Shown: one piece after another, positions 1 through 48,828 of the stretch
Position numbering within the stretch: position 1 is the first letter of the stretch
Layout: the number at the start of each line of letters is the position of its first letter
IMG/VR virus record: IMGVR_UViG_3300045988_154803
From: a virus
Taxonomy: Duplodnaviria > Heunggongvirae > Uroviricota > Caudoviricetes
Length of the DNA stretch: 48,828 bases
Direction: 5' to 3' (one strand)
Program-made: the position numbers and the translations under genes
The notes under the pieces: model-generated
The model's input: the letters and a program-made list of their open reading frames with translations, nothing else
Told to the model about the DNA's origin: nothing
Databases searched by the model: none

Positions 1-51
1 AGATCTACACCTATTAAGTCGTCGGCAGCGTCAGATGTGTATAAGAGACAG
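1..51. other. Sequencing adapter remnant (Illumina P5 tail AGATCTACAC + 8-nt index-like CTATTAAG + Nextera read-1/Tn5 mosaic end TCGTCGGCAGCGTCAGATGTGTATAAGAGACAG); not biological
   Basis: Exact match to the canonical Nextera read-1 adapter and ME sequence as known; genomic sequence resumes at base 52. Confidence 0.9.
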
Positions 52-109
52 ATATAATTCTATGACACTTGCCAGAGAGCATCATGCAATTGGATACCTC
101 CATTGCACT
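52..109. repeat. Terminal overlap: identical to 48771-48828 (circular contig closure)
   Basis: Direct comparison of the first post-adapter 58 bases with the last 58 bases of the window. Confidence 0.9.
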
Positions 110-647
110 GGTTGCCCCAGCCATGCCAGCCATCAGGTAAATCACCGCGAGCAAACAGCTCAATACGAGGAACATCACCTAACAGCCTTACCAGCTTGTC
201 ACGGACCACATCAGGCTTCCGAGAATGCTCCAGACGAGGCGATGTAAACGACTGAATGATCCCCGCATCAAGACGTGTCGGTAGTTTGCCTTTCACTGCA
301 AACAAGCAATCTTCACTGTTTGCACGAGTCATATGCCCCATCCCCATCACCAGCTTATCTGGTTGTCGGCTACCACATTTGTTCCATGTGAAGCCCTTCA
401 TGGTCATCAGCCTGAATCCCCATGCTTTCACCACCAGCAACGCTTCTTCTGGCTGAGTCGGAACCCACCACATGGCCAACAAACACGATTCAGGATTAGC
501 AAGCTGCCAGACAGGAATACGAGCAATCTCCTCAGCTTTCATCGTTGGATACTTAAAACCAGCGCCACGATTCCCATCCTTACACTTGTCTTTGTATTCC
601 CAGGGGGGATCTGCATAAATCAGATTAAACAATGCAATTGCCTCCAT
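60..647 (-). CDS. MT-A70 family (Dam-like) N6-adenine DNA methyltransferase
   Basis: 195 aa; catalytic DPPW motif in context LIYADPPWEY typical of MT-A70-type adenine methyltransferases. Confidence 0.65.
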   Translation of the reverse strand: MEAIALFNLIYADPPWEYKDKCKDGNRGAGFKYPTMKAEEIARIPVWQLANPESCLLAMWWVPTQPEEALLVVKAWGFRLMTMKGFTWNKCGSRQPDKLVMGMGHMTRANSEDCLFAVKGKLPTRLDAGIIQSFTSPRLEHSRKPDVVRDKLVRLLGDVPRIELFARGDLPDGWHGWGNQCNGGIQLHDALWQVS

Positions 648-955
648 GTTAGTTGTGCCTCCGGCGCTTATCTCCGGCAGTCATAACGCTGGTCAGCCCT
701 ACAGCAAACACAACGAAAAGGGCACTAACCAGACTGATTAATGCCCTTGCCTGTTGTGTGCCGGATATCGCCCGACAACGCTGTTTTGGTAACACGGCTA
801 CAGTTCCGCGCCGCTCCAGCTTTTACCCCTTTGCGGATAACAGGCCCTGCCTGTAACTTAGCCCCACGTTCGCCCGAAATGCGCACCAGGCACGCATAAA
901 GATGAGCACGAAGGAAGTAACTCCACCGCGCTTATCTTTATGTGTGAGAGTGAAT

Positions 956-1031
956 TGGTGGCCCCTACCGGATTTGAACCGATGACCGTGCGATTATGAG
1001 TCGCCTGCTCTAACCACTGAGCTAAGGGGCC
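956..1031 (-). tRNA. tRNA with CAU anticodon, ileX/ileY-like (probable tRNA-Ile2 reading AUA after lysidine modification; tRNA-Met not excluded)
   Basis: 76-nt cloverleaf read by hand: acceptor GGCCCCU/AGGGGCC, D arm GCUC-AGUGGUU-AGAGC, anticodon loop CUCAUAA, T arm AUCGG-UUCAAAU-CCGGU, 3' CCA; 5' half matches E. coli ileX as recalled. Confidence 0.85.
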
Positions 1032-1041
1032 ATATTTGATC

Positions 1042-1124
1042 TGTTTGTCTGGTGTGGCGCCGCGCACGAAAATCCCAGCCAATAAATTCAGGATTTTTGG
1101 GCGCGGCGGCATATCAGACAAACA
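1042..1124. repeat. Large imperfect inverted repeat (two ~34-bp arms, ~15-nt spacer) between lysis cassette and tRNA
   Basis: Arm tgtttgtctggtgtggcgccgcgcacgaaaatcc vs reverse complement of ggatttttgggcgcggcggcatatcagacaaaca; about 29 of 34 positions pair. Confidence 0.6.
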
Positions 1125-1200
1125 TGGTTGATGCGTGCGCTCATGAGAAAAGCGCATAGAATGTTGTAACTATATATTTATATAATTATAGAAATATATA

Positions 1201-1410
1201 TTACTTGGGGCAGTTGATTTCCCATGCCCTGTTATGAGCCAGAATATCTTTCTTTGTCTGGCGGTCCATAACATCGATATCGTGATCAGTCAGGTAGATG
1301 GGCTTTACCCAATCACAGGCGGTATCAACCACCACCGGGACGCTTCCACGACTCCCGCAGCTCGCGATCAACATCGTCATCAGCCATATGGTTAACACTC
1401 TGCTGTACAT
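1201..1410 (-). CDS. o-spanin (Rz1-like outer-membrane lipoprotein); true start probably internal (MTMLIASCG)
   Basis: Lipobox LIASC followed by short Pro-rich periplasmic segment; overlaps 3' end of the i-spanin in another frame. Confidence 0.55.
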   Translation of the reverse strand: MYSRVLTIWLMTMLIASCGSRGSVPVVVDTACDWVKPIYLTDHDIDVMDRQTKKDILAHNRAWEINCPK

Positions 1411-1603
1411 TCCCCACCTCTTTTGTCACTTCTATACGCCGCTCCGCAGTGGCTTTTACGGCGGCTGCATTCTCATTAATGCGCTGCTTTTCAGCTTCAT
1501 CTTCGGCCTTTTCTCGCCCCTTCATACGACCAAAACCAAATGCGCCGAATGCAACCAATATAATGGTGCCGATAAATGACAAAACGGCTTTCAAACCAGT
1601 CAT
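1325..1603 (-). CDS. i-spanin (Rz-like, N-terminal TM helix plus charged coiled-coil segment)
   Basis: 92 aa; hydrophobic N-terminus IGTIILVAFGAFGF then K/E-rich helix; directly downstream of endolysin. Confidence 0.5.
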   Translation of the reverse strand: MTGLKAVLSFIGTIILVAFGAFGFGRMKGREKAEDEAEKQRINENAAAVKATAERRIEVTKEVGNVQQSVNHMADDDVDRELRESWKRPGGG

Positions 1604-2142
1604 ACCACCACTCGCTCTTTCATCCAGCCATAGACAAACGACTCATTTGCTTCGCGTTTCTCCGCCAGGTCCAGATAACGGTCGCCCTGCGTACAGTTAA
1701 GGGCCGTCAGCATTACCCGTTCGCCGTCTTTTCCCCGATTCCCAAGATAAGCACGTAATGCCGCAATGGTGCGCGGGCCGATTCGCCCATCCACATCCAT
1801 ATCTGGATACAACTTCCCGCCACGGTTGAAAACATTCAGCCAACGTTGAAGCATCTTCGTAGCCACAGTCGGCCCCATGTTGACGCCCGTATCGCACATC
1901 TCAGCCGCAATATCAGGGGAAAATTGCGCCACCTGGTCAAAACGAGGCCCATACCAATAATCACCTTCAAGAATCATCAGAGCCTGTTCTCGCGTCAGAT
2001 CTCGCATATCGCCACGGTATCCGTGAGCACGGGCAGTATTCTGAGTGATGCCCCACATTGTTGGGCCTCCCTTGTCGTCAGGGTGATCAACATAACCGCC
2101 CTCTTTTCCAAGAATGCTGTTAAAAATCTCATCTTTGGTCAT
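1600..2142 (-). CDS. Endolysin, GH108-type muramidase with C-terminal peptidoglycan-binding domain
   Basis: N-terminal GGYVDHPDDKGGPTMWGIT signature of GH108; C-terminal region resembles PG_binding_3. Confidence 0.85.
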   Translation of the reverse strand: MTKDEIFNSILGKEGGYVDHPDDKGGPTMWGITQNTARAHGYRGDMRDLTREQALMILEGDYWYGPRFDQVAQFSPDIAAEMCDTGVNMGPTVATKMLQRWLNVFNRGGKLYPDMDVDGRIGPRTIAALRAYLGNRGKDGERVMLTALNCTQGDRYLDLAEKREANESFVYGWMKERVVV

Positions 2143-2461
2143 GATTAAATCCTAATGCGTCAACTATCCGCGCCAGATTGCCCCTGAAATACAGAACAAC
2201 GATGCAGATAATCAGATTTCCAATAACCACCAGCCAGTGGGATTCTTGATAAAGACCGAACACATAACGGAAGGGAACATTGGCGTATACAATGACGTAG
2301 ATATAAGCCAGAAAGGAAACAAATGGACGATGCCTGGAGTCTTTCCGTCGATAAAGCATCAGCGCCATTACTATTACTGTGCAAAGCACCGCATTAATCA
2401 GTGCTGACGGGTCACTGCTTACCATTTGAACCCCCTCCACGTAAGCGGGAAAGCATTCCAA
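2129..2461 (-). CDS. Lysis-associated membrane protein (holin/antiholin candidate)
   Basis: 110 aa, multiple hydrophobic helices; located between holin candidate and endolysin. Confidence 0.4.
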   Translation of the reverse strand: MECFPAYVEGVQMVSSDPSALINAVLCTVIVMALMLYRRKDSRHRPFVSFLAYIYVIVYANVPFRYVFGLYQESHWLVVIGNLIICIVVLYFRGNLARIVDALGFNHDQR

Positions 2462-2807
2462 AGATGCTACCGAGATCCTGGCTGTTTACGAACGTGAGGA
2501 TTTTAATGGTCAATGCAGCCACAATAACCGCACCAAGCGCATCCAGAGGACGATCGTTGTAGCTGGTCCATTTGGCAAGAAATGAGCCAACTAACGGCGC
2601 TCCAATCACTCCAACAATGAACGATGTAAAGAAATAGCCAATCAGCTTGAGACGGCTAATATTCACCGCTGTAGCAACATAGAAAACAGCGCCAGCAAAT
2701 GCCCCGAATACAACGCCGTAATCAATACCAGTTGCAATACCAAAAACGCTGGCACCCATCAGGCCACCAGCAGCAACGGCCGTACCGGAAATTGGTTCTG
2801 CTGACAT
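2412..2807 (-). CDS. Putative holin
   Basis: 131 aa, Gly/Ala-rich predicted TM helices, first gene of lysis cassette. Confidence 0.5.
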   Translation of the reverse strand: MSAEPISGTAVAAGGLMGASVFGIATGIDYGVVFGAFAGAVFYVATAVNISRLKLIGYFFTSFIVGVIGAPLVGSFLAKWTSYNDRPLDALGAVIVAALTIKILTFVNSQDLGSIFGMLSRLRGGGSNGKQ

Positions 2808-2819
2808 TGAAATCCTCGT

Positions 2820-2852
2820 TAAAAAAAAAGCCCCGCCGAAAAAGGCAGGGCT
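2820..2852 (-). terminator. Intrinsic terminator (hairpin plus U9 on minus strand) immediately upstream of holin RBS
   Basis: Minus-strand reading gccctgcc-ttttt-cggcggggc followed by nine T; only ~13 nt before holin start. Confidence 0.65.
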
Positions 2853-3193
2853 TCATAAAGCAACAAATTACGCGGTAATCGCTTAACGCAGTTTTACTAC
2901 GTTAAATGAAACACTACACCCAGTTACCATCTAAAACAAGGTTTTCTCATAAAAAAACCTTCAAATCGTGGTTAATCGATCAATAAAAAAACAATACTCA
3001 ACTTTTTGCCAAACGAACATCCCGGCCAGGACTTCCATAATATTCGCCGATATGCCACTGCTTAAGTTGAGTAATCTTCTCCAACTTAACTCCCATAGAG
3101 TCCAGTTTCTGCCATGTTTTCGGTTGTATGTGCTTCATTATCCGCTCTGAATATCTGAATACTGCTCGTAATCGCATGGCTTCTCACTACAGC

Positions 3194-3637
3194 TTATATA
3201 TGTTCACGACTGGACTTCCAGAATATCCACGCCAGATCAACATTCGGGTCCTGGTAATTCATCCCTTCGTTGGCACGAAGCAATAATGTTTCATGGTCTT
3301 TATCACCCGCATGAAACCTGACAAGTGCTTCGAACTTTTCGCGACCATCATCCGGCACTACCGGCTCTGGTTGGATAGTGACGTTGGCAAAGGCAGCACG
3401 CAAACCGGCCTTAATTTCCTCTACTTCATCAGCGCCTAGCGATGAATCTGACAATGCGTGATGGAATGCGTAAGCCATGTCGTCGTTTACTGCAACCGGC
3501 TCGACTTCCAGCGCTGCCAGAGCAATTCGTGCCAGTTCTTCCGCTTCTTCTGCTGGCAGTACAACGTTGCTACTAGGTCCGTATGTTTCGCGCCACTGCT
3601 TGATTGTCAGTAGTCGCTCTTTGGTAATAGTAATCAT
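3194..3637 (-). CDS. Hypothetical acidic protein
   Basis: 147-aa ORF in early operon; no motif recognised. Confidence 0.45.
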   Translation of the reverse strand: MITITKERLLTIKQWRETYGPSSNVVLPAEEAEELARIALAALEVEPVAVNDDMAYAFHHALSDSSLGADEVEEIKAGLRAAFANVTIQPEPVVPDDGREKFEALVRFHAGDKDHETLLLRANEGMNYQDPNVDLAWIFWKSSREHI

Positions 3638-4227
3638 GCCGCGTTTCCTTCTTTCTTATTAACAATTACACCGTCATATATTTCATTAAGGTGCCCTCTC
3701 AACTCCATGCGCCTTAATGCAGATAACATGTAATCGCATTCAACCTGCTTATTTCCAGTAAATGGCTTATCGTCAGGATTACCCCAACAGCAATTTCCCT
3801 TGGGCCACCCATGTACTTTCCGTACTCTTCCGTTAACAACGTGAAGTAATCCCCAGCCGGGAGGTAAATCCTCAACTGAAATAATTCCCGGCTCACTAAT
3901 AAAGAATCGCCAGTCGCCCATGCCAAGTGAGGGATTTTTACGGAAACGCTTTTTGCTATCTGCCAACAAGTCAGCACGAGAACACTTTGCCTCTATCAGG
4001 CATGATGCTGAATTTCTGAATCCCATAGCATCTGGCTGTTCTCCGGTACTGGTTACAGCTATAAAGCGGTCATGAAAGCAAACCTTGAACCCGTTGCGCT
4101 TAAGGAACTTGTACGCAATCTGACAGAGTTCGCGGTGTGTTAACGCCATCTCACTCTCCTTTAGTGCGCAGATAACAGTGGTTTTTCCAGCGGTTTTGCG
4201 CCGCGCTGGGCTTTTTGCAAAAACCAC
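3634..4227 (-). CDS. Hypothetical protein, possible PD-(D/E)XK nuclease-like
   Basis: 197 aa; PDAMGF ... LIEAK arrangement resembles PD-(D/E)xK core; several Cys near C-terminus. Confidence 0.35.
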   Translation of the reverse strand: MVFAKSPARRKTAGKTTVICALKESEMALTHRELCQIAYKFLKRNGFKVCFHDRFIAVTSTGEQPDAMGFRNSASCLIEAKCSRADLLADSKKRFRKNPSLGMGDWRFFISEPGIISVEDLPPGWGLLHVVNGRVRKVHGWPKGNCCWGNPDDKPFTGNKQVECDYMLSALRRMELRGHLNEIYDGVIVNKKEGNAA

Positions 4228-4331
4228 AATCCATCATCCCGTAATGTTTCATTAACCCCATCCGTCGGTTGCTGAGTCTCACCCACTGCCAGACGCCAGG
4301 AGCGTTTCTACGAACTAACAGAATCTTTGCT

Positions 4332-4619
4332 TTACGGTTTTTCATCGTTTGCCCCCTGCTTTTCTGCCCTTAACACCATGCGAGAACCATCATCCAGCTC
4401 CCAATTGATTTCACCGCCTTCTGCCATGACAAGATGCCAAACGAGTTGTGCGGCCTCGTTGGTTACATCACGACCGCGATCATTGCCTACACGGCGTTTT
4501 GTTCCGTCACCTAAATCGCGCATTTTGGCCAACACGATGGTTTTTGATAGCGGTGAAAAACCAAGCTGTAGCCGTGCGGAATTACTCACTGTTTGCCCCC
4601 TGAATACGTTTAAACTCAA
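4332..4619 (-). CDS. Hypothetical protein
   Basis: 95-aa ORF, codirectional in operon. Confidence 0.3.
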   Translation of the reverse strand: MSLNVFRGQTVSNSARLQLGFSPLSKTIVLAKMRDLGDGTKRRVGNDRGRDVTNEAAQLVWHLVMAEGGEINWELDDGSRMVLRAEKQGANDEKP

Positions 4620-5274
4620 TTACCCATACCCACGGGTTAGATAGCCAGTTCTCTTGCCCGTAAATACCGCGCCAGATATCACCAAAACCAACACGATAAA
4701 CAGCTTCCGGCGGCGTAATCTTGTACGTTGCCGGAGATGCGCCTTCCGCTTTGGCATCTGCCTCGCTCATGTCATGCAGCCGCTCCACACGCACGTCGGT
4801 AATTTCCAGCAAAATTCGCGATGCCCATCTCGGCATGTGAATTGACGGGGTCCAGCCCTCAGATGGCTTGCTACTATCTGAGTAATCAGCCTTGTAATCA
4901 CACAGTTCAGAAGCCAGAGAGACACCATCTTTGATTTCCTGAATAACATCGTCATCCAGCCAAAAAGCGTTGAATGTCTCACGTACCCATATGCGATCAC
5001 CAACGTTACCGAACGGGCATAAGCCATGCTCAGGTGCATCCATAACGTGGGTATAGACACCATTGCGTTTCTTTGTCGGTTTACTGATAACCAGGCAGTT
5101 ATCGGCCCTGACATTTTTTACAGGTCGACGAGTCTGCGTCTTCCTGCCTTCGAGGATGGCTCGGACCATCTCATCATTAAAAATCATGCCGCGCTCTTTC
5201 ACCTTGCTCACTTCAACTCCTCCCGACGACGTTCCTGAAGCTCTAGCATTGCAGCTCGGAAATCCTGCCACCAT
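4582..5274 (-). CDS. Hypothetical phage protein (possible ASCH/PUA-like fold); start probably internal at MIFNDEM
   Basis: Motif MIFNDEMVRAILEGRKTQTRR recalled from ASCH-like phage proteins. Confidence 0.45.
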   Translation of the reverse strand: MVAGFPSCNARASGTSSGGVEVSKVKERGMIFNDEMVRAILEGRKTQTRRPVKNVRADNCLVISKPTKKRNGVYTHVMDAPEHGLCPFGNVGDRIWVRETFNAFWLDDDVIQEIKDGVSLASELCDYKADYSDSSKPSEGWTPSIHMPRWASRILLEITDVRVERLHDMSEADAKAEGASPATYKITPPEAVYRVGFGDIWRGIYGQENWLSNPWVWVIEFKRIQGANSE

Positions 5275-5573
5275 TCCTCATCTGCAACGGGGGTGTTTCG
5301 CTCCAGCACCTTGTCCGCATCAGCGATCAGGTTTGCCAGACTATTGTCTGAAATCTTCGTTACCGGAGTCGTTGGTTGCTCAACCTGCCCGATAGGTTTT
5401 ATCGTGCTCAAAAGGAGGCGACGGCGGGAAAGTGGTGCCCCACAACGACGGCCATCTTCCTTGCGATATGTTTCTTTCGGACCAACACACCAGGTTGTCG
5501 GCGTTTCACGCAACTTCACTCTTTTCTCACCATCATTGGTAATGATTATTCCGGTATGGGTTTTGATGCTCAT
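5208..5573 (-). CDS. Hypothetical protein
   Basis: 121-aa ORF; overlaps neighbour in a different frame. Confidence 0.35.
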   Translation of the reverse strand: MSIKTHTGIIITNDGEKRVKLRETPTTWCVGPKETYRKEDGRRCGAPLSRRRLLLSTIKPIGQVEQPTTPVTKISDNSLANLIADADKVLERNTPVADEEWWQDFRAAMLELQERRREELK

Positions 5574-5872
5574 GCCACAGCCCCTCTCAACGGCTTAACT
5601 TTGGCTAATAAGGTGTTAAACAACATGGAGTTAGGATTCATGCCAAATGGCAATTCCGGTTTAGCGGAGTAGTACAGGCAACCATTTATTTTCCTGGTTG
5701 TTATCTGTCCTTCGGCAACCATGCTTCTCAGTCTGCAACGCATAGAGTTCTGCGACACACCAATGTGCTCCGCGATTACGTCCACTTTTGAACATGGGTG
5801 ATCGGTCAGGAAATTAATCACATCTTGGGGGTTAATAATTTTGCGTTTCATTGTCGAGGCGTCCTTATACAT
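5570..5872 (-). CDS. Small winged-helix-like DNA-binding protein (candidate regulator)
   Basis: 100 aa; helix-turn-helix-like VIAEHIGVSQNSMRCRLRSMVAEG; preceded by AT palindrome promoter. Confidence 0.4.
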   Translation of the reverse strand: MYKDASTMKRKIINPQDVINFLTDHPCSKVDVIAEHIGVSQNSMRCRLRSMVAEGQITTRKINGCLYYSAKPELPFGMNPNSMLFNTLLAKVKPLRGAVA

Positions 5873-5897
5873 TTATATAAATATATAATTCTATATA

Positions 5898-5917
5898 CGG
5901 CGGGAGACGTCCCGCCG
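5898..5917 (-). terminator. Hairpin terminator after DUF3560-like gene
   Basis: cggcggga-gacg-tcccgccg perfect 8-bp stem followed by AT-rich palindromic tract. Confidence 0.45.
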
Positions 5918-5928
5918 TAGGCTTACTG

Positions 5929-6996
5929 TCAGGCTTTCAATAGCGATTCTTTTAGATATCGGGCATCAGCCAGGGCGTTTGGAGTAATCTTGCGAACCCA
6001 TGCATTACGGGTTGGACTCCACTTAAAGGCGCGTGATTTAAGCAGCGAACGAATGTTTGCCTCTGGTTTGCCAGGGAAATAAAACAGGATGCGGTTATCC
6101 TCTGGATCTATCTCCATAGAAAAGCCGTCGTATTCTTCGCGCTGTGCTCCTGTTACAGACTTGACCGATTCAAGCTCCTTAATACGGCTCTGTAGTCGTT
6201 TGATTTCGGCGTTATTGTTGCTCAGTGCGTATGAAGGGAATCCGATGCGCCCACAGAAATCTCCGGCCAGTAACTCTTTGGCTTCGCTTTCTGTAAACCT
6301 GAGATCGATTAATGCAGAAAGCTGCTGTAATTGGTCTTTTTTGTATTTGCGAATGGCCTTATTTGCGGCCTTCATTTTGACGTGTGACTTCATGCAGCCT
6401 TGCAGCTTACGAAGCAACTTAAATAGCGCATCAGGATCATCAGACGAAATTCCATTACGACCAACACCTGCGGCTTTGCTCTCGTAGTGTGATGCTTTAC
6501 TTTCGCATTCAACAAACGCTTTTCTTAATAACGCATCAGCTTTAGACAAACGGCGGCGATGGCCTTTCGCGCTATAATGGTCAACTAAAATCGGCTGGCC
6601 TAACGGGATCACATCCAACAGGTCATGCGCTCGCTTATGCGCTACCGCACCTTCTTTTCTGGCTTTTTCTGCACGAGCAATATATCGGGCAAGACGCGCG
6701 TTCTGGCGTTCCTGATAGGTGTTTACGTAATCATCTCCGCGCTGCTGCTGTTCAAGCCATGCTTTGCGCAGATCTTCTGTTACGTCCACCAGCTCCGCAG
6801 GGATACAACCAGTTTGGGCTTCATAAGAGTAACCATCCTCATAGATGCGCCCATCGTCTTCAACAAAGAAAAAGGTTTCGTGCTCATCGCTTTTGACCAT
6901 ACGACCATTAACATGGCGTAATAGGTAGCCAGTATCAGTGCTTAACAGGCTGTTAGGGTTGTTGATCCAGTCAGAAATAATTTCTTGTTTATTCAT
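5929..6996 (-). CDS. DUF3560-like protein (unknown function; family seen on plasmids)
   Basis: 355 aa; motif GQPILVDHYSAKGHRRR recalled from DUF3560; first gene after leader cassette A. Confidence 0.5.
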   Translation of the reverse strand: MNKQEIISDWINNPNSLLSTDTGYLLRHVNGRMVKSDEHETFFFVEDDGRIYEDGYSYEAQTGCIPAELVDVTEDLRKAWLEQQQRGDDYVNTYQERQNARLARYIARAEKARKEGAVAHKRAHDLLDVIPLGQPILVDHYSAKGHRRRLSKADALLRKAFVECESKASHYESKAAGVGRNGISSDDPDALFKLLRKLQGCMKSHVKMKAANKAIRKYKKDQLQQLSALIDLRFTESEAKELLAGDFCGRIGFPSYALSNNNAEIKRLQSRIKELESVKSVTGAQREEYDGFSMEIDPEDNRILFYFPGKPEANIRSLLKSRAFKWSPTRNAWVRKITPNALADARYLKESLLKA

Positions 6997-7112
6997 CAGA
7001 TTTCTCCGGTTTAACCAGGGCGGGTATCGCTCGGTTTCGGGTATAACCTTAGGAAATTTTTTCCCACCTGTAAAGCGCTTTTTATATAAATCTATAATTA
7101 TATATTTATAGA
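6997..7112 (-). promoter_or_regulatory. Conserved promoter/5' leader cassette, copy A
   Basis: Near-identical to 16461-16580 and 48667-48785; ends at the start codon with GGAG RBS; contains TATAATTATA palindrome. Confidence 0.6.
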
Positions 7113-7165
7113 TTTTCGATGTTACCGATGTCTACACACCATCAAAACAGCTCAAAATGACACTT

Positions 7166-7543
7166 TTACTCTCTTCGCTTTTTCAAATAGTCGACAACAT
7201 ACGCCCTGGCTTTTGCCAGCTTCCGGCGATACTGTCTGAGACTAAGAGAAAGGGCGTGGGCTTTATCAATATGCGGTGCATTTATGTCGAGGCCCCGAAT
7301 CTCCCACGCCCCGTATTCAATTCGGACAACCAGCGCCGCAGTCTCATCAACTACCGTGAGGGCCGTCACCGCTCCCTCGATACTGGTTTCCAGTGAGTCA
7401 TTTGGTGCGCCGCCCCCTCCGGTAAACTGGCAGCGCGTAACCATCATCATTTCTAACATCGACGCGAAACCGCTACGGGCGTTGCAGCCATTGCGCACCC
7501 ACAGCGCCCATAGCTCAAACAAGCTATCCAGATCGCGTCTCAC
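7166..7543 (-). CDS. Possible Q-like antiterminator (Phage_antitermQ-like)
   Basis: 125 aa; N-terminal LFELWALWV resembles LERWGAWA start of small Q-family proteins (recalled); sits immediately upstream of leader cassette A. Confidence 0.4.
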   Translation of the reverse strand: MRRDLDSLFELWALWVRNGCNARSGFASMLEMMMVTRCQFTGGGGAPNDSLETSIEGAVTALTVVDETAALVVRIEYGAWEIRGLDINAPHIDKAHALSLSLRQYRRKLAKARAYVVDYLKKRRE

Positions 7544-7546
7544 TGT

Positions 7547-7879
7547 TCAGATCTCCCGTATCGTGACGGGATAAAGCGCCTCTACCTGCTTTTTCTTCAT
7601 GATGTAGACGTCTGTTCGCACACCTTTAGTGTCGACACAATCAATCGTCCCATCGTCATAAAACACCATGAAATCAAGTTTATAAACGACACCACCTGGC
7701 AGATGAAAAGGCACCTGCATAAGAAACGTCACAACGCGGCCAGCTTTTCTCAGTAGCTTCAGTTCGCAGTAGTAATCAGCCTCTTTTTTGCTATCAAAAG
7801 AGATATCATCGACAACAGTTTTTTTATTGCCGTATTTGCTTTTCCTGGTCGCTGGTTTGCGAAAGCCGGTATATCTCAT
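7547..7879 (-). CDS. DUF1064 family protein (PD-(D/E)XK-like)
   Basis: SKYGNKKTVVDDISFDSKKEADYY signature typical of DUF1064. Confidence 0.6.
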   Translation of the reverse strand: MRYTGFRKPATRKSKYGNKKTVVDDISFDSKKEADYYCELKLLRKAGRVVTFLMQVPFHLPGGVVYKLDFMVFYDDGTIDCVDTKGVRTDVYIMKKKQVEALYPVTIREI

Positions 7880-8280
7880 TTGGTATCCCCTGGTACTTCA
7901 CCAAGACTAAGATCAAACCCAATTTCGTCTTTAACTGACTGCGGCAACAGCTCCCACGTCTGCGCACACAAAAATTCATCGGTGCCATAACGCTCAACAA
8001 AGCGAGCACAATTACTCAGGGGAGGGTGACGAACGGCAATATGCGGAGGCACGCGCCCACCACCAGGCACAACACCGCGATGATGTGGTGCGCACAACCC
8101 AAAGCTATGGAAGTGGCAATTCTCATCAACGCTGCCGTAATCAGGATCGTGATGTAGCTCCGTCCACAGCTCTGGATTATCAATTTCACGGCCATCAATA
8201 ATGCAAGCTATGCAACCCACGTGAGTGAGCACCGCTTGTATATAAAGTTTCTCTTTCTTCGTTGGTGTACGTCCGTTCAT
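7876..8280 (-). CDS. Cys/His-rich protein, possible zinc-binding HNH-like nuclease
   Basis: CIACIIDG ... HH ... DENCHFHSFGLCAPHH. Confidence 0.35.
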   Translation of the reverse strand: MNGRTPTKKEKLYIQAVLTHVGCIACIIDGREIDNPELWTELHHDPDYGSVDENCHFHSFGLCAPHHRGVVPGGGRVPPHIAVRHPPLSNCARFVERYGTDEFLCAQTWELLPQSVKDEIGFDLSLGEVPGDTK

Positions 8281-8513
8281 CAGCGCCCCTTACCATTGAT
8301 AAAGAGGTTGAACTCGTTGATTAACTGGACATACATGCTTCTGGCCGCGTAGTTCTTTGCCAGCTCTTTACGGGATGAGATCCCGCAAAACTCACGCAGA
8401 ATCACAGAGGCCTCAGAACTGTTTGAAACGTTCTTCCCTGTTTTACTGGTCAGAAAGCGCCAGAATTGGGGATTCTGGCAATGCATCGCAGCACCGCGAA
8501 CATAACTACTCAT
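8280..8513 (-). CDS. Hypothetical protein
   Basis: 77-aa ORF with start/stop overlap to neighbours. Confidence 0.35.
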   Translation of the reverse strand: MSSYVRGAAMHCQNPQFWRFLTSKTGKNVSNSSEASVILREFCGISSRKELAKNYAARSMYVQLINEFNLFINGKGR

Positions 8514-9025
8514 TGATGGCCCCCGTCATTTCTGGTGCTTTTCACCGTGCGGCTTCTTAAAAACCTGCCATCACGAACAACAGACACTTCTCGTTTACCC
8601 AACCTCATTTCACGGCGGTAACATTCAGAAAATGCCTCGTCCGGCATCATATAAATGCGACGCTTCGCCTCCGTATCCAGAAGGGAACGGCTTGGGGTTA
8701 CATATAAAAACGACTCATCAATAGGGACAAAACCACGAGCAAGAATTGCTGGCAGAATGCCAGGAAGAACGCAGAAAACAGCTCCACGATGCAGCAACAT
8801 CTGGTACTCCATGACCTCCGTTATCCCCGTGACTACTGTTACGGTGTCACGTCTGTTACGGCTGGCAACCAGTCGCTGCACACGTCCAATTTTCTGATCT
8901 ACAGATAGATGTTTGCTATCGTTATCAATATGATCGATAACAAACCCTTTAATCGTTTGATCAAGGTAGTGCACCACCTTCGATTGAATCTGGTGATTAT
9001 CACCAAAGAAGGCCAGAATCATCAT
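8510..9025 (-). CDS. Hypothetical early protein
   Basis: 171-aa ORF, operon position downstream of cro-like gene. Confidence 0.4.
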   Translation of the reverse strand: MMILAFFGDNHQIQSKVVHYLDQTIKGFVIDHIDNDSKHLSVDQKIGRVQRLVASRNRRDTVTVVTGITEVMEYQMLLHRGAVFCVLPGILPAILARGFVPIDESFLYVTPSRSLLDTEAKRRIYMMPDEAFSECYRREMRLGKREVSVVRDGRFLRSRTVKSTRNDGGHQ

Positions 9026-9516
9026 TCCTCAAGCCTCCCAAGTGCTGAACGCCGGGCGTTGCTAATCTCCTTATGAATCAGCTCGATATCGCTGGAATCT
9101 TTATTCTTAAACTCCAGCATGGCAATCGCATCACGAACCTCTGAAACGGTTACGTGTGAGTGTTTCCAGCGAGCAATGAATCGCGGACCGCGTAGATTGC
9201 AACGCTCCGCAGGCATCCCCAGCTCAGAGAAAACCGCTTTCAGCCTTGATAAGCAGTTAACAGGGAGATTCCCTTTGATCTTGTTCTGCCGAACCGATGT
9301 GCCATCGCTACGCTGGCGCTGACGTTCGGCAAAATCTGCCGCCCATTGCTGGACGTTAATCCGGCCTTCCGAATACGCCACCAGCAGCGTCAGGTTATCC
9401 GCACGAGGGAATCTCTCGAAGCGATACCAGGCACCAATCAGTGATGACGTAAAGCCAAACTTTCTGGCAACACCAATTTGGCCTCCATTCTCGTCAACCC
9501 ACTCCTGAAAGGTCAT
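9022..9516 (-). CDS. Cro/YdaS-like HTH regulator (N-terminal domain) with C-terminal extension
   Basis: GGQIGVARKFGFTSSLIGAWYRFERFP resembles YdaS/Cro-type HTH; divergent from CI across operator cluster. Confidence 0.5.
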   Translation of the reverse strand: MTFQEWVDENGGQIGVARKFGFTSSLIGAWYRFERFPRADNLTLLVAYSEGRINVQQWAADFAERQRQRSDGTSVRQNKIKGNLPVNCLSRLKAVFSELGMPAERCNLRGPRFIARWKHSHVTVSEVRDAIAMLEFKNKDSSDIELIHKEISNARRSALGRLEE

Positions 9517-9534
9517 TTAACGAACTCCAGTTAA

Positions 9535-9652
9535 ACCACGATATGTGGTATTAAAACCACATATTGTGAGTTTTTCAATGGGCGAAACAAAAAATAACCT
9601 TCTATTTGTGGTCCACCTCTCGTCTTACCATGTGAAAACCACTAAATGTGGT
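9535..9652. promoter_or_regulatory. Immunity operator/promoter region: three ACCAC-N5-GTGGT-type palindromes
   Basis: ACCACGATATGTGGT (9535-9549), ACCACATATTGTGAG (9556-9570), ACCACTAAATGTGGT (9638-9652). Confidence 0.6.
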
Positions 9653-9689
9653 AATGTATAAATAACCCACCATTCACGATTGATGAGAC

Positions 9690-10346
9690 ATGAAAAGCAA
9701 CGACGAGAACATCAAGAAAGAAATAGGTCTGCGCATTCAGACTCTACGGAAACAATCCGGCATGACTGCCGGAGATCTCCAGCAAGTCACTGGAATAGGC
9801 TTAAGCACCTTGCAGAACTATGAGGCCGGATTAAGACAACCATCTATACCTGCCATCAAGAAAATCGCGCACGCCCTGAAAGCATCAGCGCCTTATATCG
9901 CGTGCTTAACAGATAACCCGTTCCCACCCCAGAATACTAACGCTCCTGTTATTCCTGGGCTTGTAGCTATAAAAAATGACATAGCATCGCACGCCGGAGA
10001 AAAGCCAGTGCTGGCGATAGAACAGGAGATTCTACGAAGCAAGAACATCAACCCATCGTCTCTGTCAGTTCTCCAGAGCAACGATGAGTTAATGTCACCA
10101 ACAATATCCCCAGGCTCCCAAGTCCTGATTAATACAGACGATACAGAGATTCATGAGGGGATCTATGCCCTTGAAGACAGAAATGGCCCGGTTGTTTTGA
10201 GGCACTGTAGAGTCATACCGGGTGACAATGCTGTTATGCTGTCAACCGAAAGGGATGCTGAAATGAACACTAAGCATCTGAATAACGAGGAATTTAAGCG
10301 TTATAAAGTTCTGGGCCGCGTAGTTAGTGTTGTCAACTGGTTATGA
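9690..10346 (+). CDS. CI-like phage repressor (XRE HTH + S24/LexA-like C-terminal domain)
   Basis: N-terminal IGLRIQTLRKQSGMTAGDLQQVTGIGLSTLQNYEAG; C-terminal domain alignable to S24 fold. Confidence 0.8.
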   Translation: MKSNDENIKKEIGLRIQTLRKQSGMTAGDLQQVTGIGLSTLQNYEAGLRQPSIPAIKKIAHALKASAPYIACLTDNPFPPQNTNAPVIPGLVAIKNDIASHAGEKPVLAIEQEILRSKNINPSSLSVLQSNDELMSPTISPGSQVLINTDDTEIHEGIYALEDRNGPVVLRHCRVIPGDNAVMLSTERDAEMNTKHLNNEEFKRYKVLGRVVSVVNWL

Positions 10347-10438
10347 TACACAGCACGGCGAAAGCCGTGCATTTCTACGCTCAAAAAAACCACGCTTTGT
10401 GGTTTTGACAACATGTGAAAGTATAAAAGAGGCTACGC

Positions 10439-10813
10439 ATGGAATTACATACAGCCAATAAAAACGAAACTCTGATCACTGCTGGAATCGAAATCCAAGC
10501 GTTGAACATAGCGATTGAGTGTATGTTATGCCAAATCATTGATAATGAGAAAGATATCGACTGGATAGAATCTATCCTTCATCTGGCATCAGAACAAAAA
10601 GTCTGCCTCAAAACGGCCTTACAATACGATGTGCCAGCGGTATCGAAGCTGTGCCAGCCATTGATGGCATATAACAGGGCTATTATTTCTGTATGCCTCA
10701 TGATTCTCGATGAAACCCCCCCTCTTAGCGACCGCTCAGAAGCTGCTCTAACCCTCTCACGTAAACAGCGACAGCTAGCAAATCAACTGATATCAACGAT
10801 AGCTGACCTCTGA
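10439..10813 (+). CDS. Hypothetical protein downstream of cI
   Basis: 124-aa ORF; position analogous to exclusion genes in other phages (inference only). Confidence 0.4.
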   Translation: MELHTANKNETLITAGIEIQALNIAIECMLCQIIDNEKDIDWIESILHLASEQKVCLKTALQYDVPAVSKLCQPLMAYNRAIISVCLMILDETPPLSDRSEAALTLSRKQRQLANQLISTIADL

Positions 10814-10830
10814 CTGCAAGCGGGCTAACG
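10809..10830 (+). terminator. Putative terminator hairpin after cI operon
   Basis: aagcgggc-taac-gcccgctt stem-loop followed by AT-rich tract. Confidence 0.4.
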
Positions 10831-10842
10831 CCCGCTTATATG

Positions 10843-10948
10843 ATTATAGATTTATATAATTATATAAAACGCTTTTCATCAGCCAAAAAGTTGGTTATGC
10901 TTACCTCGTTCTATAAATATAGATTTATAGAATTATATAACCAAACAC
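10843..10948. promoter_or_regulatory. parA upstream region with AT palindromes (candidate centromere/operator)
   Basis: Perfect 16-bp palindrome TTATATAATTATATAA at 10843-10858 and a related repeat CTATAAATATAGATTTATAGAATTATATAA. Confidence 0.5.
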
Positions 10949-11617
10949 ATGGAGTCTCGACAAATGACTATCTCTGTAGGTATTTTCAACGGAAAAGGCG
11001 GCGTAACCAAATCAACAATTGCCCGTGCTTTAGCAGTTGCTTATGCAAAGGCTGGCTGGAATGTATGCCTGATCGATATGGATGTGCTTAACGGAACGGT
11101 AACGCGTTGGGTACAACGCAGAATGGCCAACAATATCGAACCAGCAATCGCGGCGCAGCCGTGCGGCACACCATCACAAGTCCAGAAAATCATCGAATCA
11201 GAAGTATACGACCTGGTTATCGTTGATGGCGGTGCCTACGCATCTGAATCAGTACCGAAGCTCTCTGAATTTCTGGATATGGTTATTTTGCCAACCAGAT
11301 TCTCTACCGATGACCTGGAAACCACCGTTAACACAGCTCACGGCATCGTTAAAAAGGGTGTACCAATCAAGAAAATTTGCATGGTGTTTTCCGGCGCGGC
11401 TGAAAACGAAGCTGACTATATTGAAGCCCAAGAGTACCTGGCTAATACGCCATACTTTGTTGTCGATAAGTACATTCCCCACAAGCCAGCTCTGAGCAAA
11501 GCTCAGGATAAGGGCTTAAGCCTCATTGAGTGCTCATACGTTGCGCCACGCAAAAAGGCAGACGACGTTATTCAGGGGATTATCAACCAGCTTGAGGCTC
11601 TGACTACTGCCGCGTAA
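10949..11617 (+). CDS. parA: ParA-family partition ATPase (small, type Ib-like); likely start at 10964
   Basis: Deviant Walker A GKGGVTKST; ~217 aa without N-terminal HTH. Confidence 0.85.
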   Translation: MESRQMTISVGIFNGKGGVTKSTIARALAVAYAKAGWNVCLIDMDVLNGTVTRWVQRRMANNIEPAIAAQPCGTPSQVQKIIESEVYDLVIVDGGAYASESVPKLSEFLDMVILPTRFSTDDLETTVNTAHGIVKKGVPIKKICMVFSGAAENEADYIEAQEYLANTPYFVVDKYIPHKPALSKAQDKGLSLIECSYVAPRKKADDVIQGIINQLEALTTAA

Positions 11618-11629
11618 TATATAATTATA
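11618..11629. repeat. TATATAATTATA palindrome between parA and downstream RHH gene
   Basis: Perfect 12-bp palindrome. Confidence 0.6.
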
Positions 11630-11660
11630 GTTTTATAGATTTATATAAGAGGGGATACAC

Positions 11661-11909
11661 ATGGCCGCACCATCAAAACCACCAAAGAAGAACAGCAAAG
11701 GCGTACCGCCATCGATCGAACAACCGCAGGTTTTCGACCCGACTGAAACGCCAACCAGAACCAAATCAGGTGGGGCACAAATGGCGTTTAACGTCGACCC
11801 TGAATTTAAACGCGAGTACAAAACGTTCGCCAGCTCAATGGATATGTCATTGAAAGAAGTGCTGACAAAATCTTTTGAGTTACTCAAGGCTCAATACAAC
11901 CAGAAGTAA
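11661..11909 (+). CDS. Small ribbon-helix-helix-like protein, ParG-like centromere-binding partner
   Basis: 82 aa; basic disordered N-terminus then AFNVDPEFKREYKTFASSMDMSLKEVL pattern. Confidence 0.55.
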   Translation: MAAPSKPPKKNSKGVPPSIEQPQVFDPTETPTRTKSGGAQMAFNVDPEFKREYKTFASSMDMSLKEVLTKSFELLKAQYNQK

Positions 11910-11938
11910 GAGAAGGTGACGGCCTCCAGCGCCAACTG

Positions 11939-12121
11939 TTGGCCGTCGCGACACAACAAGGGGAATTTGTTATGTCCGAGCAACAATATACACGGTTACT
12001 AAAAACTCGTCTAATAGACCTCAAACGGCTGCAAGCTGGCCGCTTATTTGCCCTGCTATCCACCAGGCCAGAATGGGTACGTGAAGCAGTTCTGAAAGGC
12101 TTAATGCGCTCCAGCGTTTAA
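11939..12121 (+). CDS. Small hypothetical protein
   Basis: 60-aa ORF following partition genes. Confidence 0.3.
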   Translation: MAVATQQGEFVMSEQQYTRLLKTRLIDLKRLQAGRLFALLSTRPEWVREAVLKGLMRSSV

Positions 12122-12129
12122 ATTCAACC

Positions 12130-12153
12130 ATAAAAAAGCCCCCGAAGGGGCCT
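12130..12153. terminator. Hairpin terminator (U-run on minus strand, A-run on plus)
   Basis: gcccccgaaggggc stem-loop flanked by A6 on plus strand. Confidence 0.5.
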
Positions 12154-12725
12154 AATCGCTACTTGCTGCTAATGTTTATCGTCACATTCAGAGCGTTATC
12201 AGTAATCTTCCAACCCTCCCCATGTGGCGTAAACAAAGCTCCAGTAACAACGATAAAAATACACATACAGTATTTTTTCATTGTATGGCCCTTACAGGCC
12301 GTTTCACGGCATCCCCACCGACGAAAACAACGCGAGAGCAAGCACGGCTGCTTGTGCTTGCATGTACGGCAACGGAGAATCCTCCCCTAAAGTCGGTGCC
12401 CGGGTGCGAATCGGCGGGAAGGTCCACAGGTATTTTACGATTATTTTAAGATTAGTAATAGGAAAGAAATTAAACGAAAAAACTCGTTTATTTTCACAAA
12501 ATCAGTAACCTACCCACAATCTGTGAGTTTGCAGGCACAACAAGAACCACAATTTTTTGAAGCATAATAGTGGACTATTATTACCTTTTGGGTAAAATTA
12601 ACTTGCTGCTTGTGCTTGCGTGGTTGTTTATACAACAACGTAATGCTGAAAGGACCGCGAATCCGATCAGCACGAAAGAACCGTCCTCAATAGGGCGGTT
12701 TTTTTGTTTCTGCCTACCAATAAAC

Positions 12726-12738
12726 CCACGCTATGTGG
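12726..12738. promoter_or_regulatory. Fourth CCAC-N5-GTGG operator-like palindrome
   Basis: CCACGCTATGTGG abutting candidate -35 TTGTCT. Confidence 0.5.
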
Positions 12739-12773
12739 TTGTCTCTGTTAAAATCCCGCCGTATTGACATGAA

Positions 12774-12873
12774 TGCGCCATTGGTGGACACTTTCCGAGC
12801 CGTAGCAAAATCTACGGCCGGGATTGGAACCCCGATAATCATCATGGCGCATACCGCGTTAGCGGTTTTTTTA
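12774..12873 (+). ncRNA. Candidate small RNA (~100 nt) ending at intrinsic terminator
   Basis: Candidate promoter TTGTCT-N17-TATTGA; internal hairpin ccgtagcaaaatctacgg; terminator ccgc-gtta-gcgg + T7 at 12854-12872. Confidence 0.3.
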
Positions 12874-13037
12874 TGCGTAAAGCACTGCTACACCCAAATT
12901 ATGGTGGGGCGTGCGGGGGAGTCGTAAGACTCGCCGGATTCCATGGTGACCGGTAGTTCCAACCCTGTACGTCTCACCACCCAATGATTGGAACCAGACG
13001 GTGGTGAGTATCCTTAACCTTTAAGGGAACTATCACC

Positions 13038-13229
13038 ATGACAAACTTACCCCATGACTATTACGTCAACCTCGTAAAGATCCTTCTCAAGAAAGCCTCA
13101 TACGCCGATAAACTCCGCCTGGCTGAAATCATCGAGCGCGAAGCTATGCGCATCGCCAGCAACGATAACGCTGTTTCTGACGCAAAAATCTCCCTCGTAA
13201 CCAAAGTAGTTATGGGAGGTACAAAATGA
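13038..13229 (+). CDS. Small protein upstream of antirepressor
   Basis: 63-aa ORF with stop/start overlap (ATGA) to antirepressor. Confidence 0.4.
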   Translation: MTNLPHDYYVNLVKILLKKASYADKLRLAEIIEREAMRIASNDNAVSDAKISLVTKVVMGGTK

Positions 13230-14368
13230 AAACGCTTCCGACCGTTAACACCCTACAGCCTATCCTGCATAACCAGATCCCCGTTATCACTAGTGAACTT
13301 CTGGCGCAGTTATACGGAACAAAAATCAAAAACATTTCTGATAACTTTCTGAACAACACGACGCGATTCATAGCCGGAAAGCATTACTTTAAAATTGAAA
13401 AAAACGAATTACGCGAGTTCAAGAACAGACCTGAAACAATCGGGTTAGTTGGTAAAAATGCCCGCTCCCTAATTCTCTGGACCGAACACGGAGCAGCCCG
13501 TCACGCCAAAATGCTCGAAACCGATCAGGCTTGGGATGTGTTCGAAAAACTGGAAGACTGCTATTTCAACCAGAACGCACAAACGGCCGCGACCGTAACC
13601 GTCTCACCAAACAATGCTCGTGAGGTTGTCGATACGCTCAACGCCAAACCGATGTTTTACATTAAAGTGTGCAACAACGAGCCACTCACAACCTCAGCCG
13701 ATGTTGCCCAGGCATTCAGCACCACAAACAATTCCATCGTTATGGCCATCGATGCGTTACGCATTCCTCGCACAGCTGCGGCGCGTCATTTCTTTAAAGA
13801 GCAACGACCGTTGGAAGGAAGCGACCGCGAAATAACAATCTATCGCATGACAAAAGACGGATTTACCTTGCTCATGGAAAGTATCGACGGTCCAGGCGTG
13901 AAGGATATCAAGCTGGCCTACATTGAAGCCTTTAACGCTATCAGCAGCGTGTTAAAAACACAGTACGAGCGCGATCTGGCTAAACGACTGTACCAGGAAA
14001 AAACGATTATCCGCGCGGCAACAGAGCATAATCGGCTATTAACGGAACCGAACTACAGGAAGGAACTAATCAAGGAGTTTGACAAGGCAACAGGGAAAAC
14101 CAAAGCGGCGCTAAGTCTGCCAGCAATGACTCAGGAAAATGTGATATCAGCCTTACTTCTTGATCTGCTCAGAAACGCCAGAGCACTTATCAGCTTTGAC
14201 GAAAACCTGAATCCTCAGCTCAAGCTACTACCACCGACAGGCAAAGTAGTCGACCAGGCTGATCACAACAGCATACTCAGCGTACTGGATGCAAACCTGC
14301 CAGCCAGGACACTACAGGATCTGATAAAAACATGTGCTGATAAGCTGGCACAGAAAAGCAGACCATAA
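13226..14368 (+). CDS. ant: Antirepressor-like protein (ORF6N/KilA-N-type N-terminal domain + Rha-like domain)
   Basis: N-terminal IPVITSELLAQLYGTKIKNISDNFLNNTTRFIAGKHYF; central PLTTSADVAQAFSTTNNSIVMAIDAL. Confidence 0.7.
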   Translation: MKTLPTVNTLQPILHNQIPVITSELLAQLYGTKIKNISDNFLNNTTRFIAGKHYFKIEKNELREFKNRPETIGLVGKNARSLILWTEHGAARHAKMLETDQAWDVFEKLEDCYFNQNAQTAATVTVSPNNAREVVDTLNAKPMFYIKVCNNEPLTTSADVAQAFSTTNNSIVMAIDALRIPRTAAARHFFKEQRPLEGSDREITIYRMTKDGFTLLMESIDGPGVKDIKLAYIEAFNAISSVLKTQYERDLAKRLYQEKTIIRAATEHNRLLTEPNYRKELIKEFDKATGKTKAALSLPAMTQENVISALLLDLLRNARALISFDENLNPQLKLLPPTGKVVDQADHNSILSVLDANLPARTLQDLIKTCADKLAQKSRP

Positions 14369-14600
14369 CTACAAGGGGCTACGGCCCCTTACTCTTTTCT
14401 CTCTTATCAACACCAGAGACTTTCTGAAAATCCTTTCGAATAGCGTCAGCGTCACGCGCCAAGCCCATACTCGAACGTGTCGCCATATGACGAAAATGAT
14501 CAACTGCCGGAAACAAAGAAATAATGGACCCAATAGCTTGCAGCAAACTCGCTTTTCTACGCATCATAATTCCACCATAACCGATAACCACCCTTCAGAC

Positions 14601-14627
14601 ACACCCCCCCTCCCCCCATACAGGGTG
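14601..14627. repeat. Homopolymeric tract C7-T-C6 (G7-A-G7 on minus strand)
   Basis: acaccccccctccccccatacag read directly. Confidence 0.9.
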
Positions 14628-15103
14628 CCCTTTACCGGAGTTCCGGCCCCTTCTCAAAAGCATCAAAAAAAGCTCGAGATCGAGTACCGGAACTCATGCC
14701 ACCAGATAGCTCCACATCGTTTCCAATGCTTCGCCGCCGTGTGCGCCCTGTGGCCCACAATCATGCCATTGGTCGTCTGATATACCTTCTTCTGCTCATA
14801 GAGCACAGGCGAGTTGTCGCACTCCTGCCTTTCTCAGACTCGACTTAGTTTAGATCGCTGTTCCTGGCTTGCGTCAGCACACTTTCCCCTTGTACGCATA
14901 CCCGCGCGCAACTTCGCCCAAAAACACCGAACCCAACGAAGTGGCAAAGACAACGACGCGAGCGTGAGTCTGAAATGGGCACCAGTAAAAAAGGGGTTGC
15001 AGGCGCAAAAAGATTTGATTATCTTTAGACGCAAGAAAGCCGCCCCAATCAAGAGGTGTCTTTTTAAATCCAGCCTACCAAGCAAGATTTAAATTTCAGA
15101 CTG

Positions 15104-15130
15104 AAAACCGCCCGGCAAGGCGGTTTTTGT
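15104..15130. terminator. Bidirectional hairpin terminator
   Basis: ccgcc-cggcaa-ggcgg with A-run before and T5 after. Confidence 0.55.
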
Positions 15131-15176
15131 CTTTCTGGCGCTTACATTACACCACCATAAAACGATCCGTAAAGGA

Positions 15177-15449
15177 TCATTTGATCCCTTGTTCCAATTC
15201 TGCCGACACTTTAACCTTTTCCCATACAAGGGTTTGCAGCCTTAACAGAATCGCATCTTTATCAAGGTGTGAAAGATCCTTAACCATATCGTCAAACGAC
15301 AGAACGCGAATGGCCATCTCAATGACCCTCGGCGGCTCCCCCTTCTCATATCGCTTATATGTAGCCAACGATATCCCAAACTCTTCGGCTGCTCGCTCCT
15401 GCGTCCAGTTCATCCCACGACGCCATAATTTCAATTCGTAACCCGTCAT
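15177..15449 (-). CDS. XRE-family HTH transcriptional regulator
   Basis: LKLWRRGMNWTQERAAEEFGISLATYKRYEKG. Confidence 0.6.
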   Translation of the reverse strand: MTGYELKLWRRGMNWTQERAAEEFGISLATYKRYEKGEPPRVIEMAIRVLSFDDMVKDLSHLDKDAILLRLQTLVWEKVKVSAELEQGIK

Positions 15450-15550
15450 TACATCCTCTACCTTTCCCTAGATATTCAATAAATTAGACATAGCCACTCA
15501 CGACAAAATAAGATGTATTAACAATCCAATCTTTAGGCTTTAGGTAAAAA

Positions 15551-15976
15551 ATGAGTTCATCTGCTTTTGTCACCGTGGTCACTGGTGTAAGTGTTTTTGT
15601 TCTAGGCCAACTCATCGTCAAAGGAGCTATTGAGCCTTACATTTCATTCAGGGAACAACTAGGGAAAATATCCAATCTGTTATTATGTAACCAAGCAAAA
15701 ATAGTGAATCCTGGCTCGAACTTAAAGCCAGAAATCATTCATGATCTAAAAGATTCCGCAGCACAGTTAATGGCGAAATATTCCACTTTACCTTTCTATA
15801 TCAAAAAGTTACATATCGGCTTTCGTCTTGTTCCATCAGCCACCGAGATTCTTGGGGCAGCTCAAAATTTGAACTATATAGCGTCAATACATGAAGGTAA
15901 GACTGGGGAGAATCCATCTAAGCATCTCGAAGAGATTGGCCATATGCTCAAAATACCAACTACCTATTCAAGCTAA
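15551..15976 (+). CDS. Membrane-anchored hypothetical protein
   Basis: 141 aa; N-terminal hydrophobic helix AFVTVVTGVSVFVLGQLIV; divergent from HTH regulator. Confidence 0.45.
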   Translation: MSSSAFVTVVTGVSVFVLGQLIVKGAIEPYISFREQLGKISNLLLCNQAKIVNPGSNLKPEIIHDLKDSAAQLMAKYSTLPFYIKKLHIGFRLVPSATEILGAAQNLNYIASIHEGKTGENPSKHLEEIGHMLKIPTTYSS

Positions 15977-16045
15977 CCCAATGTAAGTTATCGGCTTGCC
16001 CCACAATAAGTTATCTATCTTCAAACGCCCCCTATATTAACACTC

Positions 16046-16070
16046 GCAAAGTGTCAAAATGACACTTTGC
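16046..16070. terminator. Perfect 11-bp-arm palindrome between convergent genes
   Basis: gcaaagtgtca-aaa-tgacactttgc. Confidence 0.5.
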
Positions 16071-16079
16071 GCATTGTGT

Positions 16080-16460
16080 TTACTTAACGAGGAATAAAAA
16101 TGGTTTATTGTTCGGCGGTGTAATCGGGGCTGGCTCGCTTTTGCTCATGCGATCAGTGTACCAGGCCAACTCCTTGTCAAAGTAAGCCTGATTAAAATAG
16201 GCCATGAATGTAGTTTCAAATCCATAACGACCGCTAATACGCAGCATCTGATTGCCGTTCTCTGTTTCCAGATATACCTGGGCACGTTCCTGATTCTCCT
16301 TCAGCCAGGTTAAAGCCTCATCGCATGAGGACACACGATACTCATCATCGTAGCAGTCATCGATGCGGCTTGAGGAAGAACGGCAAATCACGCCAACAGA
16401 ACCAGCCAGGATAGTTTGAATTTTAAGGAAAGCGTTTTTGCGGATTTTAATCATGCTCAT
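16080..16460 (-). CDS. Hypothetical protein (first gene after leader cassette B)
   Basis: 126-aa ORF starting exactly at end of conserved leader. Confidence 0.5.
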   Translation of the reverse strand: MSMIKIRKNAFLKIQTILAGSVGVICRSSSSRIDDCYDDEYRVSSCDEALTWLKENQERAQVYLETENGNQMLRISGRYGFETTFMAYFNQAYFDKELAWYTDRMSKSEPAPITPPNNKPFLFLVK

Positions 16461-16580
16461 CGGGTTATCTCCGGTTTAACCAGGGCGGGTATCGCTCGGT
16501 TTCGGGTATAACCTTAGGAATTTTTTTCCCACCTGTAAAGCACTTTTTATATAAATATATAATTATATAATTCTATGAGC
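16461..16580 (-). promoter_or_regulatory. Conserved promoter/5' leader cassette, copy B
   Basis: Near-identical to copies A and C; palindrome TATATAATTATATA at 16556-16569. Confidence 0.6.
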
Positions 16581-16582
16581 AC

Positions 16583-16607
16583 AAAAAAGCCCCTTTGCAA
16601 CAGGGGC
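16583..16607 (-). terminator. Intrinsic terminator after higA-like gene
   Basis: Minus strand gcccc-tgttgcaaa-ggggc followed by T6. Confidence 0.55.
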
Positions 16608-16623
16608 TTATCATTCGTTCTGA

Positions 16624-16923
16624 TCAGATGTTAAACGCTATTCGTTTTCCTGTGGGAAGCTCAACATCCAGGCTTAATTTGCCTCCCATAGCTTCAACGT
16701 AACGCTTTAATGTCGCCAGCTTTAAATCATTTCCGCGCTGCTCCAGCTTTGTTACTGCTGGCTGGCTTATACCCATCGCCTCAGCAACCTGTTTTTGTGA
16801 TAACTGGAGTTCTTCACGCATCATCTGCAAGCCGACCTCAAGAATCATCTCATCTGCCATTTCTTTAATTCGCGCCTGGCTTTCCGGTGAACGGCTGGCA
16901 ATCGCCTCATCTAATGTTCTCAT
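16624..16923 (-). CDS. higA: HigA-like XRE HTH antitoxin
   Basis: QKQVAEAMGISQPAVTKLE HTH; immediately downstream of and overlapping toxin gene. Confidence 0.65.
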   Translation of the reverse strand: MRTLDEAIASRSPESQARIKEMADEMILEVGLQMMREELQLSQKQVAEAMGISQPAVTKLEQRGNDLKLATLKRYVEAMGGKLSLDVELPTGKRIAFNI

Positions 16924-17276
16924 TACTTGCTCTCCAGTGTGTTCAGATGTGCTGCAAACTCATCCTCAGCTATACGCACCAGTTTTTCATAAAACCGCTT
17001 ATCGTTACTTTTGTCTCCTGCACAAAGAACGATGGCCCGGCGAATCGGATCGAACGCATAAAAGGCTCTTATCGGACGGCCAGAAAACTGAACGCGAAGC
17101 TCTTTCATATTTTTGTACCGAGAACCTTTTACGGTATCGGCATATGGCCTGGGTAACTCAGGTCCGTAAACCTGTAGCTTTTTCAAATCAGCCAAAACCT
17201 TTTCCTGAAGAGCGTCTTCTTGCTCATTTAGCCAGTCGTCAAATCGCTGGCTAAAAAGTACCGTCCACATGCTCAA
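16923..17276 (-). CDS. higB: HigB-like RelE/ParE-superfamily toxin (Gp49-like)
   Basis: 117 aa; toxin-first arrangement with HTH antitoxin; sequence pattern recalled from Gp49/HigB family. Confidence 0.65.
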   Translation of the reverse strand: MSMWTVLFSQRFDDWLNEQEDALQEKVLADLKKLQVYGPELPRPYADTVKGSRYKNMKELRVQFSGRPIRAFYAFDPIRRAIVLCAGDKSNDKRFYEKLVRIAEDEFAAHLNTLESK

Positions 17277-17325
17277 TCCTATAACCTGTAGTTTATATCA
17301 CTAACTATATAACCTGTGAGTTATA
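17277..17325. promoter_or_regulatory. Direct repeats TATAACCTGT upstream of higB (candidate autoregulatory operator)
   Basis: cctataacctgtag ... tatataacctgtgag. Confidence 0.45.
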
Positions 17326-17514
17326 ATTTCAAGAAAAACGGGGCTATTTAACATAATGGACGTTATCGGCACCACCGGATCACCGTTCATTGTCGGATCT
17401 AAAAAATCCGCGCAAAAGATCATGTTTTCCTGGGCGTTTTCCACTGTTTTTTATGTTGCTTATTTGTTAATGAAATCTCGTTTTCAGTTTCGCCTCATTT
17501 TCGACACGAAAGCC

Positions 17515-17805
17515 CTATTTTTGTGACTTTACTCCTGGCATATGGACTTCCCAGCGACGAATCCCCATAGCTGCGCAAAAATCAGCCACATAATTCAATC
17601 CCGCCCATTCGCGGATACCACCACGGGCTTTTTCAATGAAAACGGCAATCCCTTTTTTATTGAGAGCAAAAAGCCGCCAGCTTTTTGTCACTTCGTCCTG
17701 GGTAGCCACAACACAAGTGAAAGCTCCCATGCGATACAGGTCCAAGAACTCTTTGCGTGTTTTGCGTACAAGTTCCATAACAAACCTCATATTTGCATGT
17801 TTCAA
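17515..17805 (-). CDS. Hypothetical protein
   Basis: 96-aa ORF adjacent to origin region. Confidence 0.35.
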   Translation of the reverse strand: MKHANMRFVMELVRKTRKEFLDLYRMGAFTCVVATQDEVTKSWRLFALNKKGIAVFIEKARGGIREWAGLNYVADFCAAMGIRRWEVHMPGVKSQK

Positions 17806-18101
17806 ACATCTGTTTTGTTATCAATGAAGATTAACCCTAACCCAGCGAAGTAACACAGCAGCGCCCAGGCTGCATACGGAATGCTGGATCTGGATGTGGA
17901 CTCCTTTAACATCTGCCAGTTGCGAACATTGCGACTATCTTTTAAGCCTAGTTTTTTGGCCAACTGCGAGCCGCTCATTCCGGTCAGGCCAATGACTGCC
18001 CGAACTTCTCCACATGTAGGAGATTCCCATTCATCCGCTTTTTTTAAACAAGCCGGATTCAACATTTTTAAAACAGTATCTTTATCCATAACCATCTCCA
18101 T
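17802..18101 (-). CDS. Hypothetical protein with HTH-like segment and hydrophobic C-terminus
   Basis: VIGLTGMSGSQLAKKLGL; C-terminal AAWALLCYFAGLGLIFI. Confidence 0.35.
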   Translation of the reverse strand: MEMVMDKDTVLKMLNPACLKKADEWESPTCGEVRAVIGLTGMSGSQLAKKLGLKDSRNVRNWQMLKESTSRSSIPYAAWALLCYFAGLGLIFIDNKTDV

Positions 18102-18732
18102 TTATTATATCTACGATGGTAGGAAATCTTTTCCTATGTGGCAATAGAAATTTACTACATTGCGTATAAGACAAGTTTTCTATGTCTAATAGGAAATGAT
18201 GTTTCTTACGTTTTGTCGCGTTCTGATGGCTACTGTGTGCGTATTTATCGACGTTTATTGATAAGGCCCGCCCCTTCCTCCTGCAAAGCTCGGCCGTAGG
18301 CCTTATTTCGGCCTTATATAAATTGATTTTGTATAGTTCGAAACGCGCCGTTTCGAAAAGGATGATCAGGCTGCTCCATGCCTCCGGCAAGTGCCGGAGG
18401 AGGTATATTTGAGCGTAGCGACTCGAACCGGCGCGAGCTTTAGCTCGCTGCAAGGGCGAACATATTCACAGGCAAAGCCTGCGTAAGTTAAATAAAGAAA
18501 GTCTTAATAAAAGAAAGTGATTTTGCATTTATTTGTTTAGTGCATCTATTATAAAAAACCATTTGCATATACATATCAAAACTGTGGATAACTTTATTAG
18601 CCGATGCCTGTAAAGACGATATTTTTGCTGTGTTCAGGTTTAGAGAAAATTAATTTAGACTATTTTTTGAACAGATATTTTATTGCGACGTAGATAATCC
18701 TCCGGTAAAACCGGATTCATCATTCAGGTGGG
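18102..18732. other. Candidate plasmid replication origin (AT-rich, DnaA box, GC hairpins) downstream of repA
   Basis: DnaA box TGTGGATAA at 18583-18591; hairpins cgaaacg-cgc-cgtttcg, ctccggca-agt-gccggag, gcgagc-ttta-gctcgc; no credible ORF. Confidence 0.5.
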
Positions 18733-19713
18733 TTAATGTTGGAGTGATTTCCAGGTCTTTCTTAGCCTGTTATAACGCTGCTCAACGAGGGATCGTAAAT
18801 ATGCAAGGTCAGCACCTGGATACATGCCATCAGCAAATTCCTGGCTAACCTCTCTAGTGATTTGATGACGAAGTTCGGCCTCTCCCTTTTCCTGAACAAG
18901 ACGCGCAGCTCTCTCCGCTGCTTTCTGTTTTGCCTTTATCTCTCTGGCCGTCTTCCTCTGACGCCATACATTCTCCATCTGCTCCTGAATAACAATACGC
19001 TTATAATCAGCCTCCGTTATCGCTTTTTTAAGCCGTTCGCTATTCTTCGCATTGAAGTAATTAAGTTTCTGGCTAACCGCACGTCTCCATGCTTGTTCAG
19101 TAATACCAACGATTTCCAGCAGTTGATCACGAATCTCTATTTTCGCTGGCCAATACTGTTTATTCACCCGATCCCAGCGACGTTCATAATCAATAAAACC
19201 TAACGCTTTCAGTTGCGACAACGCCCTTGTACAGCGCGTTATAGACTTGTTCCCAGCTTCGGATACGGTAGACAGGCCGCAAAAATCAGCCAACGCCTCA
19301 GCACTGGCCAGAACCCGCTTAGAAATGATGTTTACATGGTGCAAAATCGCAGCAATCACAGCATTAATCGCCCGACGACGATGCTCGTTTATCCGGCGTT
19401 TCCGCTCTGACGGTTGATTAACGTAGAACGCAACCTCACACGTAAGATCACGACCATTAATGCGCTGTAAAGCATCAGATAACACCAGCGGCAGCTTGTG
19501 CGTATGGTGCTTTGGAGGCTGGAACTCCGGCGACAAATTACAAACGTAAGCTGAACGTAGAGACGGCATTGGTCTATCCATATGTTCGCTCTTGCGTCCA
19601 CGGAAAACCAACGTATAATGGGAGTTGTCGAGGCGCCCATGGATTGTTTTTGTTGGTTTTCCGTGGATGTCGCAAGAAGCCCGCAGATTTATCTGCGGGC
19701 TTTTTGTTTCCAT
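18733..19713 (-). CDS. repA: IncFII-type RepA replication initiator (RepA1-like); true start possibly internal
   Basis: RRRAINAVI...GLSTVSEAGNKSITRCTRALSQLKALGFIDY aligns by eye to R1/R100 RepA1 block RRRAIDALL...GLATESAAGKLSITRATRALTFLSELGLITY (recalled). Confidence 0.8.
   Translation of the reverse strand: METKSPQINLRASCDIHGKPTKTIHGRLDNSHYTLVFRGRKSEHMDRPMPSLRSAYVCNLSPEFQPPKHHTHKLPLVLSDALQRINGRDLTCEVAFYVNQPSERKRRINEHRRRAINAVIAAILHHVNIISKRVLASAEALADFCGLSTVSEAGNKSITRCTRALSQLKALGFIDYERRWDRVNKQYWPAKIEIRDQLLEIVGITEQAWRRAVSQKLNYFNAKNSERLKKAITEADYKRIVIQEQMENVWRQRKTAREIKAKQKAAERAARLVQEKGEAELRHQITREVSQEFADGMYPGADLAYLRSLVEQRYNRLRKTWKSLQH
19679..19710 (+). terminator. Plus-strand intrinsic terminator antisense to repA 5' region (candidate CopA-like RNA 3' end)
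   Basis: gcccgcag-atttat-ctgcgggc followed by TTTTTGTTT. Confidence 0.4.
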
Positions 19714-19894
19714 ATCTGGTCATTTTCCAACCAGACACCCACAATCATAACCACGTTACGTGGTTTTCAGAGAACTCTACCACAACACTTTCGGTCATGC
19801 ACGAAGTCTCTCACTGATCGAACGATAATCCACCAGTAAAAGGATCTAAATTGGATCTCGTTTTGCGAGCATCATACTACTGGCCTAACTCCAG

Positions 19895-20449
19895 TCAATG
19901 ATTCCCAGCCGGAAACCTGCGGTAAAGCGTGGATAAGGTAACATCGAAGATAATCGCTATCCGCTTACGTGAAACACCATTCGCAATAAGCCTTCCGATC
20001 TGTTCCCATTGCTCTGGTGCCAATTTTGAGCGGCGTCCTCCTATCCTGCCGTTAGCCCTTGCCACCGCCAATCCTGCACGCGTTCTTTCAATCATATTTT
20101 CCCGCTCCATCTCTGCGACTGCACTCAGCATCGTGTAGGCAAAGCGGCCAATTGAAGTGCTAATTTTTATCCCTTCCGTAATCGAAATAAACTCAATGTT
20201 GTTTGATAAAAAATGGTTAAGTAAATCAACAAGATGAATCAGAGAACGCCCCATTCGGTCCAGCTTCCAGACAATAACCGTATCGCCCGGCCGTAACACC
20301 TTAAGTAGCTTATCAAGTCCTGGTCGTTTTGATTTAGCACCGGATATTTTATCTTCAAAAATCTGGTCACATCCTGAACTCCTGAGCGCCTCCAGTTGTA
20401 ATTCCAAATTCTGGTCAAAAGTTGACACCCTCGCATAACCATATTGCAT
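19895..20449 (-). CDS. Gin/Hin/Cin/Pin-family serine DNA invertase
   Basis: 184 aa; YARVSTFDQ catalytic Ser motif, WKLDRMGRS, C-terminal HTH; alignable along full length to Mu Gin as recalled. Confidence 0.95.
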   Translation of the reverse strand: MQYGYARVSTFDQNLELQLEALRSSGCDQIFEDKISGAKSKRPGLDKLLKVLRPGDTVIVWKLDRMGRSLIHLVDLLNHFLSNNIEFISITEGIKISTSIGRFAYTMLSAVAEMERENMIERTRAGLAVARANGRIGGRRSKLAPEQWEQIGRLIANGVSRKRIAIIFDVTLSTLYRRFPAGNH

Positions 20450-20513
20450 ACTTTCTAAACCGCGATTGTTGCTAAAAGCGGAAAAAAATATCGTTCAGAC
20501 GACACAGAGGCAA

Positions 20514-20539
20514 TTCGCAAAAACCTCGGTTTACAGGAA
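20514..20539. repeat. Left inversion crossover site (gix/hix-like, inverted orientation)
   Basis: Reverse complement reads TTCCTGTAAACCGAGGTTTTTGCGAA; inverted repeat of right site. Confidence 0.8.
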
Positions 20540-20563
20540 ACGGTAAACCGAGCCGGGAACGCC

Positions 20564-21400
20564 GTGCAAAAAAATGGCGATACCTTGTCCGGTGGACTTA
20601 CTTTTGAAAACGACTCAATCCTTGCCTGGATTCGAAATACTGACTGGGCAAAGATTGGATTTAAAAATGATGCCGACAGCGATACTGATTCATATATGTG
20701 GTTTGAAACAGGTGACAACGGCAATGAATATTTCAAATGGAGAAGCCGCCAGAGTACCACAACAAAAGACCTGATGACGCTGAAATGGGATGCACTAAAT
20801 ATTCTTGTTAATGCCGTCATTAATGGCTGTCTTGGAGTTGGTACGACGAATGCACTAGGTGGTAGCTCTATTGTCCTTGGTGATAATGATACCGGATTTA
20901 AACAGAATGGAGACGGTATTCTTGATGTTTATGCTAACAGTCAGCGTGTATTCCGTTTTCAGAATGGAGTGGCTATTGCTTTTAAAAATATTCAGGTAGG
21001 GGATAGTAAAAAGTTCTCGCTATCCAGCTCTAACACATCCACGAAGAATATTACCTTTAATTTATGGGGTGCTTCCAACCGTCCAGTGGTTGCAGAGTTA
21101 GGCGATGAGTCCGGATGGCATTTCTATAGCCAGCGAAATACAGATAACTCGGTAATATTTGCTGTTAATGGTCAGATGCAACCCAGCAACTGGGGGAATT
21201 TTGATTCCCGCTATGTGAAAGATGTTCGCCTGGGTACGCGAGTTGTTCAATTGATGGCGCGAGGTGGTCGTTATGAAAAAGCCGGACACACGATTACCGG
21301 ATTAAGAATCATTGGTGAAGTAGATGGCGATGATGAAGCCATCTTCAGGCCGATACAAAAGTACATCAATGGCACATGGTATAACGTTGCGCAGGTGTAA
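20564..21400 (+). CDS. Alternative tail-fibre C-terminal variable domain (promoterless; fused to constant N-terminus after inversion)
   Basis: Frame open from crossover site; C-terminus ...RPIQKYINGTWYNVAQV parallels expressed fibre C-terminus ...RPIQYCINGTWYNAGSI. Confidence 0.75.
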   Translation: MQKNGDTLSGGLTFENDSILAWIRNTDWAKIGFKNDADSDTDSYMWFETGDNGNEYFKWRSRQSTTTKDLMTLKWDALNILVNAVINGCLGVGTTNALGGSSIVLGDNDTGFKQNGDGILDVYANSQRVFRFQNGVAIAFKNIQVGDSKKFSLSSSNTSTKNITFNLWGASNRPVVAELGDESGWHFYSQRNTDNSVIFAVNGQMQPSNWGNFDSRYVKDVRLGTRVVQLMARGGRYEKAGHTITGLRIIGEVDGDDEAIFRPIQKYINGTWYNVAQV

Positions 21401-21403
21401 GTT

Positions 21404-21931
21404 ATGCAGCATTTAAAGAACATTAAGTCAGGTAATCCAAAAACAAAAGAACAATATCAGCTAACAAAGAATTTTGATGTTATCTGGTTATGGTCCGAAG
21501 ACGGTAAAAACTGGTATGAGGAAGTAAATAACTTTCAGGACGACACCATAAAGATTGTATACGACGAAAATAATATTATTGCCGCCATCACCAAAGATGC
21601 CTCCACGCTTAACCCTGAAGGTTTTAGCGTTGTCGAGGTTCCTGATATTACCGCCAACCGACGTGCTGATGACTCAGGTAAATGGATGTTTAAGGATGGT
21701 GCTGTGATTAAGCGGATTTATACGGCTGACGAACAGCAACAACAGGCCGAATCACAAAAGGCCGCGTTGATTTCCGAAGCTGAATCAGTCATCCAGCCGC
21801 TGGAACGCGCTGTCAGGCTGAATATGGCAACAGACGAGGAACGCACACGACTGGAAGCATGGGAACGCTACAGCGTTCTGGTCAGCCGTGTGGATACGGC
21901 AAATCCTGAATGGCCACAAAAGCCTGAATAA
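21404..21931 (+). CDS. Tail fibre assembly chaperone (alternative orientation)
   Basis: Paralog of 21960-22493 product ([22 protein letters not shown] vs [22 protein letters not shown]). Confidence 0.75.
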
Positions 21932-21959
21932 AAATTAAGGCCCGATAGCGGGCCTTGTT

Positions 21960-22493
21960 TCATTCTGGTTGTTCTGGAAACGTTACTGGCAGGCTGGAGG
22001 TGTCTGTGGATTCGACCTTCTGCGCATAGAGCATCCACTCGGTTAATTTTTGTTTATTCTCGTTGGAAATGATACCCAGCCGTAGCTGTGAGTCCCATAG
22101 CTGGGTTTTATCCCTGACGAGCTGTAGCAGGCTTTGCTTTTCATTTTCCGCTTGTTGCCTCTGCTCTTCCTCGGTATAAGTTCGCTTTATCACTACGCCA
22201 TCTTTGAACAACCATTTCCCCGAAATATCAGCCCGGCGATTTGCTGTAATATCAGGTAATTCAACGACGCTTGCGCCTTCCGGATTAATTGCTGAAACAT
22301 CCTTTTCAATACAAATAATAACGCCGTTATGGTCATAGACCATTTTCAAAGTGTCTGGCTGGAAATTCTTTTGTTCCTCATACCAGTTTTTTCCATCATC
22401 TGAATAAAGCCATTTGATGTTAAATTGCTTTGTTAGCTGGTATTGCTCTTTTGTTTTAGGGTTGCCAGCAGTAATGTTTTTTAAGTGCATCAT
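21960..22493 (-). CDS. Tail fibre assembly chaperone (currently expressed orientation)
   Basis: Immediately downstream of tail fibre gene; Tfa-like sequence. Confidence 0.8.
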   Translation of the reverse strand: MMHLKNITAGNPKTKEQYQLTKQFNIKWLYSDDGKNWYEEQKNFQPDTLKMVYDHNGVIICIEKDVSAINPEGASVVELPDITANRRADISGKWLFKDGVVIKRTYTEEEQRQQAENEKQSLLQLVRDKTQLWDSQLRLGIISNENKQKLTEWMLYAQKVESTDTSSLPVTFPEQPE

Positions 22494-22495
22494 CG

Positions 22496-24814
22496 TTAAA
22501 TACTCCCCGCGTTATACCACGTCCCATTAATGCAATACTGAATTGGCCTTGCCTGTGTTGTATCAATTAATTCATCACGGTTTCCGTTAACTGAACCCGT
22601 AACGACATAACCTGACCTGTCAGACCAGCCGGGGCCATTCCATGTCTGAACAGATGACAGACCGCCAAGGCGAATACCTGTAATAAACCTTGAGTTACAT
22701 TCTGCCTGCGTATATGCACCAACATCTCCCGCAGAGGGTTTGCGGGTTGTGGTGTAAAACTCTGACCAGTCAGCTTCAAAGCCATAACCATCACGCGCTG
22801 AACGATAAAAGATTCCGCCATTTCTGTAATTCACGCGGAACTGTGCAGCAGGGCAGCTCCCCGTATTCATATTGAAGTGGAGGATTAATGTCGATGCGCC
22901 ACCAATATTTGCGTTATAGACCCCGCTATTCCAGTTCCAGCCAACAGCTTTATCATTTCCGACAGTGCTTCCTGTTTGCCCTAAAGCAAATGCAGGTTGT
23001 TGATTTTTCGTGTTGTAGTCTCGTCGCCAGCCAGGAGCGTAAGCATCACCATGATTAATATAAGTGAATTGAGCGTTAGTAATTCCTCCACCGCTGGACG
23101 TGCTCGGCGTGGTAACGCGTATGGTCATTGCGCCGCGAGTGCCAATAACTTCCACCACAGCACCTGCAAGACAAATATTTCCGCAACCTGTATCTGTAAT
23201 GACCTTATTATTTGCATAAGCCCATGAGCCTTTGCACATCCAGTAAGGATGGTTAAATGCTCCCTGACTCTCCAGCCACGAAATAAATTGCGCGGTTGTC
23301 CAGACCTGACTATCGCCACCAATATCCAGCCATGCGCTATATGCGCGGCAGGCCCCAATATTTTTGGTGAAGGTATCTTTTCCCGGAATATCTGCGCCGT
23401 TCTGGTTTTTCTGTAATGCGCCAGAAGCCTGATTTACCGTTTCCTGTAAACCGAGGTATTCGATAACGGCAGCAACGGTCGATTTCGCAAGAATATCCCG
23501 CCCGACTTTTGTCAGGGTTGCCAGGCTGGCGACATCATTCCCCGTAAAATACGGAAACTTGTCTGCCGCAGTAGCAAGCCCGGCCAGCGCCGTCAGGGTG
23601 GCATCTTTCGGTTGCTTACCCGCAAGCGCGTTAGTCATGGTGGTCGCAAAATTCGGGTCGTTTCCCAGCGCCGCCGCTAACTCGTTCAGCGTATTCAGTG
23701 CGTCAGGTGACGAGTCCACGAGGGCAGCGATCGCAGCCATAACGAAAGCCGTGCTTGCGATTTGGGTATTATTCGTTCCCTGTCGCGCAGTTGGCGTTGT
23801 TGGCGTTCCGGTCAACGCAGGACTGTTTAAGGGCGCTTTCTTGTTCGTTTCATCCATTACCGCCTTGACCGCTTTCGATGTCGCGGCCAGTGTTTCAGAC
23901 GTGCTGTTGGTGGAACTACTGAGCTGAGTTATTCCCCTTACAGTCAGTGAAGCTACAGGCACATTTGTTATCTGCTCCCACGAATGCGTGTGATTGGACG
24001 GAGCCTTTCCGGCCGCAAGATCATACGCTGCCTTAACAGCCTTTGGTGTTGCTGCTAGCGTTTCAGACGTGCTGTTGGTGGCACTACTGAGCTGAACAAT
24101 CCCTTTTCGCGCTGTGGTAGCGTCCTGTGCGGTGTATTTGCCATTAGCCAGGTCATATGCTGCCTTAACAGCCTTAGGCGTCGCAGCAAGCGTTTCAGAC
24201 GAGCTATTGGTGGCGCTGCTAAGTTGAACAAAGCCTTTTGAGGTTAAAGTTGCATCAGGATGATTACGTGATTGTTCATGTTTCACAATGGCTTGCTTAA
24301 GCCGCTTTGCTGAAACAGCAAGGGAATCATCTGTACCGTCATCAATTTCTTGTTCATTGGCAAATCTTGCAACCCCAACAACAGTTTCGGTTGCGGGAGG
24401 ATTAATAAACTCAATATCACCAAATGTAATATTTTTAGTATCAAGAGTCTTGATTGCTATGTCACTTGATATTAAAGCAATAGTAGATGATGCTTTATTT
24501 ATTATTGCTTGTTCTTGCGAGTATACAGCAAACAACGTTCCCTTATTTGTATACAATCCTATTGTATGGACAACATACTCATCTTTACTATCATCCTTCG
24601 CCGTTACATGAATTGTATCAGGGGAAACAACTTTGCCACCTATTGTGGTAAGTCGTTTTATTTCGTTTGTTATATTTGTTTGTGAAGTTGACGTGACATA
24701 ATATCTACTACCTAAACCAACAGAAACAATCTCAACTTTATTTGTTCCTGTTTTGTTGGCATTAACCAGCTCCTGACGCCCGGCGTCAGTCATCGTAAAT
24801 AATAATTTACTCAC
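22496..24814 (-). CDS. Tail fibre protein (constant N-terminal ~450 aa outside, variable C-terminus inside invertible segment)
   Basis: 772 aa; repeated SSATNS(T/S)SETLAATPKAVKAAYD collar-like motifs; crossover site lies inside the ORF. Confidence 0.85.
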   Translation of the reverse strand: MSKLLFTMTDAGRQELVNANKTGTNKVEIVSVGLGSRYYVTSTSQTNITNEIKRLTTIGGKVVSPDTIHVTAKDDSKDEYVVHTIGLYTNKGTLFAVYSQEQAIINKASSTIALISSDIAIKTLDTKNITFGDIEFINPPATETVVGVARFANEQEIDDGTDDSLAVSAKRLKQAIVKHEQSRNHPDATLTSKGFVQLSSATNSSSETLAATPKAVKAAYDLANGKYTAQDATTARKGIVQLSSATNSTSETLAATPKAVKAAYDLAAGKAPSNHTHSWEQITNVPVASLTVRGITQLSSSTNSTSETLAATSKAVKAVMDETNKKAPLNSPALTGTPTTPTARQGTNNTQIASTAFVMAAIAALVDSSPDALNTLNELAAALGNDPNFATTMTNALAGKQPKDATLTALAGLATAADKFPYFTGNDVASLATLTKVGRDILAKSTVAAVIEYLGLQETVNQASGALQKNQNGADIPGKDTFTKNIGACRAYSAWLDIGGDSQVWTTAQFISWLESQGAFNHPYWMCKGSWAYANNKVITDTGCGNICLAGAVVEVIGTRGAMTIRVTTPSTSSGGGITNAQFTYINHGDAYAPGWRRDYNTKNQQPAFALGQTGSTVGNDKAVGWNWNSGVYNANIGGASTLILHFNMNTGSCPAAQFRVNYRNGGIFYRSARDGYGFEADWSEFYTTTRKPSAGDVGAYTQAECNSRFITGIRLGGLSSVQTWNGPGWSDRSGYVVTGSVNGNRDELIDTTQARPIQYCINGTWYNAGSI
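23441..23466. repeat. Right inversion crossover site (gix/hix-like)
   Basis: TTCCTGTAAACCGAGGTATTCGATAA, close to Mu gixL as recalled. Confidence 0.85.
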
Positions 24815-24844
24815 GCTTAATTCCTTGAATTAACAAATTGCGAA

Positions 24845-25426
24845 TTAGCACTCGCCAATTAATCGTACATAAGACACAGGCTGACAAGCACCAACAATAC
24901 CGACACCACCAGAAACATTGGCTGCTTGCGAAAATGTAAATAATGTTCTTGCCGACTTTGCGCTCTTGATACTTCTTAACGTATCTTCCAACATCTCTTT
25001 CGAAGGAACGGCACCATCAAAAGAGTTAATCGAAGCAACAATTGAGGCTGTATATGGTTCGCCAGGTGGTGATGTTTCAAACCATTCTGTTATGTTTACC
25101 TCTCCACCCAAGCTATTTACTACATCTTCAACCGCTGCCCTTGTACCCTTTATTCGCTTTGTTCGTATTATTGATTTAAAAACAGAACGCTTTAACGATA
25201 CAGGCCAACTATCCCTCCATGTATCAGCATTCCATTGCCAAGCTAAATGATCGAGAACAACTGAGTCCAGGTTATCAACAACGCTATATATTTCTGTCTT
25301 ATATATTAAATTGTTAATTGCTTGTAGTTCATCATCAATAGCTTTCGACATAGCTATCACGTTGGGATCTCTAGCTAAGTTAGGAGGTAAAACATCCAAC
25401 AAGCTAACATTAAAGATATCAGCCAT
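24845..25426 (-). CDS. Baseplate protein, P2 gpI-like
   Basis: Operon position between gpJ-like and tail fibre; 193 aa. Confidence 0.65.
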   Translation of the reverse strand: MADIFNVSLLDVLPPNLARDPNVIAMSKAIDDELQAINNLIYKTEIYSVVDNLDSVVLDHLAWQWNADTWRDSWPVSLKRSVFKSIIRTKRIKGTRAAVEDVVNSLGGEVNITEWFETSPPGEPYTASIVASINSFDGAVPSKEMLEDTLRSIKSAKSARTLFTFSQAANVSGGVGIVGACQPVSYVRLIGEC

Positions 25427-26543
25427 CCTCTAACCCCGCATACTGGCAATTTATATTTCTCTCTCTGGCGACCTGCGTCTCTCCAACTACAGTAAATACA
25501 GGACTTGATATTTCTAATCTTTTAGCCCCGGCATTTTTTAAACGTTGAATAATTTCATCTGGATTTATATATCTTCCCATAACCGAACGTTGCCATTGTT
25601 TATACTCATCAAGAGCTTTCTCAACCTCACTTTGAATTAACGTTGTTCTGTTTTTGTCCGATGAGTTAATCCAGTATTTAATTATTATATCGTATTCAAT
25701 GCTCTCTGGTTTCTTAACAAGAACTTTATCTGTGAATGGTCGAATATTAGTTGCAGAGAGAACGCTATTTATCTGCTCTAATAGTTCATCAGAAGGTATA
25801 TCCCCGTTCTCTAACAAAGAACGGATTTCTACAGTTCCGGGCGATGGTGTATATACATTCACATCTTTTATATTCTGATTGGCTGTTCTTGTCCAATATT
25901 TATAAGAATCCTCCGGCCCTGCTGTAGACAGTTTTTCCGGCGACAGTTTTATTCTTTCAGCATAATTATCATCTGACTCTGTATCAGCACCAGAATTAGA
26001 TGTTGTTAGATTCCTTACGCTGGAAACATACGGCAACGGAGTCACCAACTCGTTTATTTGCCCAGGTAAAAATCCATTCCCCGATAAGCCAGGTATAACA
26101 GCATATCCTGAGACTGTACCAACTGTTTTCCCAGCTGGTATTTCCAACAAAACATCTGTTTGGAAAATAACACTATTTCCAGTTGAAATTTGAGTGCCAG
26201 CAGGTATTGTATATATCCCCGATAATTTTGTTGACAGATTAAACTCAAATGTAGTCAAGGCAGATTGAGCTTCCAGCCTAGGCGTATCCGTCAGATAGCC
26301 TATATGGTCGAGATATTCACCCCCACCATATGTAAGAAGGTTTTGTTTTGCAGAAAAATCGATAGCTTTTCTTTGCTGTATAATAATCTCACACAATGAC
26401 AAGATGAATAATCTACGTGGATCAGCAGGTGCTAATGTTTCACCTGTTATACTCTCAAAAGCCCTGATTGAACGAGTTGTTATATCAGTCGGGTTAGAAT
26501 CTGCGAAAGTAATATCTGGCAAACCACCGCGCGGCAACGTCAT
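25419..26543 (-). CDS. Baseplate protein, P2 gpJ-like
   Basis: 374 aa; position and size. Confidence 0.7.
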   Translation of the reverse strand: MTLPRGGLPDITFADSNPTDITTRSIRAFESITGETLAPADPRRLFILSLCEIIIQQRKAIDFSAKQNLLTYGGGEYLDHIGYLTDTPRLEAQSALTTFEFNLSTKLSGIYTIPAGTQISTGNSVIFQTDVLLEIPAGKTVGTVSGYAVIPGLSGNGFLPGQINELVTPLPYVSSVRNLTTSNSGADTESDDNYAERIKLSPEKLSTAGPEDSYKYWTRTANQNIKDVNVYTPSPGTVEIRSLLENGDIPSDELLEQINSVLSATNIRPFTDKVLVKKPESIEYDIIIKYWINSSDKNRTTLIQSEVEKALDEYKQWQRSVMGRYINPDEIIQRLKNAGAKRLEISSPVFTVVGETQVARERNINCQYAGLEDG

Positions 26544-26860
26544 TCTCTAACTCCTATCACAAGTTTTGGCCTAATAAAACCATCAGAAACGTCCGTTCTT
26601 TCAAAAGTAACAGAATGGATAATCGCTCTAGGCTCAAACTCACTAATTTTTTGAATTATTTCTCGTGTTGCTGTAGCAATAAAAATTGGGCTAGGGCTAT
26701 CAACAAGACTTGAATTAACTCCTAATTTTCTGGCATATGGTACAGTGCCAATCTGAGTATTAATAATAGTAGAGACATTTTGCAAAACTTCTTCTACAAC
26801 TGTTTTGGGCGACCAATCAATCGAGTAAGAAGGTGATGATATGGTAAACGTATTATTCAT
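26540..26860 (-). CDS. Baseplate protein, gpW/gp25-like
   Basis: 106 aa; position upstream of gpJ-like. Confidence 0.6.
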   Translation of the reverse strand: MNNTFTISSPSYSIDWSPKTVVEEVLQNVSTIINTQIGTVPYARKLGVNSSLVDSPSPIFIATATREIIQKISEFEPRAIIHSVTFERTDVSDGFIRPKLVIGVRE

Positions 26861-27324
26861 AATAATTTACCTAACGCACTTCTAGTTTTTGACTCTATAT
26901 TGCCAGCAATATCAACTAATGCTTCTTTCAGAGAGGTCTGTCCGACTTCCTGTAATTTAATGCCGACGATAATCACTCGTGGATTCCCAGTTGGACCGAA
27001 ATAAGTCCATGATTCCTCTATATCTGTAATTATAAAATTACCAAAATACTGAATACCAATTACAACAGGATTTACTTCCTGAATTGATTGCATTGTCCTA
27101 AGTAATGAAAGCGCAGCCAATGGAACAATGCCAAGTGTTGTATCCAACCGCATATTAAAACTAACTTCATCCAGATCTGGACCTATATCCTCCAGAACAG
27201 GTTTAAGCCCAATAACATCATGGCGCGCTACACGACGCTTTGACGTCCTTTTAAAATTGTTGAACGTATTCACCACTATTGATGAGGCAACAAAAGGCAT
27301 TGTACCAAGCATACCCACAATCAT
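26857..27324 (-). CDS. Putative baseplate/tail protein
   Basis: 155-aa ORF with coupled start/stop in baseplate operon. Confidence 0.35.
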   Translation of the reverse strand: MIVGMLGTMPFVASSIVVNTFNNFKRTSKRRVARHDVIGLKPVLEDIGPDLDEVSFNMRLDTTLGIVPLAALSLLRTMQSIQEVNPVVIGIQYFGNFIITDIEESWTYFGPTGNPRVIIVGIKLQEVGQTSLKEALVDIAGNIESKTRSALGKLL

Positions 27325-27941
27325 GCCTGAGCCTCCGTTGTCGGAGCGTATTCCCCCTGAGCCGTGTGATGGTGGCCTTTAGATTTAATCCCATCAACAT
27401 CTATATCACCACCAACAACCTTAACATCCCCAGAAATTGTAGCTGCAACACCTCCAGCAGAAGATCCTTTCATTCCACCTTTGAAGGTTAGTAATCCTTC
27501 AACTGTAGCATTTCCGGTAATGATGGTTTCTGGAGCATCAATAGTTACGGTTCCTGTAGCCTTAACGGTTACATCTCCGACAGCATCAACAAGGAGTAAA
27601 TTAGATTCTCTGTCTACCTCAATACGAGTTCCGTTATTAAATCTAATGACGCGTTTATTAACAGTATTAGATGGCGGCTTCTGTGTTTCATCATAAAAAC
27701 TACCAAGAATAAAACCTTGTTGCGGCCCTGCGGGATGAAAGATACACAAAACTTGCTCACCAATATCTGGCATCCAGTAATCAGCATTCTTATCCGTATT
27801 TTTCACAATAACTGATAACTTTGCCGAAGTGACGTTATCCTGATCATCGAAAGTAACTCTTGCTGTAACATCACCATCATCAATATCAGAAACAACGCCA
27901 ACTCTTATAGTCTGACGTAATAATGTTTCTAAATCATTCAT
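27321..27941 (-). CDS. Baseplate spike/hub protein, gpV-like
   Basis: 206 aa; Gly-rich beta-helix-like C-terminus with HHH. Confidence 0.65.
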   Translation of the reverse strand: MNDLETLLRQTIRVGVVSDIDDGDVTARVTFDDQDNVTSAKLSVIVKNTDKNADYWMPDIGEQVLCIFHPAGPQQGFILGSFYDETQKPPSNTVNKRVIRFNNGTRIEVDRESNLLLVDAVGDVTVKATGTVTIDAPETIITGNATVEGLLTFKGGMKGSSAGGVAATISGDVKVVGGDIDVDGIKSKGHHHTAQGEYAPTTEAQA

Positions 27942-27943
27942 AA

Positions 27944-28945
27944 TTAATACCCATTAATTACTCTTCGGACATCAATCGAGGTGGTATAACCACTAGCCCC
28001 AATTGAATGCACAGCTTTCGATATAAGATATTTTCCAGAAAATGAACCGAATCCGTCCAGATTTATAGTTACACCAGCTACCAATCTGGTGTCTCCAACC
28101 AATACTAAAGATCCTGTATTTTGATATCTATTTTTAAGCCGCAAAGCAGCCTTTGCCTTACGTTTTGCTTCATCTAAATTAGCTACCAGTTTTCTTATCT
28201 TAAGATTCGACCCTTCTTCTACGGATGGATCTACCCAAGTATACGAAAGCGACTTTCTTTTTTTAGGTACGCGATATTTGCACGTGCAACTTTTATACAA
28301 ATCTGTAGATTGTGTGCTAAAGCTATATCTGATTATCTCATCAATACCTAACGTAAGCGTAGCGATAGGATCTTTTTGCTCAAACATCTCTTGAGCAAAT
28401 ATTATTAATTGGCTATCAGTGACCTTTAACGACAACCCTTCATCCTGGCATAGTCGATGGAGAAATTTTAAATCGCTTTCCTCCATTTGATCTTCACGCG
28501 CATAATATGGATTACTATCACCATCAATAAGAAACAACAGTTCAAGGTTAGCTAATTTAGCTATAGAGGTTGCTATATCTTTAAGAGTTGTTTTTTCCCA
28601 TGCATTACTTTTTAAATCACGTCTAATGCCTGATGAAACAGGAACAGAAACAGCAGTCACCTCAACAACAGAAGGTGGTCCAGAGCAAGTTATGCCATCT
28701 ACCTGGAATTTCCCGCACTCAAGGACGATTTGATTTATAGGCTTAAAGCTCAAATCAATAAAATCACCCTTTTTAGGTGTCCAGTCTCCAGACCATTTCC
28801 CATCATCATTTTTTAATATAATAGAAATATCATCGACCTGACCATCTTCATTATCTGTATAAGACATTGACAAAACATCAGGTGACATATGAGCGGTAAT
28901 ATTTACATTCTGATATATAACATCAAAAAGCGTTTTACGTAACAC
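27944..28945 (-). CDS. Tail protein gpD-like (late control D / baseplate hub)
   Basis: 333 aa; position between gpX-like and spike. Confidence 0.7.
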   Translation of the reverse strand: MLRKTLFDVIYQNVNITAHMSPDVLSMSYTDNEDGQVDDISIILKNDDGKWSGDWTPKKGDFIDLSFKPINQIVLECGKFQVDGITCSGPPSVVEVTAVSVPVSSGIRRDLKSNAWEKTTLKDIATSIAKLANLELLFLIDGDSNPYYAREDQMEESDLKFLHRLCQDEGLSLKVTDSQLIIFAQEMFEQKDPIATLTLGIDEIIRYSFSTQSTDLYKSCTCKYRVPKKRKSLSYTWVDPSVEEGSNLKIRKLVANLDEAKRKAKAALRLKNRYQNTGSLVLVGDTRLVAGVTINLDGFGSFSGKYLISKAVHSIGASGYTTSIDVRRVINGY

Positions 28946-29153
28946 TATTGCGTCTCCACGGAGGCAAATTGTTTACTGATATTGGCATAACCGGAGCATC
29001 AGGAACTTTAAGAATAATTCCCGCAGAAAAAAGCACCGTAAAGCGGTGCTCAGTATTAGCATCAATAAGAAGATAAGACAGGTACTCATTACCATACAAC
29101 TTTAACGCGATACTATCCCATGAGTCCCCTTGAACCGTTCTATAATCATCCAA
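28935..29153 (-). CDS. Tail protein X-like (LysM-like)
   Basis: 72 aa; TVQGDSWDSIALKLYG LysM-like motif. Confidence 0.6.
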   Translation of the reverse strand: MDDYRTVQGDSWDSIALKLYGNEYLSYLLIDANTEHRFTVLFSAGIILKVPDAPVMPISVNNLPPWRRNSVT

Positions 29154-31938
29154 AACTTAATCTCCGTTGTTGGAACATATGAGCACTCAATTTCTTCTCA
29201 AAATCAGAATATCCCGCATCTAATGCTCTTTTAGCTGCCGCCTCAGTTTCCTTTGGTGAACCAGCCGGAAGATTGATTACAGGTGAATAGGTTATTCCAC
29301 CAGTCACAGCATTAACGTTCTGGCGAGGTCCAGAAGTCCCGGCGGCAGATATCCCGTGAGGTGATAAATTTGATTGCCCGAACTTGGTTGCTATTGCATT
29401 CTGTAAGCTGTTATTCCTGCTAACGCCTGATGCCAGAGTAGTCATTATTGCACCACCTGACTTTGTTAGCTGTGAGAATGGACCTTTTTTCGCGTCAGAG
29501 AACGGTAAATACTCACGTACAGAAGAAAAAACGCCTTTCACTTCATTAATTAAAGCATTTGCTTTTGATTTTATCCCAGTGATTAACGTCTCAATTATTT
29601 TTGCGCCTGACTCACTCCAGTTTATTCCAGACAAATAAGCCGTTACAGATTGGAATGCTCTTATAAAGAGTCCAACTGGTGAAAAACGCATAAAAACAGA
29701 TACCAGTGTATCTATGATTTTCTTTCCTGTTTCGCTCCAGTTAATACCAGAAAGGTAATTTGTTGTAAGTTTAAATGCTTTAATTAAGAACGGAAGCGGA
29801 GACATCCATTTAAAAGCACTAATTAATGTACTGTAAATTCTTACTCCTGCCGAACTCCAGTTTATGTTGGAAAGATAATCCCATGCTTTACCAAACATAG
29901 ATATAATCCATCCATTGAGATCAAAGTTTAAGATAAAGTTTTTTATAGCTTCAAACGATTTAACTGTATATTCCTTAACAGAAGGCCAAACTCTGACAGC
30001 ATAATCTCTGATCTTATCCCAGTTCTGATAGAGCAATATTCCTGCGGCAACCAGCGCAGATATAGCCATCTGAATCCACCCGAAGGGTGTTAGCTTTGTC
30101 GCTACAGATAAAGCCAGCATAGCTACCCTACACGCTATAACCACACTTTTCATGGTTAGAAACGCACCTGCCGCCATCACAATCTGAGACACAAAATTGG
30201 GGTTGTTAGCTACAAATTCACTAATTTTTGTAATCAGCGGAACCAAAACACTAAGCGCGGCATTCAAAGCAGGTTGCAAGGCCTGACCAAAACTTAATGA
30301 TGCATTGCTAGCCTGAATACGTAATTGTTTCAATCGCTCCGCATTGTCTTTCGTTATGTTGGCAAAATCGCGGTCAATAACAGCACTTCCAGCACCAAGA
30401 GATGTTGCTTTGATTCTCTGGTATTCCTTCCAGTTTTGAATCATCGGACGAACAAAGTTCTGAACCTGCATATCGCCAAATAGCTCACCAAGTAACTTCT
30501 GATCTCCGTTCTTAGTCATTTTCATGACAGAATGCATTGCAGCTTCGAATGGATTCTTCCCTTTTTTCTGCGCTGTTGTGACAATTTTATATAAATCTAC
30601 ACCGAAATTTTTCTTTGCTTTTTTTAGTGTTTCAGGGGAAAGTATTTTCGCCAAAAAGTTGTTCATATTATTAGCAGCCTCATCCGAAGTTGCAGCACCT
30701 TTGCGAGCTATCTGCAAAGCTGCCCCCATCGTCGCGGCGGCTTCTTTACCTCCCATTTTTAATGCCTGGAACTGAGCACCAAGCACAGGAAGATTTTTGG
30801 CCATATCTTTAAATTCAAAGTTTCCCTCTTTCCCTGCCTGAACCAGAATCCCCATTGCAGACTTCATTTGAGATGGATCAATCTTCAATGAGTCACTTAA
30901 TGTAAATGATGCTTTCGAGACATCGAGGATATCAGAGCCAGTAGCTGTAGCTGTTCGCCCAATAGTTAGTAGATTCGCCTGAGCCTCTTTATAATCCTGC
31001 CCAGCAGCGACGAGAAAACCCTGAGCGGCCTGAATATCAGATGCAAACTGGTTGGTGGCCGTTCCGGTAACAAGCATCGCCTGCCCCATCGCCTGAACTT
31101 CTTCCGGCTTCATATCTGCCGTAAGACCAATCATTTTGTTTTCACGATTGAAATTTGCTGCATTGTTAGCAGCAGCAAATGCACCAGCCGCTACAGCACC
31201 AGTTTGTAATCCTGACCTTACAAGTTGACTCTTTGCCTCACCAAGATGCTCTCGCTTCAATTCACGCTGCCTTTCCAACGCGCGGTTTAACTCCTCCTGA
31301 GCACGTTTTACTGCAAGAACATTTTTCCGTGCTTCAGCCAACGCATTTTTATAGCTGTTAATTTTATCAATACGTTGTTTTTCTAATGCCCGGTTAAGTT
31401 CCTCCTGCTGTTTTTTCACTTGCTGAACATTTGCTCTGGCTAAAGCCAAAGCCGTTCTGTAGCGGTTAACCTGCTCAACGCTACGGACCTGAGCCTCACG
31501 ATTACGATCAATGCTGGCTTTAAGCTCTTTCTCTCTTGAGGCCAAAGCTCTGGCAGATGTATCAGCTCCCTGATAGGCAGACTTTAAAGCGGCCAGTTCT
31601 TCACGCTGAGAACGTAGTGATGCTCGTAAATTCGATGAATGTGTTTTTGCCTTCTCAAAGTCACGAAGCATCGCTCTGGTTGGATTGGCCGTGTTTTTTA
31701 TTTGCTTCTGTAACTCTTCAACGCGAGCGGCAGCTTTATGATATTCGAGGGCAGTCTGTCCAACCTTTACTTTTACAGATTGTAGCTTTTGAATTTCCCC
31801 ATGTTCTTTCGTTAATCCAGCAAGCTCGGCATTTAATTTAGCAACAGCCTGATTAGCTGTAGTAAAACTTTTGGGGAGAGAGGCGGCAACTTTGCCGCCA
31901 ATTTCAAAAGCCAGCTTAAAGTTCTTATTGCTGGCCAT
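29146..31938 (-). CDS. Tail tape measure protein
   Basis: 930 aa; N-terminal coiled-coil repeats, central hydrophobic segment, size and position after chaperone. Confidence 0.9.
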   Translation of the reverse strand: MASNKNFKLAFEIGGKVAASLPKSFTTANQAVAKLNAELAGLTKEHGEIQKLQSVKVKVGQTALEYHKAAARVEELQKQIKNTANPTRAMLRDFEKAKTHSSNLRASLRSQREELAALKSAYQGADTSARALASREKELKASIDRNREAQVRSVEQVNRYRTALALARANVQQVKKQQEELNRALEKQRIDKINSYKNALAEARKNVLAVKRAQEELNRALERQRELKREHLGEAKSQLVRSGLQTGAVAAGAFAAANNAANFNRENKMIGLTADMKPEEVQAMGQAMLVTGTATNQFASDIQAAQGFLVAAGQDYKEAQANLLTIGRTATATGSDILDVSKASFTLSDSLKIDPSQMKSAMGILVQAGKEGNFEFKDMAKNLPVLGAQFQALKMGGKEAAATMGAALQIARKGAATSDEAANNMNNFLAKILSPETLKKAKKNFGVDLYKIVTTAQKKGKNPFEAAMHSVMKMTKNGDQKLLGELFGDMQVQNFVRPMIQNWKEYQRIKATSLGAGSAVIDRDFANITKDNAERLKQLRIQASNASLSFGQALQPALNAALSVLVPLITKISEFVANNPNFVSQIVMAAGAFLTMKSVVIACRVAMLALSVATKLTPFGWIQMAISALVAAGILLYQNWDKIRDYAVRVWPSVKEYTVKSFEAIKNFILNFDLNGWIISMFGKAWDYLSNINWSSAGVRIYSTLISAFKWMSPLPFLIKAFKLTTNYLSGINWSETGKKIIDTLVSVFMRFSPVGLFIRAFQSVTAYLSGINWSESGAKIIETLITGIKSKANALINEVKGVFSSVREYLPFSDAKKGPFSQLTKSGGAIMTTLASGVSRNNSLQNAIATKFGQSNLSPHGISAAGTSGPRQNVNAVTGGITYSPVINLPAGSPKETEAAAKRALDAGYSDFEKKLSAHMFQQRRLSFG

Positions 31939-31943
31939 TAGTA

Positions 31944-32374
31944 TTAATCCTCATTAAACACATCAATCCATGCGACGATTCGCCTCAACCGAAGCGAAAG
32001 CCAGTAGGATATAGGTGTTGATTGAGATGATTGAGATAGAGAACTCGCGGCCCTCATTATTTGCTTATCAATAGGTTTTTGCTCATCAAAACCTACGAGA
32101 GCAAAAAATTCTGTACCTTTTGACAAACTTTAACAAAGTCTTTCGCTGGCAATCCATTCAGATACTCTATTGGACGGCCAATACAGCGAGCAGCCAAGGC
32201 TGCATGGACTTTATTATCAAGTGATGTTTGAACTGAAACATGCCCTTGAGATTGCAGTAAGTCCGATACCTCTAAAATATCACTGCCTTTTAGGTTGTCT
32301 AAATCAAGGTTGAGTTCAGTCACCGGCTCAAAGTCTTCAAAACGATATTCTTTACTTAATTTAACGGTTTCCAT
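31944..32374 (-). CDS. Tail assembly chaperone pair with programmed -1 frameshift (G/GT- or E/E'-like)
   Basis: 93-aa ORF (32093-32374) overlaps 60-aa ORF (31944-32126) in -1 frame; slippery T_TTT_TTG at 32102-32108 on minus strand. Confidence 0.7.
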
Positions 32375-32383
32375 TTTGTCACC

Positions 32384-32905
32384 TTATAAACCTAAATCAT
32401 CACGAACGCTTTTTAATATATCTTCACCATCAAAGATACAAATAAAGTTCAACTTATCAATTTCCAAGACTTCTTTTCCATCAATAAATAATTTGATATA
32501 GAGAACTTCAAATTCATTCTCTGAATCAGTAGCCTTTGCCACCTGTAGCGAACCTAAATCCAGTTTTTTAGGGTTTAGCTTCATTGAAGCCCGAATAGGA
32601 ACCGTTTTATATTTTCCTGTTCCTGCATCATAAACCTGCTGGCTACCGCGAAAATCTACCTGATGCGATGAGGATAGAAATAATTTTGTACCAGCAGAGG
32701 TCAGAGTTCGCCATTTAAGAGAGACAGTCATTGGTTTGAAATGCCCCAGCGTTCCGCTCTCAAGCTCTCCAGCGATACCTGCACCACTAACAGTTTCTGT
32801 CATCATCTCAATTGATGGCAGCTTTGCGTCAGCAACACCGATAATACGGTTTCCCTCACCGTATACTGTAAAGTTAATAAGTCTCTCAGGAATTTGATTG
32901 CTCAA
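32384..32905 (-). CDS. Tail tube protein (P2 FII-like)
   Basis: 173 aa; directly downstream of sheath. Confidence 0.75.
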   Translation of the reverse strand: MSNQIPERLINFTVYGEGNRIIGVADAKLPSIEMMTETVSGAGIAGELESGTLGHFKPMTVSLKWRTLTSAGTKLFLSSSHQVDFRGSQQVYDAGTGKYKTVPIRASMKLNPKKLDLGSLQVAKATDSENEFEVLYIKLFIDGKEVLEIDKLNFICIFDGEDILKSVRDDLGL

Positions 32906-32921
32906 AGCAACCTCCTATTAT

Positions 32922-34385
32922 TTATTCAGAAAACAAGTTCAGCAGATAATCAGGATTATATTCCATGACGAACTCTATATCTCTGGCAGGTGAGAATGGT
33001 GTCATTTTTACATGGAATTTAACAATCCCGTCCATCAATGACGTAATCGTGTTTTCAGATTGATCAAAGGTAACAACACCACCTGCAATATCCTGATTAC
33101 CTGTGAGGCCGTTAAGCCAAATATTCGCACTTGTAACAATCGATTCAATTAATCGACGGTTTGCAGGATTGTCTATTTTTGACCAATGCGAAAGAATTAA
33201 CGTATTACCCACCCAGTTAAACATACGTCGGCAAACACGAAATGCGTCTTTGGGGTCTGTAGATGTTGGATAAATAGCATTACGGTTTCCCCATGATTTC
33301 CAACCATCAAAATTAAGGCTTGTTACAATCCCCTGTCCATTTAAGTAGTTTGCCTGGCTAATGTTAAGCCATACTTCACTGCCATCTTTACGTACAGCAC
33401 CGTCCATCTGTAGTTTTATATTTGACGGAGAACGTGATGGAATATCACCATACTGACTATCCAGCAAGCATGTTGCGGCCGCTAAATGGGTTGAGTGATG
33501 GTAAATATTGTCACCAAGTTTCACCATCGGCCAGCACACTGTCTGGTTAGCGGCCATGTGATTATTGTTCTGTTTCCATTCAGGAACAGCCGAGTAATCA
33601 CTGATAGTAGATTTATCGGTCGGTGCATCAGTTATGGCTTCTGCTTTGAACAATTCACTAATCAACGCGGCTTTAGCCGCCATTAGCTGACCAACTTCAC
33701 TATCAGAACTAAATCCAGGCGCAATCACTTGTCCAGGAACCAACTTGAAGCGGGGATACACATCAGACAGTAACTCAAGCCCTGTATTGGCTTTAGTGTT
33801 GGAATCCACACCACCGATAATGTCATTTTTAGTTACGGCACCGGGATCAAGATGCGTATAACTAACCTTAAGAGTAGCGTCTTTTTCGGTAATTTTTCCT
33901 CCGCTAATAGCGGTAATGACCGTATAGCCATTATCATCCAGCGCCAGCACATAATCGGTGTCAACCGTTAATCCTGCCGAATCACCATCTGCTTTTTTCA
34001 CAACAACAGATTTATATAAGACACCATCGTTAGAGAGCGTACCTTTCCCGCCAGAAAGTTTTACTACCTCATCAGTTACGTCTTTCTTATGCTTTGCTGG
34101 ATCAAGCACATTAATAAATACAACTGGCGCAACACCATATATTCCAAATGCGACTTTAATTACTTCGCTTAAAGTATATTTCTCGAAGTTTGTGCTATAT
34201 CCTATTTTAGATACGGCCTCTGCGTATGTATAAGCAATGATAGGTTTATTTACCGCTGAGGCTGGATCTTCTAACTGATTAACAGGAGCTGTACCAAATG
34301 CGACAATCAACCCAGCACTAACTTGTACTGGAGGAGTTATAGATGTAGCCAGCTCAGATATATAAATACCGTGGCGATATCCCAT
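32922..34385 (-). CDS. Contractile tail sheath protein (P2 FI-like)
   Basis: 487 aa; position and size. Confidence 0.85.
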   Translation of the reverse strand: MGYRHGIYISELATSITPPVQVSAGLIVAFGTAPVNQLEDPASAVNKPIIAYTYAEAVSKIGYSTNFEKYTLSEVIKVAFGIYGVAPVVFINVLDPAKHKKDVTDEVVKLSGGKGTLSNDGVLYKSVVVKKADGDSAGLTVDTDYVLALDDNGYTVITAISGGKITEKDATLKVSYTHLDPGAVTKNDIIGGVDSNTKANTGLELLSDVYPRFKLVPGQVIAPGFSSDSEVGQLMAAKAALISELFKAEAITDAPTDKSTISDYSAVPEWKQNNNHMAANQTVCWPMVKLGDNIYHHSTHLAAATCLLDSQYGDIPSRSPSNIKLQMDGAVRKDGSEVWLNISQANYLNGQGIVTSLNFDGWKSWGNRNAIYPTSTDPKDAFRVCRRMFNWVGNTLILSHWSKIDNPANRRLIESIVTSANIWLNGLTGNQDIAGGVVTFDQSENTITSLMDGIVKFHVKMTPFSPARDIEFVMEYNPDYLLNLFSE

Positions 34386-34675
34386 TATTTAATCTCCATG
34401 ATAGAAGAAGAAACTCTAGAGTACATTACATACTCGACACTGGTTTTATCAGAAAGTCTTTTTTCTGCATCTGCAAAATCACTGGTTGCCACAAACAAAC
34501 ACTTTGCACCAGGAATATGTGATATTAATTTTTTACACTCTGGAGATAAACCATTCTTAAATAGTTTATGCTTCAAAATTGAGAGTTGAGGGATTGTTGG
34601 CCCTATATATACAAATGTTTGAGCAACATCTTCCTTCTTTTCTATATCTTCTTTACTACTTTTCTTATTAGCCAT
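34385..34675 (-). CDS. Hypothetical virion-module protein
   Basis: 96-aa ORF between head and tail blocks. Confidence 0.35.
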   Translation of the reverse strand: MANKKSSKEDIEKKEDVAQTFVYIGPTIPQLSILKHKLFKNGLSPECKKLISHIPGAKCLFVATSDFADAEKRLSDKTSVEYVMYSRVSSSIMEIK

Positions 34676-35161
34676 TTAGATAAACTCCTGAGACTGAATA
34701 TTCTGAGGCTTTAATACTAGCCACGTTCCAGTTGCTTCCGTTATCCAATATGGATATGGTTGATCATCAAACATTCGCCATCTGATATCACCCTGAAAGA
34801 GAAATTTCTCTTCAAGTAAAGGCTTCTCCTGAAAATGAAACATCATCCTTTCAAGAAGAGCCATTACCCATTCATATCCAGTATGGTCCTCACAAAAACC
34901 ACCTAGAAGAAACTTAACCTTAACTTCATCCGTTTCAGGCTGCATTCCTCCTTCCGTGGGCCTGATAATCACATGAGGAAATTCTGGCGGTTTATCTGGA
35001 GATGGTTGTGATTTAGGAGGCAAGTACCCTTTAAATATTGTTGGAACAAACAATTTAATATCGCTGTCTGTTTCATCATAAGGAGGCCCCTGCACTAATA
35101 AATCATGGAAAACCTCATGTTCCAACCGATTTTTTATTGCATCTATCAAAAGATTAATCAA
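34676..35161 (-). CDS. Putative tail completion/neck protein
   Basis: 161-aa ORF; position. Confidence 0.35.
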   Translation of the reverse strand: MINLLIDAIKNRLEHEVFHDLLVQGPPYDETDSDIKLFVPTIFKGYLPPKSQPSPDKPPEFPHVIIRPTEGGMQPETDEVKVKFLLGGFCEDHTGYEWVMALLERMMFHFQEKPLLEEKFLFQGDIRWRMFDDQPYPYWITEATGTWLVLKPQNIQSQEFI

Positions 35162-35502
35162 ATCGGCATTCCTCTGTTAGTATTAACAGTGAGAGTTATT
35201 TCCAATACACCAACATTATCTGATACTTCATCAATAATATAATTTTTACCGTTGATTTTCATTGACTGGTCTTTGACAGGGAGAACAGGAAAATCTTTTC
35301 TTGAAACAAATAATATTATTTGCCCCTGATTTATTCCCTCTGCAAACTCAGCATATGAGCGTTTATTCCGCTCATGAATAAGGTCTGTATCAATAACGGC
35401 AAGGATATCCTTGCCGTCTATGTTATATGTATCGGCAAACTCTTTTTCATTGAGGAATATTGCAGAAATATCTTGCGCTATAACCTCTTTGAAGGAGTTC
35501 AT
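35158..35502 (-). CDS. Putative head-tail joining protein
   Basis: 114-aa ORF; position. Confidence 0.35.
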   Translation of the reverse strand: MNSFKEVIAQDISAIFLNEKEFADTYNIDGKDILAVIDTDLIHERNKRSYAEFAEGINQGQIILFVSRKDFPVLPVKDQSMKINGKNYIIDEVSDNVGVLEITLTVNTNRGMPI

Positions 35503-35894
35503 TACTTCTTATTACCTTTTTTTTGCGTTGATTTTTTCGCATTACTGGTATCAGAAGTAGCTACAGATTCAGATGAATCATCAGCAACCGTTTCCTCATT
35601 GCCGCCATCATCCTCAAACTCAACCTCGAATACACAGCTACCCGCCTCCGTTCGCGTAATCAACCCCGCGTCCACAGCATCATTAACAGCAGATGCGTAT
35701 CCATGCTCAAAAGCTAACTTAGCAGCATCATAGCCCCCGGCCGATGCCAAATCACCATCCTCTTCGGTGGCAATAGCATGTCCTGACGCAATCAGTTCGG
35801 CAATTCTGGAGTTATCCATTAGCCCATTAAGCAAACGGCCCGCTTTTAGCGAGCCGTGGCTTATCGTATCAATGTTTTTAATCAGTCTGGCCAT
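35502..35894 (-). CDS. Hypothetical head-associated protein (acidic, K-rich tail)
   Basis: 130-aa ORF immediately after major capsid gene. Confidence 0.35.
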   Translation of the reverse strand: MARLIKNIDTISHGSLKAGRLLNGLMDNSRIAELIASGHAIATEEDGDLASAGGYDAAKLAFEHGYASAVNDAVDAGLITRTEAGSCVFEVEFEDDGGNEETVADDSSESVATSDTSNAKKSTQKKGNKK

Positions 35895-36938
35895 TTAAAC
35901 CACCTTAGCCACCAGATAGGCATCAGCCACACCAGGATTAGGCAGTGGAGATGACTTCATGGCAACATAACGGCCAGCCGGCTTACGAGTTACCCAGGTG
36001 TCTGGAACTCGTGGTGACTCAACAATCGTTAGAGTCTTTTCGGCGTCATCTACAAGCTCTACAGCACCATACAGCATCGTTCCTCGACCAGGAGAGCCAA
36101 AGAGGATCTTATCTTCCGGTACTAATGGTTCTGGTTTTCCTGTTTTATCATTGCGAATAAGTTCGTCGTAACCATAAAAATCGACACCTTCAAGATTGCC
36201 ATAATGAGTTACGCCTTCTTCTAACTCCTTAGGCTCAATATACCCAAGCTCTTTTCGGCGATTATCAAGATATTTAGTTACTGCTTCATTTTTAACGAAA
36301 GCATCAACAACTTTTGCGCCCATTACGGCAACACGAGGTGTAAAACCTGAAGTTAGTGATACCCGACGTTTCCAGTTGCGAACATTGACCAACGGATCTG
36401 ATTTTGCAGCACTCCATAAATCATCACCTGTCAGTTCAAGATATGGTTTATCTCCTTCCTCTTCAGGCCAAAAATAAACTGTGTCATCCACACCTTCACC
36501 AACAATATCAACCTGCCCCGTAAACAAGACTTGTGCACACATCCATTCTTCACGGCGGTTAACCATTTCATCAAGCTCAAGCAAATCTTTACCTAATTGC
36601 TCGGCGGCTCGTTCTGCTGGCGATTTTGCGTTGTAAATATTCTCACCCGGAAGCCTGTTTAAAAGCAGCTCTGCTGTTGTTACCAAATCAGGTGCAACAA
36701 GTGGTGGCTCCAGAGTTCTCGTTACAAAGCCGCGTCGCTCAACGGTTTTTGAGCCAAAACCTTTACCAACAAACGGAGCCATAGTACGGCCACCGCGAAC
36801 AAAATCCAGATCAACTTTCTTTGTATTAAAGGTCTGAACACCAGGAAAAAAGGTACGAAGAAGAAAACGACGAGCCTTGAAATTCTGAATAACAGGCTCA
36901 AGCATTGTACGTCGTTCAAAAATATCAATATTCGGCAT
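35895..36938 (-). CDS. Major capsid protein, lambda gpE-like
   Basis: 347 aa; N-terminal FLLRTFFP resembles lambda E LFLRLFF; position after decoration protein. Confidence 0.75.
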   Translation of the reverse strand: MPNIDIFERRTMLEPVIQNFKARRFLLRTFFPGVQTFNTKKVDLDFVRGGRTMAPFVGKGFGSKTVERRGFVTRTLEPPLVAPDLVTTAELLLNRLPGENIYNAKSPAERAAEQLGKDLLELDEMVNRREEWMCAQVLFTGQVDIVGEGVDDTVYFWPEEEGDKPYLELTGDDLWSAAKSDPLVNVRNWKRRVSLTSGFTPRVAVMGAKVVDAFVKNEAVTKYLDNRRKELGYIEPKELEEGVTHYGNLEGVDFYGYDELIRNDKTGKPEPLVPEDKILFGSPGRGTMLYGAVELVDDAEKTLTIVESPRVPDTWVTRKPAGRYVAMKSSPLPNPGVADAYLVAKVV

Positions 36939-36958
36939 AAAAATACGACCTCTTTATA

Positions 36959-37342
36959 TTATGCAGATGGATTTTGTTGTGCGGTGTTAAGGAATATCCC
37001 AACCTTCCGGCAAGCCAGATATACATCGGCAATCTTTGCTGATTCAGGAAGGATAACCGCATGTGCATTGAACATTCCGGTCAGCCATGCTGTTCCAACT
37101 TGCGCTGAATCAGTCGCATCAATACTGTGTTGAGCGATACAATACGGTTCTTTTGCCACCCCCTCACCAGAGAGATTTATTGGTGCTACAGTGACAACAT
37201 TTGTTGTCTGATCAATACTGACAAAAGCAAGCAACTCACCTCGATTTACTTTACCGCTGGCAAGTTTAATACTTGTTGTAATTGCTGGCATACCACCAGA
37301 AATAATCAGATTATCTGGTTCAAATGAAAAAGACTCTCGCAT
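36959..37342 (-). CDS. Head decoration protein, lambda gpD-like
   Basis: 127 aa; position between protease and capsid. Confidence 0.55.
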   Translation of the reverse strand: MRESFSFEPDNLIISGGMPAITTSIKLASGKVNRGELLAFVSIDQTTNVVTVAPINLSGEGVAKEPYCIAQHSIDATDSAQVGTAWLTGMFNAHAVILPESAKIADVYLACRKVGIFLNTAQQNPSA

Positions 37343-37351
37343 AAACTCACC

Positions 37352-38440
37352 TTAATTTTTATCGCGGTTTTTAAATACTGACCCAATAACATTTTTTACT
37401 ACTTCAGCTTGTTTATCTCCGTTGTTTTCTGGTTGATTAACATCAACTGAATCATTCACCTCATTTGCGTCTTCTTGCCGTTGATTAAGAAAGTTTTTGT
37501 TACGCGCTCGCTCTGCATTCATAATTTCCAAAGCAAGTTCAGCCGCAGAAACTCCCGTTTTGAATTTTGCATTCTTAACCAGGTCGTCATGACCTGGAAT
37601 CACGCTATTCTCGATTGTTTCAATGCGCTCGCGTTCTGATTTAACGCCCTCGTCTTTACCAGCATTAAAAACCTGATTGTATAATTCTGGATGTTTATTT
37701 TTTAATTCATCAAGAGTCACAACATCGTCCTCATTTTGTTCATTTAATTCAGTAGATAATTCATTTTTATTTTGTGGCAACTTTGCGAGCGAATCAGGTA
37801 ATTTTGAAAACCTTGATGCTTCAAAAGTTATTCCATTGAGCGAAAGCATCCCTTCCTTTATAGAAGCGGATAAGCGCATTGGTTTTTCAACTTCGTCAGC
37901 AAATCCAAGCTCTACAGCCTCTTCTGCATTTAGCCATGTTTCCTGATCCATTAGTTCAATTAATTTATCCTCAGAAAGCCCTGTTTTCTCCTTATATGCA
38001 GATAAAATACTATCTCGTATCTTATCCATCATCTCAGCAATATCACGTAGTTCATCCGCATCACCAGCAGCAAATGTCCACGGATTATGGATCATCATCA
38101 TAGCATTAGATGGGATAACAACTTTATCACCTGCCATTGCAATAATGGTTGCAGCCGATGCAGCAATACCATCAATATAAACAGTAATATTAGCCTTATG
38201 ACGTTTTAATGAAGAAAGAATAGCTTGAGCAGTAAAAACAGAACCACCATAACTATTAATTTTTACGTTGATAGCATTTGATGATATATCCTTTAATTTA
38301 TTAACTATGTCAGAAGAAGAAACCTCATCAAATTCGCCAATATATCCGTAGATTAAAAGTTCAGCCGGAGAGTCATCTTCACCCGTGCTATTTTTTATTT
38401 CCCACCAATTAGGCATCATCTGTCTCCATATTTTGTTCAT
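37352..38440 (-). CDS. Head maturation protease/scaffold (S49/ClpP-like, lambda gpC-like)
   Basis: INSYGGSVFTAQAILSSLKRHKANITVYIDGIAASAATIIAMAGDKVV protease core; acidic C-terminal half. Confidence 0.85.
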   Translation of the reverse strand: MNKIWRQMMPNWWEIKNSTGEDDSPAELLIYGYIGEFDEVSSSDIVNKLKDISSNAINVKINSYGGSVFTAQAILSSLKRHKANITVYIDGIAASAATIIAMAGDKVVIPSNAMMMIHNPWTFAAGDADELRDIAEMMDKIRDSILSAYKEKTGLSEDKLIELMDQETWLNAEEAVELGFADEVEKPMRLSASIKEGMLSLNGITFEASRFSKLPDSLAKLPQNKNELSTELNEQNEDDVVTLDELKNKHPELYNQVFNAGKDEGVKSERERIETIENSVIPGHDDLVKNAKFKTGVSAAELALEIMNAERARNKNFLNQRQEDANEVNDSVDVNQPENNGDKQAEVVKNVIGSVFKNRDKN

Positions 38441-39983
38441 TTACCTCAGAAACAGGAGGCGTAATCAGCCCCAACTCACGGCGAGCATTCTCTTCTCTGC
38501 CACAAATTTGTGCGGTTTCTTCCCAGTTAAGACCTGACATTTCAGCCGCTTCCTTTTCACGGGTAGAGAATGTTTCCTCAACACGCAGTTTTGCAGCTTT
38601 GACTTCTTTAAGGGGATCTAATTGGCCTTGTGATGGGCCATACCATTGAGCGCCACTCCATGCAGCGCGATATTCAGGCCCATAAAAAAAACCAGGGGCA
38701 ATAACACGACCTTTAGCAACGGCTTCGGCCAACCATTCCTCATAGATCGGTTGGCAAAATGACTGAACCATCCAGTCACGTCGCATACGGAACATTTTCC
38801 AGGCTTCAAGTAATGCGACCCTGCTTGCGCTATAACTTGCTGTAAAATGCTTTACCAAGAGTTCGTAAGGGAGTTCTAAAGCAGCCCCAATTTGACGGCA
38901 TATGGCGACAACAAAACCATCAAATGCCGTATTTGGTCGCCCGGGATTTGCTGTATCTATCGACTCACCTTCACCCAAACTTACTATGGAGCCATTCCCC
39001 ATTTCTTGGGTGTTATCATCATGGTTATCGATCTGCTCGTACTGAGGGATACCCGATTCACCGACTGGTCCATCAGGAGCGTCTGTTTTAATAAAGACAG
39101 TAAACATCCCTGACACAACCGCAGCAACCAATTCAGCATCGGTGTATCGTCCTAACTGCTTCAATGCTTCAATAACAGGAGCAAGGACAGGAACGCCACG
39201 ACGTTGCCCAGGCCTTTCAAAATCCTGCATGACATGCAGAATATTTCTTCTTCCTGTTTTACTCCCATATGCGGGAATACGTTCCCACTTGCGGGTTACA
39301 AAACCAGAAGTCCCGGCTGGGTGATGTTTTGCAACCCAGTACGCCACAGGCTCGCTAAATTCACCAACCTCTACGCCACCGTAAAGATTTGGTATAAAAC
39401 GATCCTCTGGATTGCAAACACGATCACCTTCAATTAAATAGACGCACAAATCATATATAACACCCTTACGCTTAATAACTGGTAGCGCAGCAAATATATC
39501 GCCAGATGTTAACGCAGATATTTGGACCAATGATTGCAATTGTCCAAAAGTACACATTCTTGATGCATCACAATTTGGAGAATCAGCCCATAATCTAAAC
39601 TCACGCTCAACATGCTTTTCCCATGCTCGCGCTTCTTCCTGCGTCATCCCCAAGAAATCGGCATCAATGTTCGCATTTAGTTTTAAACCGGAACCAACAA
39701 CGTTTGTCCTGATAGTTTTTATTGCGCCAACCGATAGCGGGTTTCCCATGAAGAGATCACGAGAACGCTCACGCAATTTATCTATATTTTTAACAATATC
39801 ATCATCAGGAGAACCAGCTTTACTAAACCAACCCCTTAATGATTTTTTATGAGTGCTTGCACCATGACGTGAATATCCAAGGTTATTAATACCTTCAAGT
39901 GCTTCTAACCGTTTTCTTGCCAAAGCTCGATTTAATGCCCTCTGAGGTGAAAACGGCGCAATAACTCGATCAAGAATATTCAT
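38409..39983 (-). CDS. Portal protein (lambda gpB-like)
   Basis: 524 aa; between gpW-like and protease. Confidence 0.8.
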   Translation of the reverse strand: MNILDRVIAPFSPQRALNRALARKRLEALEGINNLGYSRHGASTHKKSLRGWFSKAGSPDDDIVKNIDKLRERSRDLFMGNPLSVGAIKTIRTNVVGSGLKLNANIDADFLGMTQEEARAWEKHVEREFRLWADSPNCDASRMCTFGQLQSLVQISALTSGDIFAALPVIKRKGVIYDLCVYLIEGDRVCNPEDRFIPNLYGGVEVGEFSEPVAYWVAKHHPAGTSGFVTRKWERIPAYGSKTGRRNILHVMQDFERPGQRRGVPVLAPVIEALKQLGRYTDAELVAAVVSGMFTVFIKTDAPDGPVGESGIPQYEQIDNHDDNTQEMGNGSIVSLGEGESIDTANPGRPNTAFDGFVVAICRQIGAALELPYELLVKHFTASYSASRVALLEAWKMFRMRRDWMVQSFCQPIYEEWLAEAVAKGRVIAPGFFYGPEYRAAWSGAQWYGPSQGQLDPLKEVKAAKLRVEETFSTREKEAAEMSGLNWEETAQICGREENARRELGLITPPVSEVNEQNMETDDA

Positions 39984-40219
39984 AAATCTCTTATCACCAC
40001 TCGTTTAATTCGTGGGCCTCGGCGTATACCTGCTGATAATCTTTCTACTTCATTACGCCAGTAATCCATCTCTTTTCTGACTTCTGATAAATCCGCACGA
40101 GTTAACTGCCGCGTACCAAATTTATATGACTGACCGCCAATAGCAATAGCGCGATATGCTTCCCGCCAGACAGATAACATCTCTCTGGCTTCAGTCAGAG
40201 AAAATGCTTCATTGTTCAT
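39980..40219 (-). CDS. Head-tail joining protein, gpW-like
   Basis: 79 aa; immediately after terminase large subunit. Confidence 0.5.
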   Translation of the reverse strand: MNNEAFSLTEAREMLSVWREAYRAIAIGGQSYKFGTRQLTRADLSEVRKEMDYWRNEVERLSAGIRRGPRIKRVVIRDL

Positions 40220-40230
40220 TTATATTTCCT

Positions 40231-42087
40231 CTATATGGTTACGCCTTTACTTATAACTCTACGGCGTCTTCTACGTATACCTGACGAGTTCTGCACATAC
40301 ACATTACCTCGCATTTCCTGTTCGGCAAGCCAGTTAAAATTAGGGTTCAGAATTTCCATCGCGGCAGTTGCATAGTTACGGCAATCAAGAGGCTCGTTAC
40401 GCTCGTAGACTTTCACCCACTTTTCTTTTGTCTGCCCATTTTTATATTCAAATATTTTCTTCTCTGATAATAATCCTTTAAAGTATTCGGTATCATATCC
40501 TCTGTCAGAATCTAATGGGAAATGCATATAACCAGGACCAGGATCATGTAGTTTAATTCTTGCCATGATGGTCCCTTTACCATCATCAACCCCCAAATTA
40601 AACAACATAGCACCCACACGGTTATTATTACTTGGCTTTCCTATAAATGGTAAACCTACCCCACCACGCCCCCTGATAGAGTATATTCGCCTTGATTCTC
40701 TCGGCTTAGTAAAGCGATATACCTCTGTCGTAAAATGCCCACCAGAGTCAATACAAACGGAAGAAATCTGTAATTTTCGACCGTCACGGAATGACCAGCT
40801 ACGGAGTAAGTATTCATCAAGTTGTTTCCAGACAACATCTTGTGCGGGATCACCTGGGAATATTTTATATTCTATCCCCCATGACTCCTTACCTTTTCCC
40901 CAACCGACCAATTCACAAACTAAATACGTGTCCTGTACGTCAACACCAGCACTTAACAATAAAACATCATCTGGTAAAAACTCTTCAAACCTTATTCTGC
41001 GTTGCAACAAGTATTCAGGATCGATATCGTCTTTAGCATCCTCTTTCCATGGCTCACCCAGCTTAAGGTTAATAAACTCCATTAATCCATTTTTATCGCG
41101 GTTTCTGGTTGCTTCCGTAAATTCTTCAACCAGCTCTGACAATGCAACCCACGGGGAGTAAAGACTGTTAATATGAAAACCAACAATACCTTTAACTCCA
41201 GTATGTTCAGCTATCCATACCCCCTTCGCCAACCAATCAACGTCTGGTTTACCAGATCCGCGCATAATCCCGCCGCACTCACAGCACTCATATCTGGCCG
41301 TTTCCGGTAACGCCTCACCTGAATCGCTCTTATCCCATCTGACTTGCGACCATTTCATCACCTGCATGGTGCCACAACATGGGCAAGGAACATGGTAGTA
41401 ACGCTGATCGGAGAGCTTAAACCACTTGTGGATTTTGCTCGTTTCCTCCAAAACAGGAGTAGAAACAAAAACTTTCTTACGATTATGAAAGTTGGTAGTA
41501 CGCTGAATACCTAGTTTTAGTGGGTCGCCCTCCTGCGTCACACCGTAACGATCAATCTCATCAGCTAACAGTATTCGAATTGGCCTGGATGCAAGACCTG
41601 CTGGGGAATTAGCACCAACAAGTGCTATATATCCACCAGCGTAATGCTTCATACGTATAGTCGTGCTGGACTTTTTGGCTGCACCGCGCCCCTCTTTCCC
41701 TTCATGCAGCTTGTGTTTCAAACCAGGGGAATATTTGAACGTCGGATCAATACGCTCTTTTGAAAAAGCCTCAGCCGCCTCTACCGTTGGATAAATCATC
41801 AACTGAGGAGATGGCTCCTGATCTGCAAAGTAACCCATAACATTTAGCTGTAATTCGGATTTACCAATTTGCGAGCTACATTGCATCACTACTGTTTCTG
41901 TATCAGCGTCACCAATAACATCCATTGGTTCACGCAAATATGGCACTCGGCTTGTACGCCACGGCCCTGGCTCTGGAGACGTTCCCGGCGCTACATGACG
42001 ATACTTATCAGCCCATTCGGAAACAGTTAGCCGTGATTTAGGGCGAAGCGCACGGAAAAAAGCGGTGCTCCATACTGTTTCGCCCAT
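40231..42087 (-). CDS. Terminase large subunit (lambda gpA-like)
   Basis: 618 aa; N-terminal ...TVSEWADKYRHV resembles gpA ...TAVEWADANYYL; ATPase/nuclease size class. Confidence 0.9.
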   Translation of the reverse strand: MGETVWSTAFFRALRPKSRLTVSEWADKYRHVAPGTSPEPGPWRTSRVPYLREPMDVIGDADTETVVMQCSSQIGKSELQLNVMGYFADQEPSPQLMIYPTVEAAEAFSKERIDPTFKYSPGLKHKLHEGKEGRGAAKKSSTTIRMKHYAGGYIALVGANSPAGLASRPIRILLADEIDRYGVTQEGDPLKLGIQRTTNFHNRKKVFVSTPVLEETSKIHKWFKLSDQRYYHVPCPCCGTMQVMKWSQVRWDKSDSGEALPETARYECCECGGIMRGSGKPDVDWLAKGVWIAEHTGVKGIVGFHINSLYSPWVALSELVEEFTEATRNRDKNGLMEFINLKLGEPWKEDAKDDIDPEYLLQRRIRFEEFLPDDVLLLSAGVDVQDTYLVCELVGWGKGKESWGIEYKIFPGDPAQDVVWKQLDEYLLRSWSFRDGRKLQISSVCIDSGGHFTTEVYRFTKPRESRRIYSIRGRGGVGLPFIGKPSNNNRVGAMLFNLGVDDGKGTIMARIKLHDPGPGYMHFPLDSDRGYDTEYFKGLLSEKKIFEYKNGQTKEKWVKVYERNEPLDCRNYATAAMEILNPNFNWLAEQEMRGNVYVQNSSGIRRRRRRVISKGVTI

Positions 42088-42092
42088 GAGGT

Positions 42093-42653
42093 TTATTCTT
42101 CCTGCTTAATAAATCGGGATTCCTGGAGCGCCTGAAGCGCAAAATTAATCTCGTCTTCAATAATGCGTTCGATCTCCCTGGCTGTTTTGCCTTCACAACG
42201 GGGAGCTGCTCTTGGAGCAATACTAAATAAGCGGCTACGCAATTCATTAGCTGCCAGAAATGCATCATCCCTGACCGCATCTTTAGCGATGAGAGAGCCT
42301 TCCTTTTCTTCAAATTCAAGGCGTTTCAGCTTTGCCTGATAAATTTTTTCTGCGGTCTTAGCCTTGTTGAATTGCACCGCAACACCGGAAGTACCACCAG
42401 CTAATCCGGCATCATCAGCGGGTAACTCTGGTTGTTCCGAAGATATCCCATGCCCTCTTTTTCCATTTTCAGCAGATACCTCACGACCAACCTGTCGGCT
42501 CGCTTCATAAGCCGCACTGGCTTTATCAAAATCCAGCTTGCCGCTTTTCAGCACTGGAATGCGACCGGAACGACAGAGCTTCGTAACCATTGCCGGAGAA
42601 ATACCTTTCCGGCGAGCAAACTCTGACTTACTGACGATGGCCATTACTTGCAA
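42093..42653 (-). CDS. Terminase small subunit (N-terminal HTH)
   Basis: 186 aa; MAIVSKSEFARRKGISPAMVTKLCRSGRI HTH; upstream of large subunit. Confidence 0.6.
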   Translation of the reverse strand: MQVMAIVSKSEFARRKGISPAMVTKLCRSGRIPVLKSGKLDFDKASAAYEASRQVGREVSAENGKRGHGISSEQPELPADDAGLAGGTSGVAVQFNKAKTAEKIYQAKLKRLEFEEKEGSLIAKDAVRDDAFLAANELRSRLFSIAPRAAPRCEGKTAREIERIIEDEINFALQALQESRFIKQEE

Positions 42654-43234
42654 CCATTAGCAAGATACTGAACAAATCCCTCATGCGTTTCATGCGCGTC
42701 GTGGTACTGACGATAAACATCCAGCAACAATGCAATTTCCATATCCGTCGCGGGAATACGTTCTTTATCAATAGCCAGGTACTTAATTTGAACAACAGGG
42801 GAAGAATTATCGTCTTCTTCCTGCGGCTGTTCATCGCTTAACATTTCGTCAAGCTCTGCATCATTAAACCCAAGCAGATCAATATCAAAATCATCATCCA
42901 TTAACTCTTTGACTTCTTCGGCCAGAAGCTGCATATCCCAGCCAGCATTTAAGGCCAGCTTGTTATCTGCAATCCTGTAAGCCTTCTTCTGTTTTTCAGA
43001 AAGGTTACTCAACCGAATCGCCGGAACTTTATCCATTTCCAGAATTTCGGCTGCTGCAAGCCGACCATGCCCCGCAATCAGTTCATTCTTTTCATCGATC
43101 AGCACAGGATTAGTGAAACCGAACTCACGGATACTGTTCACCAACTGTTCAACCTGCTCATCTGAATGAGTCCGTGAATTTTTGGCGTATCTGAGCAGCT
43201 TACCGACTGGTAAATATTCGATTTTTAGAGCCAT
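42644..43234 (-). CDS. ParB-like nuclease domain protein (paralog 1)
   Basis: ParB/Srx N-domain: ...TNPVLIDEKNELIAGHGRLAAA...; paralogous to 45901-46524. Confidence 0.8.
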   Translation of the reverse strand: MALKIEYLPVGKLLRYAKNSRTHSDEQVEQLVNSIREFGFTNPVLIDEKNELIAGHGRLAAAEILEMDKVPAIRLSNLSEKQKKAYRIADNKLALNAGWDMQLLAEEVKELMDDDFDIDLLGFNDAELDEMLSDEQPQEEDDNSSPVVQIKYLAIDKERIPATDMEIALLLDVYRQYHDAHETHEGFVQYLANGCK

Positions 43235-43791
43235 TTTTTAACCGCCATAACACAACAGGTTAAAGAAAACTGTTTAACTTATTGATACTAAAAGAGAAAA
43301 ATGACGATCTTTTTACTCATAAAAAATCACACAAACCAGCATAATCATCTGATTTTATTAAGTTTTTATAAGTAAAAAGGATCTTGAGATGGTGTTTTGG
43401 TTAAAATATTGGATGTATTTGCATGATTTATAACGATTTTTATCAGAACAACATCACATTGGTTAAAGATCTGCGCGTATCTTGATGATCTAAAAGAAAA
43501 TTTTCTACTTTCTTTTTACCAGCACAAATACAGCAAAAAATCACGTTTTCCCGATATTTTTCAATGAGATGAGTAAATTTCTTTTACCGCAACTTTTAAC
43601 CTAACTTTTTTCACGTTTAGCTAGCCGAACATCGGGGTTCGAATGACCCGCATCCAACGCTTTTGGCCAGAAGGACCCAATTCTGCCGGACGATGAAACG
43701 ATGCTCGTGCTCCCCCACAGACAGCCAGCGAGCGACGCTACAGAACACAGTGAATACACTCTGCATAACAACACCATCAACCACACGATGA
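43235..43791. promoter_or_regulatory. AT-rich 557-bp non-coding region upstream of packaging operon (candidate late promoter and/or cos site)
   Basis: No credible ORF; AT-rich with homopolymer runs; lambda-type terminase implies a cos site nearby. Confidence 0.3.
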
Positions 43792-44511
43792 TTAACGAGA
43801 GAAGGTCTTAGAAAGAATGTCATCAATAGCCTTTGTGACTTCATCAGCAAACGCATCCTCACCAGCACGCAGCGCCACGCCATGCCAATCAAGACGCTGC
43901 GAATAGTTAGGTTGCTGGATAAACGTAAGGATCAACGTAGGACGCCGCCCAACGCGCTGCCAGACGCCTGGTTGAAGCGGGTTACTTGTACCAGGTCGAA
44001 CAACAAAAAACTCCGTAGGCTTGCCCTGACGGCGATTTTGATGCGCATCTCGCTGAACTCTTAGGCCAGATAAGACCTGCTGTAATTGCCCCCGCGAAAT
44101 ATTCCCGTATTTGTCCAGCTTTGCGCCGGGACCAGGAGCAAGCTGCCAGCCGTTAGGCAAATATCCACCAGCCCTTAGCGCCCCTTCTGAGCGTTTGTAC
44201 TGTCGTTGGCCACCTTCGATTTGCGGAGTCAACGTTACAGGGGCTGGCGTTCCTCCCCATTCACGAGCATACACAATGGCTGTAGGATCACTCTTCTTTG
44301 CGGCCAAAACGTAAGTAGAGTTCTGAATCCACGGCGTGGGCCTGTCAAATACCCGATTAATTTCATTCTTAATCGCAGCCTGAGAAGCCTTTGCCGTTCT
44401 GGTTGCCGCAAGCGCCATTGCGAACGGCAATTCGCGTTCTTCAAGGCGCTGGAGTTGTCGTTGAATATCCTGAGAAGAAAAATCCATCTTTATCTCAATT
44501 CTGTCAGCCAC
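43792..44511 (-). CDS. Hypothetical protein
   Basis: 239-aa ORF between methyltransferase fusion and non-coding region. Confidence 0.45.
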   Translation of the reverse strand: MADRIEIKMDFSSQDIQRQLQRLEERELPFAMALAATRTAKASQAAIKNEINRVFDRPTPWIQNSTYVLAAKKSDPTAIVYAREWGGTPAPVTLTPQIEGGQRQYKRSEGALRAGGYLPNGWQLAPGPGAKLDKYGNISRGQLQQVLSGLRVQRDAHQNRRQGKPTEFFVVRPGTSNPLQPGVWQRVGRRPTLILTFIQQPNYSQRLDWHGVALRAGEDAFADEVTKAIDDILSKTFSR

Positions 44512-44527
44512 CAGCGCCTCCTACACA

Positions 44528-45907
44528 CTACTTAATCAACGGCCGGAAAGCCGCCAGCACATCATCAGATCGTCCGATTGTTGAACCACCAGGCAACGGC
44601 AACTCAAACTCAAAACGAACAGCTTTCTCCAGACTCGCCCAACTAAGGGAATCATCGTTAATGACGTGCAAATACCAGCTCTTACAGTTGAATATTGACC
44701 GCTTAATCCTGAAACCATGTACACGACACAACTGCTTCACTTCATCATCAGAGTGAAACTTCTGGTAAAACCAGTGCCCCTTCCGGTACAACGCGGTAAA
44801 ACCGTTATGATCAATAAAATAAAGCCGGCTTTTGGAACTCGCCGCTTGTGTTTGCTTCAGGACTGTTTCCAGCTCTCCACGGCTACGACCAGAAAAGAAT
44901 ATTGACCCACCAGCTTTACACAGGCCTTTTAGAACCGTCAGAACGGACCATTCAGCCTCGACACTATCGACCGAGTTCAAAACGCTATCGCAAATCACGT
45001 AGTCGTAACGCCCTCGCGTTTTTAAGTCGTCCACCAGCGTATCAATCATCCGGTTTGTTGCGGCCCTATCCAGAGTGTTTCCAGCGCCCTTACGGCGGAA
45101 AAGCTCGAGATCATGCAGGTTATATCCCTTTGCCCTGAGCATTCGCGCGTAGTCTCCCTGCCCCGAACCAAAATCAATTCCTCTTGGCGTCTTGGCAATG
45201 ATCGGGAGGATCAACGACTCATACAGATTTGATTTCAGGCTGCCACCATTACGCAACCGCATAAGCTGCGCATACGTCTGGATGTATGTTGTTTTCTCCA
45301 GATGAGAATACTCAAATACACCATAAGTTTTATTCAGATAACTTTGGTATTTTTCCTTCTCAACATCAGGGATCACAAACACCGTTAGCGGTGTGCGCGT
45401 CATTTTCGCTGCTAATGCATACTGAGCACAGTGAATAACCTCACCAGACTGAGTAGCAACACAACCACCCCACGGACCATACTTGATAACCAGTTCCGCT
45501 ATGTTCTTTCGAACATATGCCATTTTCGCGCGCATATTGCCTGAGATCTGGCTTGCCGATACCTGAACAAAACCATGCTTATCTTCCAGACCGGACACCC
45601 TGCAACGCTCATCTCCGCTATCAAAATCCGTTCCGTTATGCAGTTGGTTAAACCGTACTTCGTCGTATACCGTCGTTTCACAGGGCAACACATACACCGC
45701 AGCACGCGTTATTCCCAACTTACGTAGCGCCTTCGTCCTTTGGTGTCCCGCCACCAGCAAATCGCCGCGCACTATCAATGGCTTCACAAGCCCCAGCTCC
45801 CTGACGCTTTCCGCCAGCCTCGCAAGATCATCCTCACCGATAAAACGCGGGTTATATTCCGCGCCGCGTAGGTGCGTTATGTCGTAATTGAGGTGAAGCA
45901 TCAGCAC
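44528..45907 (-). CDS. ParB N-domain fused to class I SAM-dependent methyltransferase
   Basis: N-terminal ...LVKPLIVRGDLLVAGHQRTKA (ParB-like); C-terminal GIDFGSGQGDYARML ... DYVICDSVL (Rossmann motif I/post-I); no DPPY/W motif. Confidence 0.65.
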   Translation of the reverse strand: MLMLHLNYDITHLRGAEYNPRFIGEDDLARLAESVRELGLVKPLIVRGDLLVAGHQRTKALRKLGITRAAVYVLPCETTVYDEVRFNQLHNGTDFDSGDERCRVSGLEDKHGFVQVSASQISGNMRAKMAYVRKNIAELVIKYGPWGGCVATQSGEVIHCAQYALAAKMTRTPLTVFVIPDVEKEKYQSYLNKTYGVFEYSHLEKTTYIQTYAQLMRLRNGGSLKSNLYESLILPIIAKTPRGIDFGSGQGDYARMLRAKGYNLHDLELFRRKGAGNTLDRAATNRMIDTLVDDLKTRGRYDYVICDSVLNSVDSVEAEWSVLTVLKGLCKAGGSIFFSGRSRGELETVLKQTQAASSKSRLYFIDHNGFTALYRKGHWFYQKFHSDDEVKQLCRVHGFRIKRSIFNCKSWYLHVINDDSLSWASLEKAVRFEFELPLPGGSTIGRSDDVLAAFRPLIK

Positions 45908-46524
45908 ACCTCCCCAGCCAGCAATGCGGATACAAATCCGATATAGCTGCCATTATCATCAACATAACGAGACACCGCGCAGTCAAAACGATCCGCTTCC
46001 TCATCCGTTGCCGGGATTTTATGACCTCCAAATGACAGGTACTGAACTTTTACGCCTGATTTGGCCTCATCCTTCTCAAATGGGATATCCATACCCTCTG
46101 TGTCATCGTAGACCGCCGCACTCAATAAGTTATCCAGTTCGCGCTGAGTAAAACCAATTGAGTCCAGAGCAAAATCATCGGCCGCAAGATCTGCAAGCTC
46201 CGCGCTTAACAGCTCTTCATCCCAACCAGCATTCAGCGGAATACGGTTGTCGGCCAGACGATATGCCTTCTTCTGATTCTCCGTTAGCCCTTCCAGAACA
46301 ATGCAGGGAACATCATCCATCCCCAACTGAGTGGCCGCAGCAATTCGACCATGACCAGCAATTACAACGTTGTTCTCGTCTATCAGGATCGGATTAGTCC
46401 ATCCGTACTCCTGTATGCTGGCAACAATCTGATCTACCTGCTCCACGGAGTGTGTGCGAGCGTTCTTTTCATAACCAATCAACACAGAAAGTGGTAAAGA
46501 AACCACATTAAGATGTTTTGTCAT
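45901..46524 (-). CDS. ParB-like nuclease domain protein (paralog 2)
   Basis: ...TNPILIDENNVVIAGHGRIAAA...; overlaps start of fusion gene (coupled). Confidence 0.8.
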   Translation of the reverse strand: MTKHLNVVSLPLSVLIGYEKNARTHSVEQVDQIVASIQEYGWTNPILIDENNVVIAGHGRIAAATQLGMDDVPCIVLEGLTENQKKAYRLADNRIPLNAGWDEELLSAELADLAADDFALDSIGFTQRELDNLLSAAVYDDTEGMDIPFEKDEAKSGVKVQYLSFGGHKIPATDEEADRFDCAVSRYVDDNGSYIGFVSALLAGEVC

Positions 46525-46669
46525 GCCGTTTATCCGCTAAAATCCCCTCGCTTGTGCAAGCAAGTGGGCCTCGGTTTGTATCCACGGCACCCTGTGGGTA
46601 TGAATGACTGTCGTCAGGTCGCAACTGACGGCGGTCGCCCACCTTCCAGTAATAAAAAAGCCACCAGCA

Positions 46670-46695
46670 TTAACTCCACAGCGAGCTGGAGTTAA
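46670..46695. repeat. Perfect 9-bp-stem hairpin in intergenic region
   Basis: ttaactcca-cagcgagc-tggagttaa. Confidence 0.6.
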
Positions 46696-46766
46696 TGAGG
46701 CAGCTTTGGTTTGCGCATTATCGCAGCCCCTGGTAAGCACAAGAGCTGCTGTAATGCTAAAAAAAC

Positions 46767-46788
46767 AAAACCACCCGCAGGTGGTTTT
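46767..46788. terminator. Bidirectional intrinsic terminator
   Basis: aaaccacc-cgca-ggtggttt with T-runs on both strands. Confidence 0.6.
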
Positions 46789-46816
46789 ATAAATAAATAG
46801 CAAACAGGTATCTGCA

Positions 46817-47260
46817 CTAATCAGATAAACCAAACTTCTTCTTTGCCAATGACTTGAGAAGTTCTACACCAACATCCTTCATAACAGCCAATGGCTCATT
46901 GCTAATTTCTTTTAGTCTAGCGAAAACATCTTTGCTCTCTAGTGCACAGGCAAAATCCTGTCCCTCTGTAGTCAATCTAATATCTACATCAACAGTCCTC
47001 ATTCCTGCCAAAAAATTAACATAGCCAAGACGCAGAGGATCACGCGTTTCCATCTTCATATTGCTGATAAAACCTTGCTCAATCAATTGCATATAATGAA
47101 ACATGCCCTTTTCTGAGGCTATATCAAACCCCGCGTCTCTTAGTTGATTTACTGTTATGAACGTGCTTTCTGAATCCAAAAACACAGTCAGCATCTTTTT
47201 TAGATAATCTAGATCGGTGCGCATTTTACCCTCCTTAAATGGAACGCAAATGTTACACAA
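46817..47260 (-). CDS. Hypothetical protein
   Basis: 147-aa ORF; probable start at internal MRTDLDYL. Confidence 0.4.
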   Translation of the reverse strand: MCNICVPFKEGKMRTDLDYLKKMLTVFLDSESTFITVNQLRDAGFDIASEKGMFHYMQLIEQGFISNMKMETRDPLRLGYVNFLAGMRTVDVDIRLTTEGQDFACALESKDVFARLKEISNEPLAVMKDVGVELLKSLAKKKFGLSD

Positions 47261-47311
47261 CCTTTAAAAAAAGACACATTGTTTTATTTATGCCTCATTT
47301 TAATCGACCAA

Positions 47312-47464
47312 TTACTGCCTAAATTTATCAATAAATAATTGCTCCCGCTTACGCCGAAAAGCTCTCTGCGCCACTAAGATGCGCCACAGGACACCAGCGA
47401 TAACCACCAGCGAGATACAAAAACACACGGCCACAACCATCAGAAAAATGCCAACACCATTCAT
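47312..47464 (-). CDS. Small hydrophobic peptide (50 aa; TM helix plus basic tail)
   Basis: Hand-translated MNGVGIFLMVVAVCFCISLVVIAGVLWRILVAQRAFRRKREQLFIDKFRQ; ATGA overlap with upstream ORF; below ORF-track cutoff. Confidence 0.3.
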   Translation of the reverse strand: MNGVGIFLMVVAVCFCISLVVIAGVLWRILVAQRAFRRKREQLFIDKFRQ

Positions 47465-47667
47465 GAAACTATCCATTCTTCAATGAATATCTCCAGTAAT
47501 GTCAAGAGATACGCCGTCCCCAGCGCGGTTCCTACCGATATAGCTAAGACAAACCTCAAAGATAACGAGGTGTCTTTCGCTTTTCTCCAGACGTAAGCGC
47601 CAGCCAGAAATACCAACAAATCTCTTATTGGAAGCGGAAACCAGAACAAATCACTCGGCAAGTCCAC
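47461..47667 (-). CDS. Small membrane protein
   Basis: 68 aa, two hydrophobic segments. Confidence 0.35.
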   Translation of the reverse strand: MDLPSDLFWFPLPIRDLLVFLAGAYVWRKAKDTSLSLRFVLAISVGTALGTAYLLTLLEIFIEEWIVS

Positions 47668-47669
47668 GG

Positions 47670-48125
47670 TTATATCCTTCCATTCATTTTTATCGGATGA
47701 CCAGATAGCCTTACGCAGTTGAGCTGTAAAGCTCCGGTATCAACTAAATAATCAACTAACATGATTAGAGATTCATATTCAGCCAGACAGCTAACCTGAC
47801 GCATTCGACCGCCGTTGTTCTCCAGAATGTCGGCCACCTTTGCAGCCAACTCGCTTAGACAGGAGAACTTATTCCCATATATCGTTTTATACTCGCGCTT
47901 CTGGCATTCTTCGGCTTGCGGCTGGTTATCGAGAGCTATCATCGACCGATAACTATCAAGGAAGTCCACAATCTCATTCAGGCACTCTTTGGCTGCCTCA
48001 TCGTGACTTTTTCCGTATGCTTCATGGAGGACTTTCATCCTCATCATTGCTCCGTCACACATAATCGAAAGCGCGTAAAGCACATCACTAATCGCCATTT
48101 CTTTTTTGGTGCTTGTCGAAGGCAT
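47670..48125 (-). CDS. Hypothetical protein
   Basis: 151-aa ORF with AGGAG RBS. Confidence 0.45.
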   Translation of the reverse strand: MPSTSTKKEMAISDVLYALSIMCDGAMMRMKVLHEAYGKSHDEAAKECLNEIVDFLDSYRSMIALDNQPQAEECQKREYKTIYGNKFSCLSELAAKVADILENNGGRMRQVSCLAEYESLIMLVDYLVDTGALQLNCVRLSGHPIKMNGRI

Positions 48126-48150
48126 CCCATGTTCTCCTTTGTCTGGATGT

Positions 48151-48178
48151 AAAAAAGCCCCGGCAATTGCCGAGGCTC
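48151..48178 (-). terminator. Intrinsic terminator ~25 nt upstream of next gene start
   Basis: Minus strand gcctcggcaattgccggggc followed by T6. Confidence 0.55.
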
Positions 48179-48199
48179 GTTGTTCGTTATCGTTACGGT

Positions 48200-48400
48200 T
48201 TAATGCTCGCGTCGTCCGGCGACAACTTCGGATTTGTATTTCAGATCGCCCAGCAAGAATTGCAGTTTAAGCATCTTTGCCGCCGTGTAGTTCCCTGATT
48301 CCACAACCTCTTTCATGAGGTCATAAACGGCCGCAACATCATCAGCCAGGAACTCTTTACGTTGCTGCTCAGTCGCACGTTTGAAGGAAATACGCATCAC
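48200..48400 (-). CDS. Small hypothetical protein
   Basis: 66-aa ORF coupled to upstream gene. Confidence 0.35.
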   Translation of the reverse strand: MMRISFKRATEQQRKEFLADDVAAVYDLMKEVVESGNYTAAKMLKLQFLLGDLKYKSEVVAGRREH

Positions 48401-48666
48401 TCATCATCTCCTGCCGCACATACAACCTCACAAAAAACATCAGCGGAATGTTTCTTTTTGAATGAATGGCGCTCAAAACCGCACTCAATATCAGGCGCAA
48501 AAACATCCACCACATACGGTCTTTCAGAATGTTTGTTTTCCCAACGATAAACCGTAGTGACGTTGAAATGTTTTAACGCTTCACGGAACTCAACGCTGCC
48601 AGTCAGGTTTTTTGAGGTCAGGTATTGCAGGAGGTTTTTTACTACTTCACGGTCTTGTACTTTCAT
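48397..48666 (-). CDS. Hypothetical protein (first gene after leader cassette C)
   Basis: 89-aa ORF starting exactly at end of conserved leader. Confidence 0.45.
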   Translation of the reverse strand: MKVQDREVVKNLLQYLTSKNLTGSVEFREALKHFNVTTVYRWENKHSERPYVVDVFAPDIECGFERHSFKKKHSADVFCEVVCAAGDDE

Positions 48667-48785
48667 CGGGTTATCTCCGGTTTAACCAGGGCGGGTATCG
48701 CTCGGTTCCGGGTATAACCTTAGGAAATTTTTTCCCACCTGTAAAGTACTTTTTATATAAATATATAATTATATAATTCTATGAC
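48667..48785 (-). promoter_or_regulatory. Conserved promoter/5' leader cassette, copy C
   Basis: Near-identical to copies A and B; palindrome TATATAATTATATA at 48762-48775. Confidence 0.6.
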
Positions 48786-48828
48786 ACTTGCCAGAGAGCA
48801 TCATGCAATTGGATACCTCCATTGCACT
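48771..48828. repeat. Terminal overlap identical to 52-109
   Basis: Direct comparison. Confidence 0.9.

Follow-up and report, generated by a model that had tools for sequence, protein, structure and literature searches.

The question raised by this locus is whether two small, divergent genes in the maintenance region of a phage-plasmid form one regulator-effector unit or stand side by side as independent genes. They lie in a window of 48,828 bp, the whole stretch of DNA analysed here. HTH-90, which encodes a 90-aa XRE/RstR-like helix-turn-helix regulator, occupies positions 15177-15449 on the minus strand, and a gene for a 141-aa protein with a single transmembrane (TM) segment occupies 15551-15976 on the plus strand, with a 101-bp spacer between them. 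A preliminary description of this DNA had read them as an XRE-type regulator divergent from a protein with one N-terminal TM helix, flanked by terminators on both sides and surrounded by plasmid maintenance genes, and had taken such compact pairs to be often exclusion or abortive-infection modules. We propose instead that the 141-aa gene is an independent cassette, a moron, set beside a backbone regulator and encoding a membrane protein with a likely role in conflict between mobile elements, an explanation that as a whole we regard as moderately probable.

The window represents a circular phage-plasmid of E. coli, ~48.8 kb in size and of myovirus type. Over the queried stretch of 1.4-1.7 kb around the locus, it is 99.9-100% identical to the E. 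coli plasmid p48 (NZ_CP023368, 48,774 bp, circular), and across 24 kb of virion genes it shares 98% identity with the plaque-forming Yersinia phages vB_YpM_39/41/44 (~49 kb each). According to its annotation, p48 possesses a full myovirus module consisting of terminase, portal, ClpP-type protease, capsid, sheath, tube, tape measure and baseplate genes, in addition to tail fibres with an invertase, holins and an endolysin. It is this virion module of p48, taken together with the plasmid and lysogeny genes of the window, that identifies the element as a phage-plasmid. It fits none of the curated phage-plasmid groups checked, pSLy3 among them; a pSLy3-type identity was rejected as the pSLy3 group is SSU5-like and ranges from 85 to 134 kb.

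The two genes sit in the maintenance/immunity region of this element. On the HTH-90 side, the region comprises a CI-like HTH protein (9690-10346, plus strand), ParA (10949-11617, plus), the ryfA RNA (12132-12427, minus), the isrK and C4 antisense RNAs (12799-12984, plus) and an ORF6N/Rha antirepressor-like gene (13226-14368, plus), the C4 antisense RNA and the antirepressor forming a block at 12897-14368. On the side of the 141-aa gene, it comprises a 126-aa backbone gene (16080-16460, minus; phrog_8090, function unknown), a Gp49/HigB-like toxin with an HTH antitoxin (16624-17276, minus), an IncFII-type RepA (18733-19713, minus) and a Hin-like invertase (19895-20449, minus). The layout given in the preliminary description is thus borne out: both open reading frames lie divergently where it had placed them, the regulator matches an HTH family above threshold, the 141-aa protein has one hydrophobic segment near its N-terminus, and plasmid maintenance genes (the Gp49/HigB-like pair, RepA, ParA and the C4/antirepressor block) surround them.

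Profile searches with HTH-90 gave a match to Pfam HTH_3 over residues 6-40 (E-value of 6.1e-7; 29.8 bits, above the cutoff of 23), a second match above threshold to Pfam HTH_31 (3.6e-6), and a match to phrog_6962 (1.5e-45). The NCBIfam RstR profile (NF041951) was also matched, with an E-value of 2.6e-8 and 34.1 bits, which is under its curated cutoff of 80. On these scores, HTH-90 is a member of the HTH_3/XRE family that is related to, not part of, the RstR family. In PADLOC-DB v2, no defence HMM was matched significantly, the sole match being mad1 at 0.026. Close copies of HTH-90, of at least 95% identity, occur solely in this phage-plasmid lineage. More distant homologues, at 31-53% identity, are present on 3782 plasmids, most of them conjugative; their sites include the leading region of the IncI1 plasmid R64, where one record names the gene ygeA, and the IncL plasmids of pOXA-48 type, where the homologue lies within a co-directional operon. 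Further homologues are found in Klebsiella and Erwinia phages, and as RstR of CTXphi. HTH-90 resembles RstR of CTXphi and the HTH genes of plasmid leading regions in its N-terminal HTH_3 domain, its similar size, an identity of 31-47% and its location in a maintenance/immunity region, and differs in scoring 34 bits where the NCBIfam RstR cutoff is 80. A YgeA protein of plasmid F is the subject of PMC9849209. Judged by this distribution, HTH-90 is a common small regulator of mobile elements and a backbone gene of the present one.

Comparison of related elements separates the two genes. Megablast against PLSDB retrieved 62 related plasmids, among which 12 carry the whole stretch 14800-16500; the remaining 50 give two separate matches, with the 141-aa gene left out between them, and retain HTH-90. 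Among 5,426 complete E. coli genomes surveyed, 72 possess the locus, 13 with the 141-aa gene and 59 with HTH-90 without it, and all three Yersinia phages vB_YpM_39/41/44 also lack the 141-aa gene. Altogether, ~50 plasmids, 59 E. coli genomes and the 3 Yersinia phages have HTH-90 at 98-100% identity but no 141-aa gene. In this empty allele, exemplified by pHN68-3, the 126-aa gene is followed after 64 bp by HTH-90 in the same direction; a 12-bp palindrome lies in the gap, and the two genes probably form an operon. Reading this spacer of the empty allele by eye, we found no minus-strand promoter-like site at the scan threshold between the 126-aa gene and HTH-90.

The ends of the inserted segment were read from comparison with pHN68-3 and vB_YpM_41. 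It is 575 bp long (positions 15459-16033) and stands where the empty allele has 8 bp (CTCGCACA). Filled and empty alleles share 98-99% identity in their flanks, and the filled one retains both the palindrome and GAGGATG, the ribosome-binding site of HTH-90. The GC content of 15450-16033 is 38.7%, compared to 44.4% for the window and 47.3% and 45.1% for the flanking genes. A third allele, found in vB_YpM_41/44, has a ~317-bp MITE-like element at the same site, which is bounded by terminal inverted repeats of 27 bp (GGGGTTCCGTGGGCATTTCTGCGATAA), comes with a target duplication of 5 bp (ATAGC) and separates the start codon of HTH-90 from the Shine-Dalgarno sequence of that gene; the intergenic site between HTH-90 and the 126-aa gene hence tolerates insertions. 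As these alleles indicate, the 141-aa gene is a self-contained mobile cassette set beside a backbone regulator, in the orientation opposite to its neighbours. In this lineage, a low-GC cassette has entered between the 126-aa gene and HTH-90, bringing just the 141-aa gene and its putative sigma-70-type promoter, with the resident palindrome lying just 3' of it.

The homologues of the 141-aa gene tell the same story from the other side. A tblastn search retrieved 347 plasmids (264 conjugative, 24 mobilizable and 59 non-mobilizable), and on at least 335 of them the gene occurs alone, without HTH-90. The carriers include IncF ColV virulence plasmids, IncX1 plasmids, mobilizable plasmids and phage-plasmids of P1/D6 type; a locus search with the alignment of close relatives added 5 genomic and 9 viral loci. 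In phage D6, the homologue sits between humD and phd/doc; in pECOS88 (IncFIB ColV), between IS1 and a 500-aa open reading frame; in pJIE186-2, near the microcin J25 genes; and in an IncX1 plasmid, near DinQ-like toxins and a resolvase. On a mobilizable plasmid, it lies upstream of an integrase and ~1.5 kb downstream of an Abi-family gene, with two open reading frames between; on Salmonella plasmids, it adjoins phd/parE or Abi_2, with ParA and a resolvase nearby; and on microcin C plasmids, it adjoins the mcc genes. In a P2-like prophage of Chromohalobacter, the homologue lies in the slot that separates the tail-fibre assembly genes from the sheath/tube genes, and this slot also encodes a HEPN protein, a 268-aa protein adjacent to it and a DUF1508 protein; homologues on metagenomic contigs are near integrases, toxin-antitoxin genes or ordinary metabolic genes. 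None of the contexts examined has an HTH-90 homologue among the neighbours, and an all-against-all comparison of ~15 contexts revealed no common neighbour save for one close pair that shares a convergent open reading frame of 84/85 aa.

The promoter-like element of the cassette behaves as part of this unit. It lies at 15485-15514 on the plus strand and consists of TAGACA and TAAGAT separated by 18 nt, a sigma-70-type arrangement that agrees with the consensus at 9 of 12 positions. Of 13 enterobacterial contexts with otherwise unrelated flanks, 12 retain the pattern TAGACA-N17/18-TA(A/G)GAT at a distance of 30-36 nt before the conserved MSSS start; in the thirteenth, the -35 element has been lost at a recombination junction. 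Promoter-like sites in the region overall show no excess (2 found against 3.4 expected). LexA control was rejected, since the CTGT-N7-ACAG motifs near the promoters of other alleles are mis-spaced and the motif is absent from the window. We suggest that the 141-aa protein may be made constitutively from this element during plasmid carriage.

These distributions bear directly on the reading of the preliminary description, worked out here as a co-evolved exclusion or abortive-infection module in which the XRE protein would repress or sense and the membrane protein would execute. The divergent genes with their 101-bp shared control region and a hairpin on each side speak for such a module, as do the TM helix, a trait of many Abi effectors, and the maintenance and toxin-antitoxin genes around the pair. 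Yet ~80% of related elements keep HTH-90 without the 141-aa gene, and in none of the other contexts examined does the 141-aa family have HTH-90 beside it. The cassette promoter persists even where HTH-90 is missing, and the spacer contains neither a copy nor a half-site of the backbone palindrome adjoining HTH-90. Hence we consider a dedicated module very unlikely. Because the two genes are distributed independently, the homologues of the 141-aa gene occur alone and the cassette has its own conserved promoter, the divergent layout arose through the insertion of the cassette, and HTH-90, as far as these comparisons tell, is not a dedicated regulator of the 141-aa gene. The regulator-effector pair thus drops out of the earlier proposal, together with the exclusion module as such, whereas a role of the 141-aa protein in exclusion or abortive infection survives as a conjecture drawn from its moron-like behaviour and its Abi, toxin-antitoxin and HEPN neighbours. 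As a pair, the locus is ordinary, and it shows that the insertion of a cassette can give the appearance of a regulator-effector module.

The same evidence weighs still more heavily on a toxin-antitoxin pair, in which the 141-aa protein would be a membrane-depolarising toxin and HTH-90 its XRE antitoxin. HTH-90 weakly matches the MqsA and HipB antitoxin families, both below threshold, and toxin-antitoxin genes are abundant at the locus; the two genes, however, are divergent rather than in one operon, and each is stably kept without its partner in hundreds of replicons. Since a solitary toxin would be lethal, the presence of the 141-aa gene alone on so many plasmids contradicts this reading, which we judge extremely improbable.

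Two hairpins bracket the two genes. The first, at 15102-15129, has an 11-bp stem with 5 GC pairs, preceded by an A-run and followed by a T-run, and could therefore act bidirectionally; it is a terminator-like element, apparently common to HTH-90 on the minus strand and the upstream c4/antirepressor operon on the plus strand. The second, at 16045-16071, is a perfect 12-bp palindrome (CGCAAAGTGTCA-AAA-TGACACTTTGCG) 3' of the 141-aa gene. It is the resident palindrome of the backbone and is unchanged in relatives without the 141-aa gene, where it follows the stop codon of the 126-aa gene and precedes the ribosome-binding site of HTH-90. The terminators described on both sides are thus present as hairpins, but the right one is not specific to the pair. 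Terminator-like sites are frequent here, with 6 in 2 kb against 1.9 +/- 1.6 in shuffled sequences. The cassette has no hairpin of its own in 15977-16033. After the cassette, the resident hairpin is followed by a T-poor tail (CATTGTGTTT) on the plus strand and has no T-run on the minus strand; from its position, it could terminate transcription of the 141-aa gene.

A secondary coupling that is confined to this lineage would leave the cassette independent in origin. HTH-90 might bind or interfere with the new spacer, or read-through from the 126-aa gene might run antisense across the cassette. The insertion parted HTH-90 from the 126-aa gene and the palindrome, and a consensus scan of the spacer at 15450-15550 found no promoter for HTH-90 that reaches 9/12 of the consensus. 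Antisense read-through would be possible because the hairpin at 16045-16071 lacks a T-run on the minus strand, and the consensus scan also gave a weak antisense promoter-like site at 15804-15777. A sequence scan of the spacer, however, detected no repeat, copy or half-site of the backbone palindrome, and so no operator-like repeat common to spacer and backbone, and the arguments for coupling all rest on consensus scans at chance level. Such a coupling appears unlikely to us.

The independent cassette that we favour is most similar to the phage morons, which include Z/fun of P2 between the tail-fibre and sheath genes, gp15 of HK97, and the lysogenic-conversion genes of the lambda rex/sieB type. 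Like them, it is an extra gene with its own promoter between backbone genes, variably present in elements that are otherwise nearly identical and lower in GC than its flanks, and its product is a predicted membrane protein, as are those of several exclusion morons; in addition, the Chromohalobacter family member occupies the tail-fibre/sheath slot of its P2-like prophage. The differences are that the 141-aa protein has no sequence or fold similarity to characterised moron products (phrog_7512 only in PHROGs, nothing in BFVD), that its carriers are mostly plasmids, and that the cassette lacks its own terminator. By these comparisons, the cassette has three of the four moron features, namely presence/absence variation, a promoter-like element and a distinct base composition, an own terminator being the exception.

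The 141-aa protein itself belongs to a large family. It matches phrog_7512 (2.8e-74; function unknown), and a word-indexed protein search retrieved enterobacterial relatives only, at 56-99% identity. Profile searches had been suggested for this protein in the preliminary description. An exhaustive search of 1.84 billion cluster representatives yielded 705 matches at an E-value of 1e-3 or below, each standing for a cluster at 50% identity, and 125 at 1e-10 or below. Pfam and NCBIfam gave no match, and PADLOC-DB v2 gave none at an E-value of up to 1. Among the best 150 of the 705 matches, nearly all are 130-160 aa long and most align over most of their length. The family ranges from Enterobacteriaceae to Halomonadaceae and Acidobacteriota, and every name attached to its members is "hypothetical". 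A Pfam scan of 46 diverse members produced scattered chance matches with no common family, a sequence-profile search of the PDB found nothing below an E-value of 0.015, and a literature search under the accession numbers and the PHROG id returned nothing relevant. The dN/dS of the 141-aa gene is 0.12-0.19 against six homologues and 0.12-0.46 over all pairs, low values which indicate a real gene under purifying selection.

Residues 5-23 of the protein (AFVTVVTGVSVFVLGQLIV; codons at 15563-15619, plus strand) form a hydrophobic 19-mer with a mean Kyte-Doolittle value of 2.23, the next best segment reaching 0.75. Eight columns are conserved across the family (G12, Q20, P29, L45, P95, N108, L133 and Y139), of which G12 and Q20 are in the TM segment, and close relatives share a C-terminal IPTTYS motif. 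Across 181 family members, the median start of the hydrophobic segment is residue 7, and the mean number of Lys and Arg residues is 0.36 before it and 2.27 after it. By the positive-inside rule, this charge bias predicts an N-out/C-in topology with a cytoplasmic C-terminal domain, so that the protein is predicted from its sequence to be a bitopic inner-membrane protein. AlphaFold2 reached a pLDDT of 79 from a shallow alignment, and 88.6 (pTM of 0.77) when the alignment was more diverse. The helices agree between the two models: a long one of residues 2-46, in which the TM helix runs into the bundle, followed by 60-78, 97-114 and 123-133. The cytoplasmic domain is predicted in these models to be a four-helix bundle that ends in the conserved IPTTY motif. 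Structural similarity search using Foldseek revealed no fold relative with a known function, the best E-values being 0.9 in BFVD and 0.29 in the PDB. The conserved Gly and Gln within the TM helix suggest helix-helix contacts, either for oligomerisation or for binding of a membrane protein, and we propose that the protein works at the inner membrane, where it would probably oligomerise or bind a host or incoming membrane component. A holin or lysis identity was rejected, as the holins and endolysin of p48 lie ~13 kb away, no Pfam or PHROG holin was matched, and the carriers are mostly non-phage plasmids.

Two kinds of role would suit such a protein, one outside and one within the conflict between phages and plasmids. 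As an accessory membrane factor, it might modulate envelope stress, cell division or membrane physiology and thereby favour the carriage of extrachromosomal elements, or it might be an immunity or adaptor protein that serves some other function of the plasmid. Its carriers are mostly large conjugative IncF, ColV and microcin plasmids, not phages (264 of 347), several distant homologues lie beside ordinary metabolic genes and some are chromosomal, and the PADLOC search points to no defence family. The topology would also be like that of ZipA or YhcB, by analogy only, which are housekeeping proteins with an N-terminal anchor and a cytoplasmic helical domain. Against this, the patchy distribution and low GC of the cassette, the moron slots and the toxin-antitoxin and Abi neighbours are more typical of conflict genes, although they are not decisive; we regard the accessory role as rather doubtful, though only slightly less probable than exclusion or abortive infection. 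Among the ~15 contexts, Abi genes occur within ~2.5 kb in 3 and a HEPN gene in 1, an association that is anecdotal.

Within the cassette explanation, the role of the 141-aa protein is likely in mobile-element conflict, and might be superinfection exclusion or abortive infection, a functional assignment that we make tentatively and at fairly low probability. Sp and Imm of T4 and SieA of P22 are TM-containing exclusion proteins, while T4 Sp and Sim of P1 act in the periplasm. The 141-aa protein is likewise small, membrane-anchored and encoded by a temperate element, and its family is likewise found in accessory regions with Abi, toxin-antitoxin and HEPN genes; it differs from T4 Sp and P1 Sim in that its soluble domain is predicted to be cytoplasmic. 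The defence systems of the P2/P4 hotspots also include TM partner proteins (PMC9122126), to which the same likeness applies. Effectors of this kind are mostly paired with a sensor, whereas the 141-aa family is always alone and has no PADLOC model. The P2/P4 hotspot papers make no mention of the 141-aa family or of the tail-fibre/sheath slot.

The locus draws attention to a sizeable family of unannotated membrane proteins, each encoded by a single gene, with 705 clusters, carriage on 347 plasmids and a promoter of its own, whose members occupy the typical sites of conflict genes. That the 141-aa protein founds an unrecognised anti-phage or anti-plasmid family, membrane-anchored and encoded by a single gene that circulates as a promoter-bearing cassette between phage-plasmids, conjugative plasmids and the moron slots of prophages, is a speculative reading to which we give little credence at present. 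If the protein were an exclusion or defence factor, it would add a very compact and widespread system and help explain the competition between plasmids and phage-plasmids in E. coli. The function is directly testable, because isogenic elements that differ in the presence of the cassette occur in nature, and plaque-forming phages are among them.

One further membrane protein deserves mention. A TM protein of ~160 aa, which is absent from the window and was rejected as a relative of the family (hhalign probability of 5%), recurs near some of the homologues of the 141-aa gene.

In the Yersinia phage vB_YpM_41, a MITE-like element of ~317 bp (3153-3474 of that locus, equivalent to window position ~15450) is inserted ahead of HTH-90, the 90-residue XRE/RstR-like regulator gene of the phage-plasmid backbone. 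The element is bounded by 27-bp terminal inverted repeats that start with GGGG, and is flanked by a 5-bp target duplication (ATAGC), a combination typical of the Tn3 family. It splits the HTH-90 Shine-Dalgarno sequence from the start codon in both vB_YpM_41 and vB_YpM_44. Because these two phages form plaques despite the interruption, the sequence suggests that lytic growth may be possible without intact HTH-90 translation signals. At the protein level, the 90%-identity cluster that holds HTH-90 also includes copies of the unrelated neighboring 126-residue protein, one of which is the cluster representative. This mixture is probably either a clustering artefact or the product of a fused gene call that bridges the 64-bp spacer between the two genes in the empty, cassette-less allele.

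Two further elements accompany the 126-residue protein gene. In all alleles, the interval from the stop codon of this gene to HTH-90 contains a perfect palindrome (16045-16071), its 12-bp arms spaced 3 nt apart. On the strand that carries both genes the palindrome lacks a T-run, so it may represent an operator or RNA element, rather than a terminator. Directly 5′ of the same gene is a conserved leader of ~75 nt, GGGAAAAAATTTCC-TAAGGTTATACCCGAAACCGAGCGATACCCGCCCTGGTTAAACCGGAGA..ATG, which occurs three times in the window, each time on the minus strand: here (16461-16530), directly 5′ of an 89-residue ORF (leader 48667-48736) and directly 5′ of a 355-residue ORF (leader 6997-7066; ORF 5929-6996). 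The leader, which has no match in Rfam at gathering thresholds, could serve as a shared promoter/operator or as an RNA leader.

Around the homologues of the 141-residue gene, the cassette gene for a protein with one N-terminal TM helix, a second, ~160-residue protein recurs, which has helical content and is likewise anchored by a TM segment at its N-terminus. It is encoded on the minus strand in pECOS88 (5326-5805) and in the Salmonella plasmids (6022-6525 in both L005 and L007), the copies from the two sources sharing 54% identity. It has no detectable relationship to the 141-residue family (hhalign probability 5%), and is not found in the window. The 60-70%-identical alleles (L004, L005, L020, L021 and L025-L028) share a conserved inverted repeat, CTGGAC-N14-GTCCAG, which sits ~40 nt 5′ of the −35 hexamer in the homologues' promoter and overlaps the stretch immediately upstream of TAGACA. 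This putative operator is missing from the window allele and the D6 allele. In a P2-like prophage of Chromohalobacter nigrandesensis, the tail-fiber/sheath slot (4896-7513) houses a family homologue together with a HEPN-domain protein (5554-5970), an overlapping 268-residue ORF and a DUF1508 protein, and looks like a small accessory or defense islet.

The window also encodes the RNAs ryfA (12132-12427, minus strand), isrK (12799-12872, plus strand) and a C4 antisense RNA (12897-12984, plus strand). They are followed on the 3′ side by a 63-residue ORF and an ORF6N/Rha antirepressor-like gene (together 13038-14368, plus strand). This arrangement is similar to that of the P1 immunity region immI (c4-icd-ant), and it converges with HTH-90 at a hairpin (15102-15129) common to both. 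In addition, the phage-plasmid carries a tRNA gene (959-1031, minus strand; Rfam tRNA, 67 bits).

Follow-up and report, generated by a model that had tools for sequence, protein, structure and literature searches.

The 48,828-nt stretch of DNA analysed here (the window) very probably carries a type II toxin-antitoxin (TA) operon that would stabilise a phage-plasmid by post-segregational killing. Within the RelE/ParE superfamily, the operon belongs to the Gp49 (PF05973) branch, and characterised members of this branch go by the names HigBA or Tad-Ata. Reading of the sequence places every feature of the operon on the minus strand, between 16579 and 17332. An initial annotation had described the module without stating its strand; the features that it named are all present in the sequence, and the strand is minus. 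In the direction of transcription, the features are as follows:

17327..17332, minus strand: -35 hexamer TTGAAA of the higBA promoter (promoter scan)
17308..17325, no strand assigned: putative operator dyad O1, sense TATAACTCACAGGTTATA, which fills the promoter spacer and touches the -10 hexamer
17304..17309, minus strand: -10 hexamer TATAGT of the higBA promoter (promoter scan)
17280..17297, no strand assigned: putative operator dyad O2, sense TATAAACTACAGGTTATA, between the -10 hexamer and the Shine-Dalgarno sequence, over the expected transcript start
17277..17280, minus strand: Shine-Dalgarno sequence AGGA of the toxin gene, 6 nt 5' of the ATG (direct reading)
16923..17270, minus strand: higB-like toxin gene, 115 aa and stop; Gp49/PF05973, predicted RelE-like fold
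16624..16923, minus strand: higA-like antitoxin gene, 99 aa and stop; XRE helix-turn-helix (HTH) at residues 32-83
16579..16609, minus strand: intrinsic terminator of the TA operon, with an 8-bp stem, a 7-nt loop and a T tract

The operon had been described as a toxin-first pair of the RelE/ParE type with overlapping stop and start codons, and indeed the two genes overlap by one base (TAATG), the ATG of the antitoxin gene sharing its A with the TAA of the toxin gene. The toxin had been given a length of 117 aa. An open reading frame of that length exists (17276..16923, from a TTG six bases 5' of the ATG), but the TTG start was dropped in favour of the ATG at 17270, which gives 115 aa, because of the spacing to the Shine-Dalgarno sequence, the conserved MW N-terminus and the 348-nt annotation in RefSeq. 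The MW N-terminus was found at the position of this ATG in most of the toxin homologues printed. At the other end of the operon, a GC-rich 8-bp stem (AAGCCCCT-loop-AGGGGCTT) followed by TTTTTGTG is located at 16609..16587 on the minus strand, 14 nt 3' of the antitoxin stop codon. The 55-nt terminator region folds with -15.5 kcal/mol, and the stem is present in the minimum free energy and the centroid structures alike. Since the T tail is found on the minus strand only, with none on the plus strand, the hairpin terminates the TA operon. The initial annotation had listed a terminator at 16583-16607 as a separator from a leader cassette B; the hairpin is there, but it is the terminator of the TA operon itself and not just a spacer before that cassette.

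Profile support for the toxin, which had been named as a check, was found in Pfam. The protein matched Gp49 (PF05973) with 81.3 bits (cut-off, 23.9; E = 5.4e-23) over profile positions 1-89 of 90, and no other Pfam family was reported for it at E ≤ 0.01. In PHROGs, it matched phrog_3445, "toxin", with 2e-33; phrog_2339 was also matched in the search with the TA pair (6e-31), and the NCBIfam matches for the pair were all below the cut-offs. A word-indexed search gave 1,062 relatives of the toxin, with PF05973 present in all 120 that were listed, and a profile search of 1.84 billion cluster representatives gave 3,249 at E ≤ 0.001. According to a 2025 review, Gp49 is grouped with Tad, HigB1 and HigB3, and Gp49 toxins are ribosome-dependent mRNA degraders encoded in the order toxin, then antitoxin. 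HigB/HigA-like, as the pair had been called, is correct if it refers to HigBA of the Gp49/PF05973 branch (Tad, Mtb HigB1-3, A. baumannii HigB and IncC HigB) but not if it refers to the canonical Rts1/E. coli HigB: the toxin matched neither of the canonical HigB profiles, PF05015 and PF09907 (Pfam, E ≤ 0.01), nor, by sequence, RelE PF06296 or the solved chains of V. cholerae HigB2. An equation of Gp49 with V. cholerae HigB2 was considered and is wrong, the 2025 review placing V. cholerae-type HigB2 in PF06296.

When the PDB was searched by sequence, the toxin alone and profiles built from 25 and from 47 sequences all gave chance hits only (miniGq, alpha-galactosidase). Therefore, the fold was tested by way of a predicted model, and, as no solved structure matched by sequence, candidate catalytic residues were taken from conservation only. 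The AlphaFold2 model (pLDDT, 83.6) was matched by Foldseek with a probability of 1.00 to RelE (2khe, 4fxe), V. cholerae HigB2 (8a0x, 5ja8) and Mtb HigB1 (7awk), with TM scores of about 0.6-0.68 to the best matches (0.68 for Mtb HigB1, 7awk). The toxin is thus predicted to have a RelE-like/BECR fold. In the 47-sequence alignment, Y94 is invariant and E57, L58, R59, R68, D74, R77 and K87 are nearly so. G64, the residue needed for toxicity of IncC HigB, is conserved in the window toxin. Since RelE and ParE share the same fold and the RefSeq name says only "RelE/ParE family toxin", the protein could be a ParE-like poison of DNA gyrase and not an mRNA endonuclease. We consider this highly improbable: Pfam gives Gp49 and, at E ≤ 0.01, no ParE (PF05016), characterised Gp49 toxins are listed as degraders of mRNA, with IncC HigB and A. 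baumannii HigB2 shown to be RNases, and RelE and HigB head the structural matches, a single YoeB/ParE entry appearing far down the Foldseek list. By homology, the 115-aa protein probably acts as an mRNA endonuclease that depends on the ribosome. In one Y. pestis database entry, toxin residues 74-83 read FESDSSGYRS, where all other homologues have FDPIRRAIVL; this stretch resembles the outcome of two frameshifts close together or of an error in sequencing, and the loci that we read on the Y. pestis plasmid pPCP1 encode the normal sequence.

The antitoxin matched HTH_3 with 40.1 bits (cut-off, 23; E = 3.9e-10), with the XRE HTH at residues 32-83, and its best matches in the PDB were Mtb HigA3 (6lty, 4.8e-5) and Mtb HigA2 (7ewc, 2.5e-4). 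A homologue of the antitoxin gene is located directly 3' of the toxin gene, on the same strand, in all 80 related loci. Of the codons that differ from a Klebsiella homologue, 53 are synonymous and 12 non-synonymous in the toxin gene, and 44 and 11, respectively, in the antitoxin gene, a pattern that points to purifying selection on both genes.

The operon is preceded by a predicted sigma-70-type promoter, TTGAAA-17-TATAGT (17332..17304, minus strand), that matches the consensus at 10 of 12 positions. The promoter scan alone was not significant (2 sites versus 4.9 expected in the region); many of the homologous loci have a TTGAAA/TTGACA-like hexamer in the equivalent position, 5' of their first dyad. 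The 48.8-kb window contains exactly two copies of the sequence TATAACCTGT, located 28 bp apart at 17280-17289 and 17308-17317. The initial annotation had taken these copies, written as TATAACCTGT(A/G)AG, for a tandem direct-repeat operator. Both copies are present, but the consensus was slightly off, since a one-base indel separates copy 1, TATAACCTGTAGT, from copy 2, TATAACCTGTGAG. Moreover, each copy of TATAACCTGT forms the left half of an imperfect palindrome of 18 bp, and the direct repeat is better described as a pair of dyad-symmetric sites, TATAACCTGTAGTTTATA at 17280-17297 and TATAACCTGTGAGTTATA at 17308-17325, whose starts are 28 bp apart. Neither dyad is perfect, each having 6 of its 7 outer pairs. 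O1 ends in the two bases with which the -10 hexamer begins, and O2 starts 7 nt 3' of the -10 hexamer and ends within the Shine-Dalgarno sequence; proteins occupying O1 and O2 would exclude RNA polymerase. O1 lies 55 nt 5' of the ATG, a distance that is 53-60 nt for the first dyad in most of the homologues printed.

Conservation of the dyads was analysed in 80 loci with relatives of the toxin (listed at 54-98% identity, from many genera) and the window, 81 in total. A dyad was defined as ATA-N10-TAT with complementary inner bases within 160 nt around the toxin start. At least one dyad was found upstream in 74 of the 81 operons and at least two in 43, with a spacing of successive dyads of 24-29 bp in 34 of 44 pairs. 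By contrast, 80 coding controls of 640 nt each contained no dyad of the ATA-N10-TAT type, and only 2.7% of shuffled upstream regions contained one. The higBA dyads are not due to chance, since most of the homologous operons have them and the controls scarcely do. The inner triplets of the half-sites vary by lineage and in both arms together (AGC/GCT, 29; AAC/GTT, 10; AGT/ACT, 6; GAT/ATC, 3), and such a symmetric change is the pattern expected of a site read by a symmetric dimer. Taken from sequence comparison, this conservation is good evidence that the higBA dyads are functional, as putative HigA binding sites, and it indicates an operator layout with paired dyads across the Gp49-type HigBA family. 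No operator was defined for these modules in the studies of the two closest characterised systems (PMC8265657, PMC5906591).

One of these systems is the higBA operon of IncC plasmids, an addiction module whose toxin arrests growth of E. coli and is counteracted by the antitoxin; IncC HigB cleaves mRNA in a ribosome-dependent manner, and the exchange G64V abolishes toxicity (Qi, Kamruzzaman & Iredell 2021, PMC8265657). The window toxin shares 55% identity with IncC HigB, and the window antitoxin shares 46% with IncC HigA. Both operons are plasmid borne and toxin-first, both encode a Gp49-type toxin (116 aa in IncC) and an XRE antitoxin (100 aa in IncC), and both have TATA-type dyads in the promoter. 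However, the IncC dyads, TATAGGTTTGAATCTATA and TATAGGATTGCACCTATA, overlap and are about 14 bp apart (28 bp in the window), their half-sites differ from those of the window operon, the IncC genes are separated by a gap of 4 nt whereas those of the window overlap, and the replicon is a conjugative plasmid and not a phage-plasmid. For IncC higBA, a non-canonical SOS box, GATTGCACCTATATTAAGTA, was proposed (PMC8265657). In the IncC plasmid pVC211 (L004, 1027-1100, upstream of higB), this box overlaps the second of the dyads TATAGGTTTGAATCTATA/TATAGGATTGCACCTATA, which resemble the family-wide HigA operator pattern, and therefore part of the box may be a HigA site.

The other system is the HigBA pair of A. 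baumannii plasmids, with Gp49 toxin and XRE antitoxin as in the window and identities of 55% (toxin) and 62% (antitoxin). The HigBA2Ab toxin of pAB120 is an RNase and the module stabilises plasmids; HigA represses the promoter of the module, and HigB serves as corepressor (Armalyte et al. 2018, PMC5906591). The A. baumannii and IncC pairs are 51%/51% identical, the same figure as given for IncC versus pAB120 HigBA in PMC8265657. The A. baumannii locus that we compared is of the pAB120 type and may be identical to pAB120 HigBA; it has a single dyad, TATAGACTATAATCTATA, and an 8-nt overlap of the genes, whereas the window has two dyads and an overlap of one base.

More distant are HigBA2 (Rv2022c-Rv2021c) and HigBA3 (Rv3182-Rv3183) of Mtb, the toxins of which are cited in the literature as Gp49 relatives of the A. 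baumannii toxin. HigA2 and HigA3 align with the window antitoxin over the HTH and the C-terminal strand region, but the relationship is distant (E = 2.5e-4 and 5e-5, respectively) and the Mtb modules are chromosomal. For the toxins of this subgroup, the PDB searches gave no solved structure. The canonical HigBA modules (Rts1/E. coli HigB; V. cholerae HigB2) share with the window operon the reverse gene order, the RelE-like fold, an XRE antitoxin and an operator, putative in the window, that overlaps the promoter, and V. cholerae HigB2 and E. coli/Shigella HigB were also matched by the toxin model in Foldseek. However, there was no match to them by sequence profile, and the structural alignments gave identities of 8-18% (16-18% for V. 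cholerae HigB2). The window toxin would work like canonical HigB but is not a member of that group. A functional analogue is Phd-Doc of the phage-plasmid P1, a plasmid prophage that has partition functions and carries Phd-Doc as its type II TA module; its proteins are unrelated to those of the window, its gene order is opposite and its toxin has the mechanism of a Fic-fold kinase.

A different function of the pair, as a small Cro/CI-like regulator with an accessory protein that is not toxic and controls genes of the phage-plasmid, is extremely unlikely. The antitoxin is indeed a generic XRE HTH protein that matches many phage repressor families, and a relaxed operator pattern detects AT-rich dyads at other promoters of the window: 14 sites in the whole window, including O1 and O2, compared to 2.2 expected from shuffles that do not model local AT-richness. 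However, the C/G specificity positions are missing from the additional dyads, each of which has two mismatches; these dyads were rejected as further HigA targets, do not speak for cross-regulation and are probably binding sites of other regulators. Moreover, toxin and antitoxin genes are strictly paired in 80/80 loci, many of them on long chromosomal contigs and from many genera, and the window pair is 46-62% identical to pairs with proven killing and rescue. From these homologues, 46-62% identical, we infer that the window module would likewise be toxic, be rescued by its antitoxin and stabilise its plasmid.

As a TA operon, the module would work as follows. The 99-aa antitoxin probably neutralises the toxin by direct binding, for which its N-terminal approximately 30 residues would be used, judging from their position. 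A dimer of the antitoxin probably binds both 18-bp dyads, O1 at the spacer and -10 hexamer and O2 at the transcript start and Shine-Dalgarno sequence, so that HigA alone would repress the operon, and the HigB-HigA complex would do so more strongly. On loss of the phage-plasmid, fresh antitoxin would no longer make up for the decay of this labile protein, and the toxin would arrest growth of the cell. In this way, the module would help the lineage to retain the 48.7-kb plasmid prophage, together with ParA partition.

The replicon fits such a role. The window is a circular element with an overlap of about 110 bases (52-109 = 48771-48828) and a replicon size of 48.7 kb, and it is nearly identical to E. 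coli plasmids of ~48 kb (p48 of strain 1428) and to the Yersinia phages vB_YpM_39/41/44. An annotated relative encodes terminase, portal, capsid, tail tube, tape measure, baseplate and holins, has tail-fibre genes with an invertase, and encodes ParA and ParB-domain proteins; no integrase is listed in its annotation. With phage structural genes, ParA/ParB and no listed integrase, the replicon is therefore a phage-plasmid. About 2% of complete E. coli genomes contain a member of this family, among them a record named ATCC 25922. The TA cassette was found in 100 of 5,426 complete E. coli genomes, and 103 of its 104 places are on plasmids, which bears out the extrachromosomal setting put forward in the initial annotation. 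Small non-phage plasmids carry it as well, namely, pPCP1 (9.6 kb) and an E. coli plasmid of 6.7 kb, and many of the loci with toxin homologues are long chromosomal contigs from many genera. The 94,204-bp record NZ_CP032086.1 (E. coli ATCC 25922) has the cassette twice and is about double the phage-plasmid in length, perhaps as a dimer or through duplication during assembly.

Alternatively, the pair could mainly cause abortive infection that guards the lysogen against other phages, with plasmid stabilisation as a side effect. Phage-plasmids often carry defence genes, RelE/ParE-superfamily toxins within defence systems are described in the review, and a preprint reports toxin-antitoxin-chaperone systems that abort phage infection. 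The one direct hint is that the toxin weakly matches the C-terminal domain of the PADLOC candidate defence protein NsnC (E = 6e-7). However, the operon has no defence-island context and is adjoined by small phage ORFs without known function, plasmid stabilisation was demonstrated for its closest characterised homologues, and the cassette is found on small non-phage plasmids too, with the E. coli copies almost exclusively plasmid borne. A main role in phage defence is unlikely, and we favour plasmid stabilisation, though the sequence data are compatible with both roles.

Exact matches to both proteins are present in RefSeq (WP_000269912.1, a RelE/ParE-family toxin, and WP_001259435.1, an HTH protein), and the toxin is labelled higB2 in the Yersinia phage records, which is an annotation name only. 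Given the RefSeq annotation and its well-characterised kind, the module is already known; the cassette is real but ordinary. It would help to explain how the family of ~48-kb plasmid prophages persists without integration and adds little beyond a correct annotation. For TA specialists, the points of interest are the conserved paired-dyad layout with symmetric half-sites and the cassette beside pla on pPCP1.

On pPCP1 of Y. pestis, the cassette is located beside pla and is 95.2% identical over 726 bp, with 2 residues different in the toxin and 6 in the antitoxin. Window positions 16634-17359 (promoter-higB-higA) align to 3001-3725 of the pPCP1 locus (L003), and the 120 nt upstream of the cassette (window 17337-17456) are 79% identical to 1604-1723 of the same locus, which lie roughly 140-260 nt 5' of pla. 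In window coordinates, the two alignments share 23 nt; since they are contiguous in the window, pla sits between their counterparts on pPCP1, with a short ATTTAaCATAAc-like junction at both ends. The phages vB_YpM_39/41/44, which belong to the same phage-plasmid family, were isolated on a Y. pestis strain. If that host strain carries pPCP1, the two replicons might share antitoxin and operators, cancel each other's post-segregational killing (anti-addiction) and cross-repress each other's promoters. We regard this as a rather doubtful possibility; if true, the phage-plasmid could enter or leave Y. pestis without penalty, or could loosen the hold of the cell on the pla virulence plasmid. A literature search gave nothing on this module, its >90% identical relatives or the pPCP1 copy (YPPCP1.08c/09c), and nothing on this TA module was found in the literature on the Yersinia phages vB_YpM_39/41/44. 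The cassette is also carried by NZ_JH976447.1, a 9,631-bp record with a Gram-positive label ("Amphibacillus jilinensis Y1 Scaffold15"). Over the 122 nt read, the region upstream of this copy is the same as in L007, a Y. pestis locus, and the record is close in length to pPCP1 (9,610 bp); the scaffold is probably a contamination of that assembly.

Other features were observed around the operon and elsewhere in the window. Immediately upstream of the TA operon lies a pair of small overlapping genes, 17802-18101 and 17515-17805, both on the minus strand. The former has a weak HTH match below the threshold (mobile mystery protein A, E = 1e-4) and matches phrog_8351; the latter matches phrog_4595. 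Three copies of a ~122-nt cassette, 87-100% identical, are located at 6992-7113, 16457-16578 and 48663-48784. On the minus strand, each consists of an AT-rich dyad region, a promoter-like stretch (TTTACA...TAAGGT) and a conserved leader ending in GGAGA..ATG, and each copy leads into a different ORF. The copy at 16457-16578, directly 3' of the TA terminator, is the leader cassette B of the initial annotation. The AT-rich dyads, TATAA(A/T)-N-(A/T)TTATA, are found at 10912-10929, 11620-11637, 7085-7110, 16550-16567, 48756-48773 and 1165-1182. Two of them flank the map position of p48 parA (about 10962-11615), and those at 7085-7110, 16550-16567 and 48756-48773 fall within the repeated ~122-nt cassettes.

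Rfam matches above the gathering score were ryfA RNA (12132-12427, minus strand, 138.5 bits), isrK (12799-12872, plus strand, 72.5 bits), C4 antisense RNA (12897-12984, plus strand, 84.3 bits) and a tRNA (959-1031, minus strand, 67 bits). C4 is the antisense RNA of the immI immunity region of P1/P7. The Rha-family gene of p48 maps to about 13.7-14.4 kb of the window. Finally, a 93-nt unit is present three times at 23847-24239, in diverged form (72-100% identity) and with spacings of 168 and 132 nt; this arrangement looks like an internal repeat within a coding region.

Follow-up and report, generated by a model that had tools for sequence, protein, structure and literature searches.

The region around repA in the window (the whole stretch of 48,828 nucleotides that was analysed) serves a 48-kb E. 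coli phage-plasmid of the 'p-p47' type as its plasmid-type replication module, and is probably best explained as a maintenance replicon in which an antisense RNA triggers a refolding switch and the origin lies downstream of repA. CP032086.1, which matches the window at 98.8%, is cited for the p-p47 phage-plasmids, elements of 47-49 kb found mostly in E. coli (bioRxiv 10.64898/2026.08.19.745698, cited here and below for its accessible portion). According to the same preprint, p-p47 phage-plasmids are common in clinical E. coli, some carry bla-TEM-1, and their copy number determines heteroresistance. One E. coli strain with a p-p47 element is ATCC 25922. RepA and a 'predicted CopA/CopT' have already been named for this group (bioRxiv 10.64898/2026.08.19.745698) and, as copy-up mutants have been published as well, the essentials of the replicon are known. 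The system is real and largely expected, and its control region departs in detail from the textbook IncFII arrangement; no refolding switch, start-codon correction or origin was found in the accessible portion of the preprint. Among species-representative genomes, scanning with a protein pattern yielded no relative, and scanning with a DNA pattern returned one match, in a MAG, which was unrelated.

The initiator, RepA, is a member of the broad IncFII/IncL-M superfamily. The minus-strand ORF 18733..19713 (326 aa) matches Pfam IncFII_repA (PF02387) with E=4.2e-44 and 151.4 bits (cut-off 22.9), residues 53-319 of the 326-aa form aligning with positions 2-272 of the 275 in the profile. NCBIfam NF040977, RepA_IncFII_LM, scores 233.1 bits (cut-off 70) and covers residues 10-271 of a 278-aa form, so that profile searches bear out the original prediction of an IncFII-family RepA. 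The further label 'IncFII-like' holds at the superfamily level only. The TIGR03474 incFII_RepA equivalog gave the window RepA just 78.4 bits against a cut-off of 446.9, compared with 578.6 bits for a genuine IncFII RepA, and identity to real IncFII RepA is ~30-40%. The locus divides as follows.

18733..19569, minus strand: repA coding sequence, 278 aa, from the start common to homologues; carries the Pfam and NF040977 matches
19570..19713, minus strand: annotated 5' extension of repA, most likely non-coding (leader RNA and antisense RNA gene)

The gene upstream of repA, at 19895-20449 on the minus strand, encodes a serine recombinase (Resolvase and HTH_7 domains) of the Hin/Cin invertase type. 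No copB was found upstream of repA, nor was there a small ORF between the serine recombinase gene and the repA promoter. The repA mRNA would start near 19864 and carry a leader of ~290 nt with four stem-loops, A to D.

19871..19898, minus strand: repA promoter TTGACT-16-TATGAT, 10/12 consensus positions, conserved in the clade as TTGACT ... TAT(C/G)AT
19843..19857, unstranded: a pair of GATC sites spaced 11 bp apart, close downstream of the repA -10 element, read from the sequence
19749..19765, minus strand: leader stem-loop A (AACCACG / CGUGGUU) from the RNAalifold consensus, with an invariant stem and a variable loop
19712..19738, minus strand: leader stem-loop B, four pairs with compensatory changes, U-G pairs on the mRNA strand only
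19589..19678, minus strand: leader stem-loop D, a long hairpin with 5' arm 19654-19678 and 3' arm 19589-19613

Both GATC sites are present in 8/9 clade members examined, L024 having only one. Across the leader hairpins, 95.9% of cells pair and eight pairs show compensatory changes, compared with 0-2 in slid controls. Hairpin D is seen in the single-sequence fold and, in RNAalifold, has three pairs with compensatory changes, which establishes covariation in this element; its apical loop of ~40 nt contains the -10 element and the start of the antisense RNA. An equivalent long hairpin, unrelated in sequence, occurs in a clade whose RepA is ~60% identical.

On the opposite strand the leader carries a countertranscript unit consisting of a promoter and an intrinsic terminator, and the predicted antisense gene and its variable specificity tract can now be located exactly.

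19592..19619, plus strand: antisense promoter read from the sequence, -35 TTGCGT (19592-19597), 16-nt spacer, perfect -10 TATAAT (19614-19619)
19626..19709, plus strand: predicted antisense RNA of ~85 nt, ends inferred, comprising a 5' tail, stem-loop I and terminator stem-loop II
19640..19650, unstranded: hypervariable tract (mRNA AAAAACAAUCC), the apical part of antisense stem-loop I

The unit is invariant in nine members, with identical -35 and -10 hexamers in 9/9, and its promoter and terminator are also present in a second clade; where RepA identity is ~60%, TATAAT is kept together with a TTGCAT -35. A consensus promoter scan missed the antisense promoter because the -35 fits only 3/6 positions, and inspection of the window and Salmonella sequences found no other conserved candidate upstream of 19594. 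Stem-loop I of the RNA lies at ~19632-19671 and terminator stem-loop II, with its U-run, at 19672-19707. Within the terminator hairpin a 4-nt loop separates G19679-A19687 from its pairing partner U19692-C19700, and UUUUUGUUU follows at 19701-19709 on the plus strand; a plus-strand hairpin and U-run antisense to the repA 5' region, as originally proposed, are thus found at 19679-19709. The segment 19590-19715(+) folds at -68 kcal/mol (z = -10.35 versus dinucleotide shuffles), and pairing in the terminator stem is preserved by an A-U to G-C double change in 4-5/9 relatives. Every clade member adopts the same antisense fold: 99.6% of cells pair in the consensus structure, in which four pairs show compensatory changes versus 0-1 in slid controls. 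A simple terminator scan, it may be added, did not pick up the hairpin at 19679-19709.

The CopA-like character ascribed to this RNA survives as a predicted countertranscript terminator and not as CopA homology. Rfam CopA (RF00042) gave no match at E<=10 in 17000-21000, whereas the genuine IncFII locus L028, a positive control, scored 96.1 bits; the Rfam matches at E<=10 were terminator-like chance hits such as Thr_leader and CsrC. The antisense RNA, whose existence and ends we infer from the promoter and the terminator, would be an analogue of CopA and not a homologue, and most likely limits copy number.

In the proposed mechanism RepA, the 278-aa initiator, would be translated from ATG 19569 or from 19581, and the ~85-nt antisense RNA would be made from the opposite strand, its promoter lying within hairpin D and its end at the hairpin and U-run at 19679-19709. 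When the antisense RNA is absent, hairpin D would close by pairing of its two arms, and the start region of repA would be accessible. By binding D at its apical loop and 5' arm, the antisense RNA would free the 3' arm (19594-19613), which could then fold onto the repA start region as hairpin E and turn RepA translation off, thereby limiting copy number. The loop tract 19640-19650 would set the specificity and rate of recognition.

19567..19613, minus strand: alternative hairpin E, formed by the 3' arm of D and the repA translation-initiation region, covering AUG 19581 and AUG 19569

When the bases covered by the antisense RNA were blocked, hairpin E formed in 8/8 members evaluated (the clade has nine, of which L024 was left out). 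Under the same constraint the mean unpaired probability of the first AUG fell from 0.15-0.77 to 0.00-0.26, and that around the repA AUG from 0.41-0.62 to 0.09-0.39, each in 7/8 members evaluated; in L023 start accessibility did not differ between the free and bound forms. Hairpin E is also the fold of the isolated segment in 9/9 members, and the duplex of 3' arm and start outperforms shuffled start regions for 6/6 divergent start-region types, with 0.2-3.9% of shuffles as good. As the 3' arm is nearly invariant, the support for hairpin E consists of one-sided variation and shuffle tests and not of true covariation. In the clade with ~60% RepA identity an analogous pairing masks the ribosome-binding site. 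The best Shine-Dalgarno-like sequence in the ON state, AAGAG (19589-19593), is paired at the base of hairpin D (unpaired probability ~0.05), and the ribosome-binding site for ATG 19569 is consequently weak and undefined.

Among E. coli-type replicons the tract at 19640-19650, of which the commonest allele is (CAA)4, is far more variable than the rest of the control region, accumulating substitutions and 1-3-nt indels where the remainder shows scattered single-base differences only. The copy-up mutants described for p-p47 elements comprise six G/C-to-T/A SNPs and a 3-bp deletion, located 58-86 nt upstream of repA, and leave repA transcription unchanged (bioRxiv 10.64898/2026.08.19.745698). Counted from the 278-aa start this interval reads CAACAACAACAATCCATGGGCGCCTCGAC, that is, the (CAA)4 tract and a GC-rich apical loop; placing the mutations in the antisense gene assumes that the preprint numbers from the 278-aa or 282-aa start, as numbering from ATG 19713 would put them at 19771-19799, outside the predicted antisense RNA. 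A bolder proposal, which we advance tentatively and with some doubt, is that the (CAA)n recognition loop is a slippage-prone contingency locus in an undescribed three-segment switch of the IncFII/L-M superfamily that uses neither a leader peptide nor a pseudoknot. If true, changes of a single (CAA)n repeat would reset copy number and incompatibility, which would account for the diversity of natural alleles at 19640-19650 as well as for the copy-up mutants, reversible and arising at high frequency, that underlie piperacillin-tazobactam heteroresistance.

Classical IncFII (R1) control would operate differently, the antisense RNA blocking a Tap-like leader peptide to which repA translation is coupled. 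The window does contain an ORF of 49 codons that runs from ATG 19723 through hairpins C and D to the TAG at 19574-19576, stopping 4 nt before ATG 19569 and overlapping ATG 19581; two loci with ~60% RepA identity (L019 and L027) have a 33-codon leader with an ATGA overlap with repA, and the preprint, in its accessible portion, reads the system as CopA/CopT (bioRxiv 10.64898/2026.08.19.745698). In the commonest E. coli-type alleles, however, the leader start is CTG or GTG, alleles with indels of 1 or 2 nt lose the frame, and 4/8 clade members have no long leader ORF, while in the others it stops anywhere from -7 to +121 with respect to the repA ATG. Conservation is also without codon periodicity, and Rfam CopA has no match. 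We therefore regard Tap-like control as unlikely, although it is not far-fetched, and the likely mechanism as a refolding switch and not R1-style Tap coupling. All frames were checked for a conserved leader peptide, a candidate that was rejected as start and frame are not kept even in near-identical alleles.

Control of the I-complex/IncL-M type, in which the antisense RNA keeps a leader loop from forming an activating pseudoknot with sequence beside the repA ribosome-binding site, is suggested by the fit of RepA to the IncFII_LM model and by two replicons, L016 (63% RepA identity) and L005 (36%), in which Rfam PK-repBA exceeds its gathering score. In hairpin D, moreover, the apical loop contains UGGGCGCC, which we take to resemble the UUGGCG loop motif. 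Against this, PK-repBA (RF01089) has no match in the window or in the clade members scanned (L003, L012 and L022), and neither a conserved CGCC partner near the repA start nor a conserved short leader ORF was found, making pseudoknot control quite improbable here. A candidate pseudoknot partner for the GGGCGCC loop, UUGUCG..GGAGUU at ~19522-19538, was discarded; it is in the wrong order and absent from relatives. Three control types occur among relatives with 60-63% RepA identity, namely PK-repBA, a long hairpin with a leader peptide and a long hairpin without one, which shows that closely related RepA proteins swap control cassettes.

More improbable again is a purely terminating or structural role for the hairpin at 19679-19709, such as insulating repA from neighbouring transcription, with no regulatory antisense RNA and with copy number set otherwise. 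In favour of this, the hairpin is palindromic and so folds in the repA mRNA also. On the repA strand, however, it is followed by CUUCUUGCG and not by a U-run, and 60 nt upstream on the plus strand there is a -10 element that is both perfect and invariant. Stem-loop I covaries and has G-U pairs on the plus strand only, the hypervariable tract falls exactly in its loop, and the copy-up mutants of the p-p47 family, as reported in the accessible portion of the preprint, lie upstream of repA.

It is scarcely credible that the annotated 326-aa RepA, started at 19713, is the protein actually made and that the hairpin merely lies inside its coding sequence. The window does keep this frame open, and many records carry a PGAP annotation of the 326-aa form, but ATG 19713 is missing in Salmonella and other relatives and out of frame with repA, owing to tract length, in 4/13 distinct, near-identical E. 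coli-type alleles, homologues with 80-85% and ~60% identity are 277 aa long, and the family profiles begin at residue 53 of the long form. The true repA start is most likely the internal ATG 19569, and the earlier suspicion that the start at 19713 is wrong and an internal Met real proved justified. An in-frame ATG at 19581, four codons upstream of 19569, is a possible alternative start (282 aa) and is lineage-specific. Versions of 278, 282 and 326 aa are all present in public databases, and in many records repA is 48 codons too long. The real start is needed both to interpret the copy-up mutants and to type these replicons, which MOB typing now leaves untyped.

Downstream of repA, the interval 18102-18732 has no annotated gene in RefSeq relatives. 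It had been described as a ~630-bp ORF-free AT-rich region, a description that holds for the lack of annotated genes; truly AT-rich sequence is confined to 18480-18600 (22.5% GC), and the part with the hairpins is 50-61% GC. A mechanical 123-aa ORF at 18082-18453 on the minus strand was set aside, being without a Pfam match, unannotated in relatives and marked by indels along its length. The features of the region are as follows.

18696..18717, minus strand: hairpin AAUCCGG-N5-CCGGAGGAUU directly 3' of the repA stop, clade-conserved, with a variable loop
18404..18593, minus strand: proposed origin core, a conserved block after a non-conserved spacer, with the GC minimum of 22.5%
18583-18591: DnaA box TGTGGATAA, reading TTATCCACA on the repA-sense strand, 142 nt after the repA stop
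18521-18568: three ATGCA repeats within the proposed origin core
18488-18518: two AT-rich 15-mers within the proposed origin core
18467-18483, minus strand: hairpin H1, with compensatory changes
18433-18448, minus strand: hairpin H2, with compensatory changes
18292..18400, minus strand: conserved GC-clamped hairpins H3 (18381-18400), H4 (18337-18357) and H5 (18292-18302)

The perfect DnaA box predicted at 18583-18591 is present and is the only one in the window. A single perfect box is not rare by chance (0.45 expected; at least one in 36/100 shuffles). The box is nevertheless in the same place in 8/8 aligned members, one of which reads TTATTCAC, and its orientation matches that in the IncFII locus L028, where the distance from the repA stop is similar (177 nt, versus 142 nt in the window). 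The hairpin motif directly after the repA stop likewise recurs after repA in a true IncFII plasmid; with regard to a CIS region, through which RepA would act in cis, this shared hairpin is what was seen. Further homology to other replicon origins is local: rep_cluster_1367 plasmids and the Yersinia pYV IncFII replicon both carry, 270-360 nt beyond repA, ATGCAAATGG repeats and also the H2 motif CCGCCCTTGCAGCGA..TCGCGCCGGTTCG, and the hairpin shows compensatory changes between them, while a global alignment of the origin region with the R100-type oriR was not significant (z = 1.6). The several GC-clamped hairpins noted originally are also real and are part of, or beside, the origin. For H3-H5, whose sequences are invariant in eight relatives, conservation and not covariation is what the alignment shows, and a role for them in single-strand priming would be guesswork. 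A long-range inverted repeat of 13 nt, 18344-18356 / 18423-18435, was rejected as it is not kept in relatives. The R1 origin is 188 bp long and has a consensus DnaA box with RepA bound next to it (PMC5883639). In the window, RepA and host DnaA would act at the origin (~18404-18593), ~140 nt downstream of repA. The conserved block and its local homology agree with the expectation of an origin downstream of repA.

The p-p47 family described in the preprint is the same element family as the window. In the accessible portion of that work the R1 CopA/CopT mechanism is assigned by analogy and no coordinates are stated, whereas the window has no CopA homology and no Tap (bioRxiv 10.64898/2026.08.19.745698). 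R1/R100 IncFII replicons (copB-copA-tap-repA-CIS-oriR) share with the window the Pfam/NCBIfam superfamily of the initiator, a two-stem-loop countertranscript of ~85-90 nt in the repA leader (predicted in the window), a hairpin after the repA stop, and an origin 3' of repA (proposed in the window) whose repA-proximal edge bears a consensus DnaA box in the same orientation. They differ in that the window RepA is ~30-40% identical and fails the incFII_RepA equivalog, that Rfam CopA, copB and a conserved tap were not found in the window, and that the antisense promoter of the window lies within a long leader hairpin. The I-complex/IncL-M repBA system (PK-repBA, RF01089) belongs to the same RepA_IncFII_LM superfamily, and the nearest outgroup replicons, L016 and L005, use PK-repBA control; in contrast, RF01089 has no match in the window or in the clade members L003, L012 and L022, and the window clade lacks both an identifiable pseudoknot partner and a short leader peptide that ends in an overlapping stop.

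Parallels in regulatory logic are found elsewhere. In pT181 and pIP501 attenuation the antisense RNA decides the pairing among a pre-emptor arm, a shared arm and a target (PMC5703833), a three-segment logic that the window model also has. The induced hairpin of those plasmids terminates transcription, however, whereas hairpin E has no U-run and covers start codons, and repA transcript levels are unchanged in p-p47 copy-up mutants according to the accessible portion of the preprint (bioRxiv 10.64898/2026.08.19.745698). RNAI of the staphylococcal RepA_N plasmid pSK41 is an antisense RNA of ~83 nt with a 5' tail and two stem-loops, which binds the leader well upstream of the start site and thereby induces a stem-loop that sequesters the ribosome-binding site (PMC5703833). 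pSK41 has an unrelated initiator family, a Gram-positive host and no sequence similarity to the window, and since the initiator of the window is IncFII_repA the replicon is not a RepA_N family member. The pSK41-type logic would therefore be shared by analogy and not by membership, the predicted RNA of the window having ~85 nt, the same architecture and a binding site at least 45 nt upstream of the first AUG.

A 2-kb stretch around the replicon is matched at 95–99% identity by 63 plasmid records, almost all from Escherichia, which are about 47–52 kb in size, non-mobilizable and include the 48.5-kb plasmid of E. coli ATCC 25922. The Yersinia phages vB_YpM_39, 41 and 44 also match this stretch. 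In the matching records the replicon is flanked on one side by a Hin/Cin-type invertase and tail-fibre cassettes, and on the other by two small ORFs and a RelE/ParE toxin-antitoxin pair. These matches and neighbours show that the region is the plasmid replicon of a phage-plasmid. An August 2026 preprint calls the lineage the 'p-p47 family', and lists CP032086.1, a match to the window (bioRxiv 10.64898/2026.08.19.745698). The neighbours in the window are:

16624–17276: RelE/ParE-family toxin (117 aa) and HTH antitoxin (99 aa) pair, ∼1.5 kb beyond the origin
19895–20449: Hin/Cin-type serine invertase, adjoining the tail-fibre C-terminal and assembly cassettes
20564–21931: tail-fibre C-terminal and assembly cassettes, in opposite orientations

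The invertase and oppositely oriented cassettes look like an invertible host-range switch, and the toxin-antitoxin pair is likely a plasmid-addiction module. The repA promoter directly adjoins the invertase stop codon, so transcription could read through into repA. A palindrome (TAGGAAA-N3-TTTCCTA) and a promoter (TTGCCA-17-TACCAT) overlap directly upstream of a 99-aa ORF, 17802–18101(−), whose only match, a weak one, is to 'mobile mystery protein A'. The palindrome, kept in all relatives and with another half-site 60 bp off, looks like an autoregulated operator; these elements lie in 18116–18144 and 18189–18200.

The original prediction that ORF 18733–19713(−) encodes an IncFII-like RepA with a wrongly annotated start proved sound in both respects. 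Pfam IncFII_repA matches the ORF at 4.2e-44, from residue 53 onward only, and the protein scores 233 bits against NCBIfam NF040977 (RepA_IncFII_LM; cut-off 70). It is far from reaching the incFII_RepA equivalog (78 bits against a cut-off of 446.9), which a true IncFII RepA, the positive control, matched at 579 bits; identity to IncFII RepA proteins is about 30–40% over the core. The system is therefore a member of the IncFII/L-M initiator superfamily and not a strict-sense IncFII replicon. Homologues at both 80–85% and about 60% identity are 277 aa long, the ATG at 19713 is missing in Salmonella, Klebsiella and metagenomic relatives, and indels throw it out of frame with repA in four of 13 distinct alleles of E. 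coli-type replicons. These data argue for an internal start, and conservation points to ATG 19569. ATG 19581 is in frame with repA in the window lineage only; its counterpart is an out-of-frame upstream ATG in other lineages and a leader-peptide start in more distant relatives. Public databases hold this exact protein in 326-, 282- and 278-aa versions.

A downstream origin with a DnaA box had also been predicted, consistent with the following features:

directly after the repA stop: hairpin AAUCCGG-N5-CCGGAGGAUU, also found 3′ of repA in an IncFII plasmid
between this hairpin and the conserved block: unconserved A-rich spacer, about 100 nt
starting at the DnaA box: conserved origin block
in the block: three ATGCA repeats
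in the 22.5% GC trough of the block: two AT-rich 15-mers
in the block: five GC-clamped hairpins, H1–H5

The DnaA box, although statistically unremarkable alone, is conserved and has the same orientation and spacing as in IncFII; the 188-bp oriR of R1 also starts with a consensus box beside the RepA-binding region (PMC5883639). H1 and H2 display compensatory changes, and their G-U pairs exist on the repA-sense strand only. A sensitive search turned up about 160 other plasmids with the H2 motif (CCGCCCTTGCAGCGA..TCGCGCCGGTTCG). Two were retrieved, a rep_cluster_1367 plasmid and Yersinia pYV IncFII; both carry the motif 270–360 nt after repA, again with compensatory changes in the hairpin between them. 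ATGCAAATGG repeats are common to the window and the rep_cluster_1367 plasmid. Given the conserved box, repeats and hairpins and the shared H2 motif, homology and position place the putative origin core at about 18404–18593. Beyond it lie H3–H5 (18292–18400), three GC-clamped hairpins that are invariant, and hence without covariation; their position would suit a single-strand priming signal.

The terminator-like plus-strand hairpin noted in the repA 5′ region is real, comprising a 9-bp GC-rich stem and a 4-nt loop followed by UUUUUGUUU. It belongs to this set of features:

19592–19619, plus strand: antisense promoter TTGCGT-16-TATAAT, sixty nucleotides upstream of the terminator hairpin
predicted antisense RNA: short 5′ tail
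antisense RNA: stem-loop I, its stem with compensatory changes, its loop varying in sequence and size
antisense RNA: stem-loop II, the terminator, with one A-U to G-C double change
19589–19678, mRNA strand: leader hairpin D, a two-part stem of about 23 pairs

Both promoter hexamers and the terminator are invariant in the nine clade members aligned with the window (RepA 62–85% identical to the window's). The predicted antisense transcript would cover roughly 85 nt, ∼19626 to 19709 (+), with one common fold in all members; 99.6% of alignment cells pair, and double changes occur in four pairs compared with 0–1 with slid partners. Stem-loop I is a plus-strand structure, because its G-U pairs would turn into A-C mismatches if read from the repA strand. 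Neither Rfam CopA nor PK-repBA was found at the locus, even at E≤10; a genuine IncFII locus, as positive control, returned CopA at 96 bits.

RNAalifold of the mRNA strand revealed four leader stem-loops, A to D, with compensatory change in eight pairs against 0–2 in slid controls, and 95.9% of cells paired. The antisense promoter and start site lie inside the 3′ arm and roughly 40-nt apical loop of hairpin D. Linked changes affect the 5′ arm of D, its 3′ arm and the segment that supplies the 5′ strand of antisense stem-loop I (in the relative L003, for example, G to A, C to U and C to U), and thus both the mRNA and antisense hairpins appear to be under selection. In a second clade (L019, L027 and others; ∼60% RepA identity) the equivalent long hairpin has an unrelated stem sequence and the same GCCUCGACAACUCC..AUUAUA core; a pattern scan for this core found 31 further loci, giving a total of 34 distinct alleles. 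Variation in E. coli-type replicons is concentrated at mRNA CCAAC[AAAAACAAUCC]AUGG (19640–19650), which displays substitutions and 1–3-nt indels, (CAA)4 being the commonest allele; outside this tract there are scattered single-base differences only. Such a concentration of diversity in an antisense loop classically marks a specificity determinant. Two GATC sites (19843–19857), spaced exactly 11 bp apart and present in eight of nine clade members examined, closely follow the repA −10 element, inside the first ∼20 nt of the predicted repA transcript, and could permit Dam/SeqA sequestration of the promoter after replication.

PK-repBA is present in two relatives, L016 (63% RepA identity; 1869–1989) and L005 (36%; 2351–2469), while others at about 60% identity contain a long-hairpin cassette instead. 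As RepA relatives of similar identity carry either cassette, control regions and initiators have evidently been exchanged through recombination. In L017, L018, L025 and L026 (112–588), with RepA about 60% identical, a 158–162-aa ORF replaces the short leader peptide. It has a weak IncFII_repA match in three of the four and ends in an ATGA overlap with the repA ATG in L017, L018 and L025, as might be expected had the coupled leader acquired a RepA-like DNA-binding fragment by insertion.

Overall, the original observation and its interpretation were both right, at the level of superfamily membership rather than strict IncFII. RefSeq already labels the gene RepA, and the preprint already reports antisense-type copy control in the p-p47 family, so the finding is of modest interest. 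New here are the corrected repA start, the defined antisense gene and specificity tract, a proposed refolding model and the putative origin assignment.

Control through a Tap-like leader peptide is poorly supported. The window has a 49-codon ORF (19723 to 19574) that stops immediately at the repA start; its start codon, frame and presence are unconserved, the start codon being CTG or GTG in the commonest alleles and the frame broken in others, and a long leader ORF is missing in half of the clade. Antisense binding was therefore modelled instead, by making the covered bases unavailable for pairing, in eight of the nine clade members (L024 left out). The freed D 3′ arm folds onto the start region in seven of the eight, where the unpaired probability at the first AUG drops from 0.15–0.77 to 0.00–0.26 and that around the repA AUG also falls clearly; L023 showed no difference. 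Folded in isolation, the segment adopts this same hairpin over the repA start, E (19567–19613), as its minimum-energy structure in all nine members (z −2.2 to −4.3). Start regions differ widely among subclades, and each pairs with the D 3′ arm better than 96–99.8% of its own shuffles; in the second clade the D-equivalent arm is complementary to the leader-peptide Shine-Dalgarno sequence. In the proposed mechanism, antisense RNA binding to the leader would release the D 3′ arm, which would then form hairpin E over the start region and shut off translation. A weak point of the model is that the ON state has the AAGAG sequence base-paired, and hairpin E shows no true covariation because the D 3′ arm hardly varies.

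Copy-up mutants, their copy number raised 5- to 400-fold, have been isolated in the p-p47 family, and the single one without a repA-region mutation is reported to be changed in an unnamed plasmid 'potential transcriptional regulator' (bioRxiv 10.64898/2026.08.19.745698). The repA-region changes, six G/C-to-T/A SNPs and a 3-bp deletion, are reported 58–86 nt upstream of repA, an interval whose placing depends on the start counted from: from the 278-aa start it is CAACAACAACAATCCATGGGCGCCTCGAC in the commonest allele, from 19581 it is still within the antisense gene, and from 19713 it is 19771–19799, outside that gene. The CAACAACAACAATCCATGGGCGCCTCGAC interval opens precisely with the (CAA)4 tract, where a 3-bp slippage deletion would naturally arise, and continues across the GC-rich apical loop and the antisense 5′ region. 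The placings from the 278-aa start and from 19581 agree with the refolding model; the placing from 19713 may also apply.

The control cassette is a distinct variant that probably works like RNAI of staphylococcal pSK41, whose proposed logic the refolding model follows. RNAI, about 83 nt long, consists of a 5′ tail and two stem-loops; it binds upstream, and the hairpin induced by this binding sequesters the ribosome-binding site (PMC5703833). The model likewise resembles the pre-emptor scheme of pT181, although its output would be translation and not termination.

Follow-up and report, generated by a model that had tools for sequence, protein, structure and literature searches.

A probable Gin/Cin-type invertible tail fibre segment in a 48-kb plasmid-like phage

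The DNA analysed here (the window, 48,828 nucleotides in full) is carried by a 48-kb plasmid-like phage whose hosts are E. coli and its relatives. At 19895-24814 an invertase gene lies beside a tail fibre gene, and the question raised by this locus is whether the phage can exchange the end of its fibre by site-specific inversion. An invertible host-range switch had been proposed in a sequence-only reading of the region. All the elements named there are found where it placed them, and the proposal is supported by the Mu/P1-like anatomy, by the sequence, by the coding capacity of both states and by the occurrence of both orientations in relatives. Nothing sets the region apart from the textbook host-range switch of phages Mu and P1 as an ordinary copy of it, and very probably it works by site-specific inversion of the Gin/Cin type to change the host range of the phage.

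Organization of the invertible segment

The features of the region are, in order of position:
19895..20449, minus strand: serine DNA invertase gene, 184 aa (Pfam Resolvase, E = 2.6e-44; HTH_7, E = 2.9e-13)
20343..20357, minus strand: GAAGATAAAATATCC, a Fis-type candidate within the invertase gene (+93 to +107; G-N13-C, A/T-rich centre)
20514..20539, no strand assigned: invertase-proximal 26-bp site, gixR equivalent, 23/26 to Mu gix, core dinucleotide TC at 20526-20527
20525..20552, minus strand: hairpin and T-run from a consensus terminator scan (10-bp stem, 8-nt loop, then GTTTTTGCGA)
20528..21400, plus strand: silent promoterless fibre end, 290 aa plus stop, P2 gpH C-terminal type, in frame from the crossover (Pfam Gp34_trimer)
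21404..21931, plus strand: silent assembly chaperone, 175 aa, Mu U type, collinear with Mu U (Pfam Caudo_TAP, E = 8.4e-37)
21936..21957, no strand assigned: bidirectional terminator hairpin between the convergent chaperone genes, with terminator-like matches on both strands
21960..22493, minus strand: expressed-side assembly chaperone, 177 aa, Mu U' type, collinear with Mu U' (Pfam Caudo_TAP, E = 3.3e-36)
22496-24814, minus strand: fibre ORF, 772 aa, with the right site inside
22496..23452, minus strand: variable fibre end now joined, aa 455-772, Mu S'v type (Pfam gp37_C), within a 93.7% DNA alignment to Mu
23441..23466, no strand assigned: 26-bp site within the fibre gene, gixL equivalent, 24/26 to Mu gix, core dinucleotide GA at 23453-23454
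23455..24814, minus strand: constant N-terminal fibre part, aa 1-454 (Pfam Phage_fiber_2, three copies, E = 3.2e-58)

The two sites read TTCGCAAAAACCTCGGTTTACAGGAA (20514-20539) and, as reverse complement, TTATCGAATACCTCGGTTTACAGGAA (23441-23466). They lie on opposite strands and agree at 22/26 positions, and the second site, which had to exist on exact alignment if the proposal was to stand, is present: a perfect 25-nt match is common to both (20523-20547 vs 23457-23433). Likeness to Mu gix had been put forward in the sequence-only reading; alignment to the reference TTATCCAAAACCTCGGTTTACAGGAA, read from NC_000929, gave the values listed above. The half-sites can be laid out as TTCGCAAAAACC-TC-GGTTTACAGGAA and TTATCGAATACC-TC-GGTTTACAGGAA, with identical TC cores, so that two inverted 26-bp sites are found, each formed by two 12-bp half-sites around the same 2-bp core, as is typical of Din systems. 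An 18-mer site pattern, searched with at most 3 mismatches, occurs exactly twice in the window, on opposite strands; in shuffled sequences the mean was 0.05 matches, and two matches were found in 0/100 shuffles. No further sites pointing to a Min (p15B)-like multi-inversion system were found in the window.

The invertase gene, 64 bp from the proximal site, flanks as predicted a segment of about 2.9 kb, measuring 2,929 bp. The right site falls inside the 772-aa fibre ORF, its core being in codon 454, which leaves 454 constant codons and 318 exchangeable aa; direct repeats of 93 nt are found in the constant part at 23847-24239. The sequence-only reading was less exact on the interior. A second promoterless fibre end is present, as claimed, but starts at the crossover (20528), the position given (20564) being only a mechanical GTG; the two assembly genes are both there, but are convergent, tail to tail, rather than divergent. 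Across 2.1 kb the DNA of the segment interior shows 93.7% identity to that of the Mu G segment, a value which holds for the joined tip with its chaperone (Mu S'/U') and for the U, U', S'v region as a whole, and the variable end found in the window's orientation corresponds to the G(-) state of Mu. The silent tip is of the P2 H type: over 20540-21400 its DNA shares 97.7% identity with the region encoding the C terminus of P2 gene H (the last 860 nt of the gene). The first 308 nt of this silent end also resemble the beginning of Mu Sv, at 90.9% identity.

When the segment was inverted in silico at the central dinucleotides, the frame was kept, yielding a 744-aa fibre followed by a chaperone start 3 nt past the stop. 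The 772-aa and 744-aa forms share an identical 461-aa prefix, and in each case the chaperone gene comes right behind the stop codon. One site in the fibre gene and two convergent pairs of fibre end and chaperone, in frame both ways, are the hallmarks of the Mu G and P1 C segments.

The switch would operate as follows. Invertase dimers would bind both inverted 26-bp sites, cut both at the central 2-bp core and exchange the halves through subunit rotation, whereby the 2,929-bp segment between the core dinucleotides (20526-23454) would flip. From the late operon, which comprises baseplate J and protein I as well as the fibre, the constant 454 fibre codons would always be transcribed. These would be joined in the window's orientation to the Mu S'-type tip (318 aa), made with the U'-type chaperone, and in the inverted state to the P2 H-type tip (290 aa), made with the U-type chaperone. 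A lysogen population would consequently give rise to two kinds of particles, recognising different lipopolysaccharide cores. Mu S' and P2 H have differing receptor specificities, and from the likeness of the tips to these proteins we infer both a different host range for each orientation and which hosts each tip would serve. Lysates of the 48-kb phage-plasmid family should hold two particle types, one with the Mu S'-type and one with the P2 H-type tip, which bears on host-range assays (E. coli, Shigella, Yersinia pestis) and on assembly artefacts at this locus.

Orientation of the segment in related elements

Close relatives of the element are the Yersinia phages vB_YpM_39/41/44 and plasmids of about 48 kb from E. 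coli, carrying an IncFII-type RepA. Among these the segment is found in either orientation, and its flanks share 96-99.9% identity with the window. Phage vB_YpM_39 has collinear flanks, at 98.7% and 96.1% identity, but the interval 21194-23460 aligns reversed at 98.5%. A reversed interior, with flanks 97-99.9% identical, is also found in pla2 (Escherichia sp. HH091_1A), in pRHB38-C13_5 and in the RHB21-E3-C02 plasmid; the window's orientation recurs in pEA15_3 and pESBL3215. Where the interior of a relative is inverted, its alignment to the window breaks off at the 20514-20539 site. Among PLSDB plasmids, 15 records match the native junction without a break (at least 96% coverage), and 10 match a simulated inverted junction in the same way, with 93-97% identity; all other junction matches end at the crossover (query position 300) or shortly beyond it, at query positions 309-329. 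At the level of the lineage, therefore, both orientations exist, as known for the Mu G and P1 C segments, and the window's own copy would be expected to flip as well.

Two other elements considered in this context were set aside. The pSLy3 phage-plasmid group was rejected as the home of the element, pSLy3 belonging to the SSU5 supergroup, and so was Yersinia phage HQ103 as a relative, this being a 32-kb P2-like phage having only the H-type tip in common.

The fibre and chaperone genes of vB_YpM_39/41/44 have been deposited as 'hypothetical protein', and could be properly annotated. Literature searches under the names of the closest phages and the closest accession turned up no account of the switch of this lineage.

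It may be added, as a point against a working switch, that differences in orientation among relatives could in principle arise in trans, through an invertase of the host, for example e14 Pin.

The invertase and its control

The gene at 19895-20449 points away from the segment and has the orientation of the fibre gene, like gin in Mu. The product is a small serine recombinase with an N-terminal catalytic domain and a C-terminal HTH_7 DNA-binding domain, the organization of Din family members, which measure about 180-195 aa and have a Ser9/10 nucleophile and conserved arginines. It aligns without gaps to the Gin structures 3UJ3/4M6F over residues 2-181 (E = 2.5e-62), gamma-delta resolvase reaching only 3e-30, and 101/181 residues (55%) are identical to Gin. 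The catalytic Ser9 and the arginines R7 and R42 are kept; R65 and R68 can be read in the translation, and F87, the pocket residue of the helix-E switch, is kept as well. The gene is intact in 8/8 relatives examined, dN/dS is 0.05-0.2 in 7/8 comparisons (0.19 against phage SJ46), and the invertase genes of the relatives are under purifying selection.

The residues known to be involved in regulation are conserved in part. Hin contacts Fis through Q151, R154 and L155, and enhancer DNA through the basic helix-B residues K47, K/R48 and K/R51, residue 47 being Lys in 15/15 invertases aligned (PMC3798978). The Fis-contact residues are kept 3/3 in the protein analysed here (Q150, R153, L154) and the basic residues of helix B 2/3 (K47, K50), position 46, equivalent to Hin 47, being Asp. 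Helix E lacks the "phenylalanine switch": F103-A104-Y105-T106-M107-L108 (FAYTML) is found where Gin and Hin have FFFHVM. In Hin, the F104-F105-F106-H107-V-M109 switch locks the inactive dimer; F105A abolishes inversion, F106Y leaves very weak activity, and substitutions at 105, 107 and 109 are classic sources of Fis-independent activity (PMC4513852). FAYTML occurs also in the invertases of phages SJ46 and Eeyore (82-88% protein identity), and because the same variant is conserved there it is best read as the mark of a distinct sub-clade, not as damage. The variant regulatory helix is the sole point of mechanistic interest in the region.

The recombinational enhancer of Din systems is made of two Fis sites some 47-48 bp apart, located in cis in the 5' part of the invertase gene. 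The switch of the window would probably need Fis and an enhancer at this place. G-N13-C A/T-rich 15-mers, and pairs of them 44-50 bp apart, were sought in the first 400 nt from the site, with Mu gin as control; codon-wise alignment to gin and a substitution-density profile of three genes of the clade were also used. One candidate, at 20343-20357, occupies the codons (E32-S36) where Mu gin has GAAGATAAATTAAGC, in a gene whose DNA is only 56% identical to gin, and is unpaired, the scan of the 5' part showing no Fis-type partner some 47 bp away. Among the three clade genes 15-22 substitutions per 45 nt were counted in the first 135 nt, vs 21-60 in most later bins, a difference that protein constraint could explain.

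A promoter scan of 19700-25000 gave fewer sites than shuffled sequence did, with none ahead of the invertase gene. Just upstream of this gene, the inner half-site and the opening codons of the silent cassette make up the 20525-20552 hairpin, which may serve as an insulating terminator in the present orientation. A scan of the whole window against Rfam gave no match within the region of the switch. By eye only, a weak TTGCCT-17-TATTTT can be spotted ahead of the invertase gene.

Because the regulatory residues of helix E differ, a working switch controlled unlike those of Gin, Hin and Cin, Fis/enhancer-independent or otherwise gated, has to be considered. The replacement of FFFHVM by FAYTML, at positions where changes in Hin relieve the need for Fis (PMC4513852), the Asp at position 46 in the enhancer-contacting helix B and the failure of the scan to find a second Fis-type site would all fit. 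The retained Fis-contact residues along with K47 and K50, the one Fis-like site at the same codons as in Mu gin and, with the reservation made above, the lower number of substitutions in the first 135 nt argue for conventional control, and make such a departure rather unlikely. Equally doubtful is a broader formulation, in which the protein, together with SJ46 'Pin' and Eeyore, would define an undescribed Din sub-clade marked by FAYTML, a combination that inactivates Hin, and by the helix-B Asp, which might gate tetramers differently or dispense with Fis and enhancer, the 20525-20552 hairpin possibly making read-through into the invertase gene dependent on orientation.

The same residues might denote a frozen or decaying switch, in which the invertase no longer flips efficiently, and the orientations seen in relatives result from rare events, due either to a host invertase acting in trans or to RecA recombination across the inverted repeats of about 25-55 bp. 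Hin is inactive with Ala at the equivalent of position 104, and very weak with Tyr at that of 105 (PMC4513852); Asp replaces at position 46 a Lys conserved elsewhere, the scans found no clear enhancer or promoter, and in two relatives IS3 has inserted into the fibre genes or beside them. An invertase gene intact in all 8 relatives, however, and a variant motif conserved in SJ46 and Eeyore at a dN/dS of 0.19 are unlike what is expected of a dead gene. Both orientations are moreover common (about 15 vs 10 records), the breakpoints are at the sites and both fusion frames are open, so that decay appears quite improbable. A third reading, whereby the inverted repeats are fortuitous, or are the shared 5' ends of duplicated fibre cassettes, as the similarity running some 8-30 nt past the 26-bp sites into both cassettes might suggest, is already refuted by the 0.05 matches expected by chance, the 23-24/26 agreement with Mu gix, half-site and core layout included, the invertase gene lying so close to one site and the rearrangement breakpoints of relatives, which map to the sites.

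Relationship to known inversion systems

The proposed Gin/Cin-type switch is of a very well known kind and opens no new biological question; its modules form a mosaic, in which a segment of Mu type is combined with a P2-type tip and with a divergent invertase beside a plasmid replication gene. Order and orientation are those of the Mu G segment (Gin/gix; also phage D108): Sc, site, Sv, U, U'/S'v reversed, site, invertase. The sites have the same TC core, and in both systems the start of the invertase gene lies 64-67 bp beyond the distal site. The differences from Mu concern the invertase, divergent from Gin in overall sequence and in the helix-E motif; the constant fibre part, of 454 aa with three fibre repeats, whereas the boundary in Mu falls about 170 codons into S according to the annotation; the P2 H-type tip, which takes the place of the tip of the Mu G(+) state; and the host element, a plasmid-like phage with a P2-like baseplate, Mu being transposable.

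In the C segment of P1/P7 (Cin/cix), and in D6-like phage-plasmids, a switch of the same kind is found in plasmid-maintained phages. DNA identity is 89-94% over about half of the query, and the tail fibre inversion region has been described as a shared, mosaic module (PMC6799933). The element spans 48.8 kb against 90-100 kb, has a different replicon, with an IncFII-type RepA, and differs in the constant fibre part and in the clade of the invertase.

The closest invertases are 'pin' of the P1-like Salmonella phage SJ46 (87.8% protein identity) and that of Escherichia phage Eeyore (82.5%), both having FAYTML and D46. Conservation extends in SJ46 to the outer half-site and to the sequence ahead of the gene. 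The SJ46 protein differs in having a Gin-like DNA-binding domain and C-terminal tail, and is for this reason a mosaic; the SJ46 site has AA as its core, and the cassettes are others. P2, whose gene H the silent tip resembles, also has J/I-like counterparts of the baseplate genes adjoining the fibre, but its fibre end is fixed, with neither invertase nor second cassette.

Hin/hix of Salmonella, Pin of e14 and Min of p15B belong to the same enzyme family and share the design of the 26-bp sites. Min acts on six sites, against the two of the window. Hin flips a promoter and not a coding end, and hin lies inside its own segment. Residues 141-182 of the invertase align to the Hin DNA-binding domain, and the recognition-helix motif STLYR(R/Y)FPA is presumably present in the Hin sequence as well.

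Organization of the switch region

The genes and recombination sites of the region are given below, with Pfam matches in brackets.

18733-19713, minus strand: IncFII-type RepA gene, directly adjoining the invertase gene (IncFII_repA, E = 4.2e-44)
19895-20449, minus strand: serine recombinase (invertase), 184 aa (Resolvase, E = 2.6e-44; HTH_7, E = 2.9e-13)
20514-20539: 26-bp site next to the invertase gene, reading TTCGCAAAAACCTCGGTTTACAGGAA
20564-21400, plus strand: fibre fragment, 278-aa mechanical ORF (Gp34_trimer)
21404-21931, plus strand: tail-fibre assembly protein, 175 aa (Caudo_TAP)
21960-22493, minus strand: tail-fibre assembly protein, 177 aa (Caudo_TAP)
22496-24814, minus strand: tail fibre, 772 aa (three Phage_fiber_2 repeats and gp37_C)
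23466-23441, other strand: 26-bp site inside the fibre gene, reading TTATCGAATACCTCGGTTTACAGGAA

A Gin-like invertase beside a tail-fibre segment had been proposed in the sequence-only reading, and both the ORF list and the Pfam domains (Resolvase/HTH_7, Phage_fiber_2, Caudo_TAP) agree with it. The two assembly genes, described there as divergent, are convergent instead, and are separated by a hairpin (21936-21957) that received a terminator score on both strands in the terminator scan. The constant part of the fibre features three 93-nt direct repeats (23847-24239, 72-83% identity), which code for the three Phage_fiber_2 repeats. Fibre length varies among relatives from 716 to 792 aa, in part within this repeat region.

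The inverted 26-bp sites that had been placed at the ends of the segment are read directly in the DNA, as parts of an inverted repeat (20520-20574/23406-23460) detected by the repeat finder. They agree at 22 of 26 positions, and a perfect 25-nt run is common to both. An 18-nt site pattern, searched with up to 3 mismatches, occurs in the 48.8 kb at two places only, which are the two sites, against a mean of 0.05 matches in shuffled sequence. The resemblance to gix, the 26-bp recombination site of the phage Mu G segment, had been proposed in the sequence-only reading and holds against the Mu record, in which gix reads TTATCCAAAACCTCGGTTTACAGGAA at both ends of the segment. The fibre-gene site matches it at 24 positions out of 26, the invertase-side site at 23, and the 12-2-12 layout and the central TC are identical.

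In a megablast against phage genomes, the region gave matches of 89-95% identity to the invertible segments of Mu, D108, P1 and P7. The reference layout in the Mu record is S, which contains the G-segment boundary, then U, the oppositely oriented U' and S', the other boundary and gin; all of these parts recur in the minus-strand reading of the window, their relative orientation unchanged. The 21350-23469 interval is 93.7% identical to Mu U, U' and S'v, the variable part of the alternative fibre. The silent fibre end resembles Mu S in the first ~300 nt only (90.9% identity); the final 860 nt of gene H of phage P2 match it at 97.7%. In its design, and over most of its sequence, the switch is of the G/C host-range type described for Mu, D108, P1 and P7 and noted also in D6-like phage-plasmids (PMC6799933), and is a further case of a very familiar kind. 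Four features set it apart from the classic cases: it is carried by a phage-plasmid of 48.8 kb, whose baseplate is P2-like and whose RepA is of the IncFII type; the constant part of the fibre is 454 aa long; one cassette has a P2 H-type tip; and the invertase is of a divergent clade. No paper describing the switch in the vB_YpM/~48-kb plasmid lineage was found in the literature.

The two orientations of the segment

Inversion of the 20526-23454 interval, i.e. between the two central dinucleotides, was simulated. In the inverted state the fibre ORF remains open, and encodes 744 aa resulting from the joining of 454 constant codons to 290 codons of the plus strand starting at 20528; its stop, at 21400, is located three bases ahead of the start of the 175-aa chaperone gene. 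Since the inverted ORF reads open from 20528, the silent cassette starts at the crossover and not at GTG 20564. The second fibre C-terminus assigned earlier to 20564-21400 is thus present, but its proposed start does not stand. Relative to the flanks, the orientation found in the window is the counterpart of Mu G(-), the constant part being followed by an S'-type end and then by a U'-type chaperone. A hairpin with a 10-bp stem and a T-run (20525-20552, minus strand), assembled from the inner half-site together with the opening codons of the P2 H-type cassette, is found just upstream of the invertase gene. It would have this form in the present orientation only, and may be an orientation-dependent insulator.

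The records nearest to the whole window are the Yersinia phages vB_YpM_39, 41 and 44 (49-kb, circular, isolated on Y. pestis EV76), partial Escherichia phage records, and many ~48-kb plasmids of E. coli, E. albertii, E. fergusonii and Klebsiella. The closest phage records annotate nothing in the region but 'hin: DNA-invertase'; their fibre and chaperone genes are listed as hypothetical proteins. A 6.8-kb region was aligned to the fetched relatives. In vB_YpM_39 the flanks are collinear (98.7% and 96.1% identity) and 21194-23460 is reversed at 98.5%. The interior is similarly reversed, between flanks 97-99.9% identical to the window, in Escherichia sp. HH091_1A pla2, pRHB38-C13_5 and the RHB21-E3-C02 plasmid; pEA15_3 and pESBL3215 have the orientation of the window. 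Collinear and reversed alignments meet within the sites.

Two 600-nt junction queries, native and simulated inverted, both with the crossover at position 300, were compared to the plasmid collection. Fifteen records span the native junction without a break, 5 of them at 95% identity or above and 10 at 84-88%, and 10 records span the inverted one at 93-97% identity; the remaining matches end at the crossover or slightly beyond it, at query positions 309-329. These comparisons argue that the segment inverts in the lineage, the evidence being comparative and holding for the lineage rather than for the window's own DNA. Given the sites, the in-frame 744-aa inverted fibre and the presence of both orientations in relatives, the observation of a Gin/Hin-type invertible tail-fibre switch is confirmed and its interpretation supported; that the host-range switch is functional is highly probable.

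The invertase and its regulation

The invertase aligns to Gin, the Mu enzyme (PDB 3UJ3, 4M6F), without gaps over residues 2-181 (E = 2.5e-62), far better than to gamma-delta resolvase. It shares 101 of 181 residues with Gin, the genes being 56.5% identical in DNA, and has thus diverged from Mu far more than the flipped segment has. It has the catalytic residues R7, S9 and R42 as well as F87 of the pocket; R65 and R68 were read from the translation. Among the matches listed, two phage invertases are closest, at 87.8% (SJ46, a P1-like Salmonella phage) and 82.5% (Escherichia phage Eeyore), the others, D108 included, being at 56-61%. The SJ46 invertase (locus L009, 5001-5582) is a mosaic of a part like the window's enzyme (residues 1 to ~145) and of a DNA-binding domain and C-terminal tail that are like those of Mu Gin. 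SJ46 and the window also share, at 89% identity, the outer half-site and the sequence upstream of the gene, so that invertase and half-site seem to travel together as a module. All eight relatives examined have an intact gene, and dN/dS is 0.19 in the comparison with SJ46 and 0.05-0.2 in six of those with the seven closer relatives.

One candidate Fis-like site, GAAGATAAAATATCC, was found at +93 to +107 of the invertase gene, and Mu gin has a similar one at the same codons; search of the 5' part of the gene revealed no partner Fis-like site ~47 bp away. Between the window, SJ46 and Eeyore genes, the first 135 nt have slightly fewer substitutions than most of the sequence after them, which proves nothing about an enhancer, because the same region is the most conserved of the protein. 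No promoter was detected in front of the gene by the consensus promoter scan. Residues Q151, R154 and L155, in the domain with which Hin, the Salmonella counterpart of Gin, binds DNA, have been proposed to contact Fis (PMC3798978), and are kept in the invertase as Q150, R153 and L154. Helix B has three basic residues that face the enhancer DNA, two of which are retained (K47 and K50); at position 46 the window has Asp, the equivalent being Lys in all of the 15 invertases aligned by Johnson's laboratory (PMC3798978). Possible dependence of the switch on Fis is kept as a reservation alongside the functional reading.

In helix E, the motif locking the inactive dimer reads F-A-Y-T-M-L in the invertase and F-F-F-H-V-M in both Gin and Hin. 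In the case of Hin, activity is lost with F105A and very weak with F106Y, and Fis-independence usually arises through substitutions at positions 105, 107 and 109 (PMC4513852). The F-A-Y-T-M-L variant is conserved in SJ46 and Eeyore. Because it is kept in these phages, and both orientations are common in the lineage, FAYTML invertases are read, from sequence comparison, as a functional sub-clade and not as dead enzymes. Their regulation may differ from that of the textbook enzymes.

The carrier phage-plasmid

Since an IncFII-type RepA gene adjoins that of the invertase, the element is a phage maintained as a plasmid. The RepA leader features a perfect 16-nt hairpin (19597-19612 with 19652-19667) and, on the opposite strand, a terminator-like hairpin followed by a T-run (19673-19706). 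The leader hairpins (19597-19706) may represent a CopA-like antisense control; Rfam gave no match at gathering score in the leader region. Elsewhere in the window, ryfA (12132-12427, minus strand), isrK (12799-12872, plus strand) and C4 antisense RNA (12897-12984, plus strand) scored above the Rfam gathering score. C4 is the immunity antisense RNA of P1/P7, and from this match an immunity region of the P1-like immI type seems to be present in the phage-plasmid.

IS3-family insertions are found in two relatives, pEA15_3 (locus L006, 7044-8272) and CP099184.1 (locus L008, 5225-6453), in the tail protein I gene in one and in the variable fibre end in the other, so that some members of the plasmid family are probably defective as phages. 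A tRNA-Met (CAT) gene (956-1031, minus strand) is annotated in vB_YpM_39 too. A HigB2-type toxin gene and a small adjoining ORF, annotated in vB_YpM_39 (locus L003, 16971-17318) and vB_YpM_44 (locus L002, 124-471), may be in these relatives a toxin-antitoxin pair for plasmid maintenance; the toxin locus corresponds to ~16.6-17.3 kb in the window.

Follow-up and report, generated by a model that had tools for sequence, protein, structure and literature searches.

A lambda-type head and a P2-type contractile tail in a 48.7-kb phage-plasmid: very probably an old, vertically inherited architecture

The nearest described elements and the identity of the window

The p-p47 family of phage-plasmids comprises elements of 47–49 kb that replicate as plasmids by means of RepA, have neither a MOB nor a replicon type, and occur mostly in E. 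coli; phage genes extend over ~75% of the element, and variable loci lie inside the phage region (Svedholm et al., bioRxiv 10.64898/2026.08.19.745698). All these features are shared with the element analyzed here. This family is transferred via cell-free phage preparations, and the knockout of a tail gene abolishes the transfer; the element studied in the preprint was not induced by mitomycin C, and its particles were not seen from a clean background. The family can also carry bla-TEM (bioRxiv 10.64898/2026.08.19.745698). Other near records include the Yersinia phages vB_YpM_39/41/44 (OR545053-5), three near-identical genomes whose phage records name Yersinia pestis EV76-CN as the host, the Escherichia phages vB_EcoM-613R2/473R2, and E. 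coli plasmids of ~48 kb, among them p48 (NZ_CP023368, from E. coli strain 1428).

The window, i.e., the whole stretch of 48,828 nucleotides analyzed here (IMG/VR record IMGVR_UViG_3300045988_154803), is a complete circular 48.7-kb phage-plasmid encoding RepA, ParA, and a toxin-antitoxin system. The contig ends share a 58-nt terminal overlap, indicating a circular contig; the replication initiator matched the IncFII_repA profile (4e-44), and the window further encodes a ParA-type ATPase together with a toxin-antitoxin pair. The three Yersinia phages are ~99% identical to the window (98.9% for OR545053), and NZ_CP023368 shows 96–99.9% identity across nearly the whole of it. The Yersinia phages, the Escherichia phages, and the ~48-kb plasmids show 98–100% nucleotide identity throughout the virion module and across most of the genome, with the gene order and the RepA/ParA/toxin-antitoxin backbone as in the window. 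The differences lie mainly in the fibre and invertible segment (window positions 20828–21355 and 22956–23445) and in some segments of the early region (3.2–5.2 kb and 46.8–47.3 kb). Among complete E. coli genomes, matching circular plasmids were found in 72 of 5,426, with 82 of the 83 matching places on plasmids, and the virion module is 98–100% conserved across ~70 plasmids. The element is already known: GenBank has it among isolated phages and in dozens of plasmid records.

The element probably belongs to the p-p47 family, to which it was likened by description (size, host, RepA, and absence of a MOB type) and not by sequence; in contrast to that family, the window carries neither bla-TEM nor Tn3. 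The basis for the myovirus morphology is the 'M' in the depositors' phage names together with electron microscopy of the Vibrio phage XM1; for the near-identical phages, no micrographs were found. Most E. coli records label the element simply as a plasmid. Outside the virion genes, the genome shows visible mosaicism with Stx and lambdoid phages.

Virion genes from the terminase to the DNA invertase

The earlier note on this DNA had described a virion module at 22496–42653 with the order TerS, TerL, gpW-like protein, portal, ClpP-like protease, decoration protein, and gpE-like capsid, followed by P2/Mu-style tail genes. This order was confirmed by the ORFs and by profile matches well beyond chance expectation, and the structural ORFs were all found to be on the minus strand, intact, abutting or overlapping, and tightly packed. 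The small terminase subunit TerS (42093–42653) matched phrog_57 (7e-42), and its counterparts in Salmonella contig L094 and phage X29 are 88% and 42% identical to it; the Pfam profile search gave no Nu1 match, and TerS is not of the Nu1 family. TerL (40231–42087) is of the lambda gpA type, with matches to GpA_ATPase (7e-76) and GpA_nuclease (1e-84) and 28% identity to lambda A by tblastn. The head-tail adaptor in the lambda gpW position (39980–40219) matched DUF6148 (9e-16) and phrog_118 'head-tail adaptor' (1e-28), while the portal of the lambda gpB family (38409–39983) matched Phage_portal_2 (1.5e-100) and, among PDB sequences, the Chi portal (2.7e-49) and lambda gpB (1.1e-40). The head maturation protease (37352–38440) matched CLP_protease (4e-32) over residues 41–185 of 362 and belongs to the ClpP/S14 family, not to the S49 family of lambda gpC, the S49 match being only 3e-5 and under the cut-off. 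Its C-terminal half is presumed to be a scaffold by analogy with lambda C/Nu3. The decoration protein (36959–37342) was recognized through PHROG only (phrog_49, 1e-24; Pfam HDPD 0.002, under the cut-off), and the major capsid protein (35895–36938) falls in the lambda gpE family (Phage_cap_E, 1.5e-55; lambda capsid 7vi9, 6e-17 as a PDB sequence match). The lambda-like reading of the head holds at the family level for TerL, portal, capsid, and (weakly) decoration and fails for the protease and TerS.

The tail sheath (32922–34385) was identified with phrog_23 (9e-96) and with the pyocin sheath PA0622 (5e-15, PDB sequence match), the profile search against Pfam giving no match; it shows 28% identity to the BcepMu sheath over the full length and 28% to P2 FI over the C-terminal 30%. 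The tail tube (32384–32905) belongs to the P2 FII family (Phage_tube, 3.5e-44; 28% to P2 FII). The frameshifted tail assembly chaperone pair (31944–32374; Phage_TAC_7, 1.5e-5; phrog_3140, 9e-43), already pointed out in the earlier note, was borne out: reading of the sequence with computed frames located a canonical T_TTT_TTG heptamer for a −1 frameshift at 32108–32102 on the minus strand, the short form stopping at 32093 and the shifted frame running to a stop at 31944 to give a 143-aa fusion. The tape measure of 930 aa (29146–31938; PhageMin_Tail, 1e-20) would correspond to a tail of ~140 nm at ~0.15 nm per residue. Next in order come a P2 gpX-like small baseplate protein (28935–29153; Phage_tail_X, 2e-4; 25% to P2 X), the baseplate hub of the P2 gpD family (27944–28945; Phage_GPD, 1.9e-9; 28% to P2 D), and the central spike of the P2 gpV family (27321–27941; Phage_base_V, 3e-7; Phage_spike, 4e-7). 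The tail genes named earlier were all found, and one more was added to them, i.e., a P2 gpU-family baseplate/tail protein between V and W (26857–27324; Phage_P2_GpU, 2e-22), which X29, Lily, and KLER1-1 also have at this place. The baseplate wedge is represented by proteins of the gpW/gp25 family (26540–26860; GPW_gp25, 7e-5, under the cut-off; syntenic homologues 32–38%), the gpJ family (25419–26543; Baseplate_J, 3.6e-54), and the P2 gpI family (24845–25426; Tail_P2_I, 3.9e-27).

Four small minus-strand ORFs lie between the capsid and sheath genes at 34385–35894. The one in the lambda gpFI position, s130 (35502–35894), is lineage-specific, with an ordered N-terminal region of ~90 residues followed by a disordered tail that is acidic and then basic, and its homologue is absent from distant relatives. 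A lambda gpFII-like head-tail attachment protein is encoded by s114 (35158–35502; Phage_attach PF05354, 0.045; phrog_2551; phrog_82 'head closure Hc1'), the homologue of which in X29 (42% identical) matched PF05354 at 5.6e-5. The tail terminator s161 (34676–35161) shows the tail-terminator (gpU) fold. Immediately upstream of the sheath gene, s96 (34385–34675; phrog_4089) encodes a small conserved protein whose homologues keep this position in X29 (33%), KLER1-1 (26%), and Salmonella (74%); it is possibly a neck or tail-completion protein. Almost all distant relatives have a gene like lambda gpZ between the gpFII-like and terminator genes, the lambda-like synteny being longer there, and no such gpZ-like tail-completion gene was found in the window. 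It is conceivable, though doubtful, that the enterobacterial branch (the E. coli phage-plasmids and Salmonella L094) lost the gpZ-like gene and gained s130 beside the capsid gene, with s130 taking over a neck, tail-completion, or packaging-accessory role; if so, neck assembly would differ in this branch.

The tail fibre (22496–24814, minus strand; Phage_fiber_2, 3e-58) is a three-part mosaic of a family-specific N-terminus, a P2 H/lambda Stf-like middle (nt 23433–24280), and a Mu S'-like C-terminus that lies within an invertible segment. By blastn, the fibre gene shows 94% identity to Mu 32922–35040 and 81–92% to P2 H, and the protein is 98% identical to Mu S' over 42% of its length. The expressed copy of the fibre assembly chaperone Tfa (21960–22493, minus strand; Caudo_TAP, 3e-36; 97% aa identity to Mu U') falls outside the module as first delimited from 22496. 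A silent alternative cassette on the plus strand (20564–21931; Gp34_trimer, 5e-11; Caudo_TAP, 8e-37) consists of a fibre C-terminus (20564–21400) and a second Tfa (21404–21931) and matches the C-terminus of P2 H together with G at 95% nucleotide identity. The invertible segment of ~2.9 kb (20520–23460) is bounded by inverted repeats at 20520–20574 and 23406–23460, and its edges coincide with those of the Mu G segment in the blastn alignment. A serine DNA invertase of the Gin/Cin/Hin type (19895–20449, minus strand; Resolvase, 2.6e-44; HTH_7, 2.9e-13), annotated 'hin' in OR545053, lies beside it. The virion module is extended by a Mu G/P1 C-type invertible fibre segment with its invertase (19895–23460).

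Origin of the head and tail combination

The head and tail genes showed similar divergence from three relatives. Identities to Salmonella contig L094 were 88% for TerL, 86% for portal, 84% for capsid, 85% for sheath, 90% for tube, 85% for D, and 79% for J (head 84–88%, tail 79–90%); the corresponding values were 63, 66, 47, 54, 58, 42, and 44% for Vibrio phage X29 and 41, 55, 40, 44, 46, 37, and 43% for Paenibacillus phage Lily. The whole TerL-to-gpI block is collinear in these three and also in Faecalibacterium and Fusobacterium phages, and X29, Lily, KLER1-1, Lelie, and JD-Fnp2 all have one and the same gene order, with the gpU-like gene placed between V and W. A related portal is encoded at 325 species-level genome loci, and the 80 loci examined were the best portal matches of these, which biases the sample to closer relatives. 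Among them, the sheath and tube were found downstream of the portal at 65 of the 66 loci with ≥7 kb downstream, from many taxa, and all the loci holding five marker genes (66/66) were collinear on one strand. Head and tail genes have a similarly low G+C content (about 0.37–0.47), against 0.52 in the fibre tip, and no excess of promoter or terminator motifs was seen. The coupling of head and tail divergence is imperfect, as KLER1-1 has heads at ~35% and tails at ~50%, the loci L021 and L047 have portals at 56–60% but sheaths at 27–29%, and the portal-sheath rank correlation is only 0.29; some module swapping among related phages therefore occurs.

It is very likely that the region is the late virion operon of a temperate myovirus living as a circular 48.7-kb plasmid, in which the head and contractile tail form an old, vertically inherited architecture and not a recent hybrid. 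The earlier note had proposed a join within the four small ORFs, and a recent recombination of a lambdoid with a P2/Mu-like phage, with the crossover in these ORFs, would fit the lambda-named head families and P2-named tail families, the mosaic remainder of the genome, and the lack of s130 homologues in distant relatives. Such an origin is largely refuted and very improbable, as the Salmonella, Vibrio, and Paenibacillus relatives are as distant in their head genes as in their tail genes, homologues of s114, s161, and s96 occur at the same junction in these relatives, and the combination is kept at all but one of the 66 testable loci. The proteins are only 25–31% identical to those of lambda or P2, so that there is no recent donor of either kind, and at the proposed join neighbouring genes overlap or touch without an intergenic gap, and the composition shows no step. 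The small ORFs are neck parts and not a recombination scar, the lambda-like synteny of the relatives reaches further, into the gpZ-like gene, and the proposed join is no recombination junction. Recent recombination has affected only the tail fibre and the non-structural genome half, the true recent joins being inside the fibre gene.

The element could also be a defective remnant, i.e., a cryptic plasmid-borne prophage or tailocin-like relic that yields no infectious virions. The plasmid-only labels of most E. coli records, the missing gpZ-like gene, and the failure of the preprint's element to respond to mitomycin C or to show particles from a clean background point in that direction (bioRxiv 10.64898/2026.08.19.745698), but the structural ORFs are without exception intact and closely spaced, the module is highly conserved among the plasmids, and three near-identical genomes were deposited as phages of Yersinia pestis EV76-CN. 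What is probably the same family moves via cell-free phage preparations in a tail-gene-dependent manner (bioRxiv 10.64898/2026.08.19.745698). A relic is hence highly unlikely.

For the preferred reading, a functional virion operon of long standing, the assembly may be outlined by homology. The gpA-type terminase would cut DNA and package it into a head built from the lambda-family portal, the ClpP-type protease/scaffold, and the gpE-type capsid, with gpD-like decoration for stability, and the gpW-position and gpFII-like proteins would close the portal as the neck. The tail would be assembled separately, from a baseplate of gpD hub, gpV spike, gpX, gpU-like, gpW/gp25, gpJ, and gpI proteins; the 930-aa tape measure with the −1 frameshift chaperones would be followed by the FII-type tube and the sheath, and the gpU-fold s161 would cap the tail. 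Tfa is predicted to fold the fibres, and the Gin-type invertase to flip the 2.9-kb segment, exchanging a Mu S'/U'-like fibre tip for a P2 H/G-like one and thereby switching the host range. This architecture appears to be standard in a large phage lineage of Pseudomonadota, Bacillota, Fusobacteria, and other bacteria, and if a lambda-type head module was ever fused to a P2-type tail module, the event would lie in the deep past. The combination is the normal layout of a widespread, largely unnamed myovirus lineage and not a sign of a recent hybrid, and genome scans should not score it as mosaicism. The fibre and invertible segment, on the other hand, have recently been exchanged with phages of the Mu, P2, and P1 types, which is relevant to the host range of this plasmid-like phage family.

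Comparison with named phages

SfV-like phages, with which a comparison had been suggested earlier, combine an HK97-type head with a Mu-like tail, whereas the capsid of the window belongs to Phage_cap_E and not to the HK97 family. Its tail is not SfV-like at the protein level, and no SfV record was present among the megablast matches listed for the window. With Mu, the window shares the overall order, running from the sheath, tube, and chaperone through the tape measure, hub, spike, and wedge to the fibre, Tfa, invertible segment, and invertase; in the cassette of fibre tip and Tfa, the two are 94% identical in nucleotide and 97–98% in amino acid sequence. By tblastn, only the J-like gp47 (29%) and this S/U cassette of Mu matched the window; the Mu head (gp29 portal, gpT capsid) and transposase A/B gave no match, the window having an IncFII-family RepA initiator instead. 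The description of a lambda-like head with a P2/Mu-like tail is upheld for the lambda-named and P2-named families, but neither for a recent mosaic nor for likeness to Mu at the protein level, which outside the fibre is limited to gpJ.

The tails of P2 and R-type pyocins share the families FII, E/E', X, D, V, U, W, J, I, H, and G with the window, and the T_TTT_TTG-type −1 frameshift of P2 E/E' also occurs in its chaperone gene. The P2 tail proteins are 25–31% identical to those of the window, and the window sheath is 100 aa longer. The tail genes of P2 are split between operons (V-W-J-I-H-G and FI-FII-E-T-U-D, with X elsewhere), whereas those of the window form one contiguous block, FI-FII-E-T-X-D-V-U-W-J-I-H-G, in which gpU comes after V, unlike in P2. 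The P2 head genes Q, P, O, N, M, and L have no match in the window. The lambda head module (Nu1-A-W-B-C-D-E-FI-FII) has the same order as that of the window and shares the TerL, portal, capsid, and (weakly) decoration families as well as a gpFII-like connector, but the identity is only 27–28%, and in the window the protease is ClpP-type instead of S49, TerS is not Nu1, and the tail is contractile. The lambda tail genes (gpV tube, gpH, and the gpM/L/K/I/J tip) gave no tblastn or Pfam match in the window. A reassignment of the head to a P2 type or of the tail to a siphovirus type, which the earlier note had named as contrary evidence, was looked for, and neither a P2-type head nor a siphovirus tail gene was found.

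The Vibrio phages X29, phi 2, Rostov 7, and XM1 (proposed 'Weiviridae') and the Paenibacillus phage Lily (genus Lilyvirus) differ from the window in having integrase genes, no annotated plasmid-replication genes, and a gpZ-like gene, and in being without s130 and the invertible fibre segment. XM1, a relative of X29 according to its authors, has a contractile tail by electron microscopy. These Vibrio phages and Lily share with the window the gpW-position adaptor, ClpP protease, decoration protein, gpFII-like protein, terminator, pre-sheath ORF, and the gpU-like gene between V and W, and their order from TerS to gpI is identical to that of the window at 28–66% identity.

Head, packaging and tail genes

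The head and contractile-tail module, placed at 22496-42653 by the earlier note, is encoded on the minus strand by an unbroken series of ORFs, each abutting its neighbour or overlapping it by 1-4 nt. In profile searches, TerS matched phrog_57 (7e-42), TerL the GpA ATPase (7e-76) and nuclease (1e-84) domains, the 79-aa adaptor in the gpW position DUF6148 and phrog_118 (1e-28), the portal the lambda family (1.5e-100), the decoration protein phrog_49 (1e-24, with a sub-threshold match to HDPD of Pfam) and the capsid the gpE family (1.5e-55). Comparison with sequences of solved structures related the portal to those of Chi (2.7e-49) and lambda (gpB, 1e-40) and the capsid to lambda gpE (6e-17). The protease was of the ClpP type (4e-32), as had been proposed, and differs in this from the S49 protease of lambda. 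Just upstream of TerS, three minus-strand ORFs (42644-43234, 44528-45907 and 45901-46524) encode ParB_N-domain proteins, one of them fused to a methyltransferase domain. Vibrio phage X29 (59%) and the Salmonella contig L094 (79%) both keep the TerS-adjacent protein, which may therefore be part of the packaging or DNA-modification module. By analogy with where the genomes of X29 and Lily start, a cos site may lie in the intergenic region at 43235-43791.

The sheath matched phrog_23 (9e-96) and had no match in Pfam; among solved-structure sequences it resembled the R-pyocin sheath (5e-15). The tube was of the FII type (3.5e-44), and the profile searches further identified a TAC_7 chaperone, the tape measure, X, D, V, W/gp25, J, I, a fibre with Phage_fiber_2 repeats, and Tfa. 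The gene list and family labels proposed earlier were thus borne out by profile and solved-structure matches, except that a P2 GpU-family gene at 26857-27324 (2e-22) had been missed. The proposed interval covers the gene run, with Tfa (21960-22493) falling just outside its start. The sequence confirms the -1 frameshift of the chaperone gene: its zero frame closes with ...AAT TTT TTG CTC TCG TAG, which contains a canonical T_TTT_TTG heptamer at 32108-32102, and the -1 frame is open to 31944, giving a 143-aa fusion. A scan for promoters and terminators returned matches no more numerous than in shuffled sequence.

Relation of the head genes to the tail genes

The earlier note had read the module as a mosaic of a lambda-like head and a P2/Mu-like tail, joined within four small ORFs at 34385-35894. 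Every module protein was compared with those of related phages, lambda, P2, Mu and L094, the last of which was found through a homologue of s161, one of the small ORFs. The order from TerS to gpI was common to L094, X29, Paenibacillus phage Lily, Pararheinheimera phage KLER1-1, Faecalibacterium phage Lelie and Fusobacterium phage JD-Fnp2, all six of which also carry a gpU-like gene between V and W. Amino acid identities for TerL, portal, capsid, sheath, tube, D and J, respectively, were 88, 86, 84, 85, 90, 85 and 79% with L094, 63, 66, 47, 54, 58, 42 and 44% with X29, and 41, 55, 40, 44, 46, 37 and 43% with Lily, so that head and tail have diverged about equally at each distance. The named model phages were far more remote. 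Lambda matched only in TerL (28%) and portal (27%), and P2 at 25-31% in tube, X, D, V, J and I. Mu, the fibre cassette aside, matched only in J (29%). The analogy with SfV and Mu is not supported.

A portal-alignment scan restricted to one genome per species gave 325 loci, the best 80 of which were examined. Among these 80, 66 loci continue for 7 kb or more beyond the portal gene, and sheath and tube homologues were present in 65 of them. All 66 loci with the full set of TerL, portal, capsid, sheath and tube have the five genes collinear on one strand, with a capsid-sheath distance of 1.4-3.5 kb. Hosts of the portal-related loci include Bacillota, Sutterella, Succinatimonas and Oxalobacter. 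The shared order, the matched divergence and these counts indicate that the combination of this head with a contractile tail is old and stable, if not absolutely fixed, and they do not support a join in the small ORFs. Uneven pairs do occur in the wider group: KLER1-1 showed ∼35% identity in heads and ∼50% in tails, and in two loci a portal of 56-60% was paired with a sheath of 27-29%. Two genomes are genuine cases of this head type with a different tail, both being devoid of sheath and tube homologues. These are the Bacillota MAG locus L042, with a related lambda-type head (capsid 42% identical), and Nitratiruptor phage NrS-5, with a capsid 33% identical and a siphovirus-type tail; the NrS-5 tape measure gene is 6.5 kb, as is typical of siphoviruses. 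Module exchange therefore occurs in this supergroup, with no sign of it close to the E. coli element. A literature search combining "lambda-like head" and "P2-like tail" returned no papers.

The small ORFs themselves are neck components and not a scar. The ORF s114 (35158-35502) encodes a "head-tail attachment" protein of the lambda gpFII family, with a Pfam value of 0.045 in the window and 5.6e-5 in the 42%-identical X29 homologue. Alignment profiles of s161 and s114 gave no match against PDB sequences; s161 was then identified by fold search as the tail terminator. In the relatives, s96 (34385-34675) is conserved directly ahead of the sheath gene. Distant relatives carry a lambda gpZ-like gene between the gpFII-like and terminator genes (Minor_tail_Z, 9.6e-15 in X29), as seen when window 35158-35894 was compared with related loci L005 (9168-9734), L006 (7245-7796) and L010 (9087-9659). 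In the wider lineage the lambda-like synteny (W, B, protease, D, E, FII, Z) thus extends up to the terminator. The gpZ-like gene was present in 63/66 genome loci and absent from the window and the Salmonella contig; tblastn of the window with the gpZ-like proteins of X29, Lily, KLER1-1 and JD-Fnp2, and with lambda Z, P2 R/S/L/U and Mu G/gp35-38, gave no credible match. The fourth ORF, s130, adjoins the capsid gene in the window and in the Salmonella relative, was found only in Enterobacterales and in none of the 66 loci. Distant relatives have small ORFs after the capsid gene whose pattern looks similar by eye to that of the s130 homologues; hhalign detected no similarity between the two sets (probability 0.1%). 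The enterobacterial branch appears to have lost gpZ and acquired s130.

Invertible fibre segment and a proposed assembly route

The module does not end at Tfa but runs on into an invertible segment (20520-23460) and a resolvase-family invertase detected by profile search (19895-20449). Inverted repeats at 20520-20574 and 23406-23460 flank ∼2.9 kb. The expressed cassette (21350-23469), comprising the fibre C-terminus and Tfa, is 94% identical in DNA and 97-98% in protein to the Mu S'/U' region. The silent cassette (20525-21931), in the opposite orientation, shares 95% identity with the P2 H C-terminus and G. In its constant middle part, the fibre shows 81-92% identity with P2 H and 78-87% with lambda stf. 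G+C reaches 0.52 in the fibre tip, compared with 0.37-0.47 over the remaining head and tail block. Recent mosaicism is located in the fibre and its invertible segment. Window 20828-21355, 22956-23445, 3204-5202 and 46758-47336 did not align with plasmid p48 (NZ_CP023368), which is elsewhere 96-99.9% identical; two of these four stretches lie inside the invertible segment, fitting a preprint's remark on variable loci in the phage region (bioRxiv 10.64898/2026.08.19.745698). In Lelie, a reverse transcriptase gene (24776-26005 of its locus) lies ∼1.7 kb downstream of presumed tail-fibre genes and may belong to a diversity-generating retroelement targeting the receptor-binding protein.

By analogy with lambda, P2, R-pyocin and Mu biology, the gpA-type terminase would package DNA into a gpE/gpD-type head, and the gpW-position and gpFII-like proteins would form the neck. 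The tail, with P2-type baseplate, tube and sheath, would be built independently, its length set at ∼140 nm by the 930-aa tape measure and its end capped by the s161 terminator. Switching between the two fibre tips by the invertase would change the host range. A contractile tail for the window phage is suggested by the "M" in depositors' phage names and by electron microscopy of XM1, a relative of X29 according to its authors, which has a contractile tail of 131 nm.

Comparison with known phage-plasmids

Bases 1-51 of the window are an artefact of assembly, consisting of an Illumina Nextera i5 adapter (AGATCTACAC-CTATTAAG-TCGTCGGCAGCGTCAGATGTGTATAAGAGACAG). Bases 52-109 recur exactly at 48771-48828, and this 58-base terminal repeat makes the contig circular, with 48,719 unique bases. 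Yersinia phages vB_YpM_39/41/44 (OR545053-5) are ∼99% identical to the window across most of its length, and Escherichia phages vB_EcoM-613R2 and 473R2 share 98.4% identity with the virion module. Among 5,426 complete E. coli genomes, 72 matched a 7.6-kb probe that reaches from tube to portal, with 82 of the 83 matching places on ∼48 kb plasmids; the probe matched 60 PLSDB plasmids as well, all typed as non-mobilizable. Plasmid-maintenance and immunity genes occupy 9690-19713 and comprise an XRE repressor (9690-10346), a ParA ATPase (10949-11617), an ORF6N-Rha regulator (13226-14368), a HigB/Gp49-type toxin (16923-17276) with its HTH partner (16624-16923) and an IncFII-family RepA (18733-19713). 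The phage and E. coli plasmid matches, together with RepA, ParA, the repressor and the toxin with its partner, identify the window as a phage-plasmid. ARAGORN called one tRNA gene (956-1031, minus strand; anticodon CAT) and labelled it tRNA-Met; the probably equivalent gene of p48 is labelled tRNA-Ile in RefSeq, which, if true, would imply a lysidine-modified anticodon.

A literature search for the phage names and plasmid accessions gave incidental mentions only. The pSLy3 group was ruled out, being of the SSU5 supergroup and roughly 100 kb. Neither the element nor its architecture is new. By a comparison of descriptions only, the window matches the p-p47 family, RepA phage-plasmids of 47-49 kb found mostly in E. 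coli, untypable by MOB tools and apart from the ten recognised phage-plasmid types, whose transfer through cell-free phage preparations is lost on tail-gene knockout (bioRxiv 10.64898/2026.08.19.745698).

Follow-up and report, generated by a model that had tools for sequence, protein, structure and literature searches.

The tail gene region of the window (i.e. the whole 48,828-nt stretch of viral DNA that was analysed) very probably encodes a tail assembly chaperone pair of the P2 E/E+E' type (lambda G/GT type) that is expressed through programmed -1 ribosomal frameshifting. A short and a C-terminally extended chaperone, comparable to lambda G/GT and P2 E/E+E', had been proposed in an earlier note on this DNA, and the comparison of homologues supports this proposal. 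The mechanism, the heptamer and the annotation of one homologue were already known; what is new is only that a widespread lineage of ~48-kb phage-plasmids has such a site. The features of the region are collected in Table 1.

Table 1. Coordinates of the chaperone region, of the neighbouring tail genes and of the hairpins found in homologues (window positions, except where a homologue is named)
Feature	Position	Strand	Description
Sheath gene	34385..32922	-	phrog_23, upstream
Tail tube gene, P2 FII-type	32384..32905	-	PF04985 Phage_tube, 3.5e-44; adjoins the chaperone gene upstream
Zero-frame tail assembly chaperone gene, P2 E / lambda G analogue	32093..32374	-	93 aa, ATG 32374, TAG 32095..32093
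Upstream GGT, within AAG GTA	32115..32117	-	7-9 nt 5' of the heptamer
Slippery heptamer T_TTT_TTG	32102..32108	-	X_XXY_YYZ phase, codons AA[T TTT TTG], TAG 6 nt downstream
Candidate weak hairpin GUAGGUUUU-GAUGAGCA-AAAACCUAU	32071..32096	-	9 bp, A/U-rich, -8.5 kcal/mol, 5-nt spacer after the heptamer
-1-frame extension, P2 E' / lambda T analogue	31944..32101	-	~52 aa after the shift, ALVGFDEQKPIDKQIMRAASSLSQSSQSTPISYWLSLRLRRIVAWIDVFNED, TAA 31946..31944
Predicted fusion CDS, E+E' / GT analogue	join(32374..32102, 32102..31944)	-	143 aa
Tape measure gene	29146..31938	-	PF10145 PhageMin_Tail, 1e-20; adjoins the chaperone pair downstream
P2-type X, D, V and U proteins	29153..26857	-	Pfam
Strong homologue hairpins	L003 1471-1530; L005 1456-1515; L004 1471-1545; L033 from ~1795		

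The chaperone gene is preceded by an AAGGTG Shine-Dalgarno sequence (32385..32380, minus strand). Its frames were recomputed and its 3' end reads ...CAG AAT TTT TTG CTC TCG TAG on the minus strand, identical to the ending that had been given for the 93-aa ORF. The 93-aa protein falls in phrog_3140, ‘tail assembly chaperone’ (8.7e-43, PHROGs), and matched the Pfam family PF10109 (Phage_TAC_7, the tail assembly chaperones E / 41 / 14) with 25.4 bits (E 1.5e-5, profile positions 1-78 out of 79), the curated gathering threshold of this family being 25 bits. On these scores, membership of the N-terminal domain in PF10109 appears marginal but supported, phrog_3140 backing it. The 143-aa fusion scored 23.7 bits against the same profile, i.e. 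below the 25-bit cut-off, and scores of 29-30 bits were obtained for the homologues of phages X29 and KLER1-1 and of 47.8 bits for P2. The PF10109 match stops exactly at the slip site, covering residues 3-91 here and 7-85 in P2 E+E'. No NCBIfam model matched the window fusion, and none matched P2 E+E' either; a sequence search of solved structures with the fusion gave nothing at E <= 1.

The genes are ordered sheath, tube (PF04985), chaperone (PF10109) and tape measure (PF10145), so that the chaperone gene is placed between the tube and tape measure genes, as in the G/GT-type class. The tube-chaperone-tape measure order that had been read from the sequence is thereby borne out by the three family matches, and the identity of the tail module is fixed as P2-type, with a contractile tail.

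On the plus strand, the heptamer is CAAAAAA (32102-32108); the canonical T_TTT_TTG had been placed at these positions, and both its coordinates and its zero-frame phase proved correct. The -1 ORF (32126..31944) is 60 aa long when counted from its TTG and is open from 32129, with an offset of 248 nt that corresponds to the -1 frame. It overlaps the 93-aa ORF by 34 nt, the in-phase heptamer lying within this overlap, and fills the gap to the tape measure gene: its TAA lies 6 nt before the tape-measure ATG (31938), and the tape-measure ribosome-binding site GAGGA falls within the end of the extension. The +1 frame at the 3' end of the chaperone gene closes after 23 aa.

A plain reading of the -1 ORF gives ...EFFALVGFDEQKPIDKQIMRAASSLSQ..., as the earlier note had stated, and its claim that this reading is the 60-aa ORF at 31944-32126 stands. 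The junction that it implied, ...NFFALVG..., does not, and we replace it by a predicted ...VQNFL/ALVGFDEQ... (the slash marking the shift), because in a tandem slip on T_TTT_TTG the A site is already occupied by the Leu-tRNA. The peptide predicted across the junction is ...VQNFLALVGFDEQK... for a tandem ribosomal slip, and ...VQNFFALVGFDEQK... for a slip in the P site only or for transcriptional slippage.

The extension matched phrog_30074 (2e-37, PHROGs). The phrog_3140 score rose from 147.7 bits for the short protein to 162.4 bits for the fusion, with an alignment reaching residue 137, and the alignment of the fusion with seven homologous fusions, P2 included, is unbroken over the junction. 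As a chance control, in-frame X_XXY_YYZ heptamers (n = 99) were collected from the window ORFs of at least 80 aa (n = 114); two of these 99 heptamers lie at most 60 nt from the stop with a -1 frame of at least 30 aa beyond it, one of them being the chaperone site. The other, a run of seven T at 20488..20482, was rejected as belonging to a spurious antisense ORF that lies opposite a tail-fibre gene and upstream of the invertase gene; the latter, starting at an ATG of its own, accounts for the ‘-1 extension’.

The arrangement is kept despite low protein identity. In a set of 19 homologues (26-53 % identical by tblastn, P2 being matched through the Pfam profile only), T_TTT_TTN is found at the homologous column in 17 cases, which answers the comparison of slippery site positions that the earlier note had suggested as a check; the -1 frame continues for 45-67 aa beyond the stop in every readable homologue. 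Six annotated phages have N-terminal domains 34-46 % identical to that of the window protein, i.e. Vibrio X29 and R20L, Pararheinheimera KLER1-1, Faecalibacterium Epona, Paenibacillus Lily and Acinetobacter HFM1. All six carry the in-phase T_TTT_TTG (T_TTT_TTC in Epona) at the ...[NS]F[LF]... position, with the stop 6-18 nt further on and a -1 ORF of 60-92 aa. This ORF ends at most 25 nt from the tape-measure start in five of the six (with an overlap in Epona); that of HFM1 stops 368 nt ahead of the annotated tape-measure start.

Ten further distinct homologues, 26-53 % identical, were taken from viral metagenome contigs. T_TTT_TT[G/A/C] occupies the same column in eight of them, and the non-canonical G_TTT_TTG is found in three contigs representing two distinct sequences (L031, identical to L032, and L034). 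In the nine readable cases (contig L021 ends just after the stop), reading in the -1 frame can go on for 45-67 aa beyond the stop, and the +1 frame shuts within 9 aa in all except two.

The nucleotides of the slippery site bear signatures of selection at synonymous positions. In 17 of the 19 homologues, the codon that precedes Phe has T at its wobble position, against a background frequency of third-position T of 0.24 in the 19-sequence register, although the residue that it specifies varies between N, S, G, T, V and D. Phe itself is encoded by TTT in 19/19 homologues and by TTC in none. Position 7 of the heptamer is G, C or A and never T in this set, and the T run does not exceed six. Among close relatives (nine haplotypes, 95-100 % identical), the heptamer is invariant. 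This family offers a clean comparative example of selection at synonymous positions keeping a slippery site, the mechanism itself being not new.

The sequence comparisons likewise show purifying selection on the -1-frame peptide. We built an HMM solely from -1-frame peptides, contributed by 16 distant homologues, and ran it over all six-frame segments of the window (n = 1087); its sole match was 32129..31947 (E 4.9e-7, the next best being 0.5), through the motif TP[IV].YW[LM]..P[LI]..L..W. In the nine haplotypes, 26 of the 35 variable sites upstream of the heptamer are at frame-0 third positions, and 7 of the 11 past the zero-frame stop are at third positions of frame -1; these seven are all synonymous in frame -1 and each would alter a frame-0 residue. 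In the homologue register, a Gly (GGN in the -1 frame) is kept four codons past the heptamer, within the overlap. As this conserved Gly sits upstream of any possible internal start, conservation of the -1 frame starts at the slip site.

These data bear directly on the possibility that the -1 ORF is an independent small gene with its own start, at TTG 32126 or ATG 32057. Its equivalents are indeed annotated as separate CDS in R20L (gp18), KLER1-1 (gp19) and Lily (gp16), and a 37-aa version from the internal ATG is present in NCBI nr. However, neither TTG 32126 nor the internal ATG 32057 is preceded by a Shine-Dalgarno sequence when the DNA is read, start positions vary among homologues, and conservation in the -1 frame, including that of the Gly, begins at the slip site inside the overlap. 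An independent gene would moreover leave unexplained why the T completing the heptamer, a synonymous position, is under selection. We regard this explanation as very improbable and retain ribosomal frameshifting into the -1 ORF.

The profile of the -1 extension also weakly matches the C-terminal end of the 93-aa protein (residues 71-92, 32096-32164), PIEYLNGLPAKDFVKVCQKVQ being aligned with PISYWLSLRLRRIVAWIDV of the extension (31950-32020); this match is not significant (E 0.5). It is a hint that an ancient duplication of the C-terminal helix motif of the zero-frame protein may have given rise to the extension.

Three public assemblies (L040-L042) carry seven T at the site (around position 870, corresponding to window 32103-32108) and encode the fused ...NFFALVG... 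protein as one ORF (MCZ5750063.1). They lend some weight to an artefact or decay, i.e. one gene of 143 aa split in the window by a homopolymer error or by a recent frameshift mutation, or a -1 ORF that is only non-functional open space. Yet the exact 93-aa protein is found on at least 1000 contigs versus three contigs with T7, and six T are present in 71 complete E. coli plasmids and 5 phage genomes (all copies examined, the region being at least 98 % identical). The -1 peptide is, besides, under purifying selection, and the -1 arrangement is found in distant homologues too. Assembly errors are suggested in two of the three T7 contigs because the adjoining tape-measure gene contains other indels, several of which lie within homopolymer runs in L041. 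L042, of which T7 is the sole change, could be a genuine ‘fusion-only’ variant. A sequencing error is for practical purposes excluded, artefact or decay is the least probable of the explanations considered here, and an intact, frameshifted gene pair is the reading that we keep.

The same T7 variants are relevant to transcriptional slippage, in which RNA polymerase would add an extra U on the six T in some transcripts, ...NFFALVG... then being made by standard translation. The site is a homopolymer of six T, and the existence of DNA-level T7 variants in three assemblies, which encode exactly the fused protein, suggests that the run is prone to slippage by polymerases. Efficient bacterial transcriptional slippage generally requires about 8-9 or more identical bases, against which the present run is short. 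Transcriptional slippage is used by other length-determining systems (PMC5009743), but the P2 event at the identical heptamer was described as a translational frameshift (PMC3091744). The run is, moreover, never longer than six T in the 19 homologues, and the conserved X_XXY_YYZ phase is relevant to ribosomal re-pairing only. Because the run is short and never extended and its codon phase is strictly conserved, ribosomal re-pairing fits better, and we hold transcriptional slippage to be quite unlikely.

Elements that could stimulate a ribosomal shift were sought on both sides of the heptamer. Downstream, the candidate hairpin includes the zero-frame UAG; compared with shuffled sequences, its energy is not significant (z -1.3 to -1.8), and among close relatives its stem is unchanged, substitutions falling within the loop. 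No significant structure was found 5-9 nt downstream of the heptamer, and no common downstream structure was seen across homologues. A search of 31800-32500 against Rfam at a permissive threshold returned only a chance mir-2 match (E 0.16). We rejected downstream structure as a conserved stimulator, strong structure being found only in the Vibrio, KLER1-1 and L033 homologues. In Vibrio X29, R20L, KLER1-1 and L033, strong hairpins lie just 3' of the heptamer (z -2.8 to -5.1). P2 is reported to lack a strong downstream RNA structure (PMC3091744), which is a likeness to the window. Since the hairpin is strong in some homologues and absent in the window, P2 and most others, the efficiency of frameshifting may be tuned differently within one family.

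Upstream, the wobble G of the GGT(G) element (column -9) is kept in 14 of the 19 homologues (L003-L034, P2 being L010), against a background third-position G of 0.27; the codons concerned encode K, A, L, R, T and V. It is speculative to see in this GGT a Shine-Dalgarno-like element. In dnaX, the upstream Shine-Dalgarno sequence has a longer spacing than GGT has here. A broader proposal can be formulated, in which the PF10109 family, P2 included, would carry a so far undescribed stimulator on the 5' side of the heptamer, G-G-U(G) at a distance of 6-9 nt, acting through anti-Shine-Dalgarno pairing or otherwise on the ribosome and setting efficiency without downstream structure, with T6-to-T7 DNA variants as switches that lock the fused form. 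We consider this proposal doubtful.

In the following course of events, we infer that slippage is ribosomal, how efficient it is, which residue stands at the junction and how the two domains share their tasks. The majority of ribosomes starting at ATG 32374 would terminate at TAG 32095..32093 and yield the 93-aa chaperone. In a minority, the P-site tRNA-Phe, paired with UUU, and the A-site tRNA-Leu, paired with UUG, would slip back by one base on U_UUU_UUG, and these ribosomes would read the -1 frame until TAA 31946..31944, giving a 143-aa protein, ...VQNFL/ALVGFDEQ...VFNED, that would keep the N-terminal domain of the 93-aa form. By analogy with lambda, the shared domain may coat the tape measure protein encoded just downstream, and the extension, present at a fixed low ratio, may recruit the tube protein, after which the tube and then the sheath would polymerise to the measured length. 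A literature search found no publication reporting production of the fusion in this phage lineage.

The window is an essentially complete phage-plasmid of ~48.8 kb. Plasmids of 47-52 kb that match its tail region with 98-100 % identity occur in 71 of 5426 complete E. coli genomes, with no chromosomal copies, and one of them, p48 of strain 1428, carries RepA, ParA and RelE/ParE beside a complete set of myovirus genes. The 48,488-bp plasmid of E. coli ATCC 25922 shows 99.4 % identity in the chaperone region. Among phages, Yersinia vB_YpM_39/41/44 and E. coli vB_EcoM-613R2 share 98-99 % identity with the tail region. In RefSeq, the short protein of the 71 E. coli phage-plasmids is named ‘phage tail assembly protein’ and the following 155 nt are left empty. 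In GenBank, the extension is unannotated in Yersinia vB_YpM_39/41/44 and in E. coli vB_EcoM-613R2 and 473R2, and the phage entries list the short protein as hypothetical. We recommend that the 155 nt separating the chaperone gene from the tape measure gene be annotated as part of a joined CDS with ribosomal slippage.

Two other observations were made on this lineage. A 72-aa Phage_tail_X (LysM-like) ORF located between the tape measure and gpD genes (window 28935-29153) is annotated in ON470591 and absent from the RefSeq annotation of p48 (gap 39303-39504). In addition, a serine-recombinase/invertase gene (19895..20449, minus strand) adjoins a tail-fibre C-terminal segment of opposite strand (window 19895-21400), and the matching RefSeq plasmid has tail-fibre and fibre-assembly gene fragments in opposed orientation. 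Window 19895-21400 has the appearance of a Mu G / P1 C-type invertible segment for host range.

Four described systems come closest to the window pair. In P2, a -1 shift at TTTTTTG, which takes place after the terminal G of the heptamer, in agreement with the junction predicted for the window, leads to E (91 aa) and E+E' (142 aa) (PMC3091744). The P2 record (NC_001895) has GG[T TTT TTG] at ...GFL... and its -1 shift site is annotated. The likeness includes an identical, equally phased T_TTT_TTG where the PF10109 domain ends in ...FL, products of similar size (91/142 aa in P2 versus 93/143 aa in the window), and a contractile tail with the order FI sheath, FII tube, E and T and with P2-type X, D, V and U nearby. 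The two differ in the distance from heptamer to stop (18 nt in P2, 6 nt in the window), and the head, replication and plasmid-maintenance modules of the window element are not P2-like. In a BLASTP comparison with P2 E and E+E', the match was not significant (E 0.21), the best local match being 13 residues that end at the slip site. The window fusion had no match to PF06528 (Phage_P2_GpE) at E <= 1, P2 E+E' scoring 76.3 bits, which leaves it outside this family, and the HMM of -1 peptides gave only 1.6-2.5 bits on P2, the extension showing no significant similarity to E'. Because PF06528 is unmatched and P2 reaches only 1.6-2.5 bits, homology of the C-terminal part to the experimentally studied case is not established.

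P2 E/E+E' is the contractile-tail version of lambda G/GT. Xu, Hendrix and Duda are said to have described in 2004 a conserved class of tail chaperone frameshifts of the G/GT type. To our knowledge, the roles of the G and T domains have been established experimentally for lambda only. The ratio of G to GT in lambda is about 30:1, the shared part binding the tape measure protein and the T part the major tail protein (PMC5009743). In lambda as in the window, a -1 frameshift is located near the end of a gene lying between the major tail and tape measure genes, with a short and an extended chaperone, in lambda at a fixed ratio (PMC5009743). In contrast, the slippery site of lambda is G_GGA_AAG, its tail is non-contractile and no sequence similarity to the window pair is detectable.

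The Mu-like gp41 and FluMu gp41 chaperones are other named members of PF10109 and share with the window pair this family and the location between tube and tape measure genes. The closest annotated homologue is the pair of gpG and gpGT analogues of X29 / phi 2 (YP_009043921 / YP_009091831), with 45 % identity in the N-terminal domain. It has the same heptamer 6 nt before the stop, a 60-aa -1 ORF and the TPIPYW..MPL motif, and differs by a strong downstream hairpin (z -4.7) that is absent in the window. The RefSeq record of X29 labels the joined CDS ‘lambda gpGT analog’, an annotation that is, like ours, bioinformatic only, and the genome announcement likewise states a gpGT analogue (PMC5690320). 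Taken on these comparisons, the window pair would work like P2 E/E+E' and appears to share its N-terminal family, while forming a separate subfamily with X29, KLER1-1, Lily and their relatives.
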